Shown here in pieces: positions 1-31,609 of a stretch of DNA of 31,609 nt. This stretch comes from Polyangiaceae bacterium (GTDB lineage: Bacteria; Myxococcota_A; Polyangia; Polyangiales; Polyangiaceae), in NCBI GenBank assembly GCA_046596645.1, contig JBKJLX010000360.1, forward strand, positions 1 to 31,609, in the 5' to 3' direction. Position 1 is the first letter of the stretch. Every line of letters begins with the position of its first letter. The notes under the pieces were generated by a model, which was given only the letters and a program-made list of their open reading frames with translations, ran no database searches and was not told the origin of the DNA. Both the position numbers and the translations under genes were made by a program.

Positions 1-1685
1 GGTTGCGCGGGCCCCACGGGGCGGGCTCGCTCATCCTTGTCCTCGCCCGCCGCGAGGTCGAACGTCGCGCTGGCGTCCCGGTCGAAGGTCACCATGCGCC
101 GCTCGGTCTTGAAGCCCTTCGCCTCGACGACGATGCGGTGGGTCATTCCGTCGGCGGGGAAGCGGCCCTCGAAGGGGTTGGTGGGGACCGGCGTGTCGTC
201 GATGGTGATGCGCGCGTCAGCCGGCCGAGCCTCGACGCGGACCGACACCGTCTTCGCGGCGGCGAGCCTGGTGCCGCCGCCATCGTCCTCGGAGGCGGTC
301 GGCGGCGTCGGCGTGACGACCCCGCCCGGGGTGGCGGCTGCGCGCTCCGGTGACGCCTCGTCGTTGCCCCGCCGGACCGCGAAGAGCCCGATCGCGACGG
401 CGCCCACGACGGCGGCAGCGATCCACGCCCTGCGGCTCCTCGCCGCGCCTTCGCTCACCTCACCCCGATCGGGGCTGGTGCTGCGCGGAGCGATCCCCGA
501 CGGGGTGCCCCGGCTGGACTGCGTCGCGCTGTGCGGACCGGTGCTGTCCCCCTCGGCGGGAGCCACGCTGGTCGGCGTCCCCGACCGAGGCGCGCTGGTC
601 GAGCCGGTGCCGAGCACCTGGAGGCCGTCGGTGGAGGAGGTGACGTTCGATGGATCGTGGATGTCGACCAGTTCGGCGCCCGTGTGCGCGCGCGCCAGCT
701 GGCGCTCGACGATGACGCGGATCTGCTCGCGCTTGTCGGCGAAGAGACCCTGGACGAAGGACGCCACGTCGCGCGAGCTGCAGCGAGCGTGCTCGCGGAT
801 GAAGGCGTCGAGGTCCTCACGGAGCTCGGCGGCGGTCGGGTAGCGGTCGTCTCGGTCCCGCGAGAGCGCCCTCATGCAGATGCGCTCGACCTCCTCCGGG
901 ACCTCGGGGGCCACCGTGCGCGGGCTGGCCGGGGTCGTGCTGGCCAGCTTCTCCAGGACCTGCACGTCGGTGAGCCCCGCCCACAGACGCTGGCCGGTCA
1001 GGAGCTCCCACAGCACCGAGCCCAGGGAGAAGATGTCGGCGCGGCGGTCGACGTCCTCGCATCGCGCCTGCTCGGGCGCCATGTAGTGCAGCTTGCCCTT
1101 GAGGACCCCGGTCCGCGTCTCGTAGGAGCGCGTCGCCGCCTTGGCGATGCCGAAGTCGACCAGCTTCGTGATCCCCTCGTAGGTCACGAAGATGTTGTGC
1201 GGGGTGGCGTCACGGTGGACGACGTGGAGGGGCGAGCCGTCGAAGTCCTTCAGCTCGTGCGCGTGGTGCAGCCCCGCCAGCGCCTCGCTGATCATGTGCA
1301 GGTAGATCGGCATGGGCACCGGCGCCTTGCGCCGGTGCGACCGGCTGAGGATCCGGTTGAGCGGCTGGCCCTCCAGGTACTCCATGGCGATGAAGAACTC
1401 GCCGTCGACCTCGCCGACCTCGTTCGTCTGGACCACGTTGGGGTGGTTGAGGCGGGCCGCCAGGCGCGCCTCGTCCAGGAACATCGGCAAGAACTCAGGC
1501 TCTTCGGCCAGGCTGGCGCGAAGACGCTTGATGACCACGAGCTTGTTGAAGCCGACCAGCCCCCGGGCGACTGCCAGAAATACATCTGCCATACCGCCTT
1601 GCCCCAGGGAGGCGAGGAGCTGGTACTTGCCGAAGACGGCCGAGGGAGCTGCCGGGGGGCGCTCGGAACTGCGGGCTTCTCCCAT
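1..1685 (-). CDS. Ser/Thr protein kinase, Hanks-type. Partial: the N-terminal kinase domain is in the window and the C-terminus continues past position 1. The catalytic loop is atypical, HRDATPHN.
   Basis: The reverse-complement translation starts at the ATG complementary to 1685-1683: [39 protein letters not shown]...VVIKRL...[11 protein letters not shown]...DFGIAKA...YMAPEQ. The Gly-loop, VAIK lysine, DFG and APE motifs are all present. There is no stop in this frame down to position 1, which explains why the ORF is missing from the track. A GAGGGG RBS-like motif lies about 10 nt upstream. Confidence 0.85.
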
Positions 1686-1707
1686 GGCAGGCCCCTCGAT
1701 CCTAGTC

Positions 1708-4700
1708 CTACTTGGTCTCGAAGAGCATCGGCTGGCGGCCGTTCAGGAACTGCACCACCAGCGGCGCCGCCTGCGCGGGGAGGATCTCGAAGCGAGCGCC
1801 GAAGCCGGGCTGGACCCAGGGTGGGCCCTGCTCGCCCTGGGGGCGCGTCCACTCCACCACCGCCGTGGCCTCGAAGTCGACGCCGCCGGGGAGCGTGACC
1901 CTGAGCGCGACCTTGGTGCCGAGGTCGGGCGCGCGGCGGTAGGTCGCGATGAAGATTCCACCCTCACGCACCACGTCTGCCCCCTGCTTCCAGCGGTAGA
2001 AATTGCTGGCGCTCACCTGGTCGATCACGGCGTCGAAACGCGGCATGCCGTCGGTGCGGCTCCCGCTCCCAGCCCCGCTCCCTTGCTGTACGCGCGACCC
2101 CAGGTCGCGGATCAGCTTCGACAGCTCGTCGAGCCGCGCCTCGACCCGATAGACGGCCGACCCCACCTCCGCGATCGCGGCGCCCTGCTTGCCCTTCGAC
2201 CGGCTGAGCGCCTGCTGCGCACGGGCGACCGCATCGCTCTCCGCCGCCGACATCCCCGGCCGCTGGACGGGCAGGGGAACGCCGCCGTCGTCGTCGCCGG
2301 CGACCACCACCTGTTGATGGATGACCGAGGGACCGGCGGGGCCGTGGCCCGCCTGCATCGCGGCAGCTTGCCCCATCTGGCTCATCTGCGCGCCCGCGGC
2401 GGCGACCCGGGCGGCGACGTCGCGCGTCTGCGCAGCGGCCTGCTGGATCTGCGCGGCGTGCTGCGCCTGCTGCGCGCCGAGCTGCTGGAGGCGCGCCAGC
2501 TGCTGACCCTGCTCGCGCGCTGCGTTCTGCGTCGCCGTGACCACCTCGCGCGCCTGGGCGGCCGCGGTCTGGACCTCCTTCAGCGCGGCGGTCTGCTGGG
2601 TGTGCACCTCGCCGATGCGCGCGATCTGCGCCTGCACCTGCTGGCCGGCGTCGGCGACGGCGCGCGCCAGCGCCTCGGCCTGCACCTGCTGGCCGGCGGC
2701 CTTCTCGGCGCCGGTGTCGCGGACGCTCTCCGCCAGCGCCTGCACCACTGGTGCGAGCGAGCTCTCCACCGTCGCCAGCTGCTGCGCCAGGAGCTCGGCC
2801 ACCGCCGGGTCCTGCTCGACGCGGATCAGCGTCTCCTTCGAGGCGATGGTCTTCTCCAGCTTCTGCAGCGCGGCCGCGATCGCCTGCGCGCGCTGGGCGG
2901 CGGTGTCGCCGCTCGACTTCGCCGCGTCGAGCAAGCCGCGGCGGATTCCCTCCAGCTGCTCGCCCAGGCCGGCCAGGGTGCCAGTGAGGCGCGACACCGG
3001 ATCGTCCTGCTTGCCGCCCATCATCTTGACGCGGACGTAGCCCTTCTTGATCTCCTCCCAGCGCTCGGACTTCTCCGGCGTCATGCGCCCGCGCATCTCG
3101 TACAGCTTCAGGAGGTTGTTCTCGGCGCCGGAGGTGAGCGTCTGCGACTCGCCCGCGTAGTGATCGTCGACGAGCGCCTCGACCTCCACCGGGGTGTGCG
3201 CCGACACCACCTTCTCGGTGATCTTGTTCATGTTGCGGTAGCTGCCCTGCAACTTGAACGGGGGCTCGGTGCGGTAGTTGTCGTCCTGCGACGCCGAGGC
3301 GATGTACTGCATGTTCACCTTCAGCAGCGTCTCCTGCACGCGGAACATGTGCTGGAGGACGGCGACGATCTCCTGCACCTCGGCGGCGGAGTAGCCGTAG
3401 GACAGCTCGCTCGCCGGCACCGGCTCGCCGCGCGCCATGCGGATGAGCTTGTGCAGGTCCGCCGGGTCGCGCCCGGAGAGCGGCGCCAGGACGCGGTTCG
3501 AGGTGAGCGCGTTCTCCACGTACGACAGCGCGAAGAGGTCGCCCTTGCCGTCGAGGATGTCGCCGAGGTTGTAGGTGTCGGCGCGGTTCGCGAGCATGTC
3601 CGGGATGCGGAACTTCTCGCCGGTCTCGGTGTACGGGTTGCCGGCCATGACCACGGCGAACTTCTTGCCGCGCATGTCGTAGGTGCGCGTCACCCCGCGC
3701 CACACGCCCTCGATCTTCCGCTGCGCGTCGCAGAGGCTGATGAACTTCTGCAAGAGCTCCGAGTGCGTGTGCTGGATGTCGTCGAGGTAGAGCATCACGT
3801 TGTTGCCCATCTCGAGCGCGAGGTTGATCTTCTCGACCTCCTGCCGGGCGGTGGCGTTGGGCGCCTCCGCCGGGTCCAGCGACTTCACCTCGTGGCCCAG
3901 CGCCGGGCCGTTGATCTTCATGAAGACCAGGCCCAGGCGGTTGGCGACGTACTCCATGAGCGTCGTCTTGCCGTAGCCGGGCGGGCTGATCAGGAGGAGC
4001 AGGCCCATCAGATCGGTGCGCTTGGTCGCGCCCGCCGCCCCCATCTGTTTGGCGAGGTTGTCGCCGACCAGGTGCAGGTACACCTCGTCGATGAGCCGGT
4101 TGCGGACGAAGCTCGACATGATGCGCGGCTTGAACTCTTCGAGCCGGAGGCGCTTCTTGTGCTCGTCCAGCACGTCCTGCCGGAGCTTGCGGAAGGCGCG
4201 GAAGCGCGGGACGTGACCGTGCACCCAGCGGTCGAGCCTCGCCAGCATCTCGTCGAGGCGCAGGTGGAGCGCCTGCTGCTTGATGCGCGGGTGCTGACCG
4301 AGGAGGCCGCTCACCGTGGCCTCCACGTTGGCGGTCGACACGTCACGGTCGACCTTGCGATCGGTCGCCACCAGGGCCGACGCCTCCAGCACCGCGTGCT
4401 GGTGGCCGGCGAGGTCGCCCTTGGTGGTGCAGAGCGCCTCGATCCACGAGCGCACCAGGGCCAGGCGCGCGCCGGGAAGCTTCTCCAGCGTCCGCAGGTC
4501 CTCGTCGAAGTCGCGGCGTGACCCGGCGCGGTCGAGCTCGGAGAGCAGCGCCGCCTGCAGCGTCGACGCAGAGCCGCTCACCACGAAGCGAGGGCGCTCG
4601 GTGCCCAGCTCGACCACCAGGTAAAGCGAGGCGATGCGCACGTCGCCGTCGGGGATGCTCAGGCCCAGCTGCTGCGCGGTGGCAGTCAGGGCGGGGACGA

Positions 4701-7700
4701 GCTCGGCGGCGATCTCGTTCTGCGCGGTGACGACGCCCAGCGTCGCACGGAGGCGGGCGGCGCTGCGGCAGCGGCGGTGGAGGGGGATGCGATCGGGCTC
4801 GGCCAGCTGCGACCACAGGAGCCCGCCCAGGGCGCGCGGGTCGGGCGCAAAGCGGAGGAGGCCTGCGGCGCGCTGCATCCCCACCAGCTTCTCCAGGATG
4901 AGCACGGCGTCGTGGTCGTGCACGCCGCGCTCGTAGCCCTCGTCGTGACGATCCTGGGAGAAGGCGCGCACCACCTCCAAGAGACCGCCGTCTCGGGTGT
5001 GCGCCTCGATGAGCTTCTCCAGCGTGAGGCCGCTGGCGCCGGCCTCCGCCGCGAACAGGATCACCGCCGCCAGGTACTCGCCGCGGTAGACGTTGGGCCC
5101 CTCGGAGGCGAGCGCCTGGTCCCACAGGTCCCGCGCCTCCTCCAGGCGCGGCTCGTTCAGCGGCTCGTAGAAATCGGTGCCGGTGAGGTGGAGGAACAGC
5201 ACCTCCTTGTTCGTATTATCGTCTCGCCTGGGCACCAGCGTCAGCTCGACCGCCTGGGTCGAGACGTTGAAGCGGTGCTTGCCGAGCTTGATGACGTTGT
5301 CGCCATCCTCGAAGAGCTCGGTCTTGTCGCGCAGGGTGCGCAGCGACTCCTGCCGCGCCGCCTTGAGCTTGCTCTCCAGCTCGTCGGCCTTGACCGACTC
5401 GCCCATGTCCATGAGCTGCTTCGCGAGGTCGCGAAGCTTGAGCACCATGGAGTCCGACGCGAAGTAGCTCGCCAGGTCGTCGGCGGTCTTGAGGGTGTGC
5501 GCCTTGCGCACGATGCCCTGGATGACGCGCTCCGCCGCCGACAGGATGTTCTGCGCGCGACGCTGGCGCTCGTCGAGCAGCTGCTGCCGCTTGCCGGCAA
5601 AGGCGTCGGCGACCTCCTCCCGCTTCTGGGTCAGGTCGCCGAGGAACTCGTCGAACTCGCCGAACTTCCCCTCCAGCTCCTCCAGCTGGAGCAGCAGCCT
5701 CGACAGCTGCTCGTCGCACTTCTCCGGCGTGTCGCAGACGGAGATGGCGCTCACCACCGACTGGCCGAACAGCTTGAACTGGGCGAGGAACTCCTGGCGC
5801 CCCTCGGCGGAGGAGAGCTCCTTCTTCCGCACCTGGAGGACGGCGCGGGCGCGGTTCAGCTGGGAGTACGCCTCGCTGATGCCCTCGAGGATGCGCGTCC
5901 TCTGCGTGGGGTCCTCGATGGAGAGGCCGCCGATGACGTCGGAGAGGACGCCCAGGCCCTCGTTCACCTTGTCGACGTCCTCCGCGATCGGCTTGAGCTC
6001 GGTGGCCTTGGCCACGGCGCCCACCCGGGTCGGCACGTCGGCGAGGCGACCGACCAGGGGCTTCAGCGACTCGGGGTGGAGGAGGAACTCGACCGCGGCC
6101 TTCGACACCTTGTCGAAGCTCTCGACGATGTGCTTCTCCAGCTCGTCGATGCGCGCGGTGTTCATGTACCGCATCTCGCGCAGCGTGATGAGGTGACCGC
6201 GCTGCTTGCGGAGCGCCGAGAGCGTCCCCATGAAGTCGTCGACGGTCCTGTGATCCTCCGGCCGGAGGCCGGAGACCAGGCGGTCCTGCGCGGCCTCCGA
6301 CTCGGCGAGGGACTCCGCCGCGCGCTTCTTGACCGCGGCGACCTTCTCGAACTCGTCGATGACGAGCGCGGCGGTCTCGCGCACCTTCTGGATGACGGAG
6401 AGGAGATCGCCCGCCTCGGCGTGGCCCAGCCAGTAGTACGCGTCGACCATGCGACGCGCGCTCTGCACGGCGTCCTCGTAGGTCTGGCGGGTGGGGTTCT
6501 CCACGCTCGCCACCTTCACGATGGTGAAGGCCTCGCTGATGCCGCGCACCAGCTCGGCGTTGCCGACCTTGGAGAGGTAACTGCCGTCGGTCGGCGCCTT
6601 GGCCGCGTGCTCCTGCGTCACGAACGGCGTCTGCCAGATCTGCACCGGGTGCACGGTGGTCGGCTCGTCGTTCAGCACCTTGAAGAGGACGATCTTCCCG
6701 TCGTCGAAGAGGCTGTAGCCGTGGCAGGGGAGGGGGTTCTGCACCTCCTTGCGGATGAGGTTGTAGGGGAGGAGGAGGTAGTGACCGTCGACCTCGCGGT
6801 AGTAGACGTAGAGGATGTCCTCGCCGTTGGGCGACTTGACCACGCGATCGAAGACCGAGTCCTTCGAGATCTCGGCGTCGAAGACCTTGAAGTCGCCGGT
6901 GCGCAGGTAGTAGCCGCCGGGAAAGATGATCCCCTGGTCTTCCGGCAGCTGCAGGCACGACAGGCCGATGGCGTCGATGCGCACCACGGTCTTGGTGCGC
7001 GTGTTGAAGACCAGGTGGCGGTACGTCTCCTCCCGGTACGGCTTGATGCGCAGGAGGATCAGCGAGCCGAGCCGCGCGTAGAACACCTCGGCGTCGTCGA
7101 GGCTCTGGTTCTTGTCCTCGACCGGCTCGCGCCACACGCCCCGCCCGTCGCGGGTGTTGTTCTCGATCTTGACGGTGAGATCGCCGCCGACGGTGTCGAC
7201 GAAGACCTCGTCCTCGATCGCGTAGTGCGGGTGGTCCCCGGAGATCTGATCCTCCCGGGTGACCGCGGTCCACTCGAAGTCGAACTGGCGCGCGAGGCGG
7301 TTGTCGTCCTCGCCTCGGGCGTCGATGAACTTGATCGCCCCGCCCTTGTCGATGCCCCAGCGGAAGACCTTCTGATCGGAGAGCTTCTCTCCCGCCTGGA
7401 AGACGGCGATGACGCGGGTGTCGGTGGTCCGCACCTGGAGGAGCCGCGTGCCCTTGGTGTAGCGATAGAGGTCGGTGAACTCCTTGAGGAACGCCGCGTC
7501 GGTCAGGAAGTGACCCGGCGGGATGGGCAGCTCACCCAGGTCGAAAGCACCGGGCGCCGTCTCGACGAACTGGTGCACCGCGAAGACGTCGGCGACGACG
7601 GTCTCGGTCTTCAGACCGATGAGGACGTTGTAGCCGAAGACCATCTGGCCCCCGACCTGGCGGATGTCGCGCGGGACGCAGCTGTGGTCGGTGCGGATGC

Positions 7701-7911
7701 GCTCGGTCGCGACCAGAGCGAGCGCGGAGCCGCCGAAGGTCTTGGTCCGCTGCGCGTTGAGCGCCTCGGTCTTCTTCGCCAGCCCCGCGCAGTGATCGAG
7801 CAGGCGCTGGCGGATGACGTCGTAGCTACCGCCCTCCAGCGCGCTCGCGCTCTCGCTCTCCCCCGCGGCCGCCCCGCTCGGAGCGGCGGTCTTCACCCCG
7901 TCGTCGGCCAT
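1708..7911 (-). CDS. Giant (2067 aa) multidomain protein. It has an N-terminal beta-rich region of about 520 aa, long coiled coils, and an AAA+ ATPase core that looks like the MoxR/AAA_5 dynein-related subfamily. The Walker A Lys is at about residue 1315 (nt ~3967-3969), Walker B is LYLDDIQ, and the sensor region is AVVMAGNPYTE. A Q/A-rich low-complexity coiled coil follows (aa ~1700-1830), then a C-terminal ~110-aa beta domain that may be PilZ-like.
   Basis: This is the ORF-track entry 1708..7911 (-). The start ATG is preceded by GGGGGCGGAG. Motifs read directly from the translation: LLLLISPPGYGKTTLMEYVANRL and MLYLDDIQHT...AVVMAGNPYTETGEKFRIPDMLANRADTY. The C-terminus reads ...ATYRRAPDLGTKVALRVTLPGG...GFGARFEIL. 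The gene is tightly linked to the upstream flotillin (36 nt) and the downstream kinase (22 nt). Confidence 0.85.
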   Translation of the reverse strand: MADDGVKTAAPSGAAAGESESASALEGGSYDVIRQRLLDHCAGLAKKTEALNAQRTKTFGGSALALVATERIRTDHSCVPRDIRQVGGQMVFGYNVLIGLKTETVVADVFAVHQFVETAPGAFDLGELPIPPGHFLTDAAFLKEFTDLYRYTKGTRLLQVRTTDTRVIAVFQAGEKLSDQKVFRWGIDKGGAIKFIDARGEDDNRLARQFDFEWTAVTREDQISGDHPHYAIEDEVFVDTVGGDLTVKIENNTRDGRGVWREPVEDKNQSLDDAEVFYARLGSLILLRIKPYREETYRHLVFNTRTKTVVRIDAIGLSCLQLPEDQGIIFPGGYYLRTGDFKVFDAEISKDSVFDRVVKSPNGEDILYVYYREVDGHYLLLPYNLIRKEVQNPLPCHGYSLFDDGKIVLFKVLNDEPTTVHPVQIWQTPFVTQEHAAKAPTDGSYLSKVGNAELVRGISEAFTIVKVASVENPTRQTYEDAVQSARRMVDAYYWLGHAEAGDLLSVIQKVRETAALVIDEFEKVAAVKKRAAESLAESEAAQDRLVSGLRPEDHRTVDDFMGTLSALRKQRGHLITLREMRYMNTARIDELEKHIVESFDKVSKAAVEFLLHPESLKPLVGRLADVPTRVGAVAKATELKPIAEDVDKVNEGLGVLSDVIGGLSIEDPTQRTRILEGISEAYSQLNRARAVLQVRKKELSSAEGRQEFLAQFKLFGQSVVSAISVCDTPEKCDEQLSRLLLQLEELEGKFGEFDEFLGDLTQKREEVADAFAGKRQQLLDERQRRAQNILSAAERVIQGIVRKAHTLKTADDLASYFASDSMVLKLRDLAKQLMDMGESVKADELESKLKAARQESLRTLRDKTELFEDGDNVIKLGKHRFNVSTQAVELTLVPRRDDNTNKEVLFLHLTGTDFYEPLNEPRLEEARDLWDQALASEGPNVYRGEYLAAVILFAAEAGASGLTLEKLIEAHTRDGGLLEVVRAFSQDRHDEGYERGVHDHDAVLILEKLVGMQRAAGLLRFAPDPRALGGLLWSQLAEPDRIPLHRRCRSAARLRATLGVVTAQNEIAAELVPALTATAQQLGLSIPDGDVRIASLYLVVELGTERPRFVVSGSASTLQAALLSELDRAGSRRDFDEDLRTLEKLPGARLALVRSWIEALCTTKGDLAGHQHAVLEASALVATDRKVDRDVSTANVEATVSGLLGQHPRIKQQALHLRLDEMLARLDRWVHGHVPRFRAFRKLRQDVLDEHKKRLRLEEFKPRIMSSFVRNRLIDEVYLHLVGDNLAKQMGAAGATKRTDLMGLLLLISPPGYGKTTLMEYVANRLGLVFMKINGPALGHEVKSLDPAEAPNATARQEVEKINLALEMGNNVMLYLDDIQHTHSELLQKFISLCDAQRKIEGVWRGVTRTYDMRGKKFAVVMAGNPYTETGEKFRIPDMLANRADTYNLGDILDGKGDLFALSYVENALTSNRVLAPLSGRDPADLHKLIRMARGEPVPASELSYGYSAAEVQEIVAVLQHMFRVQETLLKVNMQYIASASQDDNYRTEPPFKLQGSYRNMNKITEKVVSAHTPVEVEALVDDHYAGESQTLTSGAENNLLKLYEMRGRMTPEKSERWEEIKKGYVRVKMMGGKQDDPVSRLTGTLAGLGEQLEGIRRGLLDAAKSSGDTAAQRAQAIAAALQKLEKTIASKETLIRVEQDPAVAELLAQQLATVESSLAPVVQALAESVRDTGAEKAAGQQVQAEALARAVADAGQQVQAQIARIGEVHTQQTAALKEVQTAAAQAREVVTATQNAAREQGQQLARLQQLGAQQAQHAAQIQQAAAQTRDVAARVAAAGAQMSQMGQAAAMQAGHGPAGPSVIHQQVVVAGDDDGGVPLPVQRPGMSAAESDAVARAQQALSRSKGKQGAAIAEVGSAVYRVEARLDELSKLIRDLGSRVQQGSGAGSGSRTDGMPRFDAVIDQVSASNFYRWKQGADVVREGGIFIATYRRAPDLGTKVALRVTLPGGVDFEATAVVEWTRPQGEQGPPWVQPGFGARFEILPAQAAPLVVQFLNGRQPMLFETK

Positions 7912-7947
7912 GACTCCGCCCCCGCTCTGGATGGCATCGCGCCCCGC

Positions 7948-10143
7948 TCAGGTCAGGCTGTCGATGCCGAGGTCACGTGCCTCGGCGGCGAGCGACTGCA
8001 GCTTCTTGCGGGTCGCCTCGTCGCGGCCCGCCATCATCGAGGCGAGCAGCGACGTGATGCTGAGCTGCGAGCCGGTGCCCACCGCAGGGCCCTCCAGGAT
8101 GTCCTTCAGGTCCTTCGGCATGTTGCGGGCGCCGGACATGTAGTCGCCGAGCACGTGCTTCAGCACGTCGCTCTGGTCGATGGCGCCGTCGACGCCCTGG
8201 CCCACCGAGAGCGCGCGCATGAACTTGTCGAAGAACTGACCGTCGCCGCCGACGATCTGGATCTTCGCGTGGTCGAGCGCGTGGGAGAGGATGGTCGCCT
8301 GCTGGGCGGCGACCTTCTCCCGGACGTCGAGGGCGTGCATCGCGATGTCGCGCTGCGCGTCCAGGCGGATGCGGAACTCCTCGTGCCCGCGGCTCTCGGA
8401 GTCGAGCTGCTTCATCGCCGCCATCTTGGCGCTGATGCCGTCGGCCTCGGCGGTCAGGCGCAGGCGCGTCGCGCTGGCCTCGGCGGCGCCGGTCTTCTCG
8501 ATCGCGCCTGCCGTCGCCTCCTGGACGCGTGCGGCGGCGTGGCCCTTGGCCTCGGCGCCGGTCGCCTCGGCGTTCAGCATCTCCCGCACGACCAGTGCGT
8601 CGGCGATGCCCTTCTTCTCGATGGCGGCGGCCTCAGCCTCCTGCACGCGGACCCTGGCCAGGCCCTGCTTCTCCTCGCCCTGGGCGGCGGCCTGCATCTT
8701 CTCGATGAGGACGCGCGCCTCGACCAGGCCGAGCTTCTCGATGGCGGCGGCGTCCGCCTCCTTCACCTTCACCTCGGCGAGGCCGGCGGCCGCCGTCTCC
8801 GCCTGGATGCCCTCGGCGAGGCGGATCTTGGCGCGCGCGGCCTTGTCGCTCGACTCCAGGTCGGCCTCGGCCATGAGCACCTTCTTGCGCGCTTCGATCT
8901 GGGCCACCTGCTCGCTGGCCTCGGCGGCCTTGACCTGCTTGACCAGGTGGTCGGCGGCGGAGGCCTCGGCAGCGATGGTGATGATCTGCTTCTCGCGGTT
9001 CGACTGGGAGAGGGTGCGCAGATCCTTGATGCGCTCCTCCTCCTCCGCCACCGTCTTGTCGACGGCGATGCGCCCGCGGATGACGTCGGCGATCTCCTTC
9101 TTCTTGATCTCGACGTCCTTCTGCTTGGCGATGGTCTGCAGCTCGAACTCGCGCTCGCGCCCGACCTGCTCGATCATGCGCGCCTTCTCGGTGCGCTCCT
9201 TCTCGACGGCGACCTCGCGCTCCTTGTTCTGGCGCGCGACCAGGGTGGCGCGCTCCTTTCCCTCGGTCGCGACCAGGACCTCCTCCTCGTTCTTCTGGCG
9301 GATGAGCATGGTCTGCTTGTGCTCGGCCTCGGCGATGCGGCGGGCCTCGTTCTCGTGGCGGGCCTGGGCGACCGCGATCTCGGCGTTCTTCTTGGCGTCG
9401 GCCTCGGCGCGCGCCTTGTCGAACCTGAAGATCGCCTCGTCGGAGGCGAGGTTCTGCGACCCCATCTCCATGCGCTCCTTCTGGCGCAGGTCGTTGGTCT
9501 TCACGTTCTGGATCACCGTCAGCTCGGTGATCTTGCGGATGCCCTCGGCATCCATGATGTTGTCCTTGTCCAGCGTCTCGATCGGCGTCTGCTCGAGGTA
9601 GTCGATCGCGCAGTCGTCGAGCACGAACCCGTTCAGGTCGGTGCCGATGACGCGGATGATCTCGTCCTTGAAGCCCTGGCGCTCGGCGTAGAGGCTCTCG
9701 AAGTTCATCATCTTACCGACGGTCTTCAGGGCCTCGGAGAACTTCGCGACGAAGAGCTCCTGGATGACCTGCGGGCTCGAGGCGCGCGCGCAGCCGATGG
9801 CCTGCGCGACCCGCAGCACGTCGTTCGCGGTCTTGTTCACTCGCACGAAGAACGTGACCTTGATGTCCGCGCGGATGTTGTCCTTGCAGATCAGGCCGTC
9901 CTTGCCATCGCGCGCGAGCTCGATGGTCTTGACGGAGATGTCCATCGTCTCGGCGCGGTGGATGATCGGGTAGACCGTCTTGCCCGTGAACGTGACGAGC
10001 GGCTCGTCCTGCATCGTGTTCACGATGAGCGCGGTGCCCTGGTCCACCTGGCGGTAGAACTTGGCGACCATCACCAGCAGACCGAAAATGATGACTGCCA
10101 GGGCGCCGATGCCCAGCAGCAGGAGAATGATCTCGTCCGACAT
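7948..10143 (-). CDS. Flotillin-like SPFH/Band-7 protein (YqiK/FloT-like). It has an N-terminal TM helix, an SPFH domain and a long Glu/Ala-rich coiled-coil region with EA repeats.
   Basis: This is the track ORF 7948..10242 (-). The start was moved to the internal ATG (complement of 10143-10141, MSDEIILLLLGIGALAVII...), which is preceded by GAGGTGAGAGAAGCC. The SPFH region reads ...YPIIHRAETMDISVKT...VLRVAQAIG.... The C-terminal coiled coil carries ...AEVKVKEADAAAIEKLG...VQEAEAAAIEKKG..., the typical flotillin EA repeats. Confidence 0.9.
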   Translation of the reverse strand: MSDEIILLLLGIGALAVIIFGLLVMVAKFYRQVDQGTALIVNTMQDEPLVTFTGKTVYPIIHRAETMDISVKTIELARDGKDGLICKDNIRADIKVTFFVRVNKTANDVLRVAQAIGCARASSPQVIQELFVAKFSEALKTVGKMMNFESLYAERQGFKDEIIRVIGTDLNGFVLDDCAIDYLEQTPIETLDKDNIMDAEGIRKITELTVIQNVKTNDLRQKERMEMGSQNLASDEAIFRFDKARAEADAKKNAEIAVAQARHENEARRIAEAEHKQTMLIRQKNEEEVLVATEGKERATLVARQNKEREVAVEKERTEKARMIEQVGREREFELQTIAKQKDVEIKKKEIADVIRGRIAVDKTVAEEEERIKDLRTLSQSNREKQIITIAAEASAADHLVKQVKAAEASEQVAQIEARKKVLMAEADLESSDKAARAKIRLAEGIQAETAAAGLAEVKVKEADAAAIEKLGLVEARVLIEKMQAAAQGEEKQGLARVRVQEAEAAAIEKKGIADALVVREMLNAEATGAEAKGHAAARVQEATAGAIEKTGAAEASATRLRLTAEADGISAKMAAMKQLDSESRGHEEFRIRLDAQRDIAMHALDVREKVAAQQATILSHALDHAKIQIVGGDGQFFDKFMRALSVGQGVDGAIDQSDVLKHVLGDYMSGARNMPKDLKDILEGPAVGTGSQLSITSLLASMMAGRDEATRKKLQSLAAEARDLGIDSLT

Positions 10144-10316
10144 GGCTTCTCTCACCTCGAAGGGCCGCAAACTGCGGACCGTCCCGCGACGCCGACCCGG
10201 AAATTCCCCGGCGGCGCCCCCCGCGGGCTGGCCAGGGTACACGAGGTGCTCGGCCCGTCCTCAAGGCTTTCCCACGGCTCTGCGACGGCACCTCGCAGGC
10301 CCTCGCGCCGCGCTCT

Positions 10317-11150
10317 TCAGCGCTTGCCGAGCTGCGCCTCGAGCTCGGCGACTCGACGCAGAGCAGCCGCTGCGCGGGCGGACTCCTGGTCGGCGCGGGC
10401 GGACTCCTGGTCGGCGCGGGCGGACTGCTGCTCGGCGCGGGCGGACTCCTGCTCTGCGCGAGCCGTGGCCAGCACCGCGCCGGTCGTGGCCAGCGCGGCC
10501 CGCTCCTCCCCGCTGGGCAGCACCGCGCCGTCGGGGCCGATCCAGCGGAGGAGCGGCGCCCCGACGTTTCCGGACCGACCGGGCACGACGCCCAGCGCGA
10601 GCCCCGTCACGCGCGACGGGAATCGACCCTCGGCGTCGGGCGAGCGAGCTCGGTAGCTCCTGGTCGAGGCGTCGAGCTCGAAGCCCTCGAGGCGGCTCGA
10701 GAAGGGGTCGAACAGGTAGTACTCCGCGACGTGGAGGAGCTTGGCGTAGATCCGCATCTTGTCGCCGCGGTCGACGTGCTCGGTGGAGGGCGAGGTGAGC
10801 TCGATCACGAGATCGGGGCCGCGACCGTCCTCCTCCCACACGACCCAGCTCTTCCGCTCGCGCTTGACGGTGTCCATGACCACGAAGACGTCGGGGCCGC
10901 GCACGTCGACGTTCCTGGCCTGGAGCTCGCTGTAGTAGACGAACATGTTGCCCGCGACGTACACGTCGTCGCGATCGCGCCACGCGTCGTTCAGCGTGGA
11001 GATGAGCAGCACCATCTGCTCGCGGTGACGTTCGGTCTCCATGGGCTCCCCGTCGTCGCAGGGGAGGTCCTCGCCGCGCGGCGGCGGCCTGAAATCGGGG
11101 TCGATGGGTGTCATCTCCGCGGTCACAGGGTACCTCCCGCGCGGGGTCAT
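10317..11150 (-). CDS. Uma2 family (DUF820) restriction-endonuclease-like protein. Its C-terminal tail is a tandem heptapeptide repeat, (ARAEQES/ARADQES)x4.
   Basis: Track ORF 10317..11150 (-). The translation reads ...MTPIDPDFRPPPRGEDLPCDDGEPMETERHREQMVLLISTLNDAWRDRDDVYVAGNMFVYY...IYAKLLHVAEYYLFDP..., which is the Uma2/DUF820 signature layout. An alternative start is the internal ATG at ~11114, which has GGAG upstream. Confidence 0.75.
   Translation of the reverse strand: MTPRGRYPVTAEMTPIDPDFRPPPRGEDLPCDDGEPMETERHREQMVLLISTLNDAWRDRDDVYVAGNMFVYYSELQARNVDVRGPDVFVVMDTVKRERKSWVVWEEDGRGPDLVIELTSPSTEHVDRGDKMRIYAKLLHVAEYYLFDPFSSRLEGFELDASTRSYRARSPDAEGRFPSRVTGLALGVVPGRSGNVGAPLLRWIGPDGAVLPSGEERAALATTGAVLATARAEQESARAEQQSARADQESARADQESARAAAALRRVAELEAQLGKR
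10374..10457 (-). repeat. Four tandem copies of the 21-bp unit gcgggcggactcctggtcggc. They encode the (ARA[ED]QES)n tail of the Uma2 gene above.
   Basis: Read directly from the sequence: near-perfect 21-bp units at 10374-10457. Confidence 0.8.
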
Positions 11151-11352
11151 GGCGAACCGCGTGCCGTCGCGCTGGGCCTCCGGAGCAAGGGCCGCGCCGT
11201 GGTCGGCGGGTGGCGGCGTCCCGGTGCGGGGTGGCGGCCGCCACTGCGACCCACGCGACGAGCTGCGCGCTGACGCCGCGTCGTCGCAGCCGGGGCAGGG
11301 CGGAGGTTAACGACAAGCCTGAGCCGATGCGCTGGAGCTCGTGCGCCGCTCG

Positions 11353-12201
11353 TCAGCGCGCCGGGGGGCTGCTCCGCGGCTTCGCGACGACGTCCTCGGC
11401 GCGCACGGTCGTCGCCGCAGCGCTCAGCCATTGCTCGAGGACCTGGCGGTTCTGCTGCCCGGCCACGGCGTCGTGCACGGGCGCGGGGTCGATGCCGCGA
11501 GCGGTCAGCACCGCGAGGATGCTGCTGCGAAGCGTGGCCTCGCCTCCTTCCTGGCGTCCTTCTTCGCGGCCTTCTTCGCGGCCTTCCTCGCGGCCTTCCT
11601 CGCGGCCTTCCTCGCGGACGGCGTCGAGGCCGGCGTAGCCCCTGCGCTGGAGCAGGTTCCGGAGCGTGGCGTCGTGGGCGGCGTCGCGATCGAAGAGGAC
11701 GGCGATCGGCACCGGGTTCTCGAGGATGCCCGGGGCGTGGAGCACGGCCCCCTCGCGGGCGACGCGCATCGCCGCGCCCGGCTCGTGGACCTCGACCCGG
11801 GGCTCGCCATCGAGGCGAGCCACCCAGATGAGCTTCGTGCCGGCGCCGAGCAGCTCCGCGATCTTGAGCTGCAGGGCGTCTTCGTCCTGGCCGACGTCGG
11901 CGTACTCCACGGCCAGCGGTGGCGCCTTCGTCGCCCAGCCAGGCGCGTCCTCGATGGGCCCGACCGCGACGTCTGGCGCGCGAAGCATCCCGGGCGCGGT
12001 CGAGATGCCCAGATCGACGCCGGCGGCCGCGACCTTCGGATCCGTCTCGAGCGCCGCGCCTCCGACGAGGTTGCGGGTGCTGCCGCGACGCCCCGTGGGG
12101 AGGCACAGTAGCGCGTGGCCGTCCGACAGCTCGTAGGGATCCTTCGAGCGGAGCTGGCTCGCCTGGAAGGGGCCGGGGGCGAGGTTTGGACGCCGCGTCA
12201 T
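11353..12201 (-). CDS. Uma2 family (DUF820) endonuclease-like protein, second paralog. It carries an internal (REEG)x6 tetrapeptide repeat.
   Basis: Track ORF 11353..12303 (-). The start was moved to the ATG complementary to ~12201 (MTRRPNLAPGPFQASQLRSKDPYELSDGHALLCLPTG...). The translation contains ...KLIWVARLDGEPRVEVHEPGA... and then REEGREEGREEGREEGREEGRQEG. Confidence 0.7.
   Translation of the reverse strand: MTRRPNLAPGPFQASQLRSKDPYELSDGHALLCLPTGRRGSTRNLVGGAALETDPKVAAAGVDLGISTAPGMLRAPDVAVGPIEDAPGWATKAPPLAVEYADVGQDEDALQLKIAELLGAGTKLIWVARLDGEPRVEVHEPGAAMRVAREGAVLHAPGILENPVPIAVLFDRDAAHDATLRNLLQRRGYAGLDAVREEGREEGREEGREEGREEGRQEGGEATLRSSILAVLTARGIDPAPVHDAVAGQQNRQVLEQWLSAAATTVRAEDVVAKPRSSPPAR
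11548..11607 (-). repeat. About 5-6 tandem copies of the 12-bp unit gccttc(c/t)tcgcg. They encode (REEG)n in the second Uma2 gene.
   Basis: Read directly from the sequence at 11548-11607. Confidence 0.8.
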
Positions 12202-12226
12202 GACCTCGCAGCGTAGCAGCGGATGC

Positions 12227-12480
12227 TCACTCCAGGCCGATGGCGATGGTGAATGCGCGCGCCAGTGCCTCGTCGGCGGCGGAGGCGGGTCGGGGCAGCG
12301 CATCGTGGAGCCCGCTCTGCCAGCTCATGGCGTGGAAGAGCTCGTGGGCGAGCACGGCGAGACCTTCGCGTGCGTCGAGCCATCCTCCTCGAGGACGTCG
12401 TTCGGCACGTAGACGAAGTGCGAGCGGTGCTCGGCGTAGCCCCAGATGCCGATACGGGCCAGACCGCCGTGGCCCCACAA
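12227..12480 (-). pseudogene. Possible frameshifted remnant of a small HExxH metallopeptidase-like gene. Two adjacent minus frames join to give ...GIWGYAEHRSHFVYVPNDVLEEDG / WLDAREGLAVLAHELFHAMSWQSGLHDA....
   Basis: HELFH lies in the 12227..12511 (-) ORF and GYAEH lies in the C-terminal end of the 12325..13134 (-) ORF. The frames switch near the GAGGAGGATGGCTCG run at ~12395-12405. The region is otherwise an unexplained ~400-bp gap between the short SPFH gene and the second Uma2 gene. Confidence 0.25.
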
Positions 12481-12605
12481 GCGTTGCGAGGTTCGTGATC
12501 GCGCCGGACATTGTCTGTCCGCACGCGGGGGCCCTTTTCGCCGCGCTGGCTGATCAGCAGCGGCAGGCGGCGCCGGACGCAGCACGTCGAGCCCGACTCG
12601 AACGC

Positions 12606-13181
12606 TCACCCACGGTAGGCGGAGCCGACCCCCACCCGCACGCCGGTGATGGCGAGGTCGCCGAGGGTGAAGCCGTCGAGGTCGGTCCCGACCTCCTCGG
12701 TCACCCGGTCGCAGAGCTCGCTGCGATCGCGATCGATCGCGTCCGCGCGAAGGTCGCGCGCGACCGACTCCAGGGCGTGGTTGAGCCTGGGGAGGAAGCG
12801 CTGCCGCACCGCCTCGGGGTCGGACGCCGCGGCCGCGCCCAGGATCTGCGCTGCGCGCAGGACGTCGTCGCGCGTCTTGTGGATGCGCAGGTGGAACGTC
12901 GCGGTGAGCTCGACCTGCTCGTCGTCGCGGGTGCGCAGCGACGCGTCTCCGCGGCGCTCGATGGCGACCAGGTGCTCGCGTAGGCTCACCCGCTCCATCC
13001 GGTGGAGCATCGGGATAACGACGGCGGCGTCGAAGGCCACCAGCGACCCGTGGGGCGACGGTCGGGTCACCACCAGCGCCTCGTCGGGGGCTGCCTTCTT
13101 GTAGAACGCGGCGATCATCACGACCAGGCCGCACAGGATGAGCCCGATCAGGCCGACGCCGAGAAGGACGGTGAGCGCCAC
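12606..13181 (-). CDS. Short SPFH/Band-7 domain protein of about 191 aa: one TM helix plus an SPFH core. It stops where flotillins begin their coiled coil.
   Basis: Correct frame is the C-terminal part of track ORF 12606..14390 (-). Starting from the GTG at 13181, which overlaps the NfeD stop (cTGAcgGTG), it reads (M)ALTVLLGVGLIGLILCGLVVMIAAFYKKAAPDEALVVTRPS...LRIHKTRDDVLRAAQILG...GTDLDGFTLGDLAITGV.... This is homologous to, but divergent from, the N-terminus of the 7948..10143 flotillin. Confidence 0.7.
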   Translation of the reverse strand: MALTVLLGVGLIGLILCGLVVMIAAFYKKAAPDEALVVTRPSPHGSLVAFDAAVVIPMLHRMERVSLREHLVAIERRGDASLRTRDDEQVELTATFHLRIHKTRDDVLRAAQILGAAAASDPEAVRQRFLPRLNHALESVARDLRADAIDRDRSELCDRVTEEVGTDLDGFTLGDLAITGVRVGVGSAYRG

Positions 13182-13183
13182 CG

Positions 13184-14047
13184 TCAGCGCCGCGCTCGTT
13201 CGGCGCCCGTCTCTCTCTCGGCCAGCACCGCCTCGACCTCGGCCCTGGCCTCGCGCAGCGCCTCGGCGTTCGCTGGCGCGCCGGGGTCGGCGAGGATGTC
13301 GGTCATCTTCTCGATGCGGAACAGGCCACCCTCCTCGTCGACGATGAGGCAGCGATCGCCGCGCCGGAGGTCCAGCGCCGGATCGGCGCGCACCTGGACG
13401 ATGAGGCCGGCGCCGCCGTCCTCCAGGGTGGCCTGGCCGAAGCCCTGGTCGACGCGGCCCGTCGACACCACCGCCACCCGACCCACGAGGTGGACGTGGC
13501 GCTTGGCGTGCCGCGTCTGGAAGAGCGGCGCGATGGGGCGGACGGCGAACGAGGTCAGGATCAGGGACAGGATCGCGGAGCCGAGCAGGATGGGGATGCT
13601 CAAGAGCCACGCCGGCAGGCCGAGAGCCCCCGCGAAGGTCATCACCGCGAGCGAGCTGAGCATCCAGCCGAAGAGCGAGAAGAAGGAGACGACGACGGTC
13701 ACCGGCGCGTCGCGCAGGCGCAGGGCCGAGGCGAGCGTGGCGAGGACCCCGCTGTCGGGGAGGTCGGCGTCCACGTCGTGCCCGTCGAAGCCGTCGGCCA
13801 CACCGCTCTTCGCCTCCAGCGCACCCTTGACGCTGCCCTCGAGGACGCCCTTTGCGGCGCCCTCGAGCGCTCCCTTGGCGGCGCCCTCGAGGACGCCCTT
13901 GGCTGCGCCGTCGATGGCGCCGTCGGCGGCGCTGTCGAGGTCGACGGCGCCGACGAGGACGAAGACCCAGTAGATGAGCGATAGGCCGAGCAGGACGGTG
14001 AAGATCACCGTCGGGAACGACGCCGCAATCGCCAGGATCCCCGCCAT
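13184..14047 (-). CDS. NfeD-like (YqiJ/YuaF-like) membrane protein. It has N-terminal TM helices, an internal (AAKGVLEG)n repeat linker, more TM helices and a C-terminal NfeD OB-fold.
   Basis: Track ORF 13184..14047 (-). The translation reads MAGILAIAASFPTVIFTVLLGLSLIYWVFVLVG...; ...HLVGRVAVVSTGRVDQGFGQATLEDGGAGLIVQVRADPALDLRRGDRCLIVDEEGGLFRIEKM is the typical NfeD beta-barrel. Sitting directly upstream of an SPFH gene is the canonical NfeD-SPFH operon arrangement. Confidence 0.8.
   Translation of the reverse strand: MAGILAIAASFPTVIFTVLLGLSLIYWVFVLVGAVDLDSAADGAIDGAAKGVLEGAAKGALEGAAKGVLEGSVKGALEAKSGVADGFDGHDVDADLPDSGVLATLASALRLRDAPVTVVVSFFSLFGWMLSSLAVMTFAGALGLPAWLLSIPILLGSAILSLILTSFAVRPIAPLFQTRHAKRHVHLVGRVAVVSTGRVDQGFGQATLEDGGAGLIVQVRADPALDLRRGDRCLIVDEEGGLFRIEKMTDILADPGAPANAEALREARAEVEAVLAERETGAERARR
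13823..13925 (-). repeat. About 3.5 tandem copies of a 24-bp unit (ggcgccctcgaggacgcccttggc-like). They encode the (AAKG[VA]LEG)n repeats inside the NfeD gene.
   Basis: Read directly from the sequence at 13823-13925. Confidence 0.7.
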
Positions 14048-14127
14048 GGCGGCATGGTGGCACGGCGCGCTGGACGATTGTGGGTTTGACCGGAATCGGG
14101 GCGCGCTCGTACCCTCGACCGCGCTGT

Positions 14128-14655
14128 ATGGCGAACATCGAAGTGACCCAGAGCCGGCCTGACGAGGCGGCTCCGGACCCGCAGCCCATCGACCCCAAGC
14201 TCAAGCTGCTCCTGAGCATCGGCGCCATCCTCGCGGCGCAAGGGGGCGAGGACTCGGAGTTCGCCAGCCTGAAGAACCAGGCGCGAGAGCTCGCCACACG
14301 CGATCCCATCGACACGCTGCTCGCGACCGTCCTCGGCGGCGGGCTCCTCTTCCACCACCTGGAGAAGGGCAAGAACCCACGCTGCAACACGGTGTGGGAC
14401 GCGATCCTCTACGTCGCGACGAGCCTCTCGGTCGGCTACGACGACGTGTTTCCCAAGACCCAGGCGGGCAACGCCCTGGCGTCCGCGATCCACACGTTCG
14501 GCCCGGCGCTCGCGGCGCAGGCCCTGCAACCGCCGGCCTCCCGCGCCGCGGCGCGCGACCGCGAGGCGCATCGTACCAACGAGGAGCTTCTCGCGGTCAA
14601 TCGCGCCATCCTCCAGCGCCTCTCCGAGATCTCCGCATCGCTTCAGAACAAGTGA
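14128..14655 (+). CDS. Small two-TM protein resembling a potassium channel pore (KcsA-like). The selectivity filter is non-canonical: SVGYDD in place of TVGYGD.
   Basis: Frame of track ORF 14080..14655 (+). The start was moved to the ATG at 14128 (MANIEVTQS...). The translation reads ...IDTLLATVLGGGLLFHHLEKGKNPRCNTVWDAILYVATSLSVGYDDVFPKTQAGNALASAI.... The spacing matches KcsA's ...ALWWSVETATTVGYGDLYPVTLWGRCVAVVVMVAG... pore-helix/filter layout. Confidence 0.6.
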   Translation: MANIEVTQSRPDEAAPDPQPIDPKLKLLLSIGAILAAQGGEDSEFASLKNQARELATRDPIDTLLATVLGGGLLFHHLEKGKNPRCNTVWDAILYVATSLSVGYDDVFPKTQAGNALASAIHTFGPALAAQALQPPASRAAARDREAHRTNEELLAVNRAILQRLSEISASLQNK

Positions 14656-14854
14656 CCGGCGACCCTCCGGAGGCATCCCCCTCGACGGGTCGACCTTTCG
14701 CGCCAGCGTTCCGCGTACGTCGGCGCACAAAGCGATAGCATGACGGGCGTTGACCTCCGCCAAACCTCCCAAGCCGCAACTGGGCGCGAGCGGACTGCCC
14801 CAGCTGGACGACTTCGAGCCGGACGTCACGACGACCCGTCAGACCGATCCGACC

Positions 14855-15697
14855 ATGTCGGGACCCGCGTCGCGCATGAGCGCGCGTCCCATGCTCACCG
14901 TCGTCTCCGGACTGGAGGCGGGGCGGATCGTCGCGTTCGATCGCGACGAGATCGTCCTCGGCCGCGGTTCGACCTGCCACGTGGTGCTGCCGGACGACGG
15001 CATCAGCCGCATGCACGCGGTGGTGCGCCGACGGGGTGACGAGTACGTCCTCGAGGATCTGCGGTCGAAGAACGGAACGTTCATCGAAGGTGAGCCGGTC
15101 GTTCTCCGGGCCATCGGGCTCGACGTCACGTTCCAGCTGGGACCCAACGTCGTGGTGCGGCTCTCGCTCATGACCCAGGCGGAGGCGCGGCTCGCCCTCC
15201 AGCTCTACGACTCCTCGATGCGTGACCCGCTGACGCAGTGCTACAACCGCCGCTACTTCTTCGAGCGGCTGCGCAGCGAGATCGCCTACGCCGAGCGGCA
15301 CCGCAGCGCGGTCAGCCTGGTGGTGTTCGACTTCGACCATTTCAAGCGCCTGAACGACGAACACGGTCACCCCACCGGGGACGACGTGCTGCGGCTCGGG
15401 GCGGCGCGCGTGCTGGCCGCTCTCCGCACCGAGGACGTGCTCGCCCGCATCGGCGGCGAGGAGTTTGCGGTCGTCCTCCGCGGCATCGAGCACGGTCATG
15501 CGGTCCTCTGCGCGGAGCGCGTGCGACGCGCGGTCGAGGCGGGTGTCTTGCCCGTCCGCGCGACCATCAGCGCCGGCGTCTCGACCACCGACGACATGCC
15601 CGCCTCGACCCCCCAGGGCCTGTTCGAGATCGCCGACGGCCGGCTCTACGAGGCAAAGGCCGCTGGGCGCAACCGGGTCTGCGGGCGCACCACCTGA
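14855..15697 (+). CDS. FHA-domain diguanylate cyclase, FHA-GGDEF. Both the GGEEF active site and an RxxD I-site are intact.
   Basis: Frame of track ORF 14750..15697 (+). The start is probably the ATG at 14855 (MSGPASRMSARPML...); 14750 would be a TTG. The FHA part reads GRGSTCHVVLPDDGISRMHAVVRRRGDEYVLEDLRSKNGTFIEG. The GGDEF part reads ...FDFDHFKRLNDEHGHPTGDDVL...RTEDVLARIGGEEFAVVL.... Confidence 0.85.
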   Translation: MSGPASRMSARPMLTVVSGLEAGRIVAFDRDEIVLGRGSTCHVVLPDDGISRMHAVVRRRGDEYVLEDLRSKNGTFIEGEPVVLRAIGLDVTFQLGPNVVVRLSLMTQAEARLALQLYDSSMRDPLTQCYNRRYFFERLRSEIAYAERHRSAVSLVVFDFDHFKRLNDEHGHPTGDDVLRLGAARVLAALRTEDVLARIGGEEFAVVLRGIEHGHAVLCAERVRRAVEAGVLPVRATISAGVSTTDDMPASTPQGLFEIADGRLYEAKAAGRNRVCGRTT

Positions 15698-15747
15698 GCC
15701 ATCGGCACGCCGCCACGTCAGCTTGACGCCCTTCTCGGCCACGGAGG

Positions 15748-17241
15748 ATGCTCGCCCCGATGTCCGCGCCTCTGCCCTCGAATGTGGCGCCCTTCTCGCT
15801 GGCCGAGGTGCTCGCGGCCACCGGCGGCGCGCTGGTCCGTGAAGGCCGCTCGGAGGGGCGGGGCGCCCCACTTCCGTCGGTCGTCGGCGTCTCGACCGAC
15901 ACCCGCTTCACCGCGGCCGGCCAGGCCTTCATCGCGCTGATGGGGGACCGGTTCGATGGCCACGACCACCTGGAGAGCGCGGCGCGCGCCGGCGCGACCA
16001 TCCTGCTCGTATCGAAGGAAGCGCGTGTCCTCCCCGGGCCCGCGATCGTCCGGGTGGACGACACGGTCCGCGCGCTGGGCGACCTCGCTCGCGCCCATCG
16101 GCGCCGCTGGGCGCGTACGCGCCGCGGCCACGATCGCAAGGTGATCGCCATCACCGGCTCCGCCGGGAAGACGACGACCCGGCGCGCCATCGCCGCCGTC
16201 CTCACCGCGGCGGGCGCGTCGGTCCACGCCACCGGGCACAACTTCAACAACCAGATCGGGGTGCCGCTCACGCTGCTCGGCCTCGACGACCGCCACGACC
16301 TGGCCGTGATCGAGATCGGCACCAGCCGGCGCGGAGAGATCGCGGCGGGCGCCGCGATCGCCGAGCCCGACGTCGGCGTCCTCACGCTGGTCGCCGACGC
16401 CCACGGCGAGGGCCTGGGATCGGCTTGGAACATCGCGGTGGAGAAGGGCGATCTCCTGGCGGCGTTGCCGCCAGGAGGCGTGGCGATCGCCAATGGCGAC
16501 GATCCCCGCGCGGCCGCGCAGCTGCTCCGCTCGCCGGCGGCGACCTGGCTGCGCTGGGGCGAGGACCCCGCGGCGGACGTGATGCTGGTGGCGCGCGAGA
16601 TGCGCGGCACCGCGGGCCAGTACCTGCGGGTGCGCGTCCTGGGCGCCAGCTCGGTGCGTCCGCTCCTCGAGGTGGAGGTGGCGATGCTCGGCAGGGCCGG
16701 GGTGTCGGCCGCGCTCGCGGCGATCGCCGCGGCCGAGGCGGTGCTGCCTGGCGGCGCCCCCGCGAGCGACGCGTTGTCGCGCGCGCTCGGCGGTGACGCC
16801 GCGCGCGAGCCGGGGCGCATGTCGCCGCGCACCCGGCCCGACGGCGCGATCATCCTCGACGACGCCTACAACGCCAACCCGGCCTCCATGATCGCGAGCA
16901 TCGAGGCCGCGCGCGAGATCGCGCGGGCCGAGGGCCGCCGGCTGATCCTCATCCTCGGCGAGATGTACGAGCTGGGCCCGCAGACCGAGGCGTTGCACGA
17001 GGAGGTCGCGCGCGTCGCCGCCTTCGGGCGCCCGGCGGCGATCATCGCGGTGAAGGGGCTCGCGTCGCGCTACCTCGACGCGGCGAAGCGCTACGGCGTG
17101 GAGTGCGAGCTGGTGGCCGACGCCGCGGCGGCGCTGAGCGTCGCGCGGCGGGTGATCGCGCCGGAAGACCTGGTGCTGGTCAAGGCGTCGCACGGCGTCG
17201 GGCTCTCCGCGGTCGCCACCGCGCTGGCGGAGGGCGAGTGA
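15748..17241 (+). CDS. murF: UDP-N-acetylmuramoyl-tripeptide--D-alanyl-D-alanine ligase (MurF).
   Basis: Track ORF 15748..17241 (+). The translation reads ...TDTRFTAAGQAFIALMGDRFDGHDHLESAARAGA...KVIAITGSAGKTTTRRAIAAVL...NNQIGVPLTLLGL...ILDDAYNANPASM..., the canonical MurF motifs. GGAGG sits just upstream of the start ATG (15748-15750). Confidence 0.85.
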   Translation: MLAPMSAPLPSNVAPFSLAEVLAATGGALVREGRSEGRGAPLPSVVGVSTDTRFTAAGQAFIALMGDRFDGHDHLESAARAGATILLVSKEARVLPGPAIVRVDDTVRALGDLARAHRRRWARTRRGHDRKVIAITGSAGKTTTRRAIAAVLTAAGASVHATGHNFNNQIGVPLTLLGLDDRHDLAVIEIGTSRRGEIAAGAAIAEPDVGVLTLVADAHGEGLGSAWNIAVEKGDLLAALPPGGVAIANGDDPRAAAQLLRSPAATWLRWGEDPAADVMLVAREMRGTAGQYLRVRVLGASSVRPLLEVEVAMLGRAGVSAALAAIAAAEAVLPGGAPASDALSRALGGDAAREPGRMSPRTRPDGAIILDDAYNANPASMIASIEAAREIARAEGRRLILILGEMYELGPQTEALHEEVARVAAFGRPAAIIAVKGLASRYLDAAKRYGVECELVADAAAALSVARRVIAPEDLVLVKASHGVGLSAVATALAEGE

Positions 17242-18620
17242 CCCTCGCGCGGGCGACCGGCGAGGCGCTGCGGCGCGAGCTCGTCTCCGCCCGGGTGGTG
17301 GTGGTGGGCCTCGGCGCCAGCGGCAGCGCGGCCGCACGACTCTGTCGCCGCCTCGGCGCGAAGGTGACCGGGACCGACGCCGCGCCGCGCGCTGGCCTCG
17401 GGCAGGCGGCCGACGCGCTGGAGGCGCTCGGCGTTGGCCTCGCGCTGGGCGGGCATGACGGGGCGGGGCTCGAGGCCGCCGATCTGATCGTGATCTCGCC
17501 GGGGGTGCCGTCATTCCCGGCGCTCGCCGCGGCCGAGGCCCGCGGCGTCCCGGTGATCGGGGAGATCGAGCTGGCGACGCGGCTCCTCCCCGATGTGCCG
17601 GTGGTGGCGATCACCGGATCGAATGGAAAGAGCACGACCACCACCCTGGTCGGCAAGCTGCTGGCCGCCGCCGGCAAGCGCCCCTTCGTCGGGGGCAACC
17701 TGGGCGATCCGCCCGCCGCCATCGTGCCCGGCCCGGGCGAGGCGGGGCCGCCACACGACGTGCTGGTCCTCGAAGTCTCGAGCTTCCAGGCGGAGCGGGT
17801 GCCGATGCTGCGACCGCGCGCCGCGGCGCTGCTCAACCTGAGCGCCAACCACCTCGATCGTTACGACGGCTACCAGGCGTACGCCGACGCCAAGGGCAAC
17901 CTGTTCGTGAATCAGGACGGGGAGGACATCGCCGTCATCCCCACCGACGATCCCGACTGCGAGCGCCAGGCGCGGCGCGGTCACGGCCGCATCGTGCGCT
18001 TCGGACCGCTGGTGGGCGACGTGACCTTCGACCGCGATCGCATCCTCGATCTCGCGCGCGGCGGGTCCTTCGATCGCAGCACCATCCGCCTCGCCGGGGA
18101 CCACAACGCGATGAACGTATGCGCGGCGCTGGCCCTGGTCGCGCCGTGGGTCTCGGATGGCGAGGTGGTGGCGAGGGTGCTGGCGACGTTCCAGGGCCTG
18201 CCCCACCGCCTGGCGTTCGTGCGCGAGATCGGCGGGGTTCGCTTCTACGACGACTCCAAGGGCACCAGCGTCGGCGCCGCGGTCGCAGCGACCCGCGGCC
18301 TGCACGAGGAGAAGATCGTCCTGGTCGCAGGCGGTCGCGACAAGATGGGCTCCTACGAGCCGCTCGCCGCCGCCCTGCGCGAGCGCGGCCGCGGCGCGGT
18401 GCTGATCGGCGAGGCCGCGGACCGCATCGCGTCGGCGCTCGAGGGCGTGGTGCCCGTCGCCCGCGCCGCCTCGATGGAGGAGGCCGTCGCCGCCGCACGC
18501 AGGCTGGCCACCGCCGGCGACGCGGTGCTGCTCTCGCCGACGTGCTCCAGCTTCGACATGTTCCGCGACTACAAGCACCGCGGCGACGCCTTCGTGGACG
18601 CTGTCACCGCTCTCGCGTGA
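17238..18620 (+). CDS. murD: UDP-N-acetylmuramoylalanine--D-glutamate ligase (MurD).
   Basis: Frame of track ORF 17103..18620 (+). The start is the GTG at 17238, overlapping the murF TGA (GTGA). The translation reads ...VVVVGLGASGSAAARL...VAITGSNGKSTTTTLVGKLL...LNLSANHLDRY...GGRDKMGSYEPL..., a typical MurD. Confidence 0.9.
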   Translation: MTLARATGEALRRELVSARVVVVGLGASGSAAARLCRRLGAKVTGTDAAPRAGLGQAADALEALGVGLALGGHDGAGLEAADLIVISPGVPSFPALAAAEARGVPVIGEIELATRLLPDVPVVAITGSNGKSTTTTLVGKLLAAAGKRPFVGGNLGDPPAAIVPGPGEAGPPHDVLVLEVSSFQAERVPMLRPRAAALLNLSANHLDRYDGYQAYADAKGNLFVNQDGEDIAVIPTDDPDCERQARRGHGRIVRFGPLVGDVTFDRDRILDLARGGSFDRSTIRLAGDHNAMNVCAALALVAPWVSDGEVVARVLATFQGLPHRLAFVREIGGVRFYDDSKGTSVGAAVAATRGLHEEKIVLVAGGRDKMGSYEPLAAALRERGRGAVLIGEAADRIASALEGVVPVARAASMEEAVAAARRLATAGDAVLLSPTCSSFDMFRDYKHRGDAFVDAVTALA

Positions 18621-18638
18621 GCCACTCCCTTCCCCGGG

Positions 18639-19850
18639 TCAGGGGTTCCAGGGATCGGCGAGGCGGGGATCGGAGAGGAAGGCCTCGTCGGTGAGGGCGT
18701 GGAGGAACGAGAGGAGGTCCTCGCGCTCGCCGGGCTCCAGCGTGAAGCCGTGGAGCAGCTCGCTCTTGTACGGGTTGTCGCGGCCGTCGCCGGCGTCGGG
18801 GCCGCTCGCGATCAGGCGGCCGCCGCGGGCATAGTGGTCGATGACGTCGTCCAGCGTCTCCACGCTGCCGTCGTGCATGTAGGGCGCGGTGACGGCGATG
18901 TTGCGCAGCGTCGGCGCGCGGAACTTCCCGCGGTCGTCCTCGCGGCCGGTCGCCGCCTCCAGGCCAGGGCTGGGCTCGGGGTACGCGCCGCTGCCCACGT
19001 CGTAGAGGCCTGTGTTGTGGAACTGGAGCACGACGTCGCCGCTCGTCGCGTCGATGAACGCGTCGGTCGTTGCCCACCCCGCGTGGCAACGCGCGCAGGA
19101 CAGGCGATCGGACGCGAAGAGCGCCAGGCCGCGCTGCGCCGGGGCGTCGAGGGCGGCCTCGTCCCCGGCGCGGAAGCGATCCCACGGCGCGTCGGTGGAG
19201 ACGAGCGTCCGCTCGAAGGAGGCGAGGGCCTGCACCACGTGGAGCACGGTGACCGCCGCGTCCTCACCAGGGAACGCGTCGTCGAAGAGGCCCTGGTAGA
19301 TGGGCTCGGCGGCGAGGCGCGCCTCGAGCTCGCGCTCGCGCCCGCTCCAGCCCAGCTCCTCGGGGTCGCTGCCGAACAGCGGCACGATCACGTGCGACTC
19401 GAGCCGCACCAGCACGGGGTTCGCCCAGCCCAGCGACGCCGCCCACGCGACGTTGGCGAGCGACGGCGCGCTCCGCGGGTGTTCCTCGCCGCTCGCCAGG
19501 AGGGCGCGCGCGCGCCCGTCGGAGAAGGCGAGCGCGGGGCGGTGACAGCACGCGCAGGACTGGGTCTCGCCGTGGGACAGGCGAGGGTCGAAGAAGAGAT
19601 GCCGCCCGAGCTCGACCTTGGCCGCCGACATCGGATCATCGACGGGGACGATCGGCGGGGGGACGTCGGGCGGGAGATCCCAGACCCAGATCTCCCCGCT
19701 GCCCCCGGACCCGCCGCTGCCCGGCGCACCACCGGAGCCGGCGTCCGCCCCCTCGCCCCTGCACGCGCCCGCGAGGGCGGACGCGACAAGCACCGCCACC
19801 GCGCGGACCTTGTCGGCACCGTCACGTGCGGTCACGGAGCAAGGAGTCAC
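18639..19850 (-). CDS. Di-heme cytochrome c peroxidase, CCP/MauG/MbnH family. Periplasmic, with a signal peptide.
   Basis: C-terminal ~400 aa of track ORF 18639..20813 (-). There are two CxxCH motifs (ETQSCACCHRPA and RLSCARCHAGW) and PTLRNIAVTAPYMHDGS. The N-terminus reads (M)TPCSVTARDGADKVRAVAVLVASALAGAC, a signal/lipobox-like peptide. The start is a GTG overlapping the upstream gene's TGA. Confidence 0.85.
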   Translation of the reverse strand: MTPCSVTARDGADKVRAVAVLVASALAGACRGEGADAGSGGAPGSGGSGGSGEIWVWDLPPDVPPPIVPVDDPMSAAKVELGRHLFFDPRLSHGETQSCACCHRPALAFSDGRARALLASGEEHPRSAPSLANVAWAASLGWANPVLVRLESHVIVPLFGSDPEELGWSGRERELEARLAAEPIYQGLFDDAFPGEDAAVTVLHVVQALASFERTLVSTDAPWDRFRAGDEAALDAPAQRGLALFASDRLSCARCHAGWATTDAFIDATSGDVVLQFHNTGLYDVGSGAYPEPSPGLEAATGREDDRGKFRAPTLRNIAVTAPYMHDGSVETLDDVIDHYARGGRLIASGPDAGDGRDNPYKSELLHGFTLEPGEREDLLSFLHALTDEAFLSDPRLADPWNP

Positions 19851-20782
19851 GGCTTCTCGACGCGGAAGAGCGTCTGCGTCCCGGGGCTGGGCGCGCCCGA
19901 CACCGGGTCCACCCCCAGGGCGCCGATCATCCGCTGACACGCGACGTCGTCGGAGCCGGCGTGGCAGCTCGAGCCGCCGACCACGTCCGTCCCCTGGAGG
20001 AGCGCGGCCAGGTCGACGACGACCACGTCGGTCGCGGCGTCGAAGGCAGGGAGCACGATCTCTCCGCGGTTGGGCTGGGCGCAGCTCACCACCTCGCCCA
20101 TGCGCGGGTCGCCCTCGCACCCGGTGCTGGCGAGCTGGACCGAGAAGACCCTGGGGGAGCCGTCGCCGTCGTCGACGCTGGTGGACGCGCTGAGGAAGAT
20201 GCGGCCATCCCCCCAGCCCCAGAACAGGGCGGTCAGATCGAGCGGGGGGGGCGCGCCGGTGATGTCGATGTGGTTCTGCTCGAAGGGAACGCCGACGCGA
20301 AAGGCCAGCCCGGAGAGCTGCCCGGTGTAGGAGCCGCGCTCGGCCACGCCGGTGATGACGGCGTGGCGCTCCGGGGTGCCCCGCTCGCAGTTCGCGGTGC
20401 CGTCCTCGAAGTCGAGGAGGGCCAGCGTCTCCAGCTGCGTCGCGCCGTCCTGATCCAGCGTGACCGGGACCTGCGTGCCGTCCTCGGCGATGAGGCGCAG
20501 GTCGTGAACGTAGATGCGCAGGTCGCGGATGCCGGCGTTGGACCCAGGCACCCCGAGGTCTGGGTATCGGGAAACGCAGTCCACGGGCGCGGCGCCCACC
20601 CGGGCTTCGAAGCGGACCGCGACGCGACCCTCGCCGGTCGGGGGGCCGAGCTCGTCGAGGAGCGCGCCCGCCCCGCCGCCGGCCGCGTCGGACCCGCCGC
20701 CGTCGCACCCGGCGAGCGGCGCGACCACGCCGCCCAGGGCGCATGTGAGGGCGATGGGAATGGCGCTGGAACCGGACCGCAT
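19847..20782 (-). CDS. Periplasmic lipoprotein of about 311 aa, translationally coupled upstream of the di-heme peroxidase. Possibly the MbnP-like partner.
   Basis: C-terminal part of track ORF 19847..22852 (-), starting at the ATG complementary to 20782-20780. The translation reads MRSGSSAIPIALTCALGGVVAPLAGCDGGG (lipobox LAGC) ...RYPDLGVPGSNAGIRDLRIYVHDLRLIAEDGTQVPVTLDQDG...LFWGWGDGRIFL.... The stop overlaps the CCP start (GTGA). The rest of the 1001-aa track ORF is antisense shadow of the antiporter gene. Confidence 0.6.
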   Translation of the reverse strand: MRSGSSAIPIALTCALGGVVAPLAGCDGGGSDAAGGGAGALLDELGPPTGEGRVAVRFEARVGAAPVDCVSRYPDLGVPGSNAGIRDLRIYVHDLRLIAEDGTQVPVTLDQDGATQLETLALLDFEDGTANCERGTPERHAVITGVAERGSYTGQLSGLAFRVGVPFEQNHIDITGAPPPLDLTALFWGWGDGRIFLSASTSVDDGDGSPRVFSVQLASTGCEGDPRMGEVVSCAQPNRGEIVLPAFDAATDVVVVDLAALLQGTDVVGGSSCHAGSDDVACQRMIGALGVDPVSGAPSPGTQTLFRVEKP

Positions 20783-20863
20783 GCGCCTCTCGTACCCCGG
20801 CCGGGCCACCCATACAAATGTCACTCCGCCTCCACGCGCCTTCGGTGGGTAAGGTTCCGCGCG

Positions 20864-22876
20864 ATGGTCCACGTCCCGCTCCTCGACGAGCTTGCCCTGG
20901 TGGCGGCCCTCGCGGTGCTGGTCACCATCCTCCTCGCCCGGCTGCGGCTGCCGACGGTGGCCGGGCTCCTCCTCGCGGGCGCCCTCGCTGGCCCCTTCGG
21001 GCTCGGCCTGGTCCGCTCGGTCGAAGCGATCGAGGTCCTGGCCGAGGTCGGCGTGGTCCTCCTCCTCTTCACCATCGGCCTGGAGTTCTCGCTCTCTCGC
21101 CTGCGCGACGTGTTCGCGCAGGTCGCGGTGGGCGGTCTGCTCCAGGTGGGGCTCACCACCGCCGCCGTCGCCGGGATCGCCGCCGCCCTCGGGTCGACGC
21201 CGGGCACGAGCCTCTTCTATGGCTTCGTGTTCGCGCTCTCCAGCACCGCCATCGTTCTGCGCGGGCTGACCGAGCGGCGTGAGCTCGACGCGCCGCACGG
21301 CCGCTTCATCGTCGGGACGCTGATCTTCCAGGACCTTTGCGTGGTCCCCATGGTGCTGATCGTCCCGCTCCTGGGCAGCGCCGCCGGCAGCGGAGGGGAC
21401 GCGCTCACGATGTTCGGCCTGGCGATGGCCAAGGCGGTGGGGGTCGTCGTCGCCACCATCGCCATCGCGCGCGTCGTGGTGCCCCGGGTCTTCGCCTGGG
21501 TGGACGCGAGCCGCAGCCGGGAGGTGTTTCTCCTCGCGGTGCTCGCCCTCTGCATCGGGACGGCGTGGCTCACCTCGCTGGCCGGGCTGTCGCTCGCCCT
21601 GGGAGCGTTCCTGGGCGGGCTGGTGGCCGCCGACACCGAGTACGGCCACCGCGCCCTGGGCGACGTCCTCCCCCTGCGCGACGCGTTCGTGAGCGTCTTC
21701 TTCATCTCGCTCGGCATGCTCTTCGACGTCGAGGTGGTGGCGGCGCAGCCAGTCGCCGTCGCCGTCCTCTTCCTCGGCTTCCTCGTGTTCAAGGGCCTCC
21801 TGGCGACGATCGCGGCCCTCGCCATGCGCTTCCCGGCGCGCGTCGCTTGGCTGGCCGGCGTTGGGCTCGCGCAGTTCGGCGAGTTCGGCTTCGTCCTCGC
21901 CAAGCTGGGGCTGAGCGCGGGGGTCGTCACCCCCGAGGCGCTGCGGCCACTGCTGGCGGCCGGCGTCGCCAGCATGTTCGTGACGCCCATCCTGGTCCGC
22001 ATGGCGCCCCACGTGACCGCCGGCGAGCGACTGCTCGCGCCCCTGGAGAAGCTCATCGGCGTCCGCAGCATCGACGAGGCGGACGCCGAGGAGGCGCTCG
22101 CCGAGCACGTCGTCGTCGTCGGCTACGGCCTCGGCGGGCGCATCGCGACCGGAGCGCTGGCGGCGGTCGGCGCCCGCTTCGTCGTCCTCGAGCTCAACGC
22201 AGAGACGGTGCGCGGCGCCAGGAAGGCAGGCCTCCCCGTGTTCTACGGCGACGCGACGTCCGCCGAGGCACTCGAGCACGCGTGCCTGGGCACGGCGCGG
22301 GCGCTGGTGCTCCTGATGAACGATCCCATGGCGACCCAGCGCGTCGTCGCCACCGCGCGCCGCATCGCGCCCACCGTCCCGGTGCTGGTGAGGACGCACT
22401 ACCTCGCCGAGAACGCGCGGCTCGCCGAGCTCGGCGCCGGCGACGTCGTCGCCGAGGAGGTCGAGGGCGCCATCGAGGTGGTGGCGCGCTTGCTGCGCAG
22501 CCTGGAGGTCCCGCGGAACGCGATCGACGAGCAGCTGCACCGCGTCCGCGACACCACCGGGGGCAGCTATCGCGCGCTCACCGTGCCGCGCGCGTCGCTC
22601 GGCGATCAGCGCGCGCTCGACGACCTCAAGGTCGAGAGCGTGGTCCTGACCGAGGACGCGCAGGGCGTCGGTCGCTCGGCGGTCGCGCTGCGACTGCAGA
22701 GCACGACGGGCGCGCTGGTCGTGGCGGTGCGGCGCGGCGATCGGCTGCTCCAGCACCCCGATCCCACCGAGCCCTTCGAGGTCGGCGACGTCATCTACCT
22801 GGTGGGCACGCTGGACGCGGTCGGCCGCGCCGTGGCCGCCCTGGTCGCGCACTCCGCACCCGAGGTGGAGTCGTGA
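20864..22876 (+). CDS. Monovalent cation:proton antiporter-2 (CPA2, KefB/KefC-like) with C-terminal RCK/TrkA-N and TrkA-C domains.
   Basis: Frame of track ORF 19826..22876 (+). The start is the ATG at 20864 (MVHVPLLDELALVAALAVLVTILLARLRLPTVAGLLLAGALAGPFGLG...). The TM region has about 12 helices. The RCK part reads ...HVVVVGYGLGGRIATGALAAVGARFVVLELNAETV...VFYGDATSAEALEHA.... Confidence 0.85.
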   Translation: MVHVPLLDELALVAALAVLVTILLARLRLPTVAGLLLAGALAGPFGLGLVRSVEAIEVLAEVGVVLLLFTIGLEFSLSRLRDVFAQVAVGGLLQVGLTTAAVAGIAAALGSTPGTSLFYGFVFALSSTAIVLRGLTERRELDAPHGRFIVGTLIFQDLCVVPMVLIVPLLGSAAGSGGDALTMFGLAMAKAVGVVVATIAIARVVVPRVFAWVDASRSREVFLLAVLALCIGTAWLTSLAGLSLALGAFLGGLVAADTEYGHRALGDVLPLRDAFVSVFFISLGMLFDVEVVAAQPVAVAVLFLGFLVFKGLLATIAALAMRFPARVAWLAGVGLAQFGEFGFVLAKLGLSAGVVTPEALRPLLAAGVASMFVTPILVRMAPHVTAGERLLAPLEKLIGVRSIDEADAEEALAEHVVVVGYGLGGRIATGALAAVGARFVVLELNAETVRGARKAGLPVFYGDATSAEALEHACLGTARALVLLMNDPMATQRVVATARRIAPTVPVLVRTHYLAENARLAELGAGDVVAEEVEGAIEVVARLLRSLEVPRNAIDEQLHRVRDTTGGSYRALTVPRASLGDQRALDDLKVESVVLTEDAQGVGRSAVALRLQSTTGALVVAVRRGDRLLQHPDPTEPFEVGDVIYLVGTLDAVGRAVAALVAHSAPEVES

Positions 22877-22885
22877 ACCCGATCG

Positions 22886-24193
22886 TCACCGCCGCGCGCC
22901 GAGGACGCGCGCGAGAAAGGCGTTCTCCATCGTCGCCCGCGGATCGAGCTTCTCGGCGAGCGCGCGGAAGTCGGCGAAGCGCGGGAAGGCCGCGGCGACC
23001 TGCTCGCGACCCCAGGAGAGCTCCTTGCCCCAGTGCGGGCGGGCGCCCAGCGCGGCGGCGATGGTCTCGGCGCCGCCGAACCACGGCGCGAGATCCTGGC
23101 TCTCCGCCTGGTAAACGCCGATCTGGCAGGTGTCGCGGCCATGGGCCGGGCTCATCCACGCCGCGTCGCCGCGCACGAAGCGGATCTCGCAGGGGAAGTT
23201 GATCCGCAGGCGATCGCGCCGCACCAGCGTCGCCAGCGCCTCCAGCGCCGCCGGCGCGTCGTCGAGCGCGAAGGCCCACTCCGCCTCGCGATGGGCGGGG
23301 GGCATCGCCAGGTTGAAGGCGCGATCGGAGCGGGCGACGCGTCGCGCCGCTCCGAGGTAAGTCGCGGCGACGGCGGCGTTGATCCAGTGCGTGGTGCGAG
23401 GCGCGGCCCCCGCCAGGCGGAGGGCGGCGTCGAACAGCCGCTTGTTCACCACCTCCTCGTCGAGCCAGCGGGCCAGTCGATCGTCCCCCGGCGCCTCGGT
23501 GGTGCGGTCGTAGCGGAAGACGACGGCGCGCCCGGTGGTGGGCAGCCACCAGATCTTCACGAACTCGGCGCTGCGCGCGATCGCCTCCAGCTCTCGCGTC
23601 ACCTGGGCGAAGGGTATCGCCTCGCGCAGCTCGCACAGGCCGAACGCGGGGACGGCGCGCAGGGTGACCGCCGACACCACCCCCAGCGCCCCGAGGTGCA
23701 CGCGCGCCGCCTCCAGGCGCGGGTCGCCCGGGCCGATCTCCAGCACGCTTCCGTCCGCCGTCACCAGGCGGAGGCCGAGGACCAGCGTCGACAGGTTGCC
23801 ATGGACCAGGCTCGACCCGTGGGTGGCGGTGGCGATGGCCCCGGCGACCGTCTGCTGGGCGATCGATCCCAGGATGGGGAGCGCCAGACCGCGCGCGCCG
23901 AGGACGTCGGTCACGTGCTCCAGCCGCGTCCCGGCGCCCACGGTGATCGAGGCCGGCGCGTCGTCGTCCCCGGCGTGCACGGCGAGGACGCCGTCGAGCC
24001 CCGAGGTGTCGACGGCGACGTCCTCGGGGACCGCGATGGCGGACCACGAGTGACCGGAGCCGACCGCCTTGACCCTGCGCCCCGCACCGTCGGCGCGCGC
24101 GAGGATCTCGCAAAGCGCCGACTCCGAGCGCGGCGTCTCCCACGCGCGCGGCACCGCGTGATGAAGCCCGGACCAGTTGCGGAACGCGCGCAC
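22886..24193 (-). CDS. FAD-linked oxidase of the D-arabinono/L-gulono-1,4-lactone oxidase type: an FAD_binding_4 domain plus an ALO domain.
   Basis: Track ORF 22886..24193 (-). The translation reads ...VKAVGSGHSWSAIAV...ATATHGSSLVHG...ARPHWGKELSW.... The start is a GTG at 24193. Confidence 0.8.
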   Translation of the reverse strand: MRAFRNWSGLHHAVPRAWETPRSESALCEILARADGAGRRVKAVGSGHSWSAIAVPEDVAVDTSGLDGVLAVHAGDDDAPASITVGAGTRLEHVTDVLGARGLALPILGSIAQQTVAGAIATATHGSSLVHGNLSTLVLGLRLVTADGSVLEIGPGDPRLEAARVHLGALGVVSAVTLRAVPAFGLCELREAIPFAQVTRELEAIARSAEFVKIWWLPTTGRAVVFRYDRTTEAPGDDRLARWLDEEVVNKRLFDAALRLAGAAPRTTHWINAAVAATYLGAARRVARSDRAFNLAMPPAHREAEWAFALDDAPAALEALATLVRRDRLRINFPCEIRFVRGDAAWMSPAHGRDTCQIGVYQAESQDLAPWFGGAETIAAALGARPHWGKELSWGREQVAAAFPRFADFRALAEKLDPRATMENAFLARVLGARR

Positions 24194-24228
24194 GCCTCGA
24201 CCTCGGGGTGGATGCTACGTTGCCCTCC

Positions 24229-24678
24229 ATGCGCAGCTCCACCTGGGCGCCGATCGCGTGTGCCGCAGCCCTCGCGGCCTGCGGGGGCGCCGAGCTGCCG
24301 CCGGCCGGGTCCGCCGGCCCGCTCGCCGGCTGCGCCCTCACCGAGGAGCCGGGCGTCCGCACCTGGAAGTGCGGCGAGCTGATCGCCCTCGAGCTCGCCG
24401 CCGACGCCGCGACCGACGCCGAGGTGAAGCTGGTCCTGGACGAGTTCGCGAAGGGCTTCGCCGAGGCGAACGTGGCGCGCACCGACCTGGCCTGGTCCCG
24501 TGGCGCCGAGAGTCACCCCTCGGTCCGGCTGGAGGGCACCACCGCGAGCGGGCAGCGGTTCGTGGCGCAGATGATCGTCATCCGCGACGCCGACGGGGCG
24601 CGCGCCGTCCAGTGCGCGTCGCGCAACCCGGTGGCGCCCTGCGAGCCGATCCTGGAGCACCTGGCCGGGATGCGCTGA
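24229..24678 (+). CDS. Small Cys-containing lipoprotein (~149 aa) of unknown function.
   Basis: Frame of track ORF 24208..24678 (+), starting at the ATG at 24229: MRSSTWAPIACAAALAACGG (lipobox LAAC). It contains 6 Cys. No family was recognised. Confidence 0.45.
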   Translation: MRSSTWAPIACAAALAACGGAELPPAGSAGPLAGCALTEEPGVRTWKCGELIALELAADAATDAEVKLVLDEFAKGFAEANVARTDLAWSRGAESHPSVRLEGTTASGQRFVAQMIVIRDADGARAVQCASRNPVAPCEPILEHLAGMR

Positions 24679-24737
24679 GGGCATGCGCTGGACTGGGCGG
24701 TTGCTCCGCCCCCGGCGCTCGGGCAGCGTCGCGTGCG

Positions 24738-26585
24738 ATGAGCGACGCTGCCCCCGCGAAGCGGTCCGGGTTCCTCCCGCCTATCGGCTCGGTCCGCTAC
24801 CACCTGATGCTGGGCGCGGTCGCCATCTTCATCCTGGGCCCGCTGGGCGGGATCACGGCCGCGTACATGAACTTCTCCCTCGGCTTCTTCGTCGGGGGGC
24901 AGGTCCTGGCTGGCATCCTGGGGAGCGTCGTCACCTACGGCTACGGGCCGGAGGGCAAGCACGGCGCGAACTACATGCAGACCATGGCAGCCAGCGTCGC
25001 CTCCATGGGGGCGATGGGCGTCCTCATCCAGGCGATGGTGTGGCTGGGCGTCGACATCCCGCCGACCTGGCAGCTCATCGTCTACTTCCTCTGCATCGGC
25101 ATGTTCGGCGCCGGCATCGGCATGCTCTACACGCCGATGCTCGTCGACCGGATGCAGCTCACGTATCCGTCGGGGCTGGCGGTCGCCAACATCCTCCGAG
25201 CGCTCACCGACAAGCGCCTGCTCAAGCGCAGCGTGGGTCAGCTCGGAGCCGGCACCGGCATCGGCTTCCTGGGCGGCTTCCTCGCCGAGAGGAGCGCGTT
25301 CCTCGCGGCCATCCACTTCTCCGGCTCCTCGCTGGGCGCCGGCATGGTGGTGGGCGCCCGCATCGGCATCCCCGCGATCGTGGTGGGCGTGATGGGCGAG
25401 CTGATGACGCCCTGGCTGCGCGCCGCCGGCCACCTCGGGCCGCAGGACCCGTTCCGCAAGATCGGCTTCATCGTCGCCCTCGGCACCATCATGGGCGCGG
25501 CGCTGGTCGACCTGACGCTGATCTTCCACGCGGCCTACAAGCGGCTCACCCAGGCCAGGACCGAGAAGGTGGAGGAGGACCCGCAGCAGATGCGGCCCCG
25601 CAGGCTCTTCGCCTGGATCGCGTTCTGGGGCGTGGCGGTCGTCACCTCGGCCGTCGTGATCATGAAGATTCCCCTATTCTTCGCGATCCTCGCGGTCGGC
25701 CTCGTCTTCCTGTTCGTCATGGTCAACGGGATCTCGATGGGGATCAGCGACTCGAACCCGATCTCCTCGGCGTTCGTGGTCAGCATCCTGGTCATGGCGG
25801 GCTTCGGGCTGCGCGAGCCGGCGGTCGGCATCCTCGCCGGCGCCATCCTCCTGGTCGCGGTGAGCGTGGGCTGCGACATGCAGCAGGACCGGTCGACCGG
25901 CTGGCGCCTCGGCTCCAACCGCATCATCCAGTTTCGGTACCAGGTCATCGGCGTGACGATGGGCGCCGTGTGCGCGGTCGTCATCACCAAGCTGTTCATG
26001 ACCGCGTACCCGGTGCTGGCCGTCGACACGTTCGCCGACCCCACCGCACGCGTCGACCAGTGGCAGAGCGCCATGACCTACAAGTTCGTCGGCGCCCTGC
26101 GCGGCATCACCGAGCCCGGCGGCGGCAAGACGAACCTGCTCTTCCTGGGCGTCGGCGTCGGCCTCTGCATGGAGGTCATCCGCAAGTTCCTGCGCGCCAG
26201 CGCCCGCTGGAAGCGCTTCAAGGAGAGCGGTCCGCGCGGCCGGGTGATCGAGTTCGTCGTCGATTCGGTGATCGTCCCCAGCCCCTACGCGTCGAGCTTC
26301 GGCGGCTTCGTCGACCTCGCCACCAGCCTCTGGTTCGGCGGCGGCGGCATCCTCTCCTCGGTCTGGAACGAGATCGGGGAGCGTCGGTCGGCGGCGAACA
26401 AGGCCGCGAATGCGGCCGCGGCCGTGCCTTCGGGCGAGCTGGTCGACCCCGCTGCCAAGATGGCCGAAGAGGAGCTGCCGGAGGACATGAGCACCACCTC
26501 GCTCCTCGGTGGCGGCCTCATCGCCGGCGAGTCCCTCGCCGCGCTGGCCCTCGGCATCATCGGGCTCCTCACGCTCCTCAGGTGA
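24738..26585 (+). CDS. OPT-family oligopeptide transporter-like polytopic membrane protein (~615 aa, about 16 TM helices).
   Basis: Frame of track ORF 24177..26585 (+), starting at the ATG at 24738 (MSDAAPAKRSGFLPPIGSVRYHLMLGAVAIFILG...). Hydrophobic segments run throughout. The ...NFSLGFFVGGQVLAGILGSVVTYGYG...NYMQTMA... pattern is typical of OPT transporters, but this is family-level inference only. Confidence 0.7.
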   Translation: MSDAAPAKRSGFLPPIGSVRYHLMLGAVAIFILGPLGGITAAYMNFSLGFFVGGQVLAGILGSVVTYGYGPEGKHGANYMQTMAASVASMGAMGVLIQAMVWLGVDIPPTWQLIVYFLCIGMFGAGIGMLYTPMLVDRMQLTYPSGLAVANILRALTDKRLLKRSVGQLGAGTGIGFLGGFLAERSAFLAAIHFSGSSLGAGMVVGARIGIPAIVVGVMGELMTPWLRAAGHLGPQDPFRKIGFIVALGTIMGAALVDLTLIFHAAYKRLTQARTEKVEEDPQQMRPRRLFAWIAFWGVAVVTSAVVIMKIPLFFAILAVGLVFLFVMVNGISMGISDSNPISSAFVVSILVMAGFGLREPAVGILAGAILLVAVSVGCDMQQDRSTGWRLGSNRIIQFRYQVIGVTMGAVCAVVITKLFMTAYPVLAVDTFADPTARVDQWQSAMTYKFVGALRGITEPGGGKTNLLFLGVGVGLCMEVIRKFLRASARWKRFKESGPRGRVIEFVVDSVIVPSPYASSFGGFVDLATSLWFGGGGILSSVWNEIGERRSAANKAANAAAAVPSGELVDPAAKMAEEELPEDMSTTSLLGGGLIAGESLAALALGIIGLLTLLR

Positions 26586-26748
26586 CCGACCCGCCGCGGC
26601 GGCACGTATTCGGCTGCGCGCCGGGGAGCTCGTAGACCCAGCGCATCAAGGCCACGAAGGGTTGAGCCTACATCTGCCCTCCGCGCCGCGCCCGGGCGGC
26701 GCAGTCTGGTGGCGGAACCACCTCGATCTTGGGCTACCTTGGGCCGAT

Positions 26749-28422
26749 ATGAAGTCGTTCGCGCCACTGTCCCTTCTGGTCGCCCTTGCTGCCGCCGCCT
26801 GTTCAGACACCAGCTCGACGACGAGCGGGAGCTCGAGCGGCGAGGGCGGTGGAACAGGGGGAGCGAGCCCGTCGGTGACGTCGGCCGACTCGTCCTCGTC
26901 GGGCACCGACGTGGTGGTCACCAGCTCGTCGAGCGGCGACCCGACGGGCACCGGGGGGGGCGACGACACCACCGTCACCGGCACCGGGGGCTCCGGCGAG
27001 GGCGGCGCGACCGGCACCGGGGGGGGCGACGACAGCACCGTCACCGGCACCGGGGGCTCCGGCCAGGGAGGCGCCACCGGCACCGGCGGTGAGGGCACGA
27101 CCTCGTCGACCGGCGGCTCGGGGCAGGGCGGGGGCGCGTCCGATGAGGACGGCGACCGATTCACCATCGACGAGGGCGACTGCGCCGACGACAACGCGAG
27201 CGTCTTCCCGGGCGCGACCGAGGTCTGCAATCTCGTCGACGACAACTGCGACGGCACGGTCGACGAGGGCTTCGACGCCGACGCCGACGGCTTCAGCACA
27301 TGCAACGGCGACTGCAACGACGCCAACGCGGCGGTCAACCCCGACGCCGTCGAGGCCGACAACGACATCGACGACGACTGCAACGGCCGCGTCGACGAGA
27401 CGTTCGATGGCGACGGCGACGGCTTCACCCCCGACGGCGGCGACTGCGATGACCTGCAGGTCGCAATCAACCCCAGCGCGCTGGAGTTCGTCGGCAACAA
27501 CGCGGACGACGACTGCGACGGCGTGATCGATGAGGCGCTCGCCCCCTGCGATGGCGGCGCGCTCGATAGCAACAACCCGCTTGATTACGCTCGTGCCATT
27601 GGCCTCTGCAACGGCGAGGTGGTGAGCGCGACCTTCATCAGCGGATCCGCGACGGGGCGGCGCATCCTCTCCAGCTACGGGAGCAACGCGGCACCGCTGA
27701 ACCAGCCCGCCGAGGGCTCGAACATCATTCACCTCTCGTCGGGGACGGCGGACACGTCGACCAAGGACCCTGGCACGCCGTACGACGGAGACTACGCGCC
27801 CGTCGGGGGCACGAACAGTTGCACTTCGTCCGCCCACCCTGACCCGCTGCTGGACCCCGGTAACTGCGGCCAGGCCGATCCCGCGCTCGTCTGCGACAAG
27901 ACGGAGGTGGAGCTGCAGGTCCGCGTTCCGTCGAACGTGCAGTCGTTCAGCTATCAGTTCCAGTTCCTCTCCAGCGAGTACCCGACCTACCGCTGCACGG
28001 AGTACGACGACACGTTCCTGGCGATGCTGTCATCGCAAGCCCTGAACGGCGGGACGGCGACCAACATCTCCGTCGACGCCACCGGCCACGTCGTCAGCGT
28101 CAACAACGGCTTCTTCGACGTCTGCTTCAACGACAACCCGAACGCGTCCGGCGGGCCGCCGAACATCTGCCTCGAGGATCCGATCGCGACCCTCGAGGGA
28201 ACCGGGTACTCGCCGTCCGGAGGAAGCGCGCCGGAGAGCTCGATCGGCTCCGGCGCCACGAACCCACTGACCACCAGGTCGCCCGTCATCCCCGGCGAGG
28301 TCATCACGATCCGCTACATCATCTTCGACGAGGGGGATGACATCCTCGACTCGAGTGTCCTCGTCGACGACTGGCGCTGGTCGCTCGACCCCGCCGCTGG
28401 CCCCTCCACCAACCCCACCTGA
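26749..28422 (+). CDS. Secreted lipoprotein with a Gly/Ser/Thr-rich linker, four Cys/Asp-rich 'putative metal-binding motif' repeats of the Myxococcales type (...DxDxDGFxxCxGDCDDxxxxxNPxAxExxNxxDDDCNGxxDE...), and a C-terminal ~300-aa domain.
   Basis: Frame of track ORF 26509..28422 (+), starting at the ATG at 26749 (MKSFAPLSLLVALAAAACSD, lipobox AAAC). The repeat is read four times in the translation at aa ~160-300. Confidence 0.75.
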   Translation: MKSFAPLSLLVALAAAACSDTSSTTSGSSSGEGGGTGGASPSVTSADSSSSGTDVVVTSSSSGDPTGTGGGDDTTVTGTGGSGEGGATGTGGGDDSTVTGTGGSGQGGATGTGGEGTTSSTGGSGQGGGASDEDGDRFTIDEGDCADDNASVFPGATEVCNLVDDNCDGTVDEGFDADADGFSTCNGDCNDANAAVNPDAVEADNDIDDDCNGRVDETFDGDGDGFTPDGGDCDDLQVAINPSALEFVGNNADDDCDGVIDEALAPCDGGALDSNNPLDYARAIGLCNGEVVSATFISGSATGRRILSSYGSNAAPLNQPAEGSNIIHLSSGTADTSTKDPGTPYDGDYAPVGGTNSCTSSAHPDPLLDPGNCGQADPALVCDKTEVELQVRVPSNVQSFSYQFQFLSSEYPTYRCTEYDDTFLAMLSSQALNGGTATNISVDATGHVVSVNNGFFDVCFNDNPNASGGPPNICLEDPIATLEGTGYSPSGGSAPESSIGSGATNPLTTRSPVIPGEVITIRYIIFDEGDDILDSSVLVDDWRWSLDPAAGPSTNPT

Positions 28423-28485
28423 GCGCGCCCGGCGACGGCCCGTCGCTCGCGCATCTTCGACATGCAGCGGGACGGGTTCTCGGCC

Positions 28486-29039
28486 TCAGTACTCGTCGTC
28501 CACGTCCTTGCGGGTCGCGTTCCAGATCTCGACGTACTTGCCGCGTACGCTCGCATCGAGATCGGCTCCGAGCTCGAGGCCGAGCGATGCGTGGCGCACC
28601 AGCTCCTGAACGTCGGCGAGGTCCTTCATGCGGTCGGGATTGCTCATGCCCGATGCAAGCTTCAGCTCGATGAGGGCGCGGACGGAGAGCACCCGATAGC
28701 CGTCTCCCAGCTCGGCCGTTCCCGGGTCCGGAAAGCAGACCGGCTTCGGGAGGCCGTCGCCCGGATAATCACCGGCGATGAGGACGTCGATCTTCACGTT
28801 CGCCTCGGTGTCTCGCATCCCCCTCGAGCCAGGGAAGCGCTCGACCCACCCGCGGCCGAGGTGCAGCGCCTTGAAGCGAGCCAGGCCCTCGAGCGTCAGG
28901 AGGACGTCGACGTCGGTGGTCACGCGACGGTAGCCGTGCGCGTTCAGCGCCATGGCTCCAGCGATCGCGTACGGGATCCCGTCTGCCTCGAGCGCGCCGG
29001 TGAGGCGCCGGAGGGCGTGGTGGACGTCGCCGCGACCCA
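28486..29039 (-). CDS. Nucleotidyltransferase-fold (minimal NTase) protein. The start is uncertain; the track ORF extends to 29193.
   Basis: Track ORF 28486..29193 (-). NTase signature: ...IPYAIAGAMALNAHGYRRVTTDVDVLLT..., a G[GA]x9-13DxD pattern. The likely start is an internal ATG at ~29039 (MGRGDVHHALRRL...). The upstream part is low complexity. Confidence 0.45.
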
Positions 29040-29300
29040 TGAAGAATTTTTCCGCGGATTCTGCAGCGTCCCAGAAGCCTCCCGATCCCCCGGTGGCTGC
29101 CGCTCCGCTGCGCGAGGTCACGGCCTCATCGTACGCGATGCGGGCATGCCGGATCGCGGCCGGTCGGCGCCAGGAAGCTGGCAGCGGCCGCACCCCCGGC
29201 GACCTCGTAGACCCGGCGGCCAGGATGGTGGAAAGGAGTGAACCCGTCGCCCGGTCCGCCTCCTTCCTTGGCCCTCCCCCCTCCCAGAACGAGCCCCACC

Positions 29301-30617
29301 ATGCGCTTCAGCGTAAGCACCGTGTCTCTCCTCGCGCTCCTGGTCGCCGGCGTCGCTGCTTGCGGCGACGACACCACCACCGAGGGCTCCGGCGGCGGCG
29401 CCGCCGGTACGGGTGGCAGCGACGGCAGCGGGGGCGACGCGTCCTCGCCCGCCGCCACGACCACCACCGGCGGCTCGACGACCACTAGCGGGTCGTCGTC
29501 GGGGGGCCACGGCGGAGGCGCGCCCACCGGCTCGGGCGGTGGCGGGGGCTCGTCGGTCGGGTGCCGTGAGGCGGCTCCGGCGGACCGCGATCGCTTCGTG
29601 GTCGTCGGACGCCCAGCGGTCCCCGACTACCAGGTACTCGTGCTGTCGGAGGCCGGGGAGCTCTCCGCCACCGAGCACACGTTCACCATGGGGGAAGCGA
29701 ACGACGTCCCCATCGCCTTCACGCCCGACGGCCAGATCGGCGTCGCCGTCCAGAACGACGGATCGCTCGGCGTCTTCACCCTCGCCGCGGACGGGACGCC
29801 CACCGTGATCGATCCGGCGTTCCAGCCCGGCGGGAACATGGAGTTCTACGCCTCCGACGTGACCATGAGCCTCGAGGGGGACCACGTCATCACCGTGAGC
29901 CAGAACTGGCCGGAGGACGGCGGCGGCCTGTACCGGGTCGACCTCGATTGCGCGACCGGCACTCCGACGCTCGTCGGCAAGCAGATCGAGTCGAAGAACG
30001 CGTGGAGCGTCCTGCCCTTGGGCGGGGGCCGGTGGGCGGTCGCGGGCAAGGGCGCCGGCGGCGTCGAGGACGGGACCGAGGTCCACGACATTCGCGAGGG
30101 CGACCCCTGGACCCGCGCGGGTGGCGCCGAGGCGTTCCCCCACGAGGACGCCATCATGGACGGCTTCGCCGCGGCGCGCGACGGGTCGTTCGTCCTCGTC
30201 GGCGACACCGCGTCGTTCATTCCGGAGCCGAACAGCGTCAGCTTCGTCGGTGTCGACGCCGCCGGGGTCACCGCGACGGGCACGCCGGTCGAGGTGGAGG
30301 ACCCCTACGCCATCCTCGTCGGCCCCTCGAGCCGCGTCGCGCTCATCGCGTCGGGCTTCGGCGATGCCCTCCTCGTCGCCGACGTCGATCCGACGGCGGA
30401 GGAGCCGATCGCGATCCGCGGCGAGGTCGACTACGTCACCAACCCCCAGCTGCCGGGGAAGATGACGATGGTCCAGCGGGGCAGCCTGGATGGGCTGGTC
30501 CTCGGCAGCGACGTCGGCGGCGTTCGCATCGTCCGCTTCGTCGACGACGACGTCGTCGACTACGGCGTGTTCACCGACTCGGGCAGCAACGTGATCGGAA
30601 TCGGCATCCAGCCTTGA
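29301..30617 (+). CDS. Lipoprotein of unknown function (~438 aa) with a Gly/Ser/Thr-rich linker and a beta-rich body.
   Basis: Frame of track ORF 29238..30617 (+), starting at the ATG at 29301 (MRFSVSTVSLLALLVAGVAACGDD, lipobox VAAC). No family was recognised. Confidence 0.6.
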   Translation: MRFSVSTVSLLALLVAGVAACGDDTTTEGSGGGAAGTGGSDGSGGDASSPAATTTTGGSTTTSGSSSGGHGGGAPTGSGGGGGSSVGCREAAPADRDRFVVVGRPAVPDYQVLVLSEAGELSATEHTFTMGEANDVPIAFTPDGQIGVAVQNDGSLGVFTLAADGTPTVIDPAFQPGGNMEFYASDVTMSLEGDHVITVSQNWPEDGGGLYRVDLDCATGTPTLVGKQIESKNAWSVLPLGGGRWAVAGKGAGGVEDGTEVHDIREGDPWTRAGGAEAFPHEDAIMDGFAAARDGSFVLVGDTASFIPEPNSVSFVGVDAAGVTATGTPVEVEDPYAILVGPSSRVALIASGFGDALLVADVDPTAEEPIAIRGEVDYVTNPQLPGKMTMVQRGSLDGLVLGSDVGGVRIVRFVDDDVVDYGVFTDSGSNVIGIGIQP

Positions 30618-30621
30618 GCCT

Positions 30622-30716
30622 CCCGGCGATCGCAGCGGCGTCCGGTTCCGGTTCCGGTTCCGGTTCCGGTTCCGGTTCCGGTTCCGGTTCCGGTTCCGCT
30701 TCCGGTTCCGGTTCCG
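30622..30716. repeat. Hexanucleotide microsatellite (GGTTCC)n, about 15 units with one GCTTCC variant. It is intergenic, between the lipoprotein gene and the FKBP gene.
   Basis: Read directly: ccggttccggttccggttcc... at 30622-30716. Confidence 0.9.
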
Positions 30717-30850
30717 ATGTCCGGTGCCGGTTGCTCCGCGCAGGCGGCGAGGCCCAGCAGGACGACGAGGAGCACGCGCACGCGCAGGGGTACGCCCGGC
30801 GCGCCTCGTGGCTTCCGCGGACGGGCCCCGGCCGTGGTAAGTCGCGACGC

Positions 30851-31441
30851 ATGCGAGTCCCCTCGATCCTGGCCCTCACGTTCGCGGCCCTCGTCGCGGC
30901 CGGCTGCAGCGATCCAATACCCGAGCCCGAGCCCGCGCCCAGGCCGGCGAAGAGCGCCGACGCGAAGAAGGAGGAGCCGGCCGAGCTGGTGAAGGAGGAC
31001 ACCGCCGCCGGCACCGGCGGTCGCGAGGTGAAGAAGGGCGACGAGATCCGCGTCCACTACACCGGTCGTCTCTGGAGGAACGGCTTCAAGTTCGACTCCT
31101 CGGTGGGGAAAGACCCCTTCGACCTGAAGGTCGGCGAGGGCGTCATCGAGGGGTGGAGCGAGGGCGTGGTCGGCATGAAGAAGGGTGGGAAGCGCAAGCT
31201 CACCATCCCGGCGAAGCTCGGCTACGGCGAGCGCGGCAGCCCGCCGAAGATCCCGGGGGACGCCGCCCTGGTCTTCGACATCGAGATGCTGGGGTGGAAG
31301 GACGAGGTGGCCCCGGCGGCCAGCGGCTCCGCCGCCGCGGGGAAGGCGGAGGGCGAGAAGCCCCCGAAGAAGGACGGCGGCAGGAAGAGCGACACGAAGA
31401 AGACGGCGGCGGCGCCGCCGCCCACCGGTCACGACCACTGA
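30851..31441 (+). CDS. FKBP-type peptidyl-prolyl cis-trans isomerase lipoprotein.
   Basis: Frame of track ORF 29948..31441 (+), starting at the ATG at 30851 (MRVPSILALTFAALVAAGCSD). FKBP core: ...IRVHYTGRLWRNGFKFDSSVGKDPFDLKVGEGVIEGWSEGVVGMKKGGKRKLTIPAKLGYGERGSPPKIPGDAALVFDIEML.... Confidence 0.85.
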   Translation: MRVPSILALTFAALVAAGCSDPIPEPEPAPRPAKSADAKKEEPAELVKEDTAAGTGGREVKKGDEIRVHYTGRLWRNGFKFDSSVGKDPFDLKVGEGVIEGWSEGVVGMKKGGKRKLTIPAKLGYGERGSPPKIPGDAALVFDIEMLGWKDEVAPAASGSAAAGKAEGEKPPKKDGGRKSDTKKTAAAPPPTGHDH

Positions 31442-31609
31442 TGGTGAAGGACGGATCCATGGCCCAGCGCAACCTCGACCGGTTCGACGCTCCGAAGCTC
31501 GAGGCGCTCGTGGAGACGATGGTCCTCGCGGCGCACGCCAACGGCGAGTTCACCGAGGAGGAGCGCACCCACCTCCTCGGCAGCGTGCTGACCCTCACCG
31601 ATCGCCGCC
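31441..31609 (+). CDS. TerB-like (tellurite-resistance TerB / DjlA N-terminal-like) protein. Partial: only the N-terminus is in the window.
   Basis: The ATG at 31441 overlaps the FKBP stop (TGATG). The translation reads MVKDGSMAQRNLDRFDAPKLEALVETMVLAAHANGEFTEEERTHLLGSVLTLTDRR. The ADG.F...E...L pattern is TerB-like. Confidence 0.45.
   Translation, partial: MVKDGSMAQRNLDRFDAPKLEALVETMVLAAHANGEFTEEERTHLLGSVLTLTDRR

Follow-up and report, generated by a model that had tools for sequence, protein, structure and literature searches.

A giant DUF3686 AAA+ protein and its flotillin partner in a Polyangiaceae locus

Positions 1 to 14047 of a 31,609-nt stretch of Polyangiaceae DNA (here called the window) carry a run of genes in which a long flotillin is followed by a 2067-aa AAA+ protein (the giant) and a Ser/Thr kinase. 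The original prediction took the whole array as a candidate for an undescribed flotillin-associated ATPase/kinase machine. Which of these genes belong together, and is their arrangement new? We found that the conserved unit consists of three genes only, which encode a YqiJ/NfeD-like membrane protein, the long flotillin, and the DUF3686 AAA+ giant. In the window, this trio represents the "abbreviated" variant, without PspA, of the envelope-stress operon with flotillin and AAA+ ATPase described by Ravi et al. (2024; PMC11237479). Taken together with ATP-driven, flotillin-docked remodelling by the giant, this is our best explanation of the locus, at a probability of about 0.6.

Gene content of the array

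GC3 frame analysis of the window DNA (71% GC) called seven co-directional genes in positions 1 to 14047, all on the minus strand. The common direction originally described holds for these seven, but the count of eight does not, and in the gap at 12304-12605, where an eighth gene was sought, no open reading frame had coding-like GC3. The genes, and the domains of the giant, are as follows.

13184-14047, minus strand: YqiJ/NfeD-like inner-membrane protein, 287 aa (GC3 0.94, transmembrane segments, profile against YqiJ)
12606-13181, minus strand: short SPFH protein, 191 aa (Pfam Band_7)
11353-12303, minus strand: Uma2-like gene with a (GREE)n repeat (Pfam Uma2, sub-threshold)
10317-11150, minus strand: Uma2 gene, putative endonuclease of PD-(D/E)xK type (Pfam Uma2)
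7948-10143, minus strand: long flotillin, 731 aa (family profile against YqiK)
1708-7911, minus strand: giant AAA+ protein, 2067 aa (Pfam DUF3686, DUF7902, AAA, and AAA_5)
6433-7782, minus strand: DUF3686 domain of the giant, aa 44-493 (Pfam, AlphaFold model)
3502-4029, minus strand: AAA+ core of the giant, about aa 1295-1470 (motifs, Pfam, Foldseek)
1732-2043, minus strand: PilZ-like C-terminal beta-barrel of the giant, about aa 1957-2060 (TIGR02266 sub-threshold, model)
3-1685, minus strand: Hanks Ser/Thr kinase of receptor type, 561 aa or more, truncated at the contig end (Pkinase, PEGA)

Operon-like spacing had been described for the array as a whole. It is present between the flotillin and the giant (36 nt) and between the giant and the kinase (22 nt), but the remaining gaps are not operon-like: 173 nt between the Uma2 gene and the flotillin (10144-10316), about 200 nt between the two Uma2 genes (11151-11352), and about 300-400 nt between the short SPFH gene and the Uma2-like gene (12304-12605). 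The first two genes, thought to overlap at start and stop, are instead adjacent, with 2 nt between the stop of the YqiJ/NfeD-like gene and the GTG start of the short SPFH gene.

The gene at 13184-14047 had been identified as NfeD; however, no NfeD model in Pfam matched it. Its family profile aligned instead with E. coli YqiJ (DUF1449) in hhalign (probability 90.8, E = 1e-6), and a match to Pfam YqiJ_OB stayed sub-threshold (E = 0.016). The protein has an N-terminal transmembrane segment, a Gly/Ala-rich repeat loop, two to three further transmembrane segments, and a C-terminal OB-like domain, and it is 39 to 40% identical to its positional counterparts, encoded before the flotillin, in Melittangium and Chondromyces. 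A search of PDB sequences with the profile found no relative among solved structures. On these sequence comparisons, the gene is better called YqiJ/DUF1449-like than NfeD.

The flotillin consists of an N-terminal transmembrane segment, an SPFH domain, a Glu/Ala-rich coiled coil, and a subfamily-specific C-terminal region. No Pfam model, Band_7 and Flot models included, matched it even at E ≤ 5; Band_7 is passed by 4 of 19 members of the subfamily, the window flotillin not among them. Nevertheless, its SPFH/flotillin homology is established, because hhalign aligned its family profile with that protein's E. coli relative YqiK (probability 99.9, E = 2e-31) and because it is 40% identical by tblastn (41% in the A3 alignment) to a pQBR103 protein that does pass Band_7. 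Identity to the Melittangium protein is 53%. Invariant motifs (H586-E587-E588 and G631-G632...D651) fall outside the part that aligns with YqiK, and neither the single sequence nor the profile matched anything in the PDB. The short SPFH protein comprises only a transmembrane segment at its N terminus and a Band-7 domain (Pfam Band_7, 38.4 bits; cutoff, 23.6). Since it is 33% identical to flotillin residues 17-180 (E = 2e-30), it is a truncated paralogue of the flotillin N terminus, and its gene is an optional accessory; an extra short SPFH gene occupies the same position in two other lineages (loci L037, from Thermoanaerobaculia, and L054).

Pfam Uma2 matched the gene at 10317-11150 clearly (78.7 bits, E = 5e-22; cutoff, 27) and the gene at 11353-12303 below the cutoff (22.8 bits). 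The former ends in a C-terminal coiled coil of 7-residue repeats, with a 21-nt tandem repeat at 10372-10460, and the latter contains an in-frame 12-nt tandem repeat at 11538-11617. The kinase combines a Pkinase domain (127 bits) with an extracytoplasmic PEGA domain and has one transmembrane segment, at residues 419-440; an RBS-like GAGGGG stands upstream of its start. An FHA-GGDEF gene lies nearby.

Domains of the giant

In Pfam, the giant matched DUF3686 (E = 5e-190), DUF7902 (E = 2e-23), AAA, and AAA_5 (31.5 bits; cutoff, 22). No transmembrane segment was predicted in the giant, in contrast to the flotillin and the YqiJ-like protein. An exact-sequence look-up returned no record for this protein; its family, however, is large, with more than 5800 homologous clusters at 90% identity, 747 clusters at 50%, and at least 592 matching stretches in a one-genome-per-species collection, from at least six phyla; P. 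aeruginosa and Proteus mirabilis are among the species with members. Over 1712 aa, the giant is 47% identical to protein P0273 of P. aeruginosa. Its predicted architecture runs from a beta-propeller through long helical arms to a RuvB/MoxR-like AAA+ core, with a degenerate PilZ-like end that is seen only in Polyangia.

The AlphaFold model of the DUF3686 domain (mean pLDDT, 81.9) places beta strands at residues 65-427. It predicts a beta-propeller preceded by a long helix, and structure prediction for the N-terminal part as a whole gave a propeller and then long helices. Foldseek returned only generic propellers (DCAF1 WD40, prolyl oligopeptidase) and propeller-plus-solenoid proteins, all with low TM-scores, and the domain matched no PDB sequence. 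A protocoatomer-like arrangement of propeller and helices (Foldseek listed Nup155, clathrin, and IFT-A) was considered and dropped, as the TM-scores were about 0.1.

Read from the sequence, the AAA+ motifs are Walker A GYGKT, Walker B LDDIQH, the sensor-1 N, and the R in ANRAD, and these residues are invariant in 30 homologues from two phyla. The closest Foldseek matches to the core were RuvB, NorQ (MoxR family), MCM, and Skd3/ClpB, so that its fold resembles hexameric remodellers and translocases; a search of PDB sequences gave a weak match to p97, in the Walker A region only. Because Walker B has DD instead of DE, the giant may hydrolyse ATP slowly or in a regulatory capacity. Past the Walker A strand, the sequence shows no evident aromatic pore-loop motif, which argues against simple polypeptide threading. 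A VWA-domain protein, the partner expected for a MoxR-type AAA+, was absent from the scanned open reading frames of the window and from the called genes of related loci.

The C-terminal barrel was modelled with pLDDT above 90 and resembles PilZ, although its match to TIGR02266 (42.6 bits) is under the cutoff of 68.7. It is conserved in the Polyangia homologues and absent from those of Myxococcia and Pseudomonas. Canonical PilZ domains bind c-di-GMP through the motifs RxxxR and (D/N)xSxxG. In all Polyangia homologues, RxxxR is absent and DVVxxGG replaces DxSxxG. Structure prediction thus delivered a PilZ-like barrel at this end but not the canonical c-di-GMP motifs, and a c-di-GMP link, suggested by the barrel and the adjacent FHA-GGDEF gene, was downgraded for this reason.

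Partners of the giant across genomes

We compared the window with 88 related loci; for flotillin-giant pairing, 73 loci were informative, and these come from five phyla (Myxococcota, Acidobacteriota, Planctomycetota, Actinomycetota, and Pseudomonadota). In 68 of the 73, the gene directly before the giant, in the same orientation, encoded a flotillin, and a YqiJ-like gene preceded the flotillin in 63 of 65 loci. About 7% of loci (e.g., Sorangium L013, L056, L077) had no flotillin in the available upstream sequence. Among plasmids, the best 13 flotillin matches were exactly the 13 records that carry the giant (13/13 in both directions), and the annotations of pQBR103 and of one plasmid each from Streptomyces and Hymenobacter show the trio. 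Giant and flotillin are true, strongly conserved partners, as originally suggested, and a membrane-anchored assembly of scaffold and ATPase is a reasonable proposal. In P. aeruginosa, the genes of the locus encode, in order, DUF2170, PspA, proteins of 213 and 688 aa, the DUF3686/AAA giant, and PLD, after which come YaeQ, RecJ, and an M4 peptidase.

On the original reading, all of the genes, kinase and Uma2 pair included, form one new flotillin-associated ATPase/kinase machine regulated by phosphorylation. In its favour, the seven are co-directional, the kinase begins 22 nt past the giant stop behind its RBS-like sequence and is membrane anchored, and the FHA-GGDEF gene lies nearby. However, a co-directional kinase followed the giant in 0 of 56 related loci, and the closest relatives (L006, L007, and L008, spanning 76%, 68%, and 63% identity, with L008 at 76%) carry other genes downstream and lack the kinase. 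None of the 88 other loci contained a homologue of the Uma2 genes, which are flanked by the gaps of 173 to about 400 nt. We consider a single machine quite improbable. The kinase could plausibly be co-transcribed with the giant here. Hanks kinases are very numerous in myxobacterial genomes, which makes chance adjacency likely, and the kinase is a local neighbour rather than a conserved partner. The Uma2 pair is a lineage-specific insertion into the ancestral operon, which it interrupts. It is bounded by neither direct nor inverted repeats, the only repeats being in-frame coding ones. The operon of this Polyangia-like genome has thus acquired a truncated SPFH paralogue and been split by the insertion of two Uma2 genes, and a receptor kinase happens to follow it. 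As 3 kb of inserted genes now separate the YqiJ-like gene from the flotillin, stoichiometric co-expression of the two is not assured.

The position of the Uma2 genes had left a link to defence open. The module could be an anti-phage or conflict system that acts at the membrane by abortive infection, with the Uma2 nucleases as effectors. It is found on large plasmids, the Uma2 gene at 10317-11150 weakly matches the PADLOC candidate PDC-S03, and a PLD-family hydrolase is added in P. aeruginosa and some other Proteobacteria; in another system, a CBASS cyclase reportedly has PspA as its conjugation target (PMC11153139). Yet the giant, flotillin, short SPFH, and YqiJ-like proteins had no match in PADLOC-DB 2.0, and the kinase matched generic kinase models only. 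The P. aeruginosa giant belongs to a cluster of 3222 member sequences, and its gene adjoins housekeeping genes such as recJ. With such membership, housekeeping neighbours, a distribution over many phyla, and high conservation, the giant looks like a stable chromosomal gene rather than a variable island gene. The supposed effectors are unique to the window, and the recurrent partners are envelope-stress genes (PspA, YjfI). A defence function is very unlikely.

A true DNA repair ATPase, whose adjacency to flotillin would reflect membrane-tethered DNA processing instead of membrane remodelling, is what the databases would suggest: Pfam labels DUF3686 "ATPase involved in DNA repair," and the NCBI annotation is "DNA repair ATPase." By structure, the AAA+ core comes nearest to RuvB and MCM, and yaeQ and recJ follow the P. 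aeruginosa operon. However, remodellers of proteins of the NorQ/MoxR and ClpB types fit the fold equally well, and searches of the giant against Pfam and NCBIfam revealed no domain for DNA binding or nuclease activity. In each of the phyla examined, the genes conserved next to it encode membrane proteins; recJ and yaeQ occur only in the one Pseudomonas locus examined. Our literature search found no paper that mentions DUF3686/PF12458 or that ties "DNA repair ATPase" to flotillin. The database name is unsupported for DUF3686 giants, and we hold the function that it implies to be highly improbable. Finally, that the juxtaposition of genes in the window is coincidental and functionally meaningless appears true for the kinase and the Uma2 genes but can be dismissed as an account of the locus, because conservation in five phyla and the 13/13 reciprocal plasmid match exclude chance for the flotillin-giant-YqiJ trio.

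A proposed remodeller and its known relatives

The arrangement had been called undescribed, but Ravi et al. (2024, mSystems; PMC11237479) reported a PspA-associated operon of a flotillin, a YqiJ-like protein, and a beta-propeller AAA+ ATPase, and the bacABCDEF operon of P. aeruginosa (PMC10948618) has the same trio. Gene order in the window is the same as in the operon of Ravi et al. The full operon also has a CesT/Tir-PspA dyad and PLD, and the window has neither: tblastn with PspA, BacA, and PLD queries from Pseudomonas, pQBR103, and Hymenobacter found nothing in its 31.6 kb, which identifies it as the abbreviated form. Such PspA-less operons are widely distributed, according to that computational study (PMC11237479). 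Features of the window beyond that operon are the truncated SPFH paralogue, the two inserted Uma2 genes, the Polyangia-specific PilZ-like end of the ATPase, and the downstream kinase. The window adds only lineage-specific variations to a family already flagged by Ravi et al.

We identified the P. aeruginosa locus with the bac operon of the literature from the order of its genes and the PAO1 gene numbering. We take bacABCDEF to be PA3732-PA3727 in PAO1, with BacE as PA3728. By position and homology, BacC corresponds to the YqiJ-like protein, BacD to the flotillin, and BacE to the giant; the extra genes of the bac operon encode BacA (DUF2170, a CesT-like chaperone), BacB (PspA), and BacF (PLD). 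That the window holds the conserved trio corresponding to BacC/D/E is very likely. The bacA-F genes form one transcript by RT-PCR, and dependence of the operon on sigma-54 has been proposed; the phenotypes described so far (biofilm, rhamnolipid, swarming, and virulence) are those of bacA and bacB, not of the ATPase (PMC10948618).

For the trio itself, we tentatively propose, at somewhat less than even odds, that the giant is a remodeller powered by ATP and that it docks on a scaffold of flotillin. The flotillin would be anchored by its N-terminal helix and would use its coiled coil to oligomerize into a ring or cage at the membrane, on the cytoplasmic side, as in solved SPFH assemblies. The YqiJ-like protein may bind the flotillin through its OB domain. 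The giant would dock on the subfamily-specific C-terminal region of the flotillin through its beta-propeller and helical arms, and its RuvB/MoxR-like AAA+ ring would spend ATP on the assembly, disassembly, or loading of scaffold clients. Where a genome encodes PspA as well, a PspA/ESCRT-III polymer could be one such client.

The two-gene core of the trio, a membrane OB-fold protein and then a flotillin, is homologous to YqiJ-YqiK of E. coli and YuaF-FloT of B. subtilis, but in E. coli K-12 the gene after yqiK does not encode a giant ATPase. YqiK aligns to the first ~445 of 710 columns of the flotillin profile, and the C-terminal ~285 residues are specific to the giant-associated subfamily. Plasmid YqiK-like flotillins score at most 105 bits, compared with 304 to 548 bits for giant-associated flotillins. 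The MoxR/NorQ chaperones resemble the giant in its AAA_5 match and in the presence of NorQ among the best fold matches, with RuvB, MCM, and ClpB scoring similarly to NorQ. The giant differs from MoxR/NorQ in being six to eight times longer and in having unique N-terminal domains and DD in Walker B.

HflK/C-FtsH pairs an SPFH cage with an AAA+ protease, and Vps4 is an AAA+ remodeller of ESCRT-III/PspA-family polymers. Remodelling of the scaffold by the giant would resemble the action of FtsH inside HflK/C or of Vps4 on ESCRT-III. This likeness is a functional analogy only: the giant has no protease domain, transmembrane segment, or MIT domain and shares nothing with FtsH or Vps4 beyond the AAA+ fold. 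A bolder and rather unlikely proposal is that the BacE-type giant is the missing bacterial counterpart of Vps4, or of FtsH in HflK/C, on a dedicated flotillin cage, where it would control assembly or turnover of flotillin and PspA (ESCRT-III-like) membrane scaffolds, with extra inputs in Polyangia from the degenerate PilZ-like domain, a co-transcribed receptor kinase, and the neighbouring FHA-GGDEF cyclase. If so, membrane-scaffold dynamics in Polyangia would be tied to Ser/Thr phosphorylation and nucleotide signalling. The value of the locus lies with the DUF3686 family, a large and highly conserved family almost always wired to a dedicated flotillin, and the window shows that the kinase and the Uma2 genes are not to be counted among the parts. 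According to a 2025 review (PMC7619361), bacteria appear to be without a Vps4-like regulator of PspA/ESCRT-III, and the roles of Band-7 partners are undetermined; the flotillin-giant module is an obvious candidate for such a regulator.

Gene array and protein identities

At a G+C content of 71%, raw ORF lists for the window are noisy, and the genes between positions 1 and 14047 were called by third-position GC (GC3) analysis. This left seven credible genes, all on the minus strand, rather than the eight of the original prediction; the gap at 12304-12605 carries no coding signal. The genes are as follows.

3-1685, minus strand: Hanks kinase, cut by the sequence end
1708-7911, minus strand: giant AAA+ protein, 2067 aa
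7948-10143, minus strand: flotillin-like protein, 731 aa
10317-11150, minus strand: Uma2 protein
11353-12303, minus strand: Uma2-like protein
12606-13181, minus strand: short SPFH protein, 191 aa, sharing the frame of a spurious 594-aa ORF (12606-14390)
13184-14047, minus strand: YqiJ/NfeD-like protein, 287 aa

The spacings first read from the sequence, 36 nt between flotillin and giant and 22 nt between giant and kinase, were confirmed, and purine-rich motifs resembling ribosome-binding sites precede both junctions. The start/stop overlap claimed for the NfeD and short SPFH genes was not found; the GTG start of the latter lies 2 nt past the stop of the former. Since the gaps around the two Uma2 genes measure 173 nt, about 200 nt, and 300 to 400 nt, the operon-like spacing ascribed to the whole array holds only for part of it (36, 22, and 2 nt).

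The giant protein matches the Pfam families DUF3686 (aa 44 to 493; E = 5e-190), DUF7902 (aa 615 to 698), and AAA/AAA_5 (aa 1305 to 1428), with a sub-threshold match to TIGR02266 (PilZ-like) at aa 1983 to 2056; its top homologs come from Polyangiaceae. The flotillin has zero Pfam matches even at permissive thresholds. A profile built from 19 proteins in the same position at related loci nevertheless aligned with Escherichia coli YqiK over 392 columns (hhalign probability, 99.9; E = 2e-31); 4 of the 19 pass Band_7, and RefSeq names such proteins "SPFH domain-containing" or "flotillin family protein." The C-terminal ~285 residues are specific to this subfamily and bear motifs. Once correctly delimited, the short SPFH protein passes Band_7 (38.4 bits) and is a paralog of the transmembrane (TM) and SPFH part of the flotillin (33% identity; E = 2e-30). 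The gene originally labeled NfeD belongs to the YqiJ/DUF1449 type. A profile of its family aligned with E. coli YqiJ (probability, 90.8; E = 1e-6), and the protein itself reaches only E = 0.016 against Pfam YqiJ_OB. From N to C terminus, it has a TM segment, a loop rich in repeats, two to three more TM segments, and an OB-like region. The first Uma2 protein is a clear family member (78.7 bits), and the second scores below the Pfam threshold. Besides its kinase domain, the Hanks kinase carries a single TM segment and a PEGA domain that faces outward.

Three of these genes contain in-frame tandem repeats: a 24/48-nt repeat at 13813-13940, encoding (GAAKGxLE)n in the YqiJ-like loop, whose length differs greatly among species in the alignment; a 12-nt unit repeated 6.7 times at 11538-11617, encoding (GREE)n in the Uma2-like gene; and a 21-nt unit repeated 4.2 times at 10372-10460, encoding ARA(E/D)QES heptads in the Uma2 gene.

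Divergent from the YqiJ-like gene, 14002-15697 (plus strand) holds a K+-channel-like gene (Ion_trans_2) and an FHA-GGDEF diguanylate cyclase. A phospho/c-di-GMP circuit joining this cyclase, the Ser/Thr kinase, and the PilZ-like C terminus of the giant was considered and judged less likely, as the PilZ-like domain lacks RxxxR and DxSxxG. Two adjoining Mur-ligase paralogs (MurC/MurD-like) follow at 15727-17241 and 17103-18620 (plus strand; the listed ORFs overlap by ~140 nt). The same pair occurs in the related locus L007 (63% identity) at 523-3364, upstream of and co-directional with its flotillin/giant module; the opposite orientation in the window suggests local synteny with an inversion. 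The stretch 18642-30617 encodes a di-heme cytochrome c peroxidase (CCP_MauG), a Na+/H+ exchanger fused to TrkA domains, an ALO-type FAD oxidase, an OPT transporter, and a protein with MopE-like Cu-binding repeats. Gene limits near 17.2 to 22.9 kb are ambiguous by GC3.

A conserved three-gene core

Gene neighborhoods were assessed by three routes: look-ups of individual homologs, a scan of one genome per species, and a reciprocal test on plasmids. Five loci were looked up, those of Melittangium and Chondromyces and of three close relatives with 76%, 68%, and 63% identity. In all of them, a Pfam-less protein of ~735 to 757 aa lies directly upstream of the giant, preceded in four by a single protein of ~250 to 330 aa and in L007 by two small genes (183 and 117 aa). 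Against the window flotillin, the corresponding upstream protein of Melittangium shows 53% identity; against the window YqiJ-like protein, identity is 39% for the Melittangium and 40% for the Chondromyces counterpart. Genes downstream of the giant differ in all five loci.

Scanning with a DUF3686 alignment confirmed at least 592 matching stretches, from which the best 80 loci were retained (Myxococcota, Acidobacteriota, Planctomycetota, Actinomycetota, and Beta/Gammaproteobacteria) and probed by tblastn. A co-directional flotillin homolog precedes the giant in 68 of the 73 loci whose upstream sequence is long enough, across these five phylum-level groups, ending a median of ~76 nt upstream of it, and a YqiJ-like gene lies ahead of the flotillin in 63 of 65. 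One further locus, L020, is a 69th bearing a flotillin, whose alignment merely stops earlier. Among plasmids, the N-terminal domain of the giant found 13 records and the flotillin found 314. The top 13 of the latter (304 to 548 bits; 77 to 96% coverage) are the same 13 records, with the two matches adjoining by coordinates in each; the remaining 301, which are YqiK-like, do not exceed 105 bits. Together, these results strongly support the proposed partnership of flotillin and giant and define a three-gene core, YqiJ-like protein, flotillin, and giant, with a dedicated flotillin subfamily.

Other members of the array are less constant. As in the window, an extra short SPFH gene follows the YqiJ-like gene and precedes the flotillin in L037 (5060-5686; Thermoanaerobaculia MAG) and L054 (about 5099-5623; uncultured deltaproteobacterium); this shortened flotillin paralog is thus a recurrent but occasional accessory. 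Uma2 genes were absent by tblastn from every related locus searched, contrary to their suggested membership, and in the window they interrupt the operon as an insertion. Unlike 93% of loci, L013 (Sorangium sp. So ce176), L056, and L077 have no flotillin homolog in 4 to 8 kb of upstream sequence; the partner may lie elsewhere in the genome, or these may be stand-alone DUF3686 copies.

Other readings of the locus fare less well. The giant could be a DNA repair ATPase, as its name implies; however, the name is a Pfam label for which a literature search found no support, and its conserved neighbors are membrane proteins. A defense system fits poorly, since PADLOC gives no support and the abundant Pseudomonas aeruginosa cluster sits among housekeeping genes. 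A machine that includes the kinase, as originally proposed, is contradicted by tblastn, which found a co-directional kinase downstream of the giant in 0 of 56 loci; the kinase is a local neighbor of the module. Chance juxtaposition of the trio is excluded by the locus and plasmid counts.

Predicted anatomy and mechanism of the giant protein

The giant was modeled with AlphaFold in two pieces, aa 1 to 1200 (mean pLDDT, 81.9) and aa 1201 to 2067 (mean pLDDT, 69.6). The first is predicted to contain the following elements.

Residues 28-59: long N-terminal helix
Residues 65-427: beta-rich domain
Between the beta-rich and small beta domains: ~430 residues of long helices
Residues 874-917: small beta domain
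Residues 943-1182: helical domain

When this piece was searched against the PDB with Foldseek, all matches were generic beta-propellers or proteins combining a propeller with a solenoid, and TM-scores were low; the N-terminal beta-rich domain is thus a predicted propeller with no close solved relative. In fold, the AAA+ core most closely resembles RuvB, NorQ (MoxR family), MCM, and Skd3/ClpB; beyond it, the second piece consists of long helices, low-confidence Ala/Gln-rich segments, and a confidently modeled C-terminal beta-barrel, which is conserved in Polyangia only and lacks canonical c-di-GMP motifs. Walker A (GYGKT), sensor-1, and the arginine of ANRAD are invariant in 30 homologs from two phyla. 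Throughout the DUF3686 AAA+ family, Walker B (LDDIQH; aa 1376 to 1381 of the giant, window about 3769-3786) has DD in place of the usual DE, without exception in the 30 homologs, which come from Myxococcota and Pseudomonadota. No TM segment is predicted, and by sequence the giant is a soluble, highly conserved protein with intact nucleotide-binding motifs, encoded alongside two membrane proteins, one of them the flotillin.

SPFH proteins oligomerize as rings or cages, HflK/C encloses FtsH, and AAA+ proteins form rings. By analogy with this behavior, the flotillin would form a membrane scaffold, with the YqiJ-like OB protein stabilizing it; the giant would dock on this scaffold via its propeller and helical arms; and ATP turnover could remodel the scaffold or its clients, PspA among them where present. 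Because no obvious aromatic pore loop is seen and Walker B carries DD, the giant is more likely a MoxR/RuvB-like conformational remodeler than a threading unfoldase.

Counterparts in known operons

The P. aeruginosa homolog (P0273; 3222 member sequences) is 47% identical to the window giant over 1712 residues, and its gene order is DUF2170, PspA, a 213-aa protein, a 688-aa protein, the DUF3686/AAA giant, PLD, YaeQ, RecJ, and M4 peptidase. From this order and the PAO1 numbers of lasB (PA3724) and recJ (PA3725), we take the locus to be PA3732-PA3727. We infer that it is the bacABCDEF operon and, by position, that BacE is the giant. The bac operon paper, which does not give the domain content of BacE, demonstrated a single transcript by RT-PCR, proposed sigma-54 dependence, and linked bacA and bacB to phenotypes in biofilm, rhamnolipid, and virulence (PMC10948618).

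The operons of Ravi et al. (2024) unite four elements, among them a CesT/Tir-like protein paired with PspA, the flotillin, a beta-propeller AAA+ ATPase, and a 3TM YqiJ/YuaF-type protein (PMC11237479). The original prediction was thus largely correct about the array and its partnership but not about its novelty: the arrangement is already described, computationally (PMC11237479) and through operon mapping (PMC10948618) only. A literature search found nothing on the function of the DUF3686 ATPase, and a 2025 review considers the roles of the Band-7 partners of PspA undetermined and a Vps4-like ATPase apparently absent from bacteria (PMC7619361). The window locus is a known but biochemically uncharacterized module with minor lineage-specific decoration, and the interest lies in the DUF3686/flotillin family rather than in this locus.

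On the Pseudomonas fluorescens megaplasmid pQBR103 (locus L003), a gene set at 974-6098 for YjfI, PspA, a rhomboid protease, DUF2491, DUF350, DUF1190, and glutathionylspermidine synthase precedes the module, merging two PspA operon classes that Ravi et al. keep separate (PMC11237479). By annotation, the pQBR103 and Hymenobacter loci are complete versions of the operon, in which PspA and a chaperone of the YjfI or Tir type lie upstream, whereas the window, in which no PspA, BacA, or PLD homolog was found, has the abbreviated, PspA-less form of the Ravi et al. operons.

Follow-up and report, generated by a model that had tools for sequence, protein, structure and literature searches.

A giant DUF3686-DUF7902-AAA+ ATPase with a non-canonical PilZ tail is encoded beside a YqiK-like flotillin and a YqiJ/NfeD-like membrane protein in a Polyangiaceae bacterium

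Introduction

What does a single ATPase module do within a protein of more than two thousand residues? The question is raised by a gene on the reverse strand of a Polyangiaceae contig (GCA_046596645.1, JBKJLX010000360.1; the window analysed is the whole stretch of 31,609 nucleotides). An initial annotation, made from the sequence, had described one MoxR/AAA_5-like core between beta-rich and coiled-coil flanks, followed by a Q/A-rich segment and a possible PilZ-like barrel, and had proposed that the barrel could be a c-di-GMP receptor linked to a nearby FHA-GGDEF cyclase. Here, domain, structure and gene-neighbourhood comparisons are combined to address the role of this ATPase.

Domain architecture and family membership

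The open reading frame starts with ATG and encodes a 2067-aa product, and its GC3 of 0.96 is usual for genuine genes on this contig with 71% GC (features in Table 1). Translation and motif search confirmed a giant frame with one P-loop, Walker A, Walker B and sensor motifs, and all motifs quoted previously were found in the translation, including the C-terminal strings (aa 1989-2044). As had been described, beta-rich and helical sequence flanks the core, with a beta-propeller (aa 65-430) and long helices (aa 445-865 and 943-1290) in the model. From the N-terminus, the parts follow in the order beta-propeller, long-helix scaffold of ~850 aa, one AAA+ module and helical lid.

Table 1. Features of the ATPase gene and of its neighbours in the window
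Feature	Residues (aa)	Position (nt)	Strand	Evidence
Whole gene, 2067-aa DUF3686-DUF7902-AAA+ protein with coiled-coil and PilZ extension		1708..7911	(-)	ORF, translation, GC3, Pfam
DUF3686 domain, modelled beta-propeller (strands aa 65-430)	44-493	6433..7782	(-)	Pfam PF12458, AlphaFold, Foldseek
Long-helix region	445-865	5317..6579	(-)	DSSP of model
DUF7902, inside long-helix region	615-698	5818-6069	(-)	Pfam PF25472, E 1.7e-23
Small beta domain, then helical domain	873-917; 943-1186	4354..5295	(-)	AlphaFold model
AAA+ alpha/beta core and lid start	1300-1500	3412..4014	(-)	Pfam AAA, AAA_5; motifs; model
Walker A, GYGKTT	1312-1317	3961-3978	(-)	Motif search
Walker B, LYLDDIQ	1374-1380	3772-3792	(-)	Motif search
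Pre-sensor-1 beta-hairpin	1399-1412	3676-3717	(-)	Model
Sensor 1, AVVMAGNPYTE	1419-1429	3625-3657	(-)	Motif search
Arg-finger region, RIPDMLANRADTY	1435-1447	3571-3609	(-)	Motif search
Helical lid and post-AAA conserved module, C-terminal limit at conserved GGKxDDPV	1501-1640	2992..3411	(-)	Model, alignment conservation
Q/A-rich long helix	1741-1838	2398..2691	(-)	Composition, model
Disordered stretch directly after Q/A-rich helix	1838-1888			Model
C-terminal PilZ-fold domain, degenerate c-di-GMP motifs (PRFDA..., DVVREGG)	1955-2067	1711..2049	(-)	
YqiK-like flotillin, 731 aa from MSDEII		7948..10143	(-)	hhalign, database names
Window-specific insertion inside module		10317..13181	(-)	Pfam Uma2, Band_7
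Two Uma2-family genes		11353-12303; 10317-11306	(-)	Pfam
Truncated SPFH copy		12606-13181	(-)	33% identity to flotillin N-terminus, E 2e-30; GC3 0.94
YqiJ/NfeD-like membrane protein, 287 aa		13184..14047	(-)	Homologues, hhalign, Pfam

The N-terminal region matched PF12458 (DUF3686) at E 4.7e-190 with profile positions 2-448 of 448 covered. The propeller region of the AlphaFold model has a pLDDT of about 85-92, within an N-terminal model of overall pLDDT 83, and its Foldseek matches were Ski8 WD40, prolyl-oligopeptidase and tricorn propellers at E about 1e-5. For the small beta and helical domains (aa 873-1186), no specific fold match was obtained.

By its sequence, the protein belongs to the DUF3686-DUF7902-AAA+ family, of which it is typical. 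This family is already catalogued, widespread and conserved: a database search returned more than 5892 homologues at E<=1e-10, the nearest with up to 76% identity over the full length, and the propeller region falls into 248-548 clusters at 50% identity. In a genome scan, aa 1-1200 were 42-66% identical to homologues, which came from Myxococcota, Actinomycetota, Gammaproteobacteria, Planctomycetota and Acidobacteriota. Members from Sorangium, Chondromyces crocatus and plasmid pQBR103 have the same domain order, ATPase motifs, and flotillin and YqiJ-like neighbours. By contrast, at 2067 aa the present protein stands at the long end of a family whose members have about 1600-1850 aa, carries a 316-aa Q/A-rich linker and a PilZ domain otherwise confined to Polyangiales relatives, and is encoded in an operon broken by an insertion. 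Both the DUF3686 domain in the N-terminal 450 aa and the large family had been overlooked in the first reading.

The AAA+ core

SPPGYGKTT is the sole P-loop of the protein, consistent with the single core noticed earlier, and the proposed likeness to MoxR/AAA_5 proteins was partly supported. Pfam AAA_5 matched at 31.5 bits against a cut-off of 22 over almost the entire alpha/beta core (aa 1305-1428, profile positions 2-125 of 139), and PF00004 (AAA), also above its cut-off, scored 35.3 bits but over half of its profile only. The top structural neighbours were NorQ, dynein, CbbQ and midasin, with a small Z margin over Lon (8.8) and ClpB (8.6). In the core model (pLDDT 85-95), the pre-sensor-1 hairpin (strands at model residues 199-204 and 207-212, pLDDT >80) sits between the post-Walker B helix and the sensor-1 strand.

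In 71 of 75 loci from several phyla the ATPase motifs are nearly invariant, and between Myxococcota and Pseudomonas or Xenorhabdus the identity over aa 1286-1460 is 78-85%. The family-invariant SPPGYGKTT, YLDDIQH, MAGNPYTE and PDMLANRAD are all present. Walker A and B, sensor 1 and the Arg finger are intact, and this conservation suggests an active ATPase. The AAA module is missing an aromatic pore-loop-1 residue (sequence NGPALGHEV), which argues against classical polypeptide threading.

We considered whether the protein could act as a conventional chaperone of the MoxR type, maturing a metallo-enzyme or a VWA/MIDAS partner, with the flotillin as a mere membrane anchor. Such a role would agree with NorQ (9qh4) and CbbQ (6l1q) being among the best structural neighbours, with the AAA_5 score above cut-off, and with the sensor-1/Arg-finger stretch NPYTE.G..F.IPDMLANRAD, which we take to resemble the MoxR signature. 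However, compared with these MoxR/AAA_5-type systems and with dynein and midasin, Walker B reads DD instead of DE, and the P-loop and beta2 stretch resemble classic AAA or RuvB. Moreover, the MoxR-clade helix-2 beta-hairpin insert is absent from the predicted model, in which aa 1335-1352 form coil and a short helix (pLDDT 85-95), and no VWA/MIDAS partner was found among the neighbour families conserved across 80 related loci, which comprise only the flotillin and the YqiJ-like protein, joined in Gammaproteobacteria by PspA, DUF2170, rhomboid and PLD families. We regard a conventional chaperone role as very unlikely.

A conserved module with flotillin and YqiJ/NfeD-like genes

Five phyla share a conserved three-gene unit in which the ATPase gene comes last, after a gene for a YqiJ/NfeD-like membrane protein and then one for a YqiK-like flotillin. 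The flotillin, composed of a TM, an SPFH domain, EA-rich repeats and a C-terminal extension, is encoded with a gap of 36 nt before the ATPase start. Alignment of its family with E. coli YqiK gave an hhalign probability of 99.9 (E 1.3e-31, 406 columns) with columns spanning the TM, SPFH and flotillin-repeat regions, and its homologues carry the database names 'YqiK' and 'flotillin family protein'. In 73 of the 80 related loci, the ATPase gene is directly preceded on the same strand by a flotillin homologue; six of the remaining seven loci lack any upstream DNA. The flotillin stop and the first aligned ATPase codon are a median of 105 nt apart, and the distance is <=300 nt in 68 of the 73. The YqiJ-like gene aligned with E. 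coli YqiJ at hhalign probability 91.7 (E 7.8e-7; Pfam YqiJ_OB E 0.016), and a homologue of it is found upstream of the flotillin gene in 69/80 loci.

In E. coli, yqiJ-yqiK likewise encodes an NfeD-like protein and a flotillin that are homologous to the two upstream genes of the module and stand in the same order, but no ATPase gene follows yqiK. The module flotillins also differ from E. coli YqiK in a C-terminus extended by about 150-200 aa, and the majority fall below the Pfam Band_7 threshold (E<=0.01 was reached by only 5 of 33 family members). In the present window the insertion has displaced the YqiJ-like gene to a distance of ~3 kb from the flotillin gene, and in another locus the flotillin and ATPase genes are 6.4 kb apart; tight co-transcription is therefore not obligatory. 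Neither the flotillin nor the YqiJ/NfeD-like partner had been noticed in the initial annotation.

These neighbours bear on the name 'DNA repair ATPase', the NCBI label for the family (for example in Sorangium, Chondromyces crocatus and pQBR103, WP_011922896.1). If the label were correct, the protein would work on nucleic acid, for instance in a RuvB-like manner, as the NCBI and Pfam names, a weak P-loop similarity to RuvB and a Pseudomonas island a few kb from recJ could suggest. However, the RuvB likeness is confined to the generic P-loop region, Pfam and fold searches detected no nucleic-acid-binding domain, and the conserved neighbours are all membrane proteins. The recJ and thrC homologues adjoin in 5-6 Pseudomonas-type loci and would most simply be ordinary chromosomal neighbours, and a literature search found no paper backing the name. 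A role in DNA repair is therefore highly improbable, and the name has no backing from domain content or gene context.

The PilZ tail and the Q/A-rich linker

Fold and profile searches showed that the C-terminal ~110 aa adopt a PilZ fold, as had been suspected. The tail matched TIGR02266, a myxobacterial PilZ-like family, at E 5e-11, and stayed below the 22.5-bit cut-off of PF07238 (13.5 bits with the full protein, 19.4 bits with the isolated domain), a profile that 34 of 45 orthologous PilZ domains match at E<=0.01 (best 5.6e-8). The earlier remark that a clear RxxxR...DxSxxG is lacking was correct, and it applies across the clade of 45 relatives. The RxxxR position reads PRFDAV, with the first Arg in 43/45 relatives and the second in 3/45, and the D/NxSxxG position reads DVVREGG, where D and GG are conserved, Ser occurs in 0/45 and Val in 34/45.

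Given a true PilZ fold, the remaining Arg, D and GG, and a GGDEF gene 7 kb away, the barrel could in principle be a c-di-GMP receptor that places the ATPase under the FHA-GGDEF cyclase. However, the binding motifs are degenerate in the second Arg and the Ser, and the TIGR02266 and Pfam PilZ alignments begin at profile position ~26-30 and leave out the RxxxR segment. The only significant solved relatives in the structure search were Xanthomonas PilZ proteins (XAC1133/XC1028; PDB 3cnr, 3dsg, 4f48 and 7lkm). Xanthomonas PilZ proteins of this kind are not known to bind c-di-GMP and act as an adaptor between FimX and the PilB ATPase. The cyclase gene itself was confirmed by Pfam (14750-15697), but it is read from the opposite strand, unrelated genes intervene, and it is no conserved neighbour in the 80 related loci, where only 4 weak, scattered matches were found. 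The suggested functional link thus finds no support, and regulation by direct c-di-GMP binding appears quite unlikely; c-di-GMP sensing should not be assumed from the PilZ fold of this ATPase before binding has been assayed. By analogy with Xanthomonas PilZ, the tail is most likely a protein-protein adaptor and less likely a direct sensor. It differs from that free 12-kDa protein in being fused to the ATPase via a long helix, and neither a PilB nor a FimX partner is evident here.

The tail occurs in only 8 of the 80 related loci, all from Myxococcota and mostly Polyangiales (Polyangiaceae, Labilithrix). The PilZ tail, which is non-canonical, and the Q/A helix appear to be lineage-specific additions of Polyangiales. 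The Q/A-rich tract is real (Q+A 48-58% in 60-aa windows over aa 1741-1860, against 17% in the whole protein), but its description as extreme low complexity was overstated: the underlying DNA shows nothing beyond a weak 21-nt x3 repeat (2427-2489), and AlphaFold modelled aa 1741-1838 as a single long helix. Linker length varies among relatives, as had been proposed for checking, from 297-383 aa in the closest clade to 129-136 aa in Sorangium and Chondromyces. The flotillin/YqiJ context is more telling for the function of the ATPase than this PilZ domain.

Proposed mechanism and alternative roles

We propose, with a probability of about 0.5, that the ATPase is an ATP-driven remodeller of flotillin assemblies in a membrane-stress or membrane-maintenance system. 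Like its AAA+ relatives, the protein would oligomerise, probably as a hexamer, and the propeller and helical arms could dock it onto a membrane-bound flotillin/YqiJ assembly. ATP would then be spent on building or dismantling that assembly, or on loading or extracting client proteins, and the remodelling would serve membrane stress or maintenance. No published study or experiment on the family was found in a literature search, so this mechanism is drawn from synteny and analogy. It is modelled on FtsH within the HflK/C cage and on Vps4 at ESCRT-III/PspA polymers, in which an SPFH or ESCRT-III-like scaffold is likewise paired with an AAA+ ATPase. In contrast to FtsH and Vps4, the present protein has neither a protease nor a MIT domain, and sequence kinship is limited to the AAA+ fold, so that the analogy is an inferred one.

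More tentatively, the triad might be a dedicated flotillin-cage machine for assembly, disassembly or unloading, equivalent in prokaryotes, for the flotillin branch of the SPFH family, to Vps4/ESCRT-III or FtsH/HflKC. In Polyangiales this machine would have gained a PilZ adaptor linking it, perhaps not directly, to some other regulator or to signalling by second messengers. The pairing suggests that energy-dependent flotillin assemblies are possible, and one flotillin subfamily encoded with an ATPase whose core is ~80% identical across phyla offers a concrete, mutable handle.

The distribution of the family is patchy and includes megaplasmids, plasmid pQBR103 and genomic islands, a pattern also compatible with an accessory cassette for defence or stress. 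It raises the possibility of a mobile anti-phage or abortive-infection role, in which the YqiJ-flotillin-ATPase cassette would sense membrane perturbation. An island-like placement between thrC and recJ in Pseudomonas, accessory genes of kinds known from defence islands (a rhomboid and a PLD-like nuclease/phospholipase fold), and the nuclease-like Uma2 genes inserted here, one of which matches the PADLOC candidate PDC-S03, point in the same direction. However, the Uma2 genes are missing from all 80 related loci, and conservation of the AAA core at about 80% identity across phyla is unusually high for a defence gene. Nothing above coiled-coil noise was found when the three core proteins were compared with 5027 PADLOC models (PADLOC 2.0): the ATPase gave only mad8 (E 0.01) and LmuB (E 9e-5) in the coiled-coil region, and the flotillin and YqiJ-like proteins gave none. 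An anti-phage function is accordingly unlikely, and flotillin remodelling remains our preferred reading. In the gammaproteobacterial loci, genes for DUF2170 and PspA/IM30 lie upstream and the rhomboid and PLD-like genes downstream, PspA/IM30 being in the same cluster in 13 loci, and in pQBR103 the triad stands beside yjfKLMC-like genes.

Conserved gene neighborhood of the ATPase

A genome scan with one genome per species confirmed at least 536 loci for the ATPase, a 2067-aa DUF3686-DUF7902-AAA+ protein. Eighty of them, from Myxococcota, Actinomycetota, Gammaproteobacteria, Planctomycetota and Acidobacteriota, were kept for comparison (42-66% identity over aa 1-1200). In 73 of the 80 loci a co-oriented flotillin homologue was located immediately upstream; six of the seven misses had no upstream DNA in the locus. 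The distance from flotillin stop to first aligned ATPase codon had a median of 105 nt (300 nt or less in 68/73). The only real exceptions to this adjacency were Myxococcales bacterium 68-20 (locus L008, 3467-9947), in which 6.4 kb with OmpA-family, DUF11 and lectin-like genes separates the two genes, and a Labilithrix sp. (locus L080) with no flotillin gene within 10 kb upstream of the ATPase gene. Upstream of flotillin, 69/80 loci possess a gene for a YqiJ-like membrane protein of ~200-290 aa with an OB-like domain at its C-terminus (hhalign to E. coli YqiJ, probability 91.7, E 7.8e-7; Pfam YqiJ_OB, E 0.016), completing a triad.

The window flotillin has no Pfam match of its own, and PDB sequence searches with it alone and with its profile gave no matches. 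Its family alignment matched E. coli flotillin YqiK over 406 columns (hhalign probability 99.9, E 1.3e-31), and its relatives carry the database names 'YqiK' or 'flotillin family protein'. Pfam Band_7 detected 5 of 33 subfamily members and many genomes annotate them as 'hypothetical protein'; domain-based SPFH surveys will undercount this subfamily.

Further neighbors were seen in particular lineages. DUF2170 (YjfI-like) and PspA/IM30 genes precede the triad in 13 gammaproteobacterial loci, while a rhomboid protease (10 loci) and a PLD-like gene (11 loci) follow it, all on the same strand; in one Pseudomonas genome (locus L045) hom-thrC and yaeQ-recJ flank the entire island. Family members are likewise carried by Streptomyces, Deinococcus and Hymenobacter plasmids and by the Pseudomonas fluorescens SBW25 megaplasmid pQBR103 (NC_009444.1, 86464-100440), whose triad (annotated as hypothetical, SPFH domain-containing and DNA repair ATPase) directly follows a yjfKLMC-like set of DUF2491, DUF350, DUF1190 and glutathionylspermidine-synthase-family genes and precedes an MvaT/MvaU gene. 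The conserved neighbors are all membrane or membrane-stress proteins. Although databases label homologues 'DNA repair ATPase' or 'AAA family ATPase', no DNA-repair protein is among these neighbors, making a DNA repair enzyme extremely improbable. That the triad serves as a defence cassette is also unlikely, though less remote, given that a PADLOC search yielded no defence assignment. The FHA-GGDEF cyclase gene, raised initially as a possible functional partner, is not a conserved neighbor among the 80 loci, and neither the downstream Ser/Thr kinase gene nor the Uma2 genes are conserved partners there.

Our literature search found no paper mentioning the Pfam families DUF3686/PF12458 or DUF7902, and nothing on the ATPase family, alone or with flotillin, YqiK/YqiJ, NfeD or MoxR; neither PMC13086221 nor PMC9239133 covers the family. 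Within the searchable literature the flotillin link was previously undescribed, and it is this link, rather than the PilZ/c-di-GMP idea, that makes the locus worth following up.

Family membership and predicted architecture

The ATPase reading frame has codon-position GC contents of 0.70, 0.42 and 0.96, as genuine genes do in this window of 71% GC. Every motif string quoted in the initial annotation was located in its translation, and SPPGYGKTT is its sole P-loop, in agreement with the single ATPase core described there. A search of 5.8 billion proteins returned more than 5892 homologues. The closest among the matches listed are Polyangiaceae MAG proteins (2050-2140 aa, 60-76% identity); proteins of Sorangium, Chondromyces, Labilithrix and Archangium come next, and relatives bearing the PilZ domain are already present in databases. 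The propeller region alone retrieved 248 clusters (50% identity) at E≤1e-30, rising to 548 with a cut-off of E≤1e-10, and full-length members have 1600-2036 aa. The protein is a typical member of this catalogued family; its family and module membership is near certain. No solved structure for any member was found by PDB sequence search.

Features of the window, of the ATPase (aa) and of related loci
Feature	Position	Strand	Details
ATPase gene	1708..7911	-	ATG start, 2067 aa
Flotillin gene	7948-10143	-	731 aa, 36 nt upstream of ATPase gene
Uma2-family (restriction-endonuclease-like) genes	10317-11306, 11353-12303	-	between YqiJ-like and flotillin genes
Putative truncated SPFH copy	12606-13181	-	191-aa ORF right behind YqiJ-like stop
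YqiJ-like gene	13184-14047	-	third triad gene
Ion_trans_2 (K+ channel-like) gene	14002-14655	+	divergent from YqiJ-like gene
DUF3686	aa 44-493		Pfam E 4.7e-190
DUF7902	aa 615-698		Pfam E 1.7e-23
AAA			Pfam E 1.9e-8, first half of profile only
AAA_5	aa 1305-1428		Pfam E 2e-7, nearly whole profile
PilZ			Pfam E 0.095, sub-threshold
GYGKTT	aa 1312-1317
LYLDDIQ	aa 1374-1380
AVVMAGNPYTE	aa 1419-1429
RIPDMLANRADTY	aa 1435-1447
C-terminal strings of initial annotation	aa 1989-2044
Helix	aa 30-59		AlphaFold model
All-beta region	aa 65-430		AlphaFold model
Long helices, up to 58 residues	aa 445-865		AlphaFold model
Small beta domain	aa 873-917		AlphaFold model
Helical domain	aa 943-1186		AlphaFold model
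AAA+ core	aa ~1300-1500		AlphaFold model, confident
Lid and helical module	up to aa ~1640		AlphaFold model
C-terminal beta-barrel plus helix	aa 1958-2058		AlphaFold model, pLDDT >90
Gammaproteobacterial flanking genes	L038 5761-7144 and 15291-16674; L045 5671-7002

Two AlphaFold models, each built with a 53-sequence alignment, together span the whole protein (pLDDT 83 for aa 1-1200 and 74 for aa 1201-2067). The predicted N-terminal beta region matched WD40, prolyl-oligopeptidase and tricorn propellers in Foldseek (E about 1e-5). Foldseek matches to dynein, clathrin heavy chain and Elongator reached TM scores of only 0.11 or less; we treated these matches as generic similarity of a modelled propeller plus long helices, and not as a sign of a coat-like or dynein-like protein.

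The AAA module

Over residues 1286-1460, homologues from Pseudomonas, Xenorhabdus and Labilithrix share 78-85% identity with the ATPase (78-80% for this core, window 3532-4056, in the Pseudomonas L045 and Xenorhabdus L051 loci), compared with only 42-45% for the N-terminal 1200 aa against the Pseudomonas and Xenorhabdus proteins. Walker A was present in 71/75 loci, and in five with an apparently missing motif tblastn found the motifs intact, indicating ORF-picking artefacts. The module is under unusually strong constraint, and its conservation points to an active ATPase.

In Foldseek searches against the PDB, the module matched the MoxR protein NorQ best (E 2.4e-4), then RuvB (E 2.8e-4), CbbQ, Rubisco activase, HslU, MCM and p97; structural Z scores were 10.2 for NorQ, 9.6 for dynein, 9.3 for CbbQ, 8.8 for Lon, 8.6 for both ClpB and NVL, and 8.4 for midasin. 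When the whole ATPase, or a 36-sequence profile of its AAA module, was searched against PDB sequences, the matches covered just ~35 residues around the P-loop of p97, NVL and RuvB and were unusable for clade assignment. The initial 'MoxR/AAA_5-like' label remains the best available because AAA_5 scored above cut-off, the model has a pre-sensor-1 hairpin (two beta-strands placed after the helix that follows Walker B and before the sensor-1 strand), and both searches are led by MoxR, dynein and midasin. Membership in that clade was not established, however, because the beta insert in helix 2 is absent from the model, the leading scores differ little and the 80 loci share no conserved VWA partner. 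A classic MoxR chaperone is very improbable.

The Q/A-rich helix and the C-terminal PilZ fold

The Q/A-rich tract noted initially is real by composition: within aa 1741-1860, Q and A together make up 48-58% of each 60-aa window, whereas their share of the ATPase as a whole is 17%. Because AlphaFold models aa 1741-1838 as a single continuous helix, followed by ~50 disordered residues, and the underlying DNA holds only a weak 21-nt x3 repeat, the tract is a helical spacer of biased composition and not an array of repeats. The linker preceding PilZ varies among relatives, being Q/A-rich and 297-383 aa long in the closest clade, and of ordinary composition and 129-136 aa in Sorangium and Chondromyces.

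The last ~110 aa are kept at the C-terminus in 89 of the 120 best homologues. The suspected PilZ-like barrel was borne out: a 45-sequence profile of this domain matched only Xanthomonas PilZ proteins in the PDB (3dsg, E 7e-7; 4f48_B, 7lkq_B, 3cnr), Pfam PilZ was matched at E≤0.01 by 34 of the 45 sequences, and the domain gave a TM score of 0.66 to 7lkm_C, the PilZ of a PilB-PilZ complex (Foldseek), so the fold assignment is solid. The myxobacterial PilZ-like NCBIfam model TIGR02266 matched the ATPase at E 5e-11, under its cut-off.

Doubts voiced at the outset about the binding motifs were well placed, since both are degenerate across the 45 relatives. Of the two Arg residues in RxxxR, the first is kept in 43/45 and the second in 3/45; in D/NxSxxG the D and GG are kept, while the Ser occurs in 0/45 (Val in 34/45). 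A direct c-di-GMP receptor, as suggested originally, is therefore improbable. The Xanthomonas PilZ proteins, the nearest solved relatives of this domain, are not known to bind c-di-GMP; they act as adaptors that link FimX to the PilB ATPase. The PilZ domain was found in 8/80 loci, all Myxococcota and mostly Polyangiales (Polyangiaceae and Labilithrix), and is absent in the actinobacterial, gammaproteobacterial, planctomycete and acidobacterial versions. Given this restricted occurrence and the clade-dependent linker, the Q/A helix and PilZ domain were added recently, and specifically in this lineage, to a much older core.

A proposed action on the flotillin/YqiJ assembly

Combining the highly conserved, apparently catalytically competent AAA+ module and the large modelled propeller and helical scaffold with near-obligatory genetic coupling to flotillin and an NfeD-type protein, we propose that the ATPase would oligomerise and use ATP to act on a flotillin/YqiJ membrane assembly or its clients. 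It may reshape this assembly, build it up or dismantle it, or pull clients out of it, in membrane maintenance or stress handling, with the PilZ tail probably recruiting a partner protein. HflK/C-FtsH and Vps4-ESCRT-III/PspA would be possible analogues of such a pairing. Because the putative pore-loop stretch NGPALGHEV lacks an aromatic residue, its sequence suggests MoxR-like remodelling rather than processive threading. We place the probability of this overall proposal at about 0.5.

Insertion and other genes near the window triad

The two Uma2 genes have homologues in none of the 80 loci, indicating insertion into the conserved operon. For the first (10317-11306), PADLOC returned the candidate defence family PDC-S03 (E 6.5e-11); the second contains an (EGRE)n repeat. 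The 191-aa ORF consists of a TM segment and SPFH domain only (GC3 0.94) and shares 33% identity (E 2e-30) with the N-terminus of the complete flotillin encoded 2.5 kb away; it looks like a diverged, truncated copy of the flotillin 5' end produced by rearrangement. Ion_trans_2 homologues adjoin the YqiJ-like gene, in either orientation, in eight myxobacterial loci (L006, L012, L025, L028, L029, L032, L037 and L041). At the other end, a Ser/Thr protein kinase gene with a C-terminal PEGA domain (2-1742, minus strand) is cut by the window end; it starts inside or just past the final ATPase codons and may be co-transcribed with the ATPase gene.
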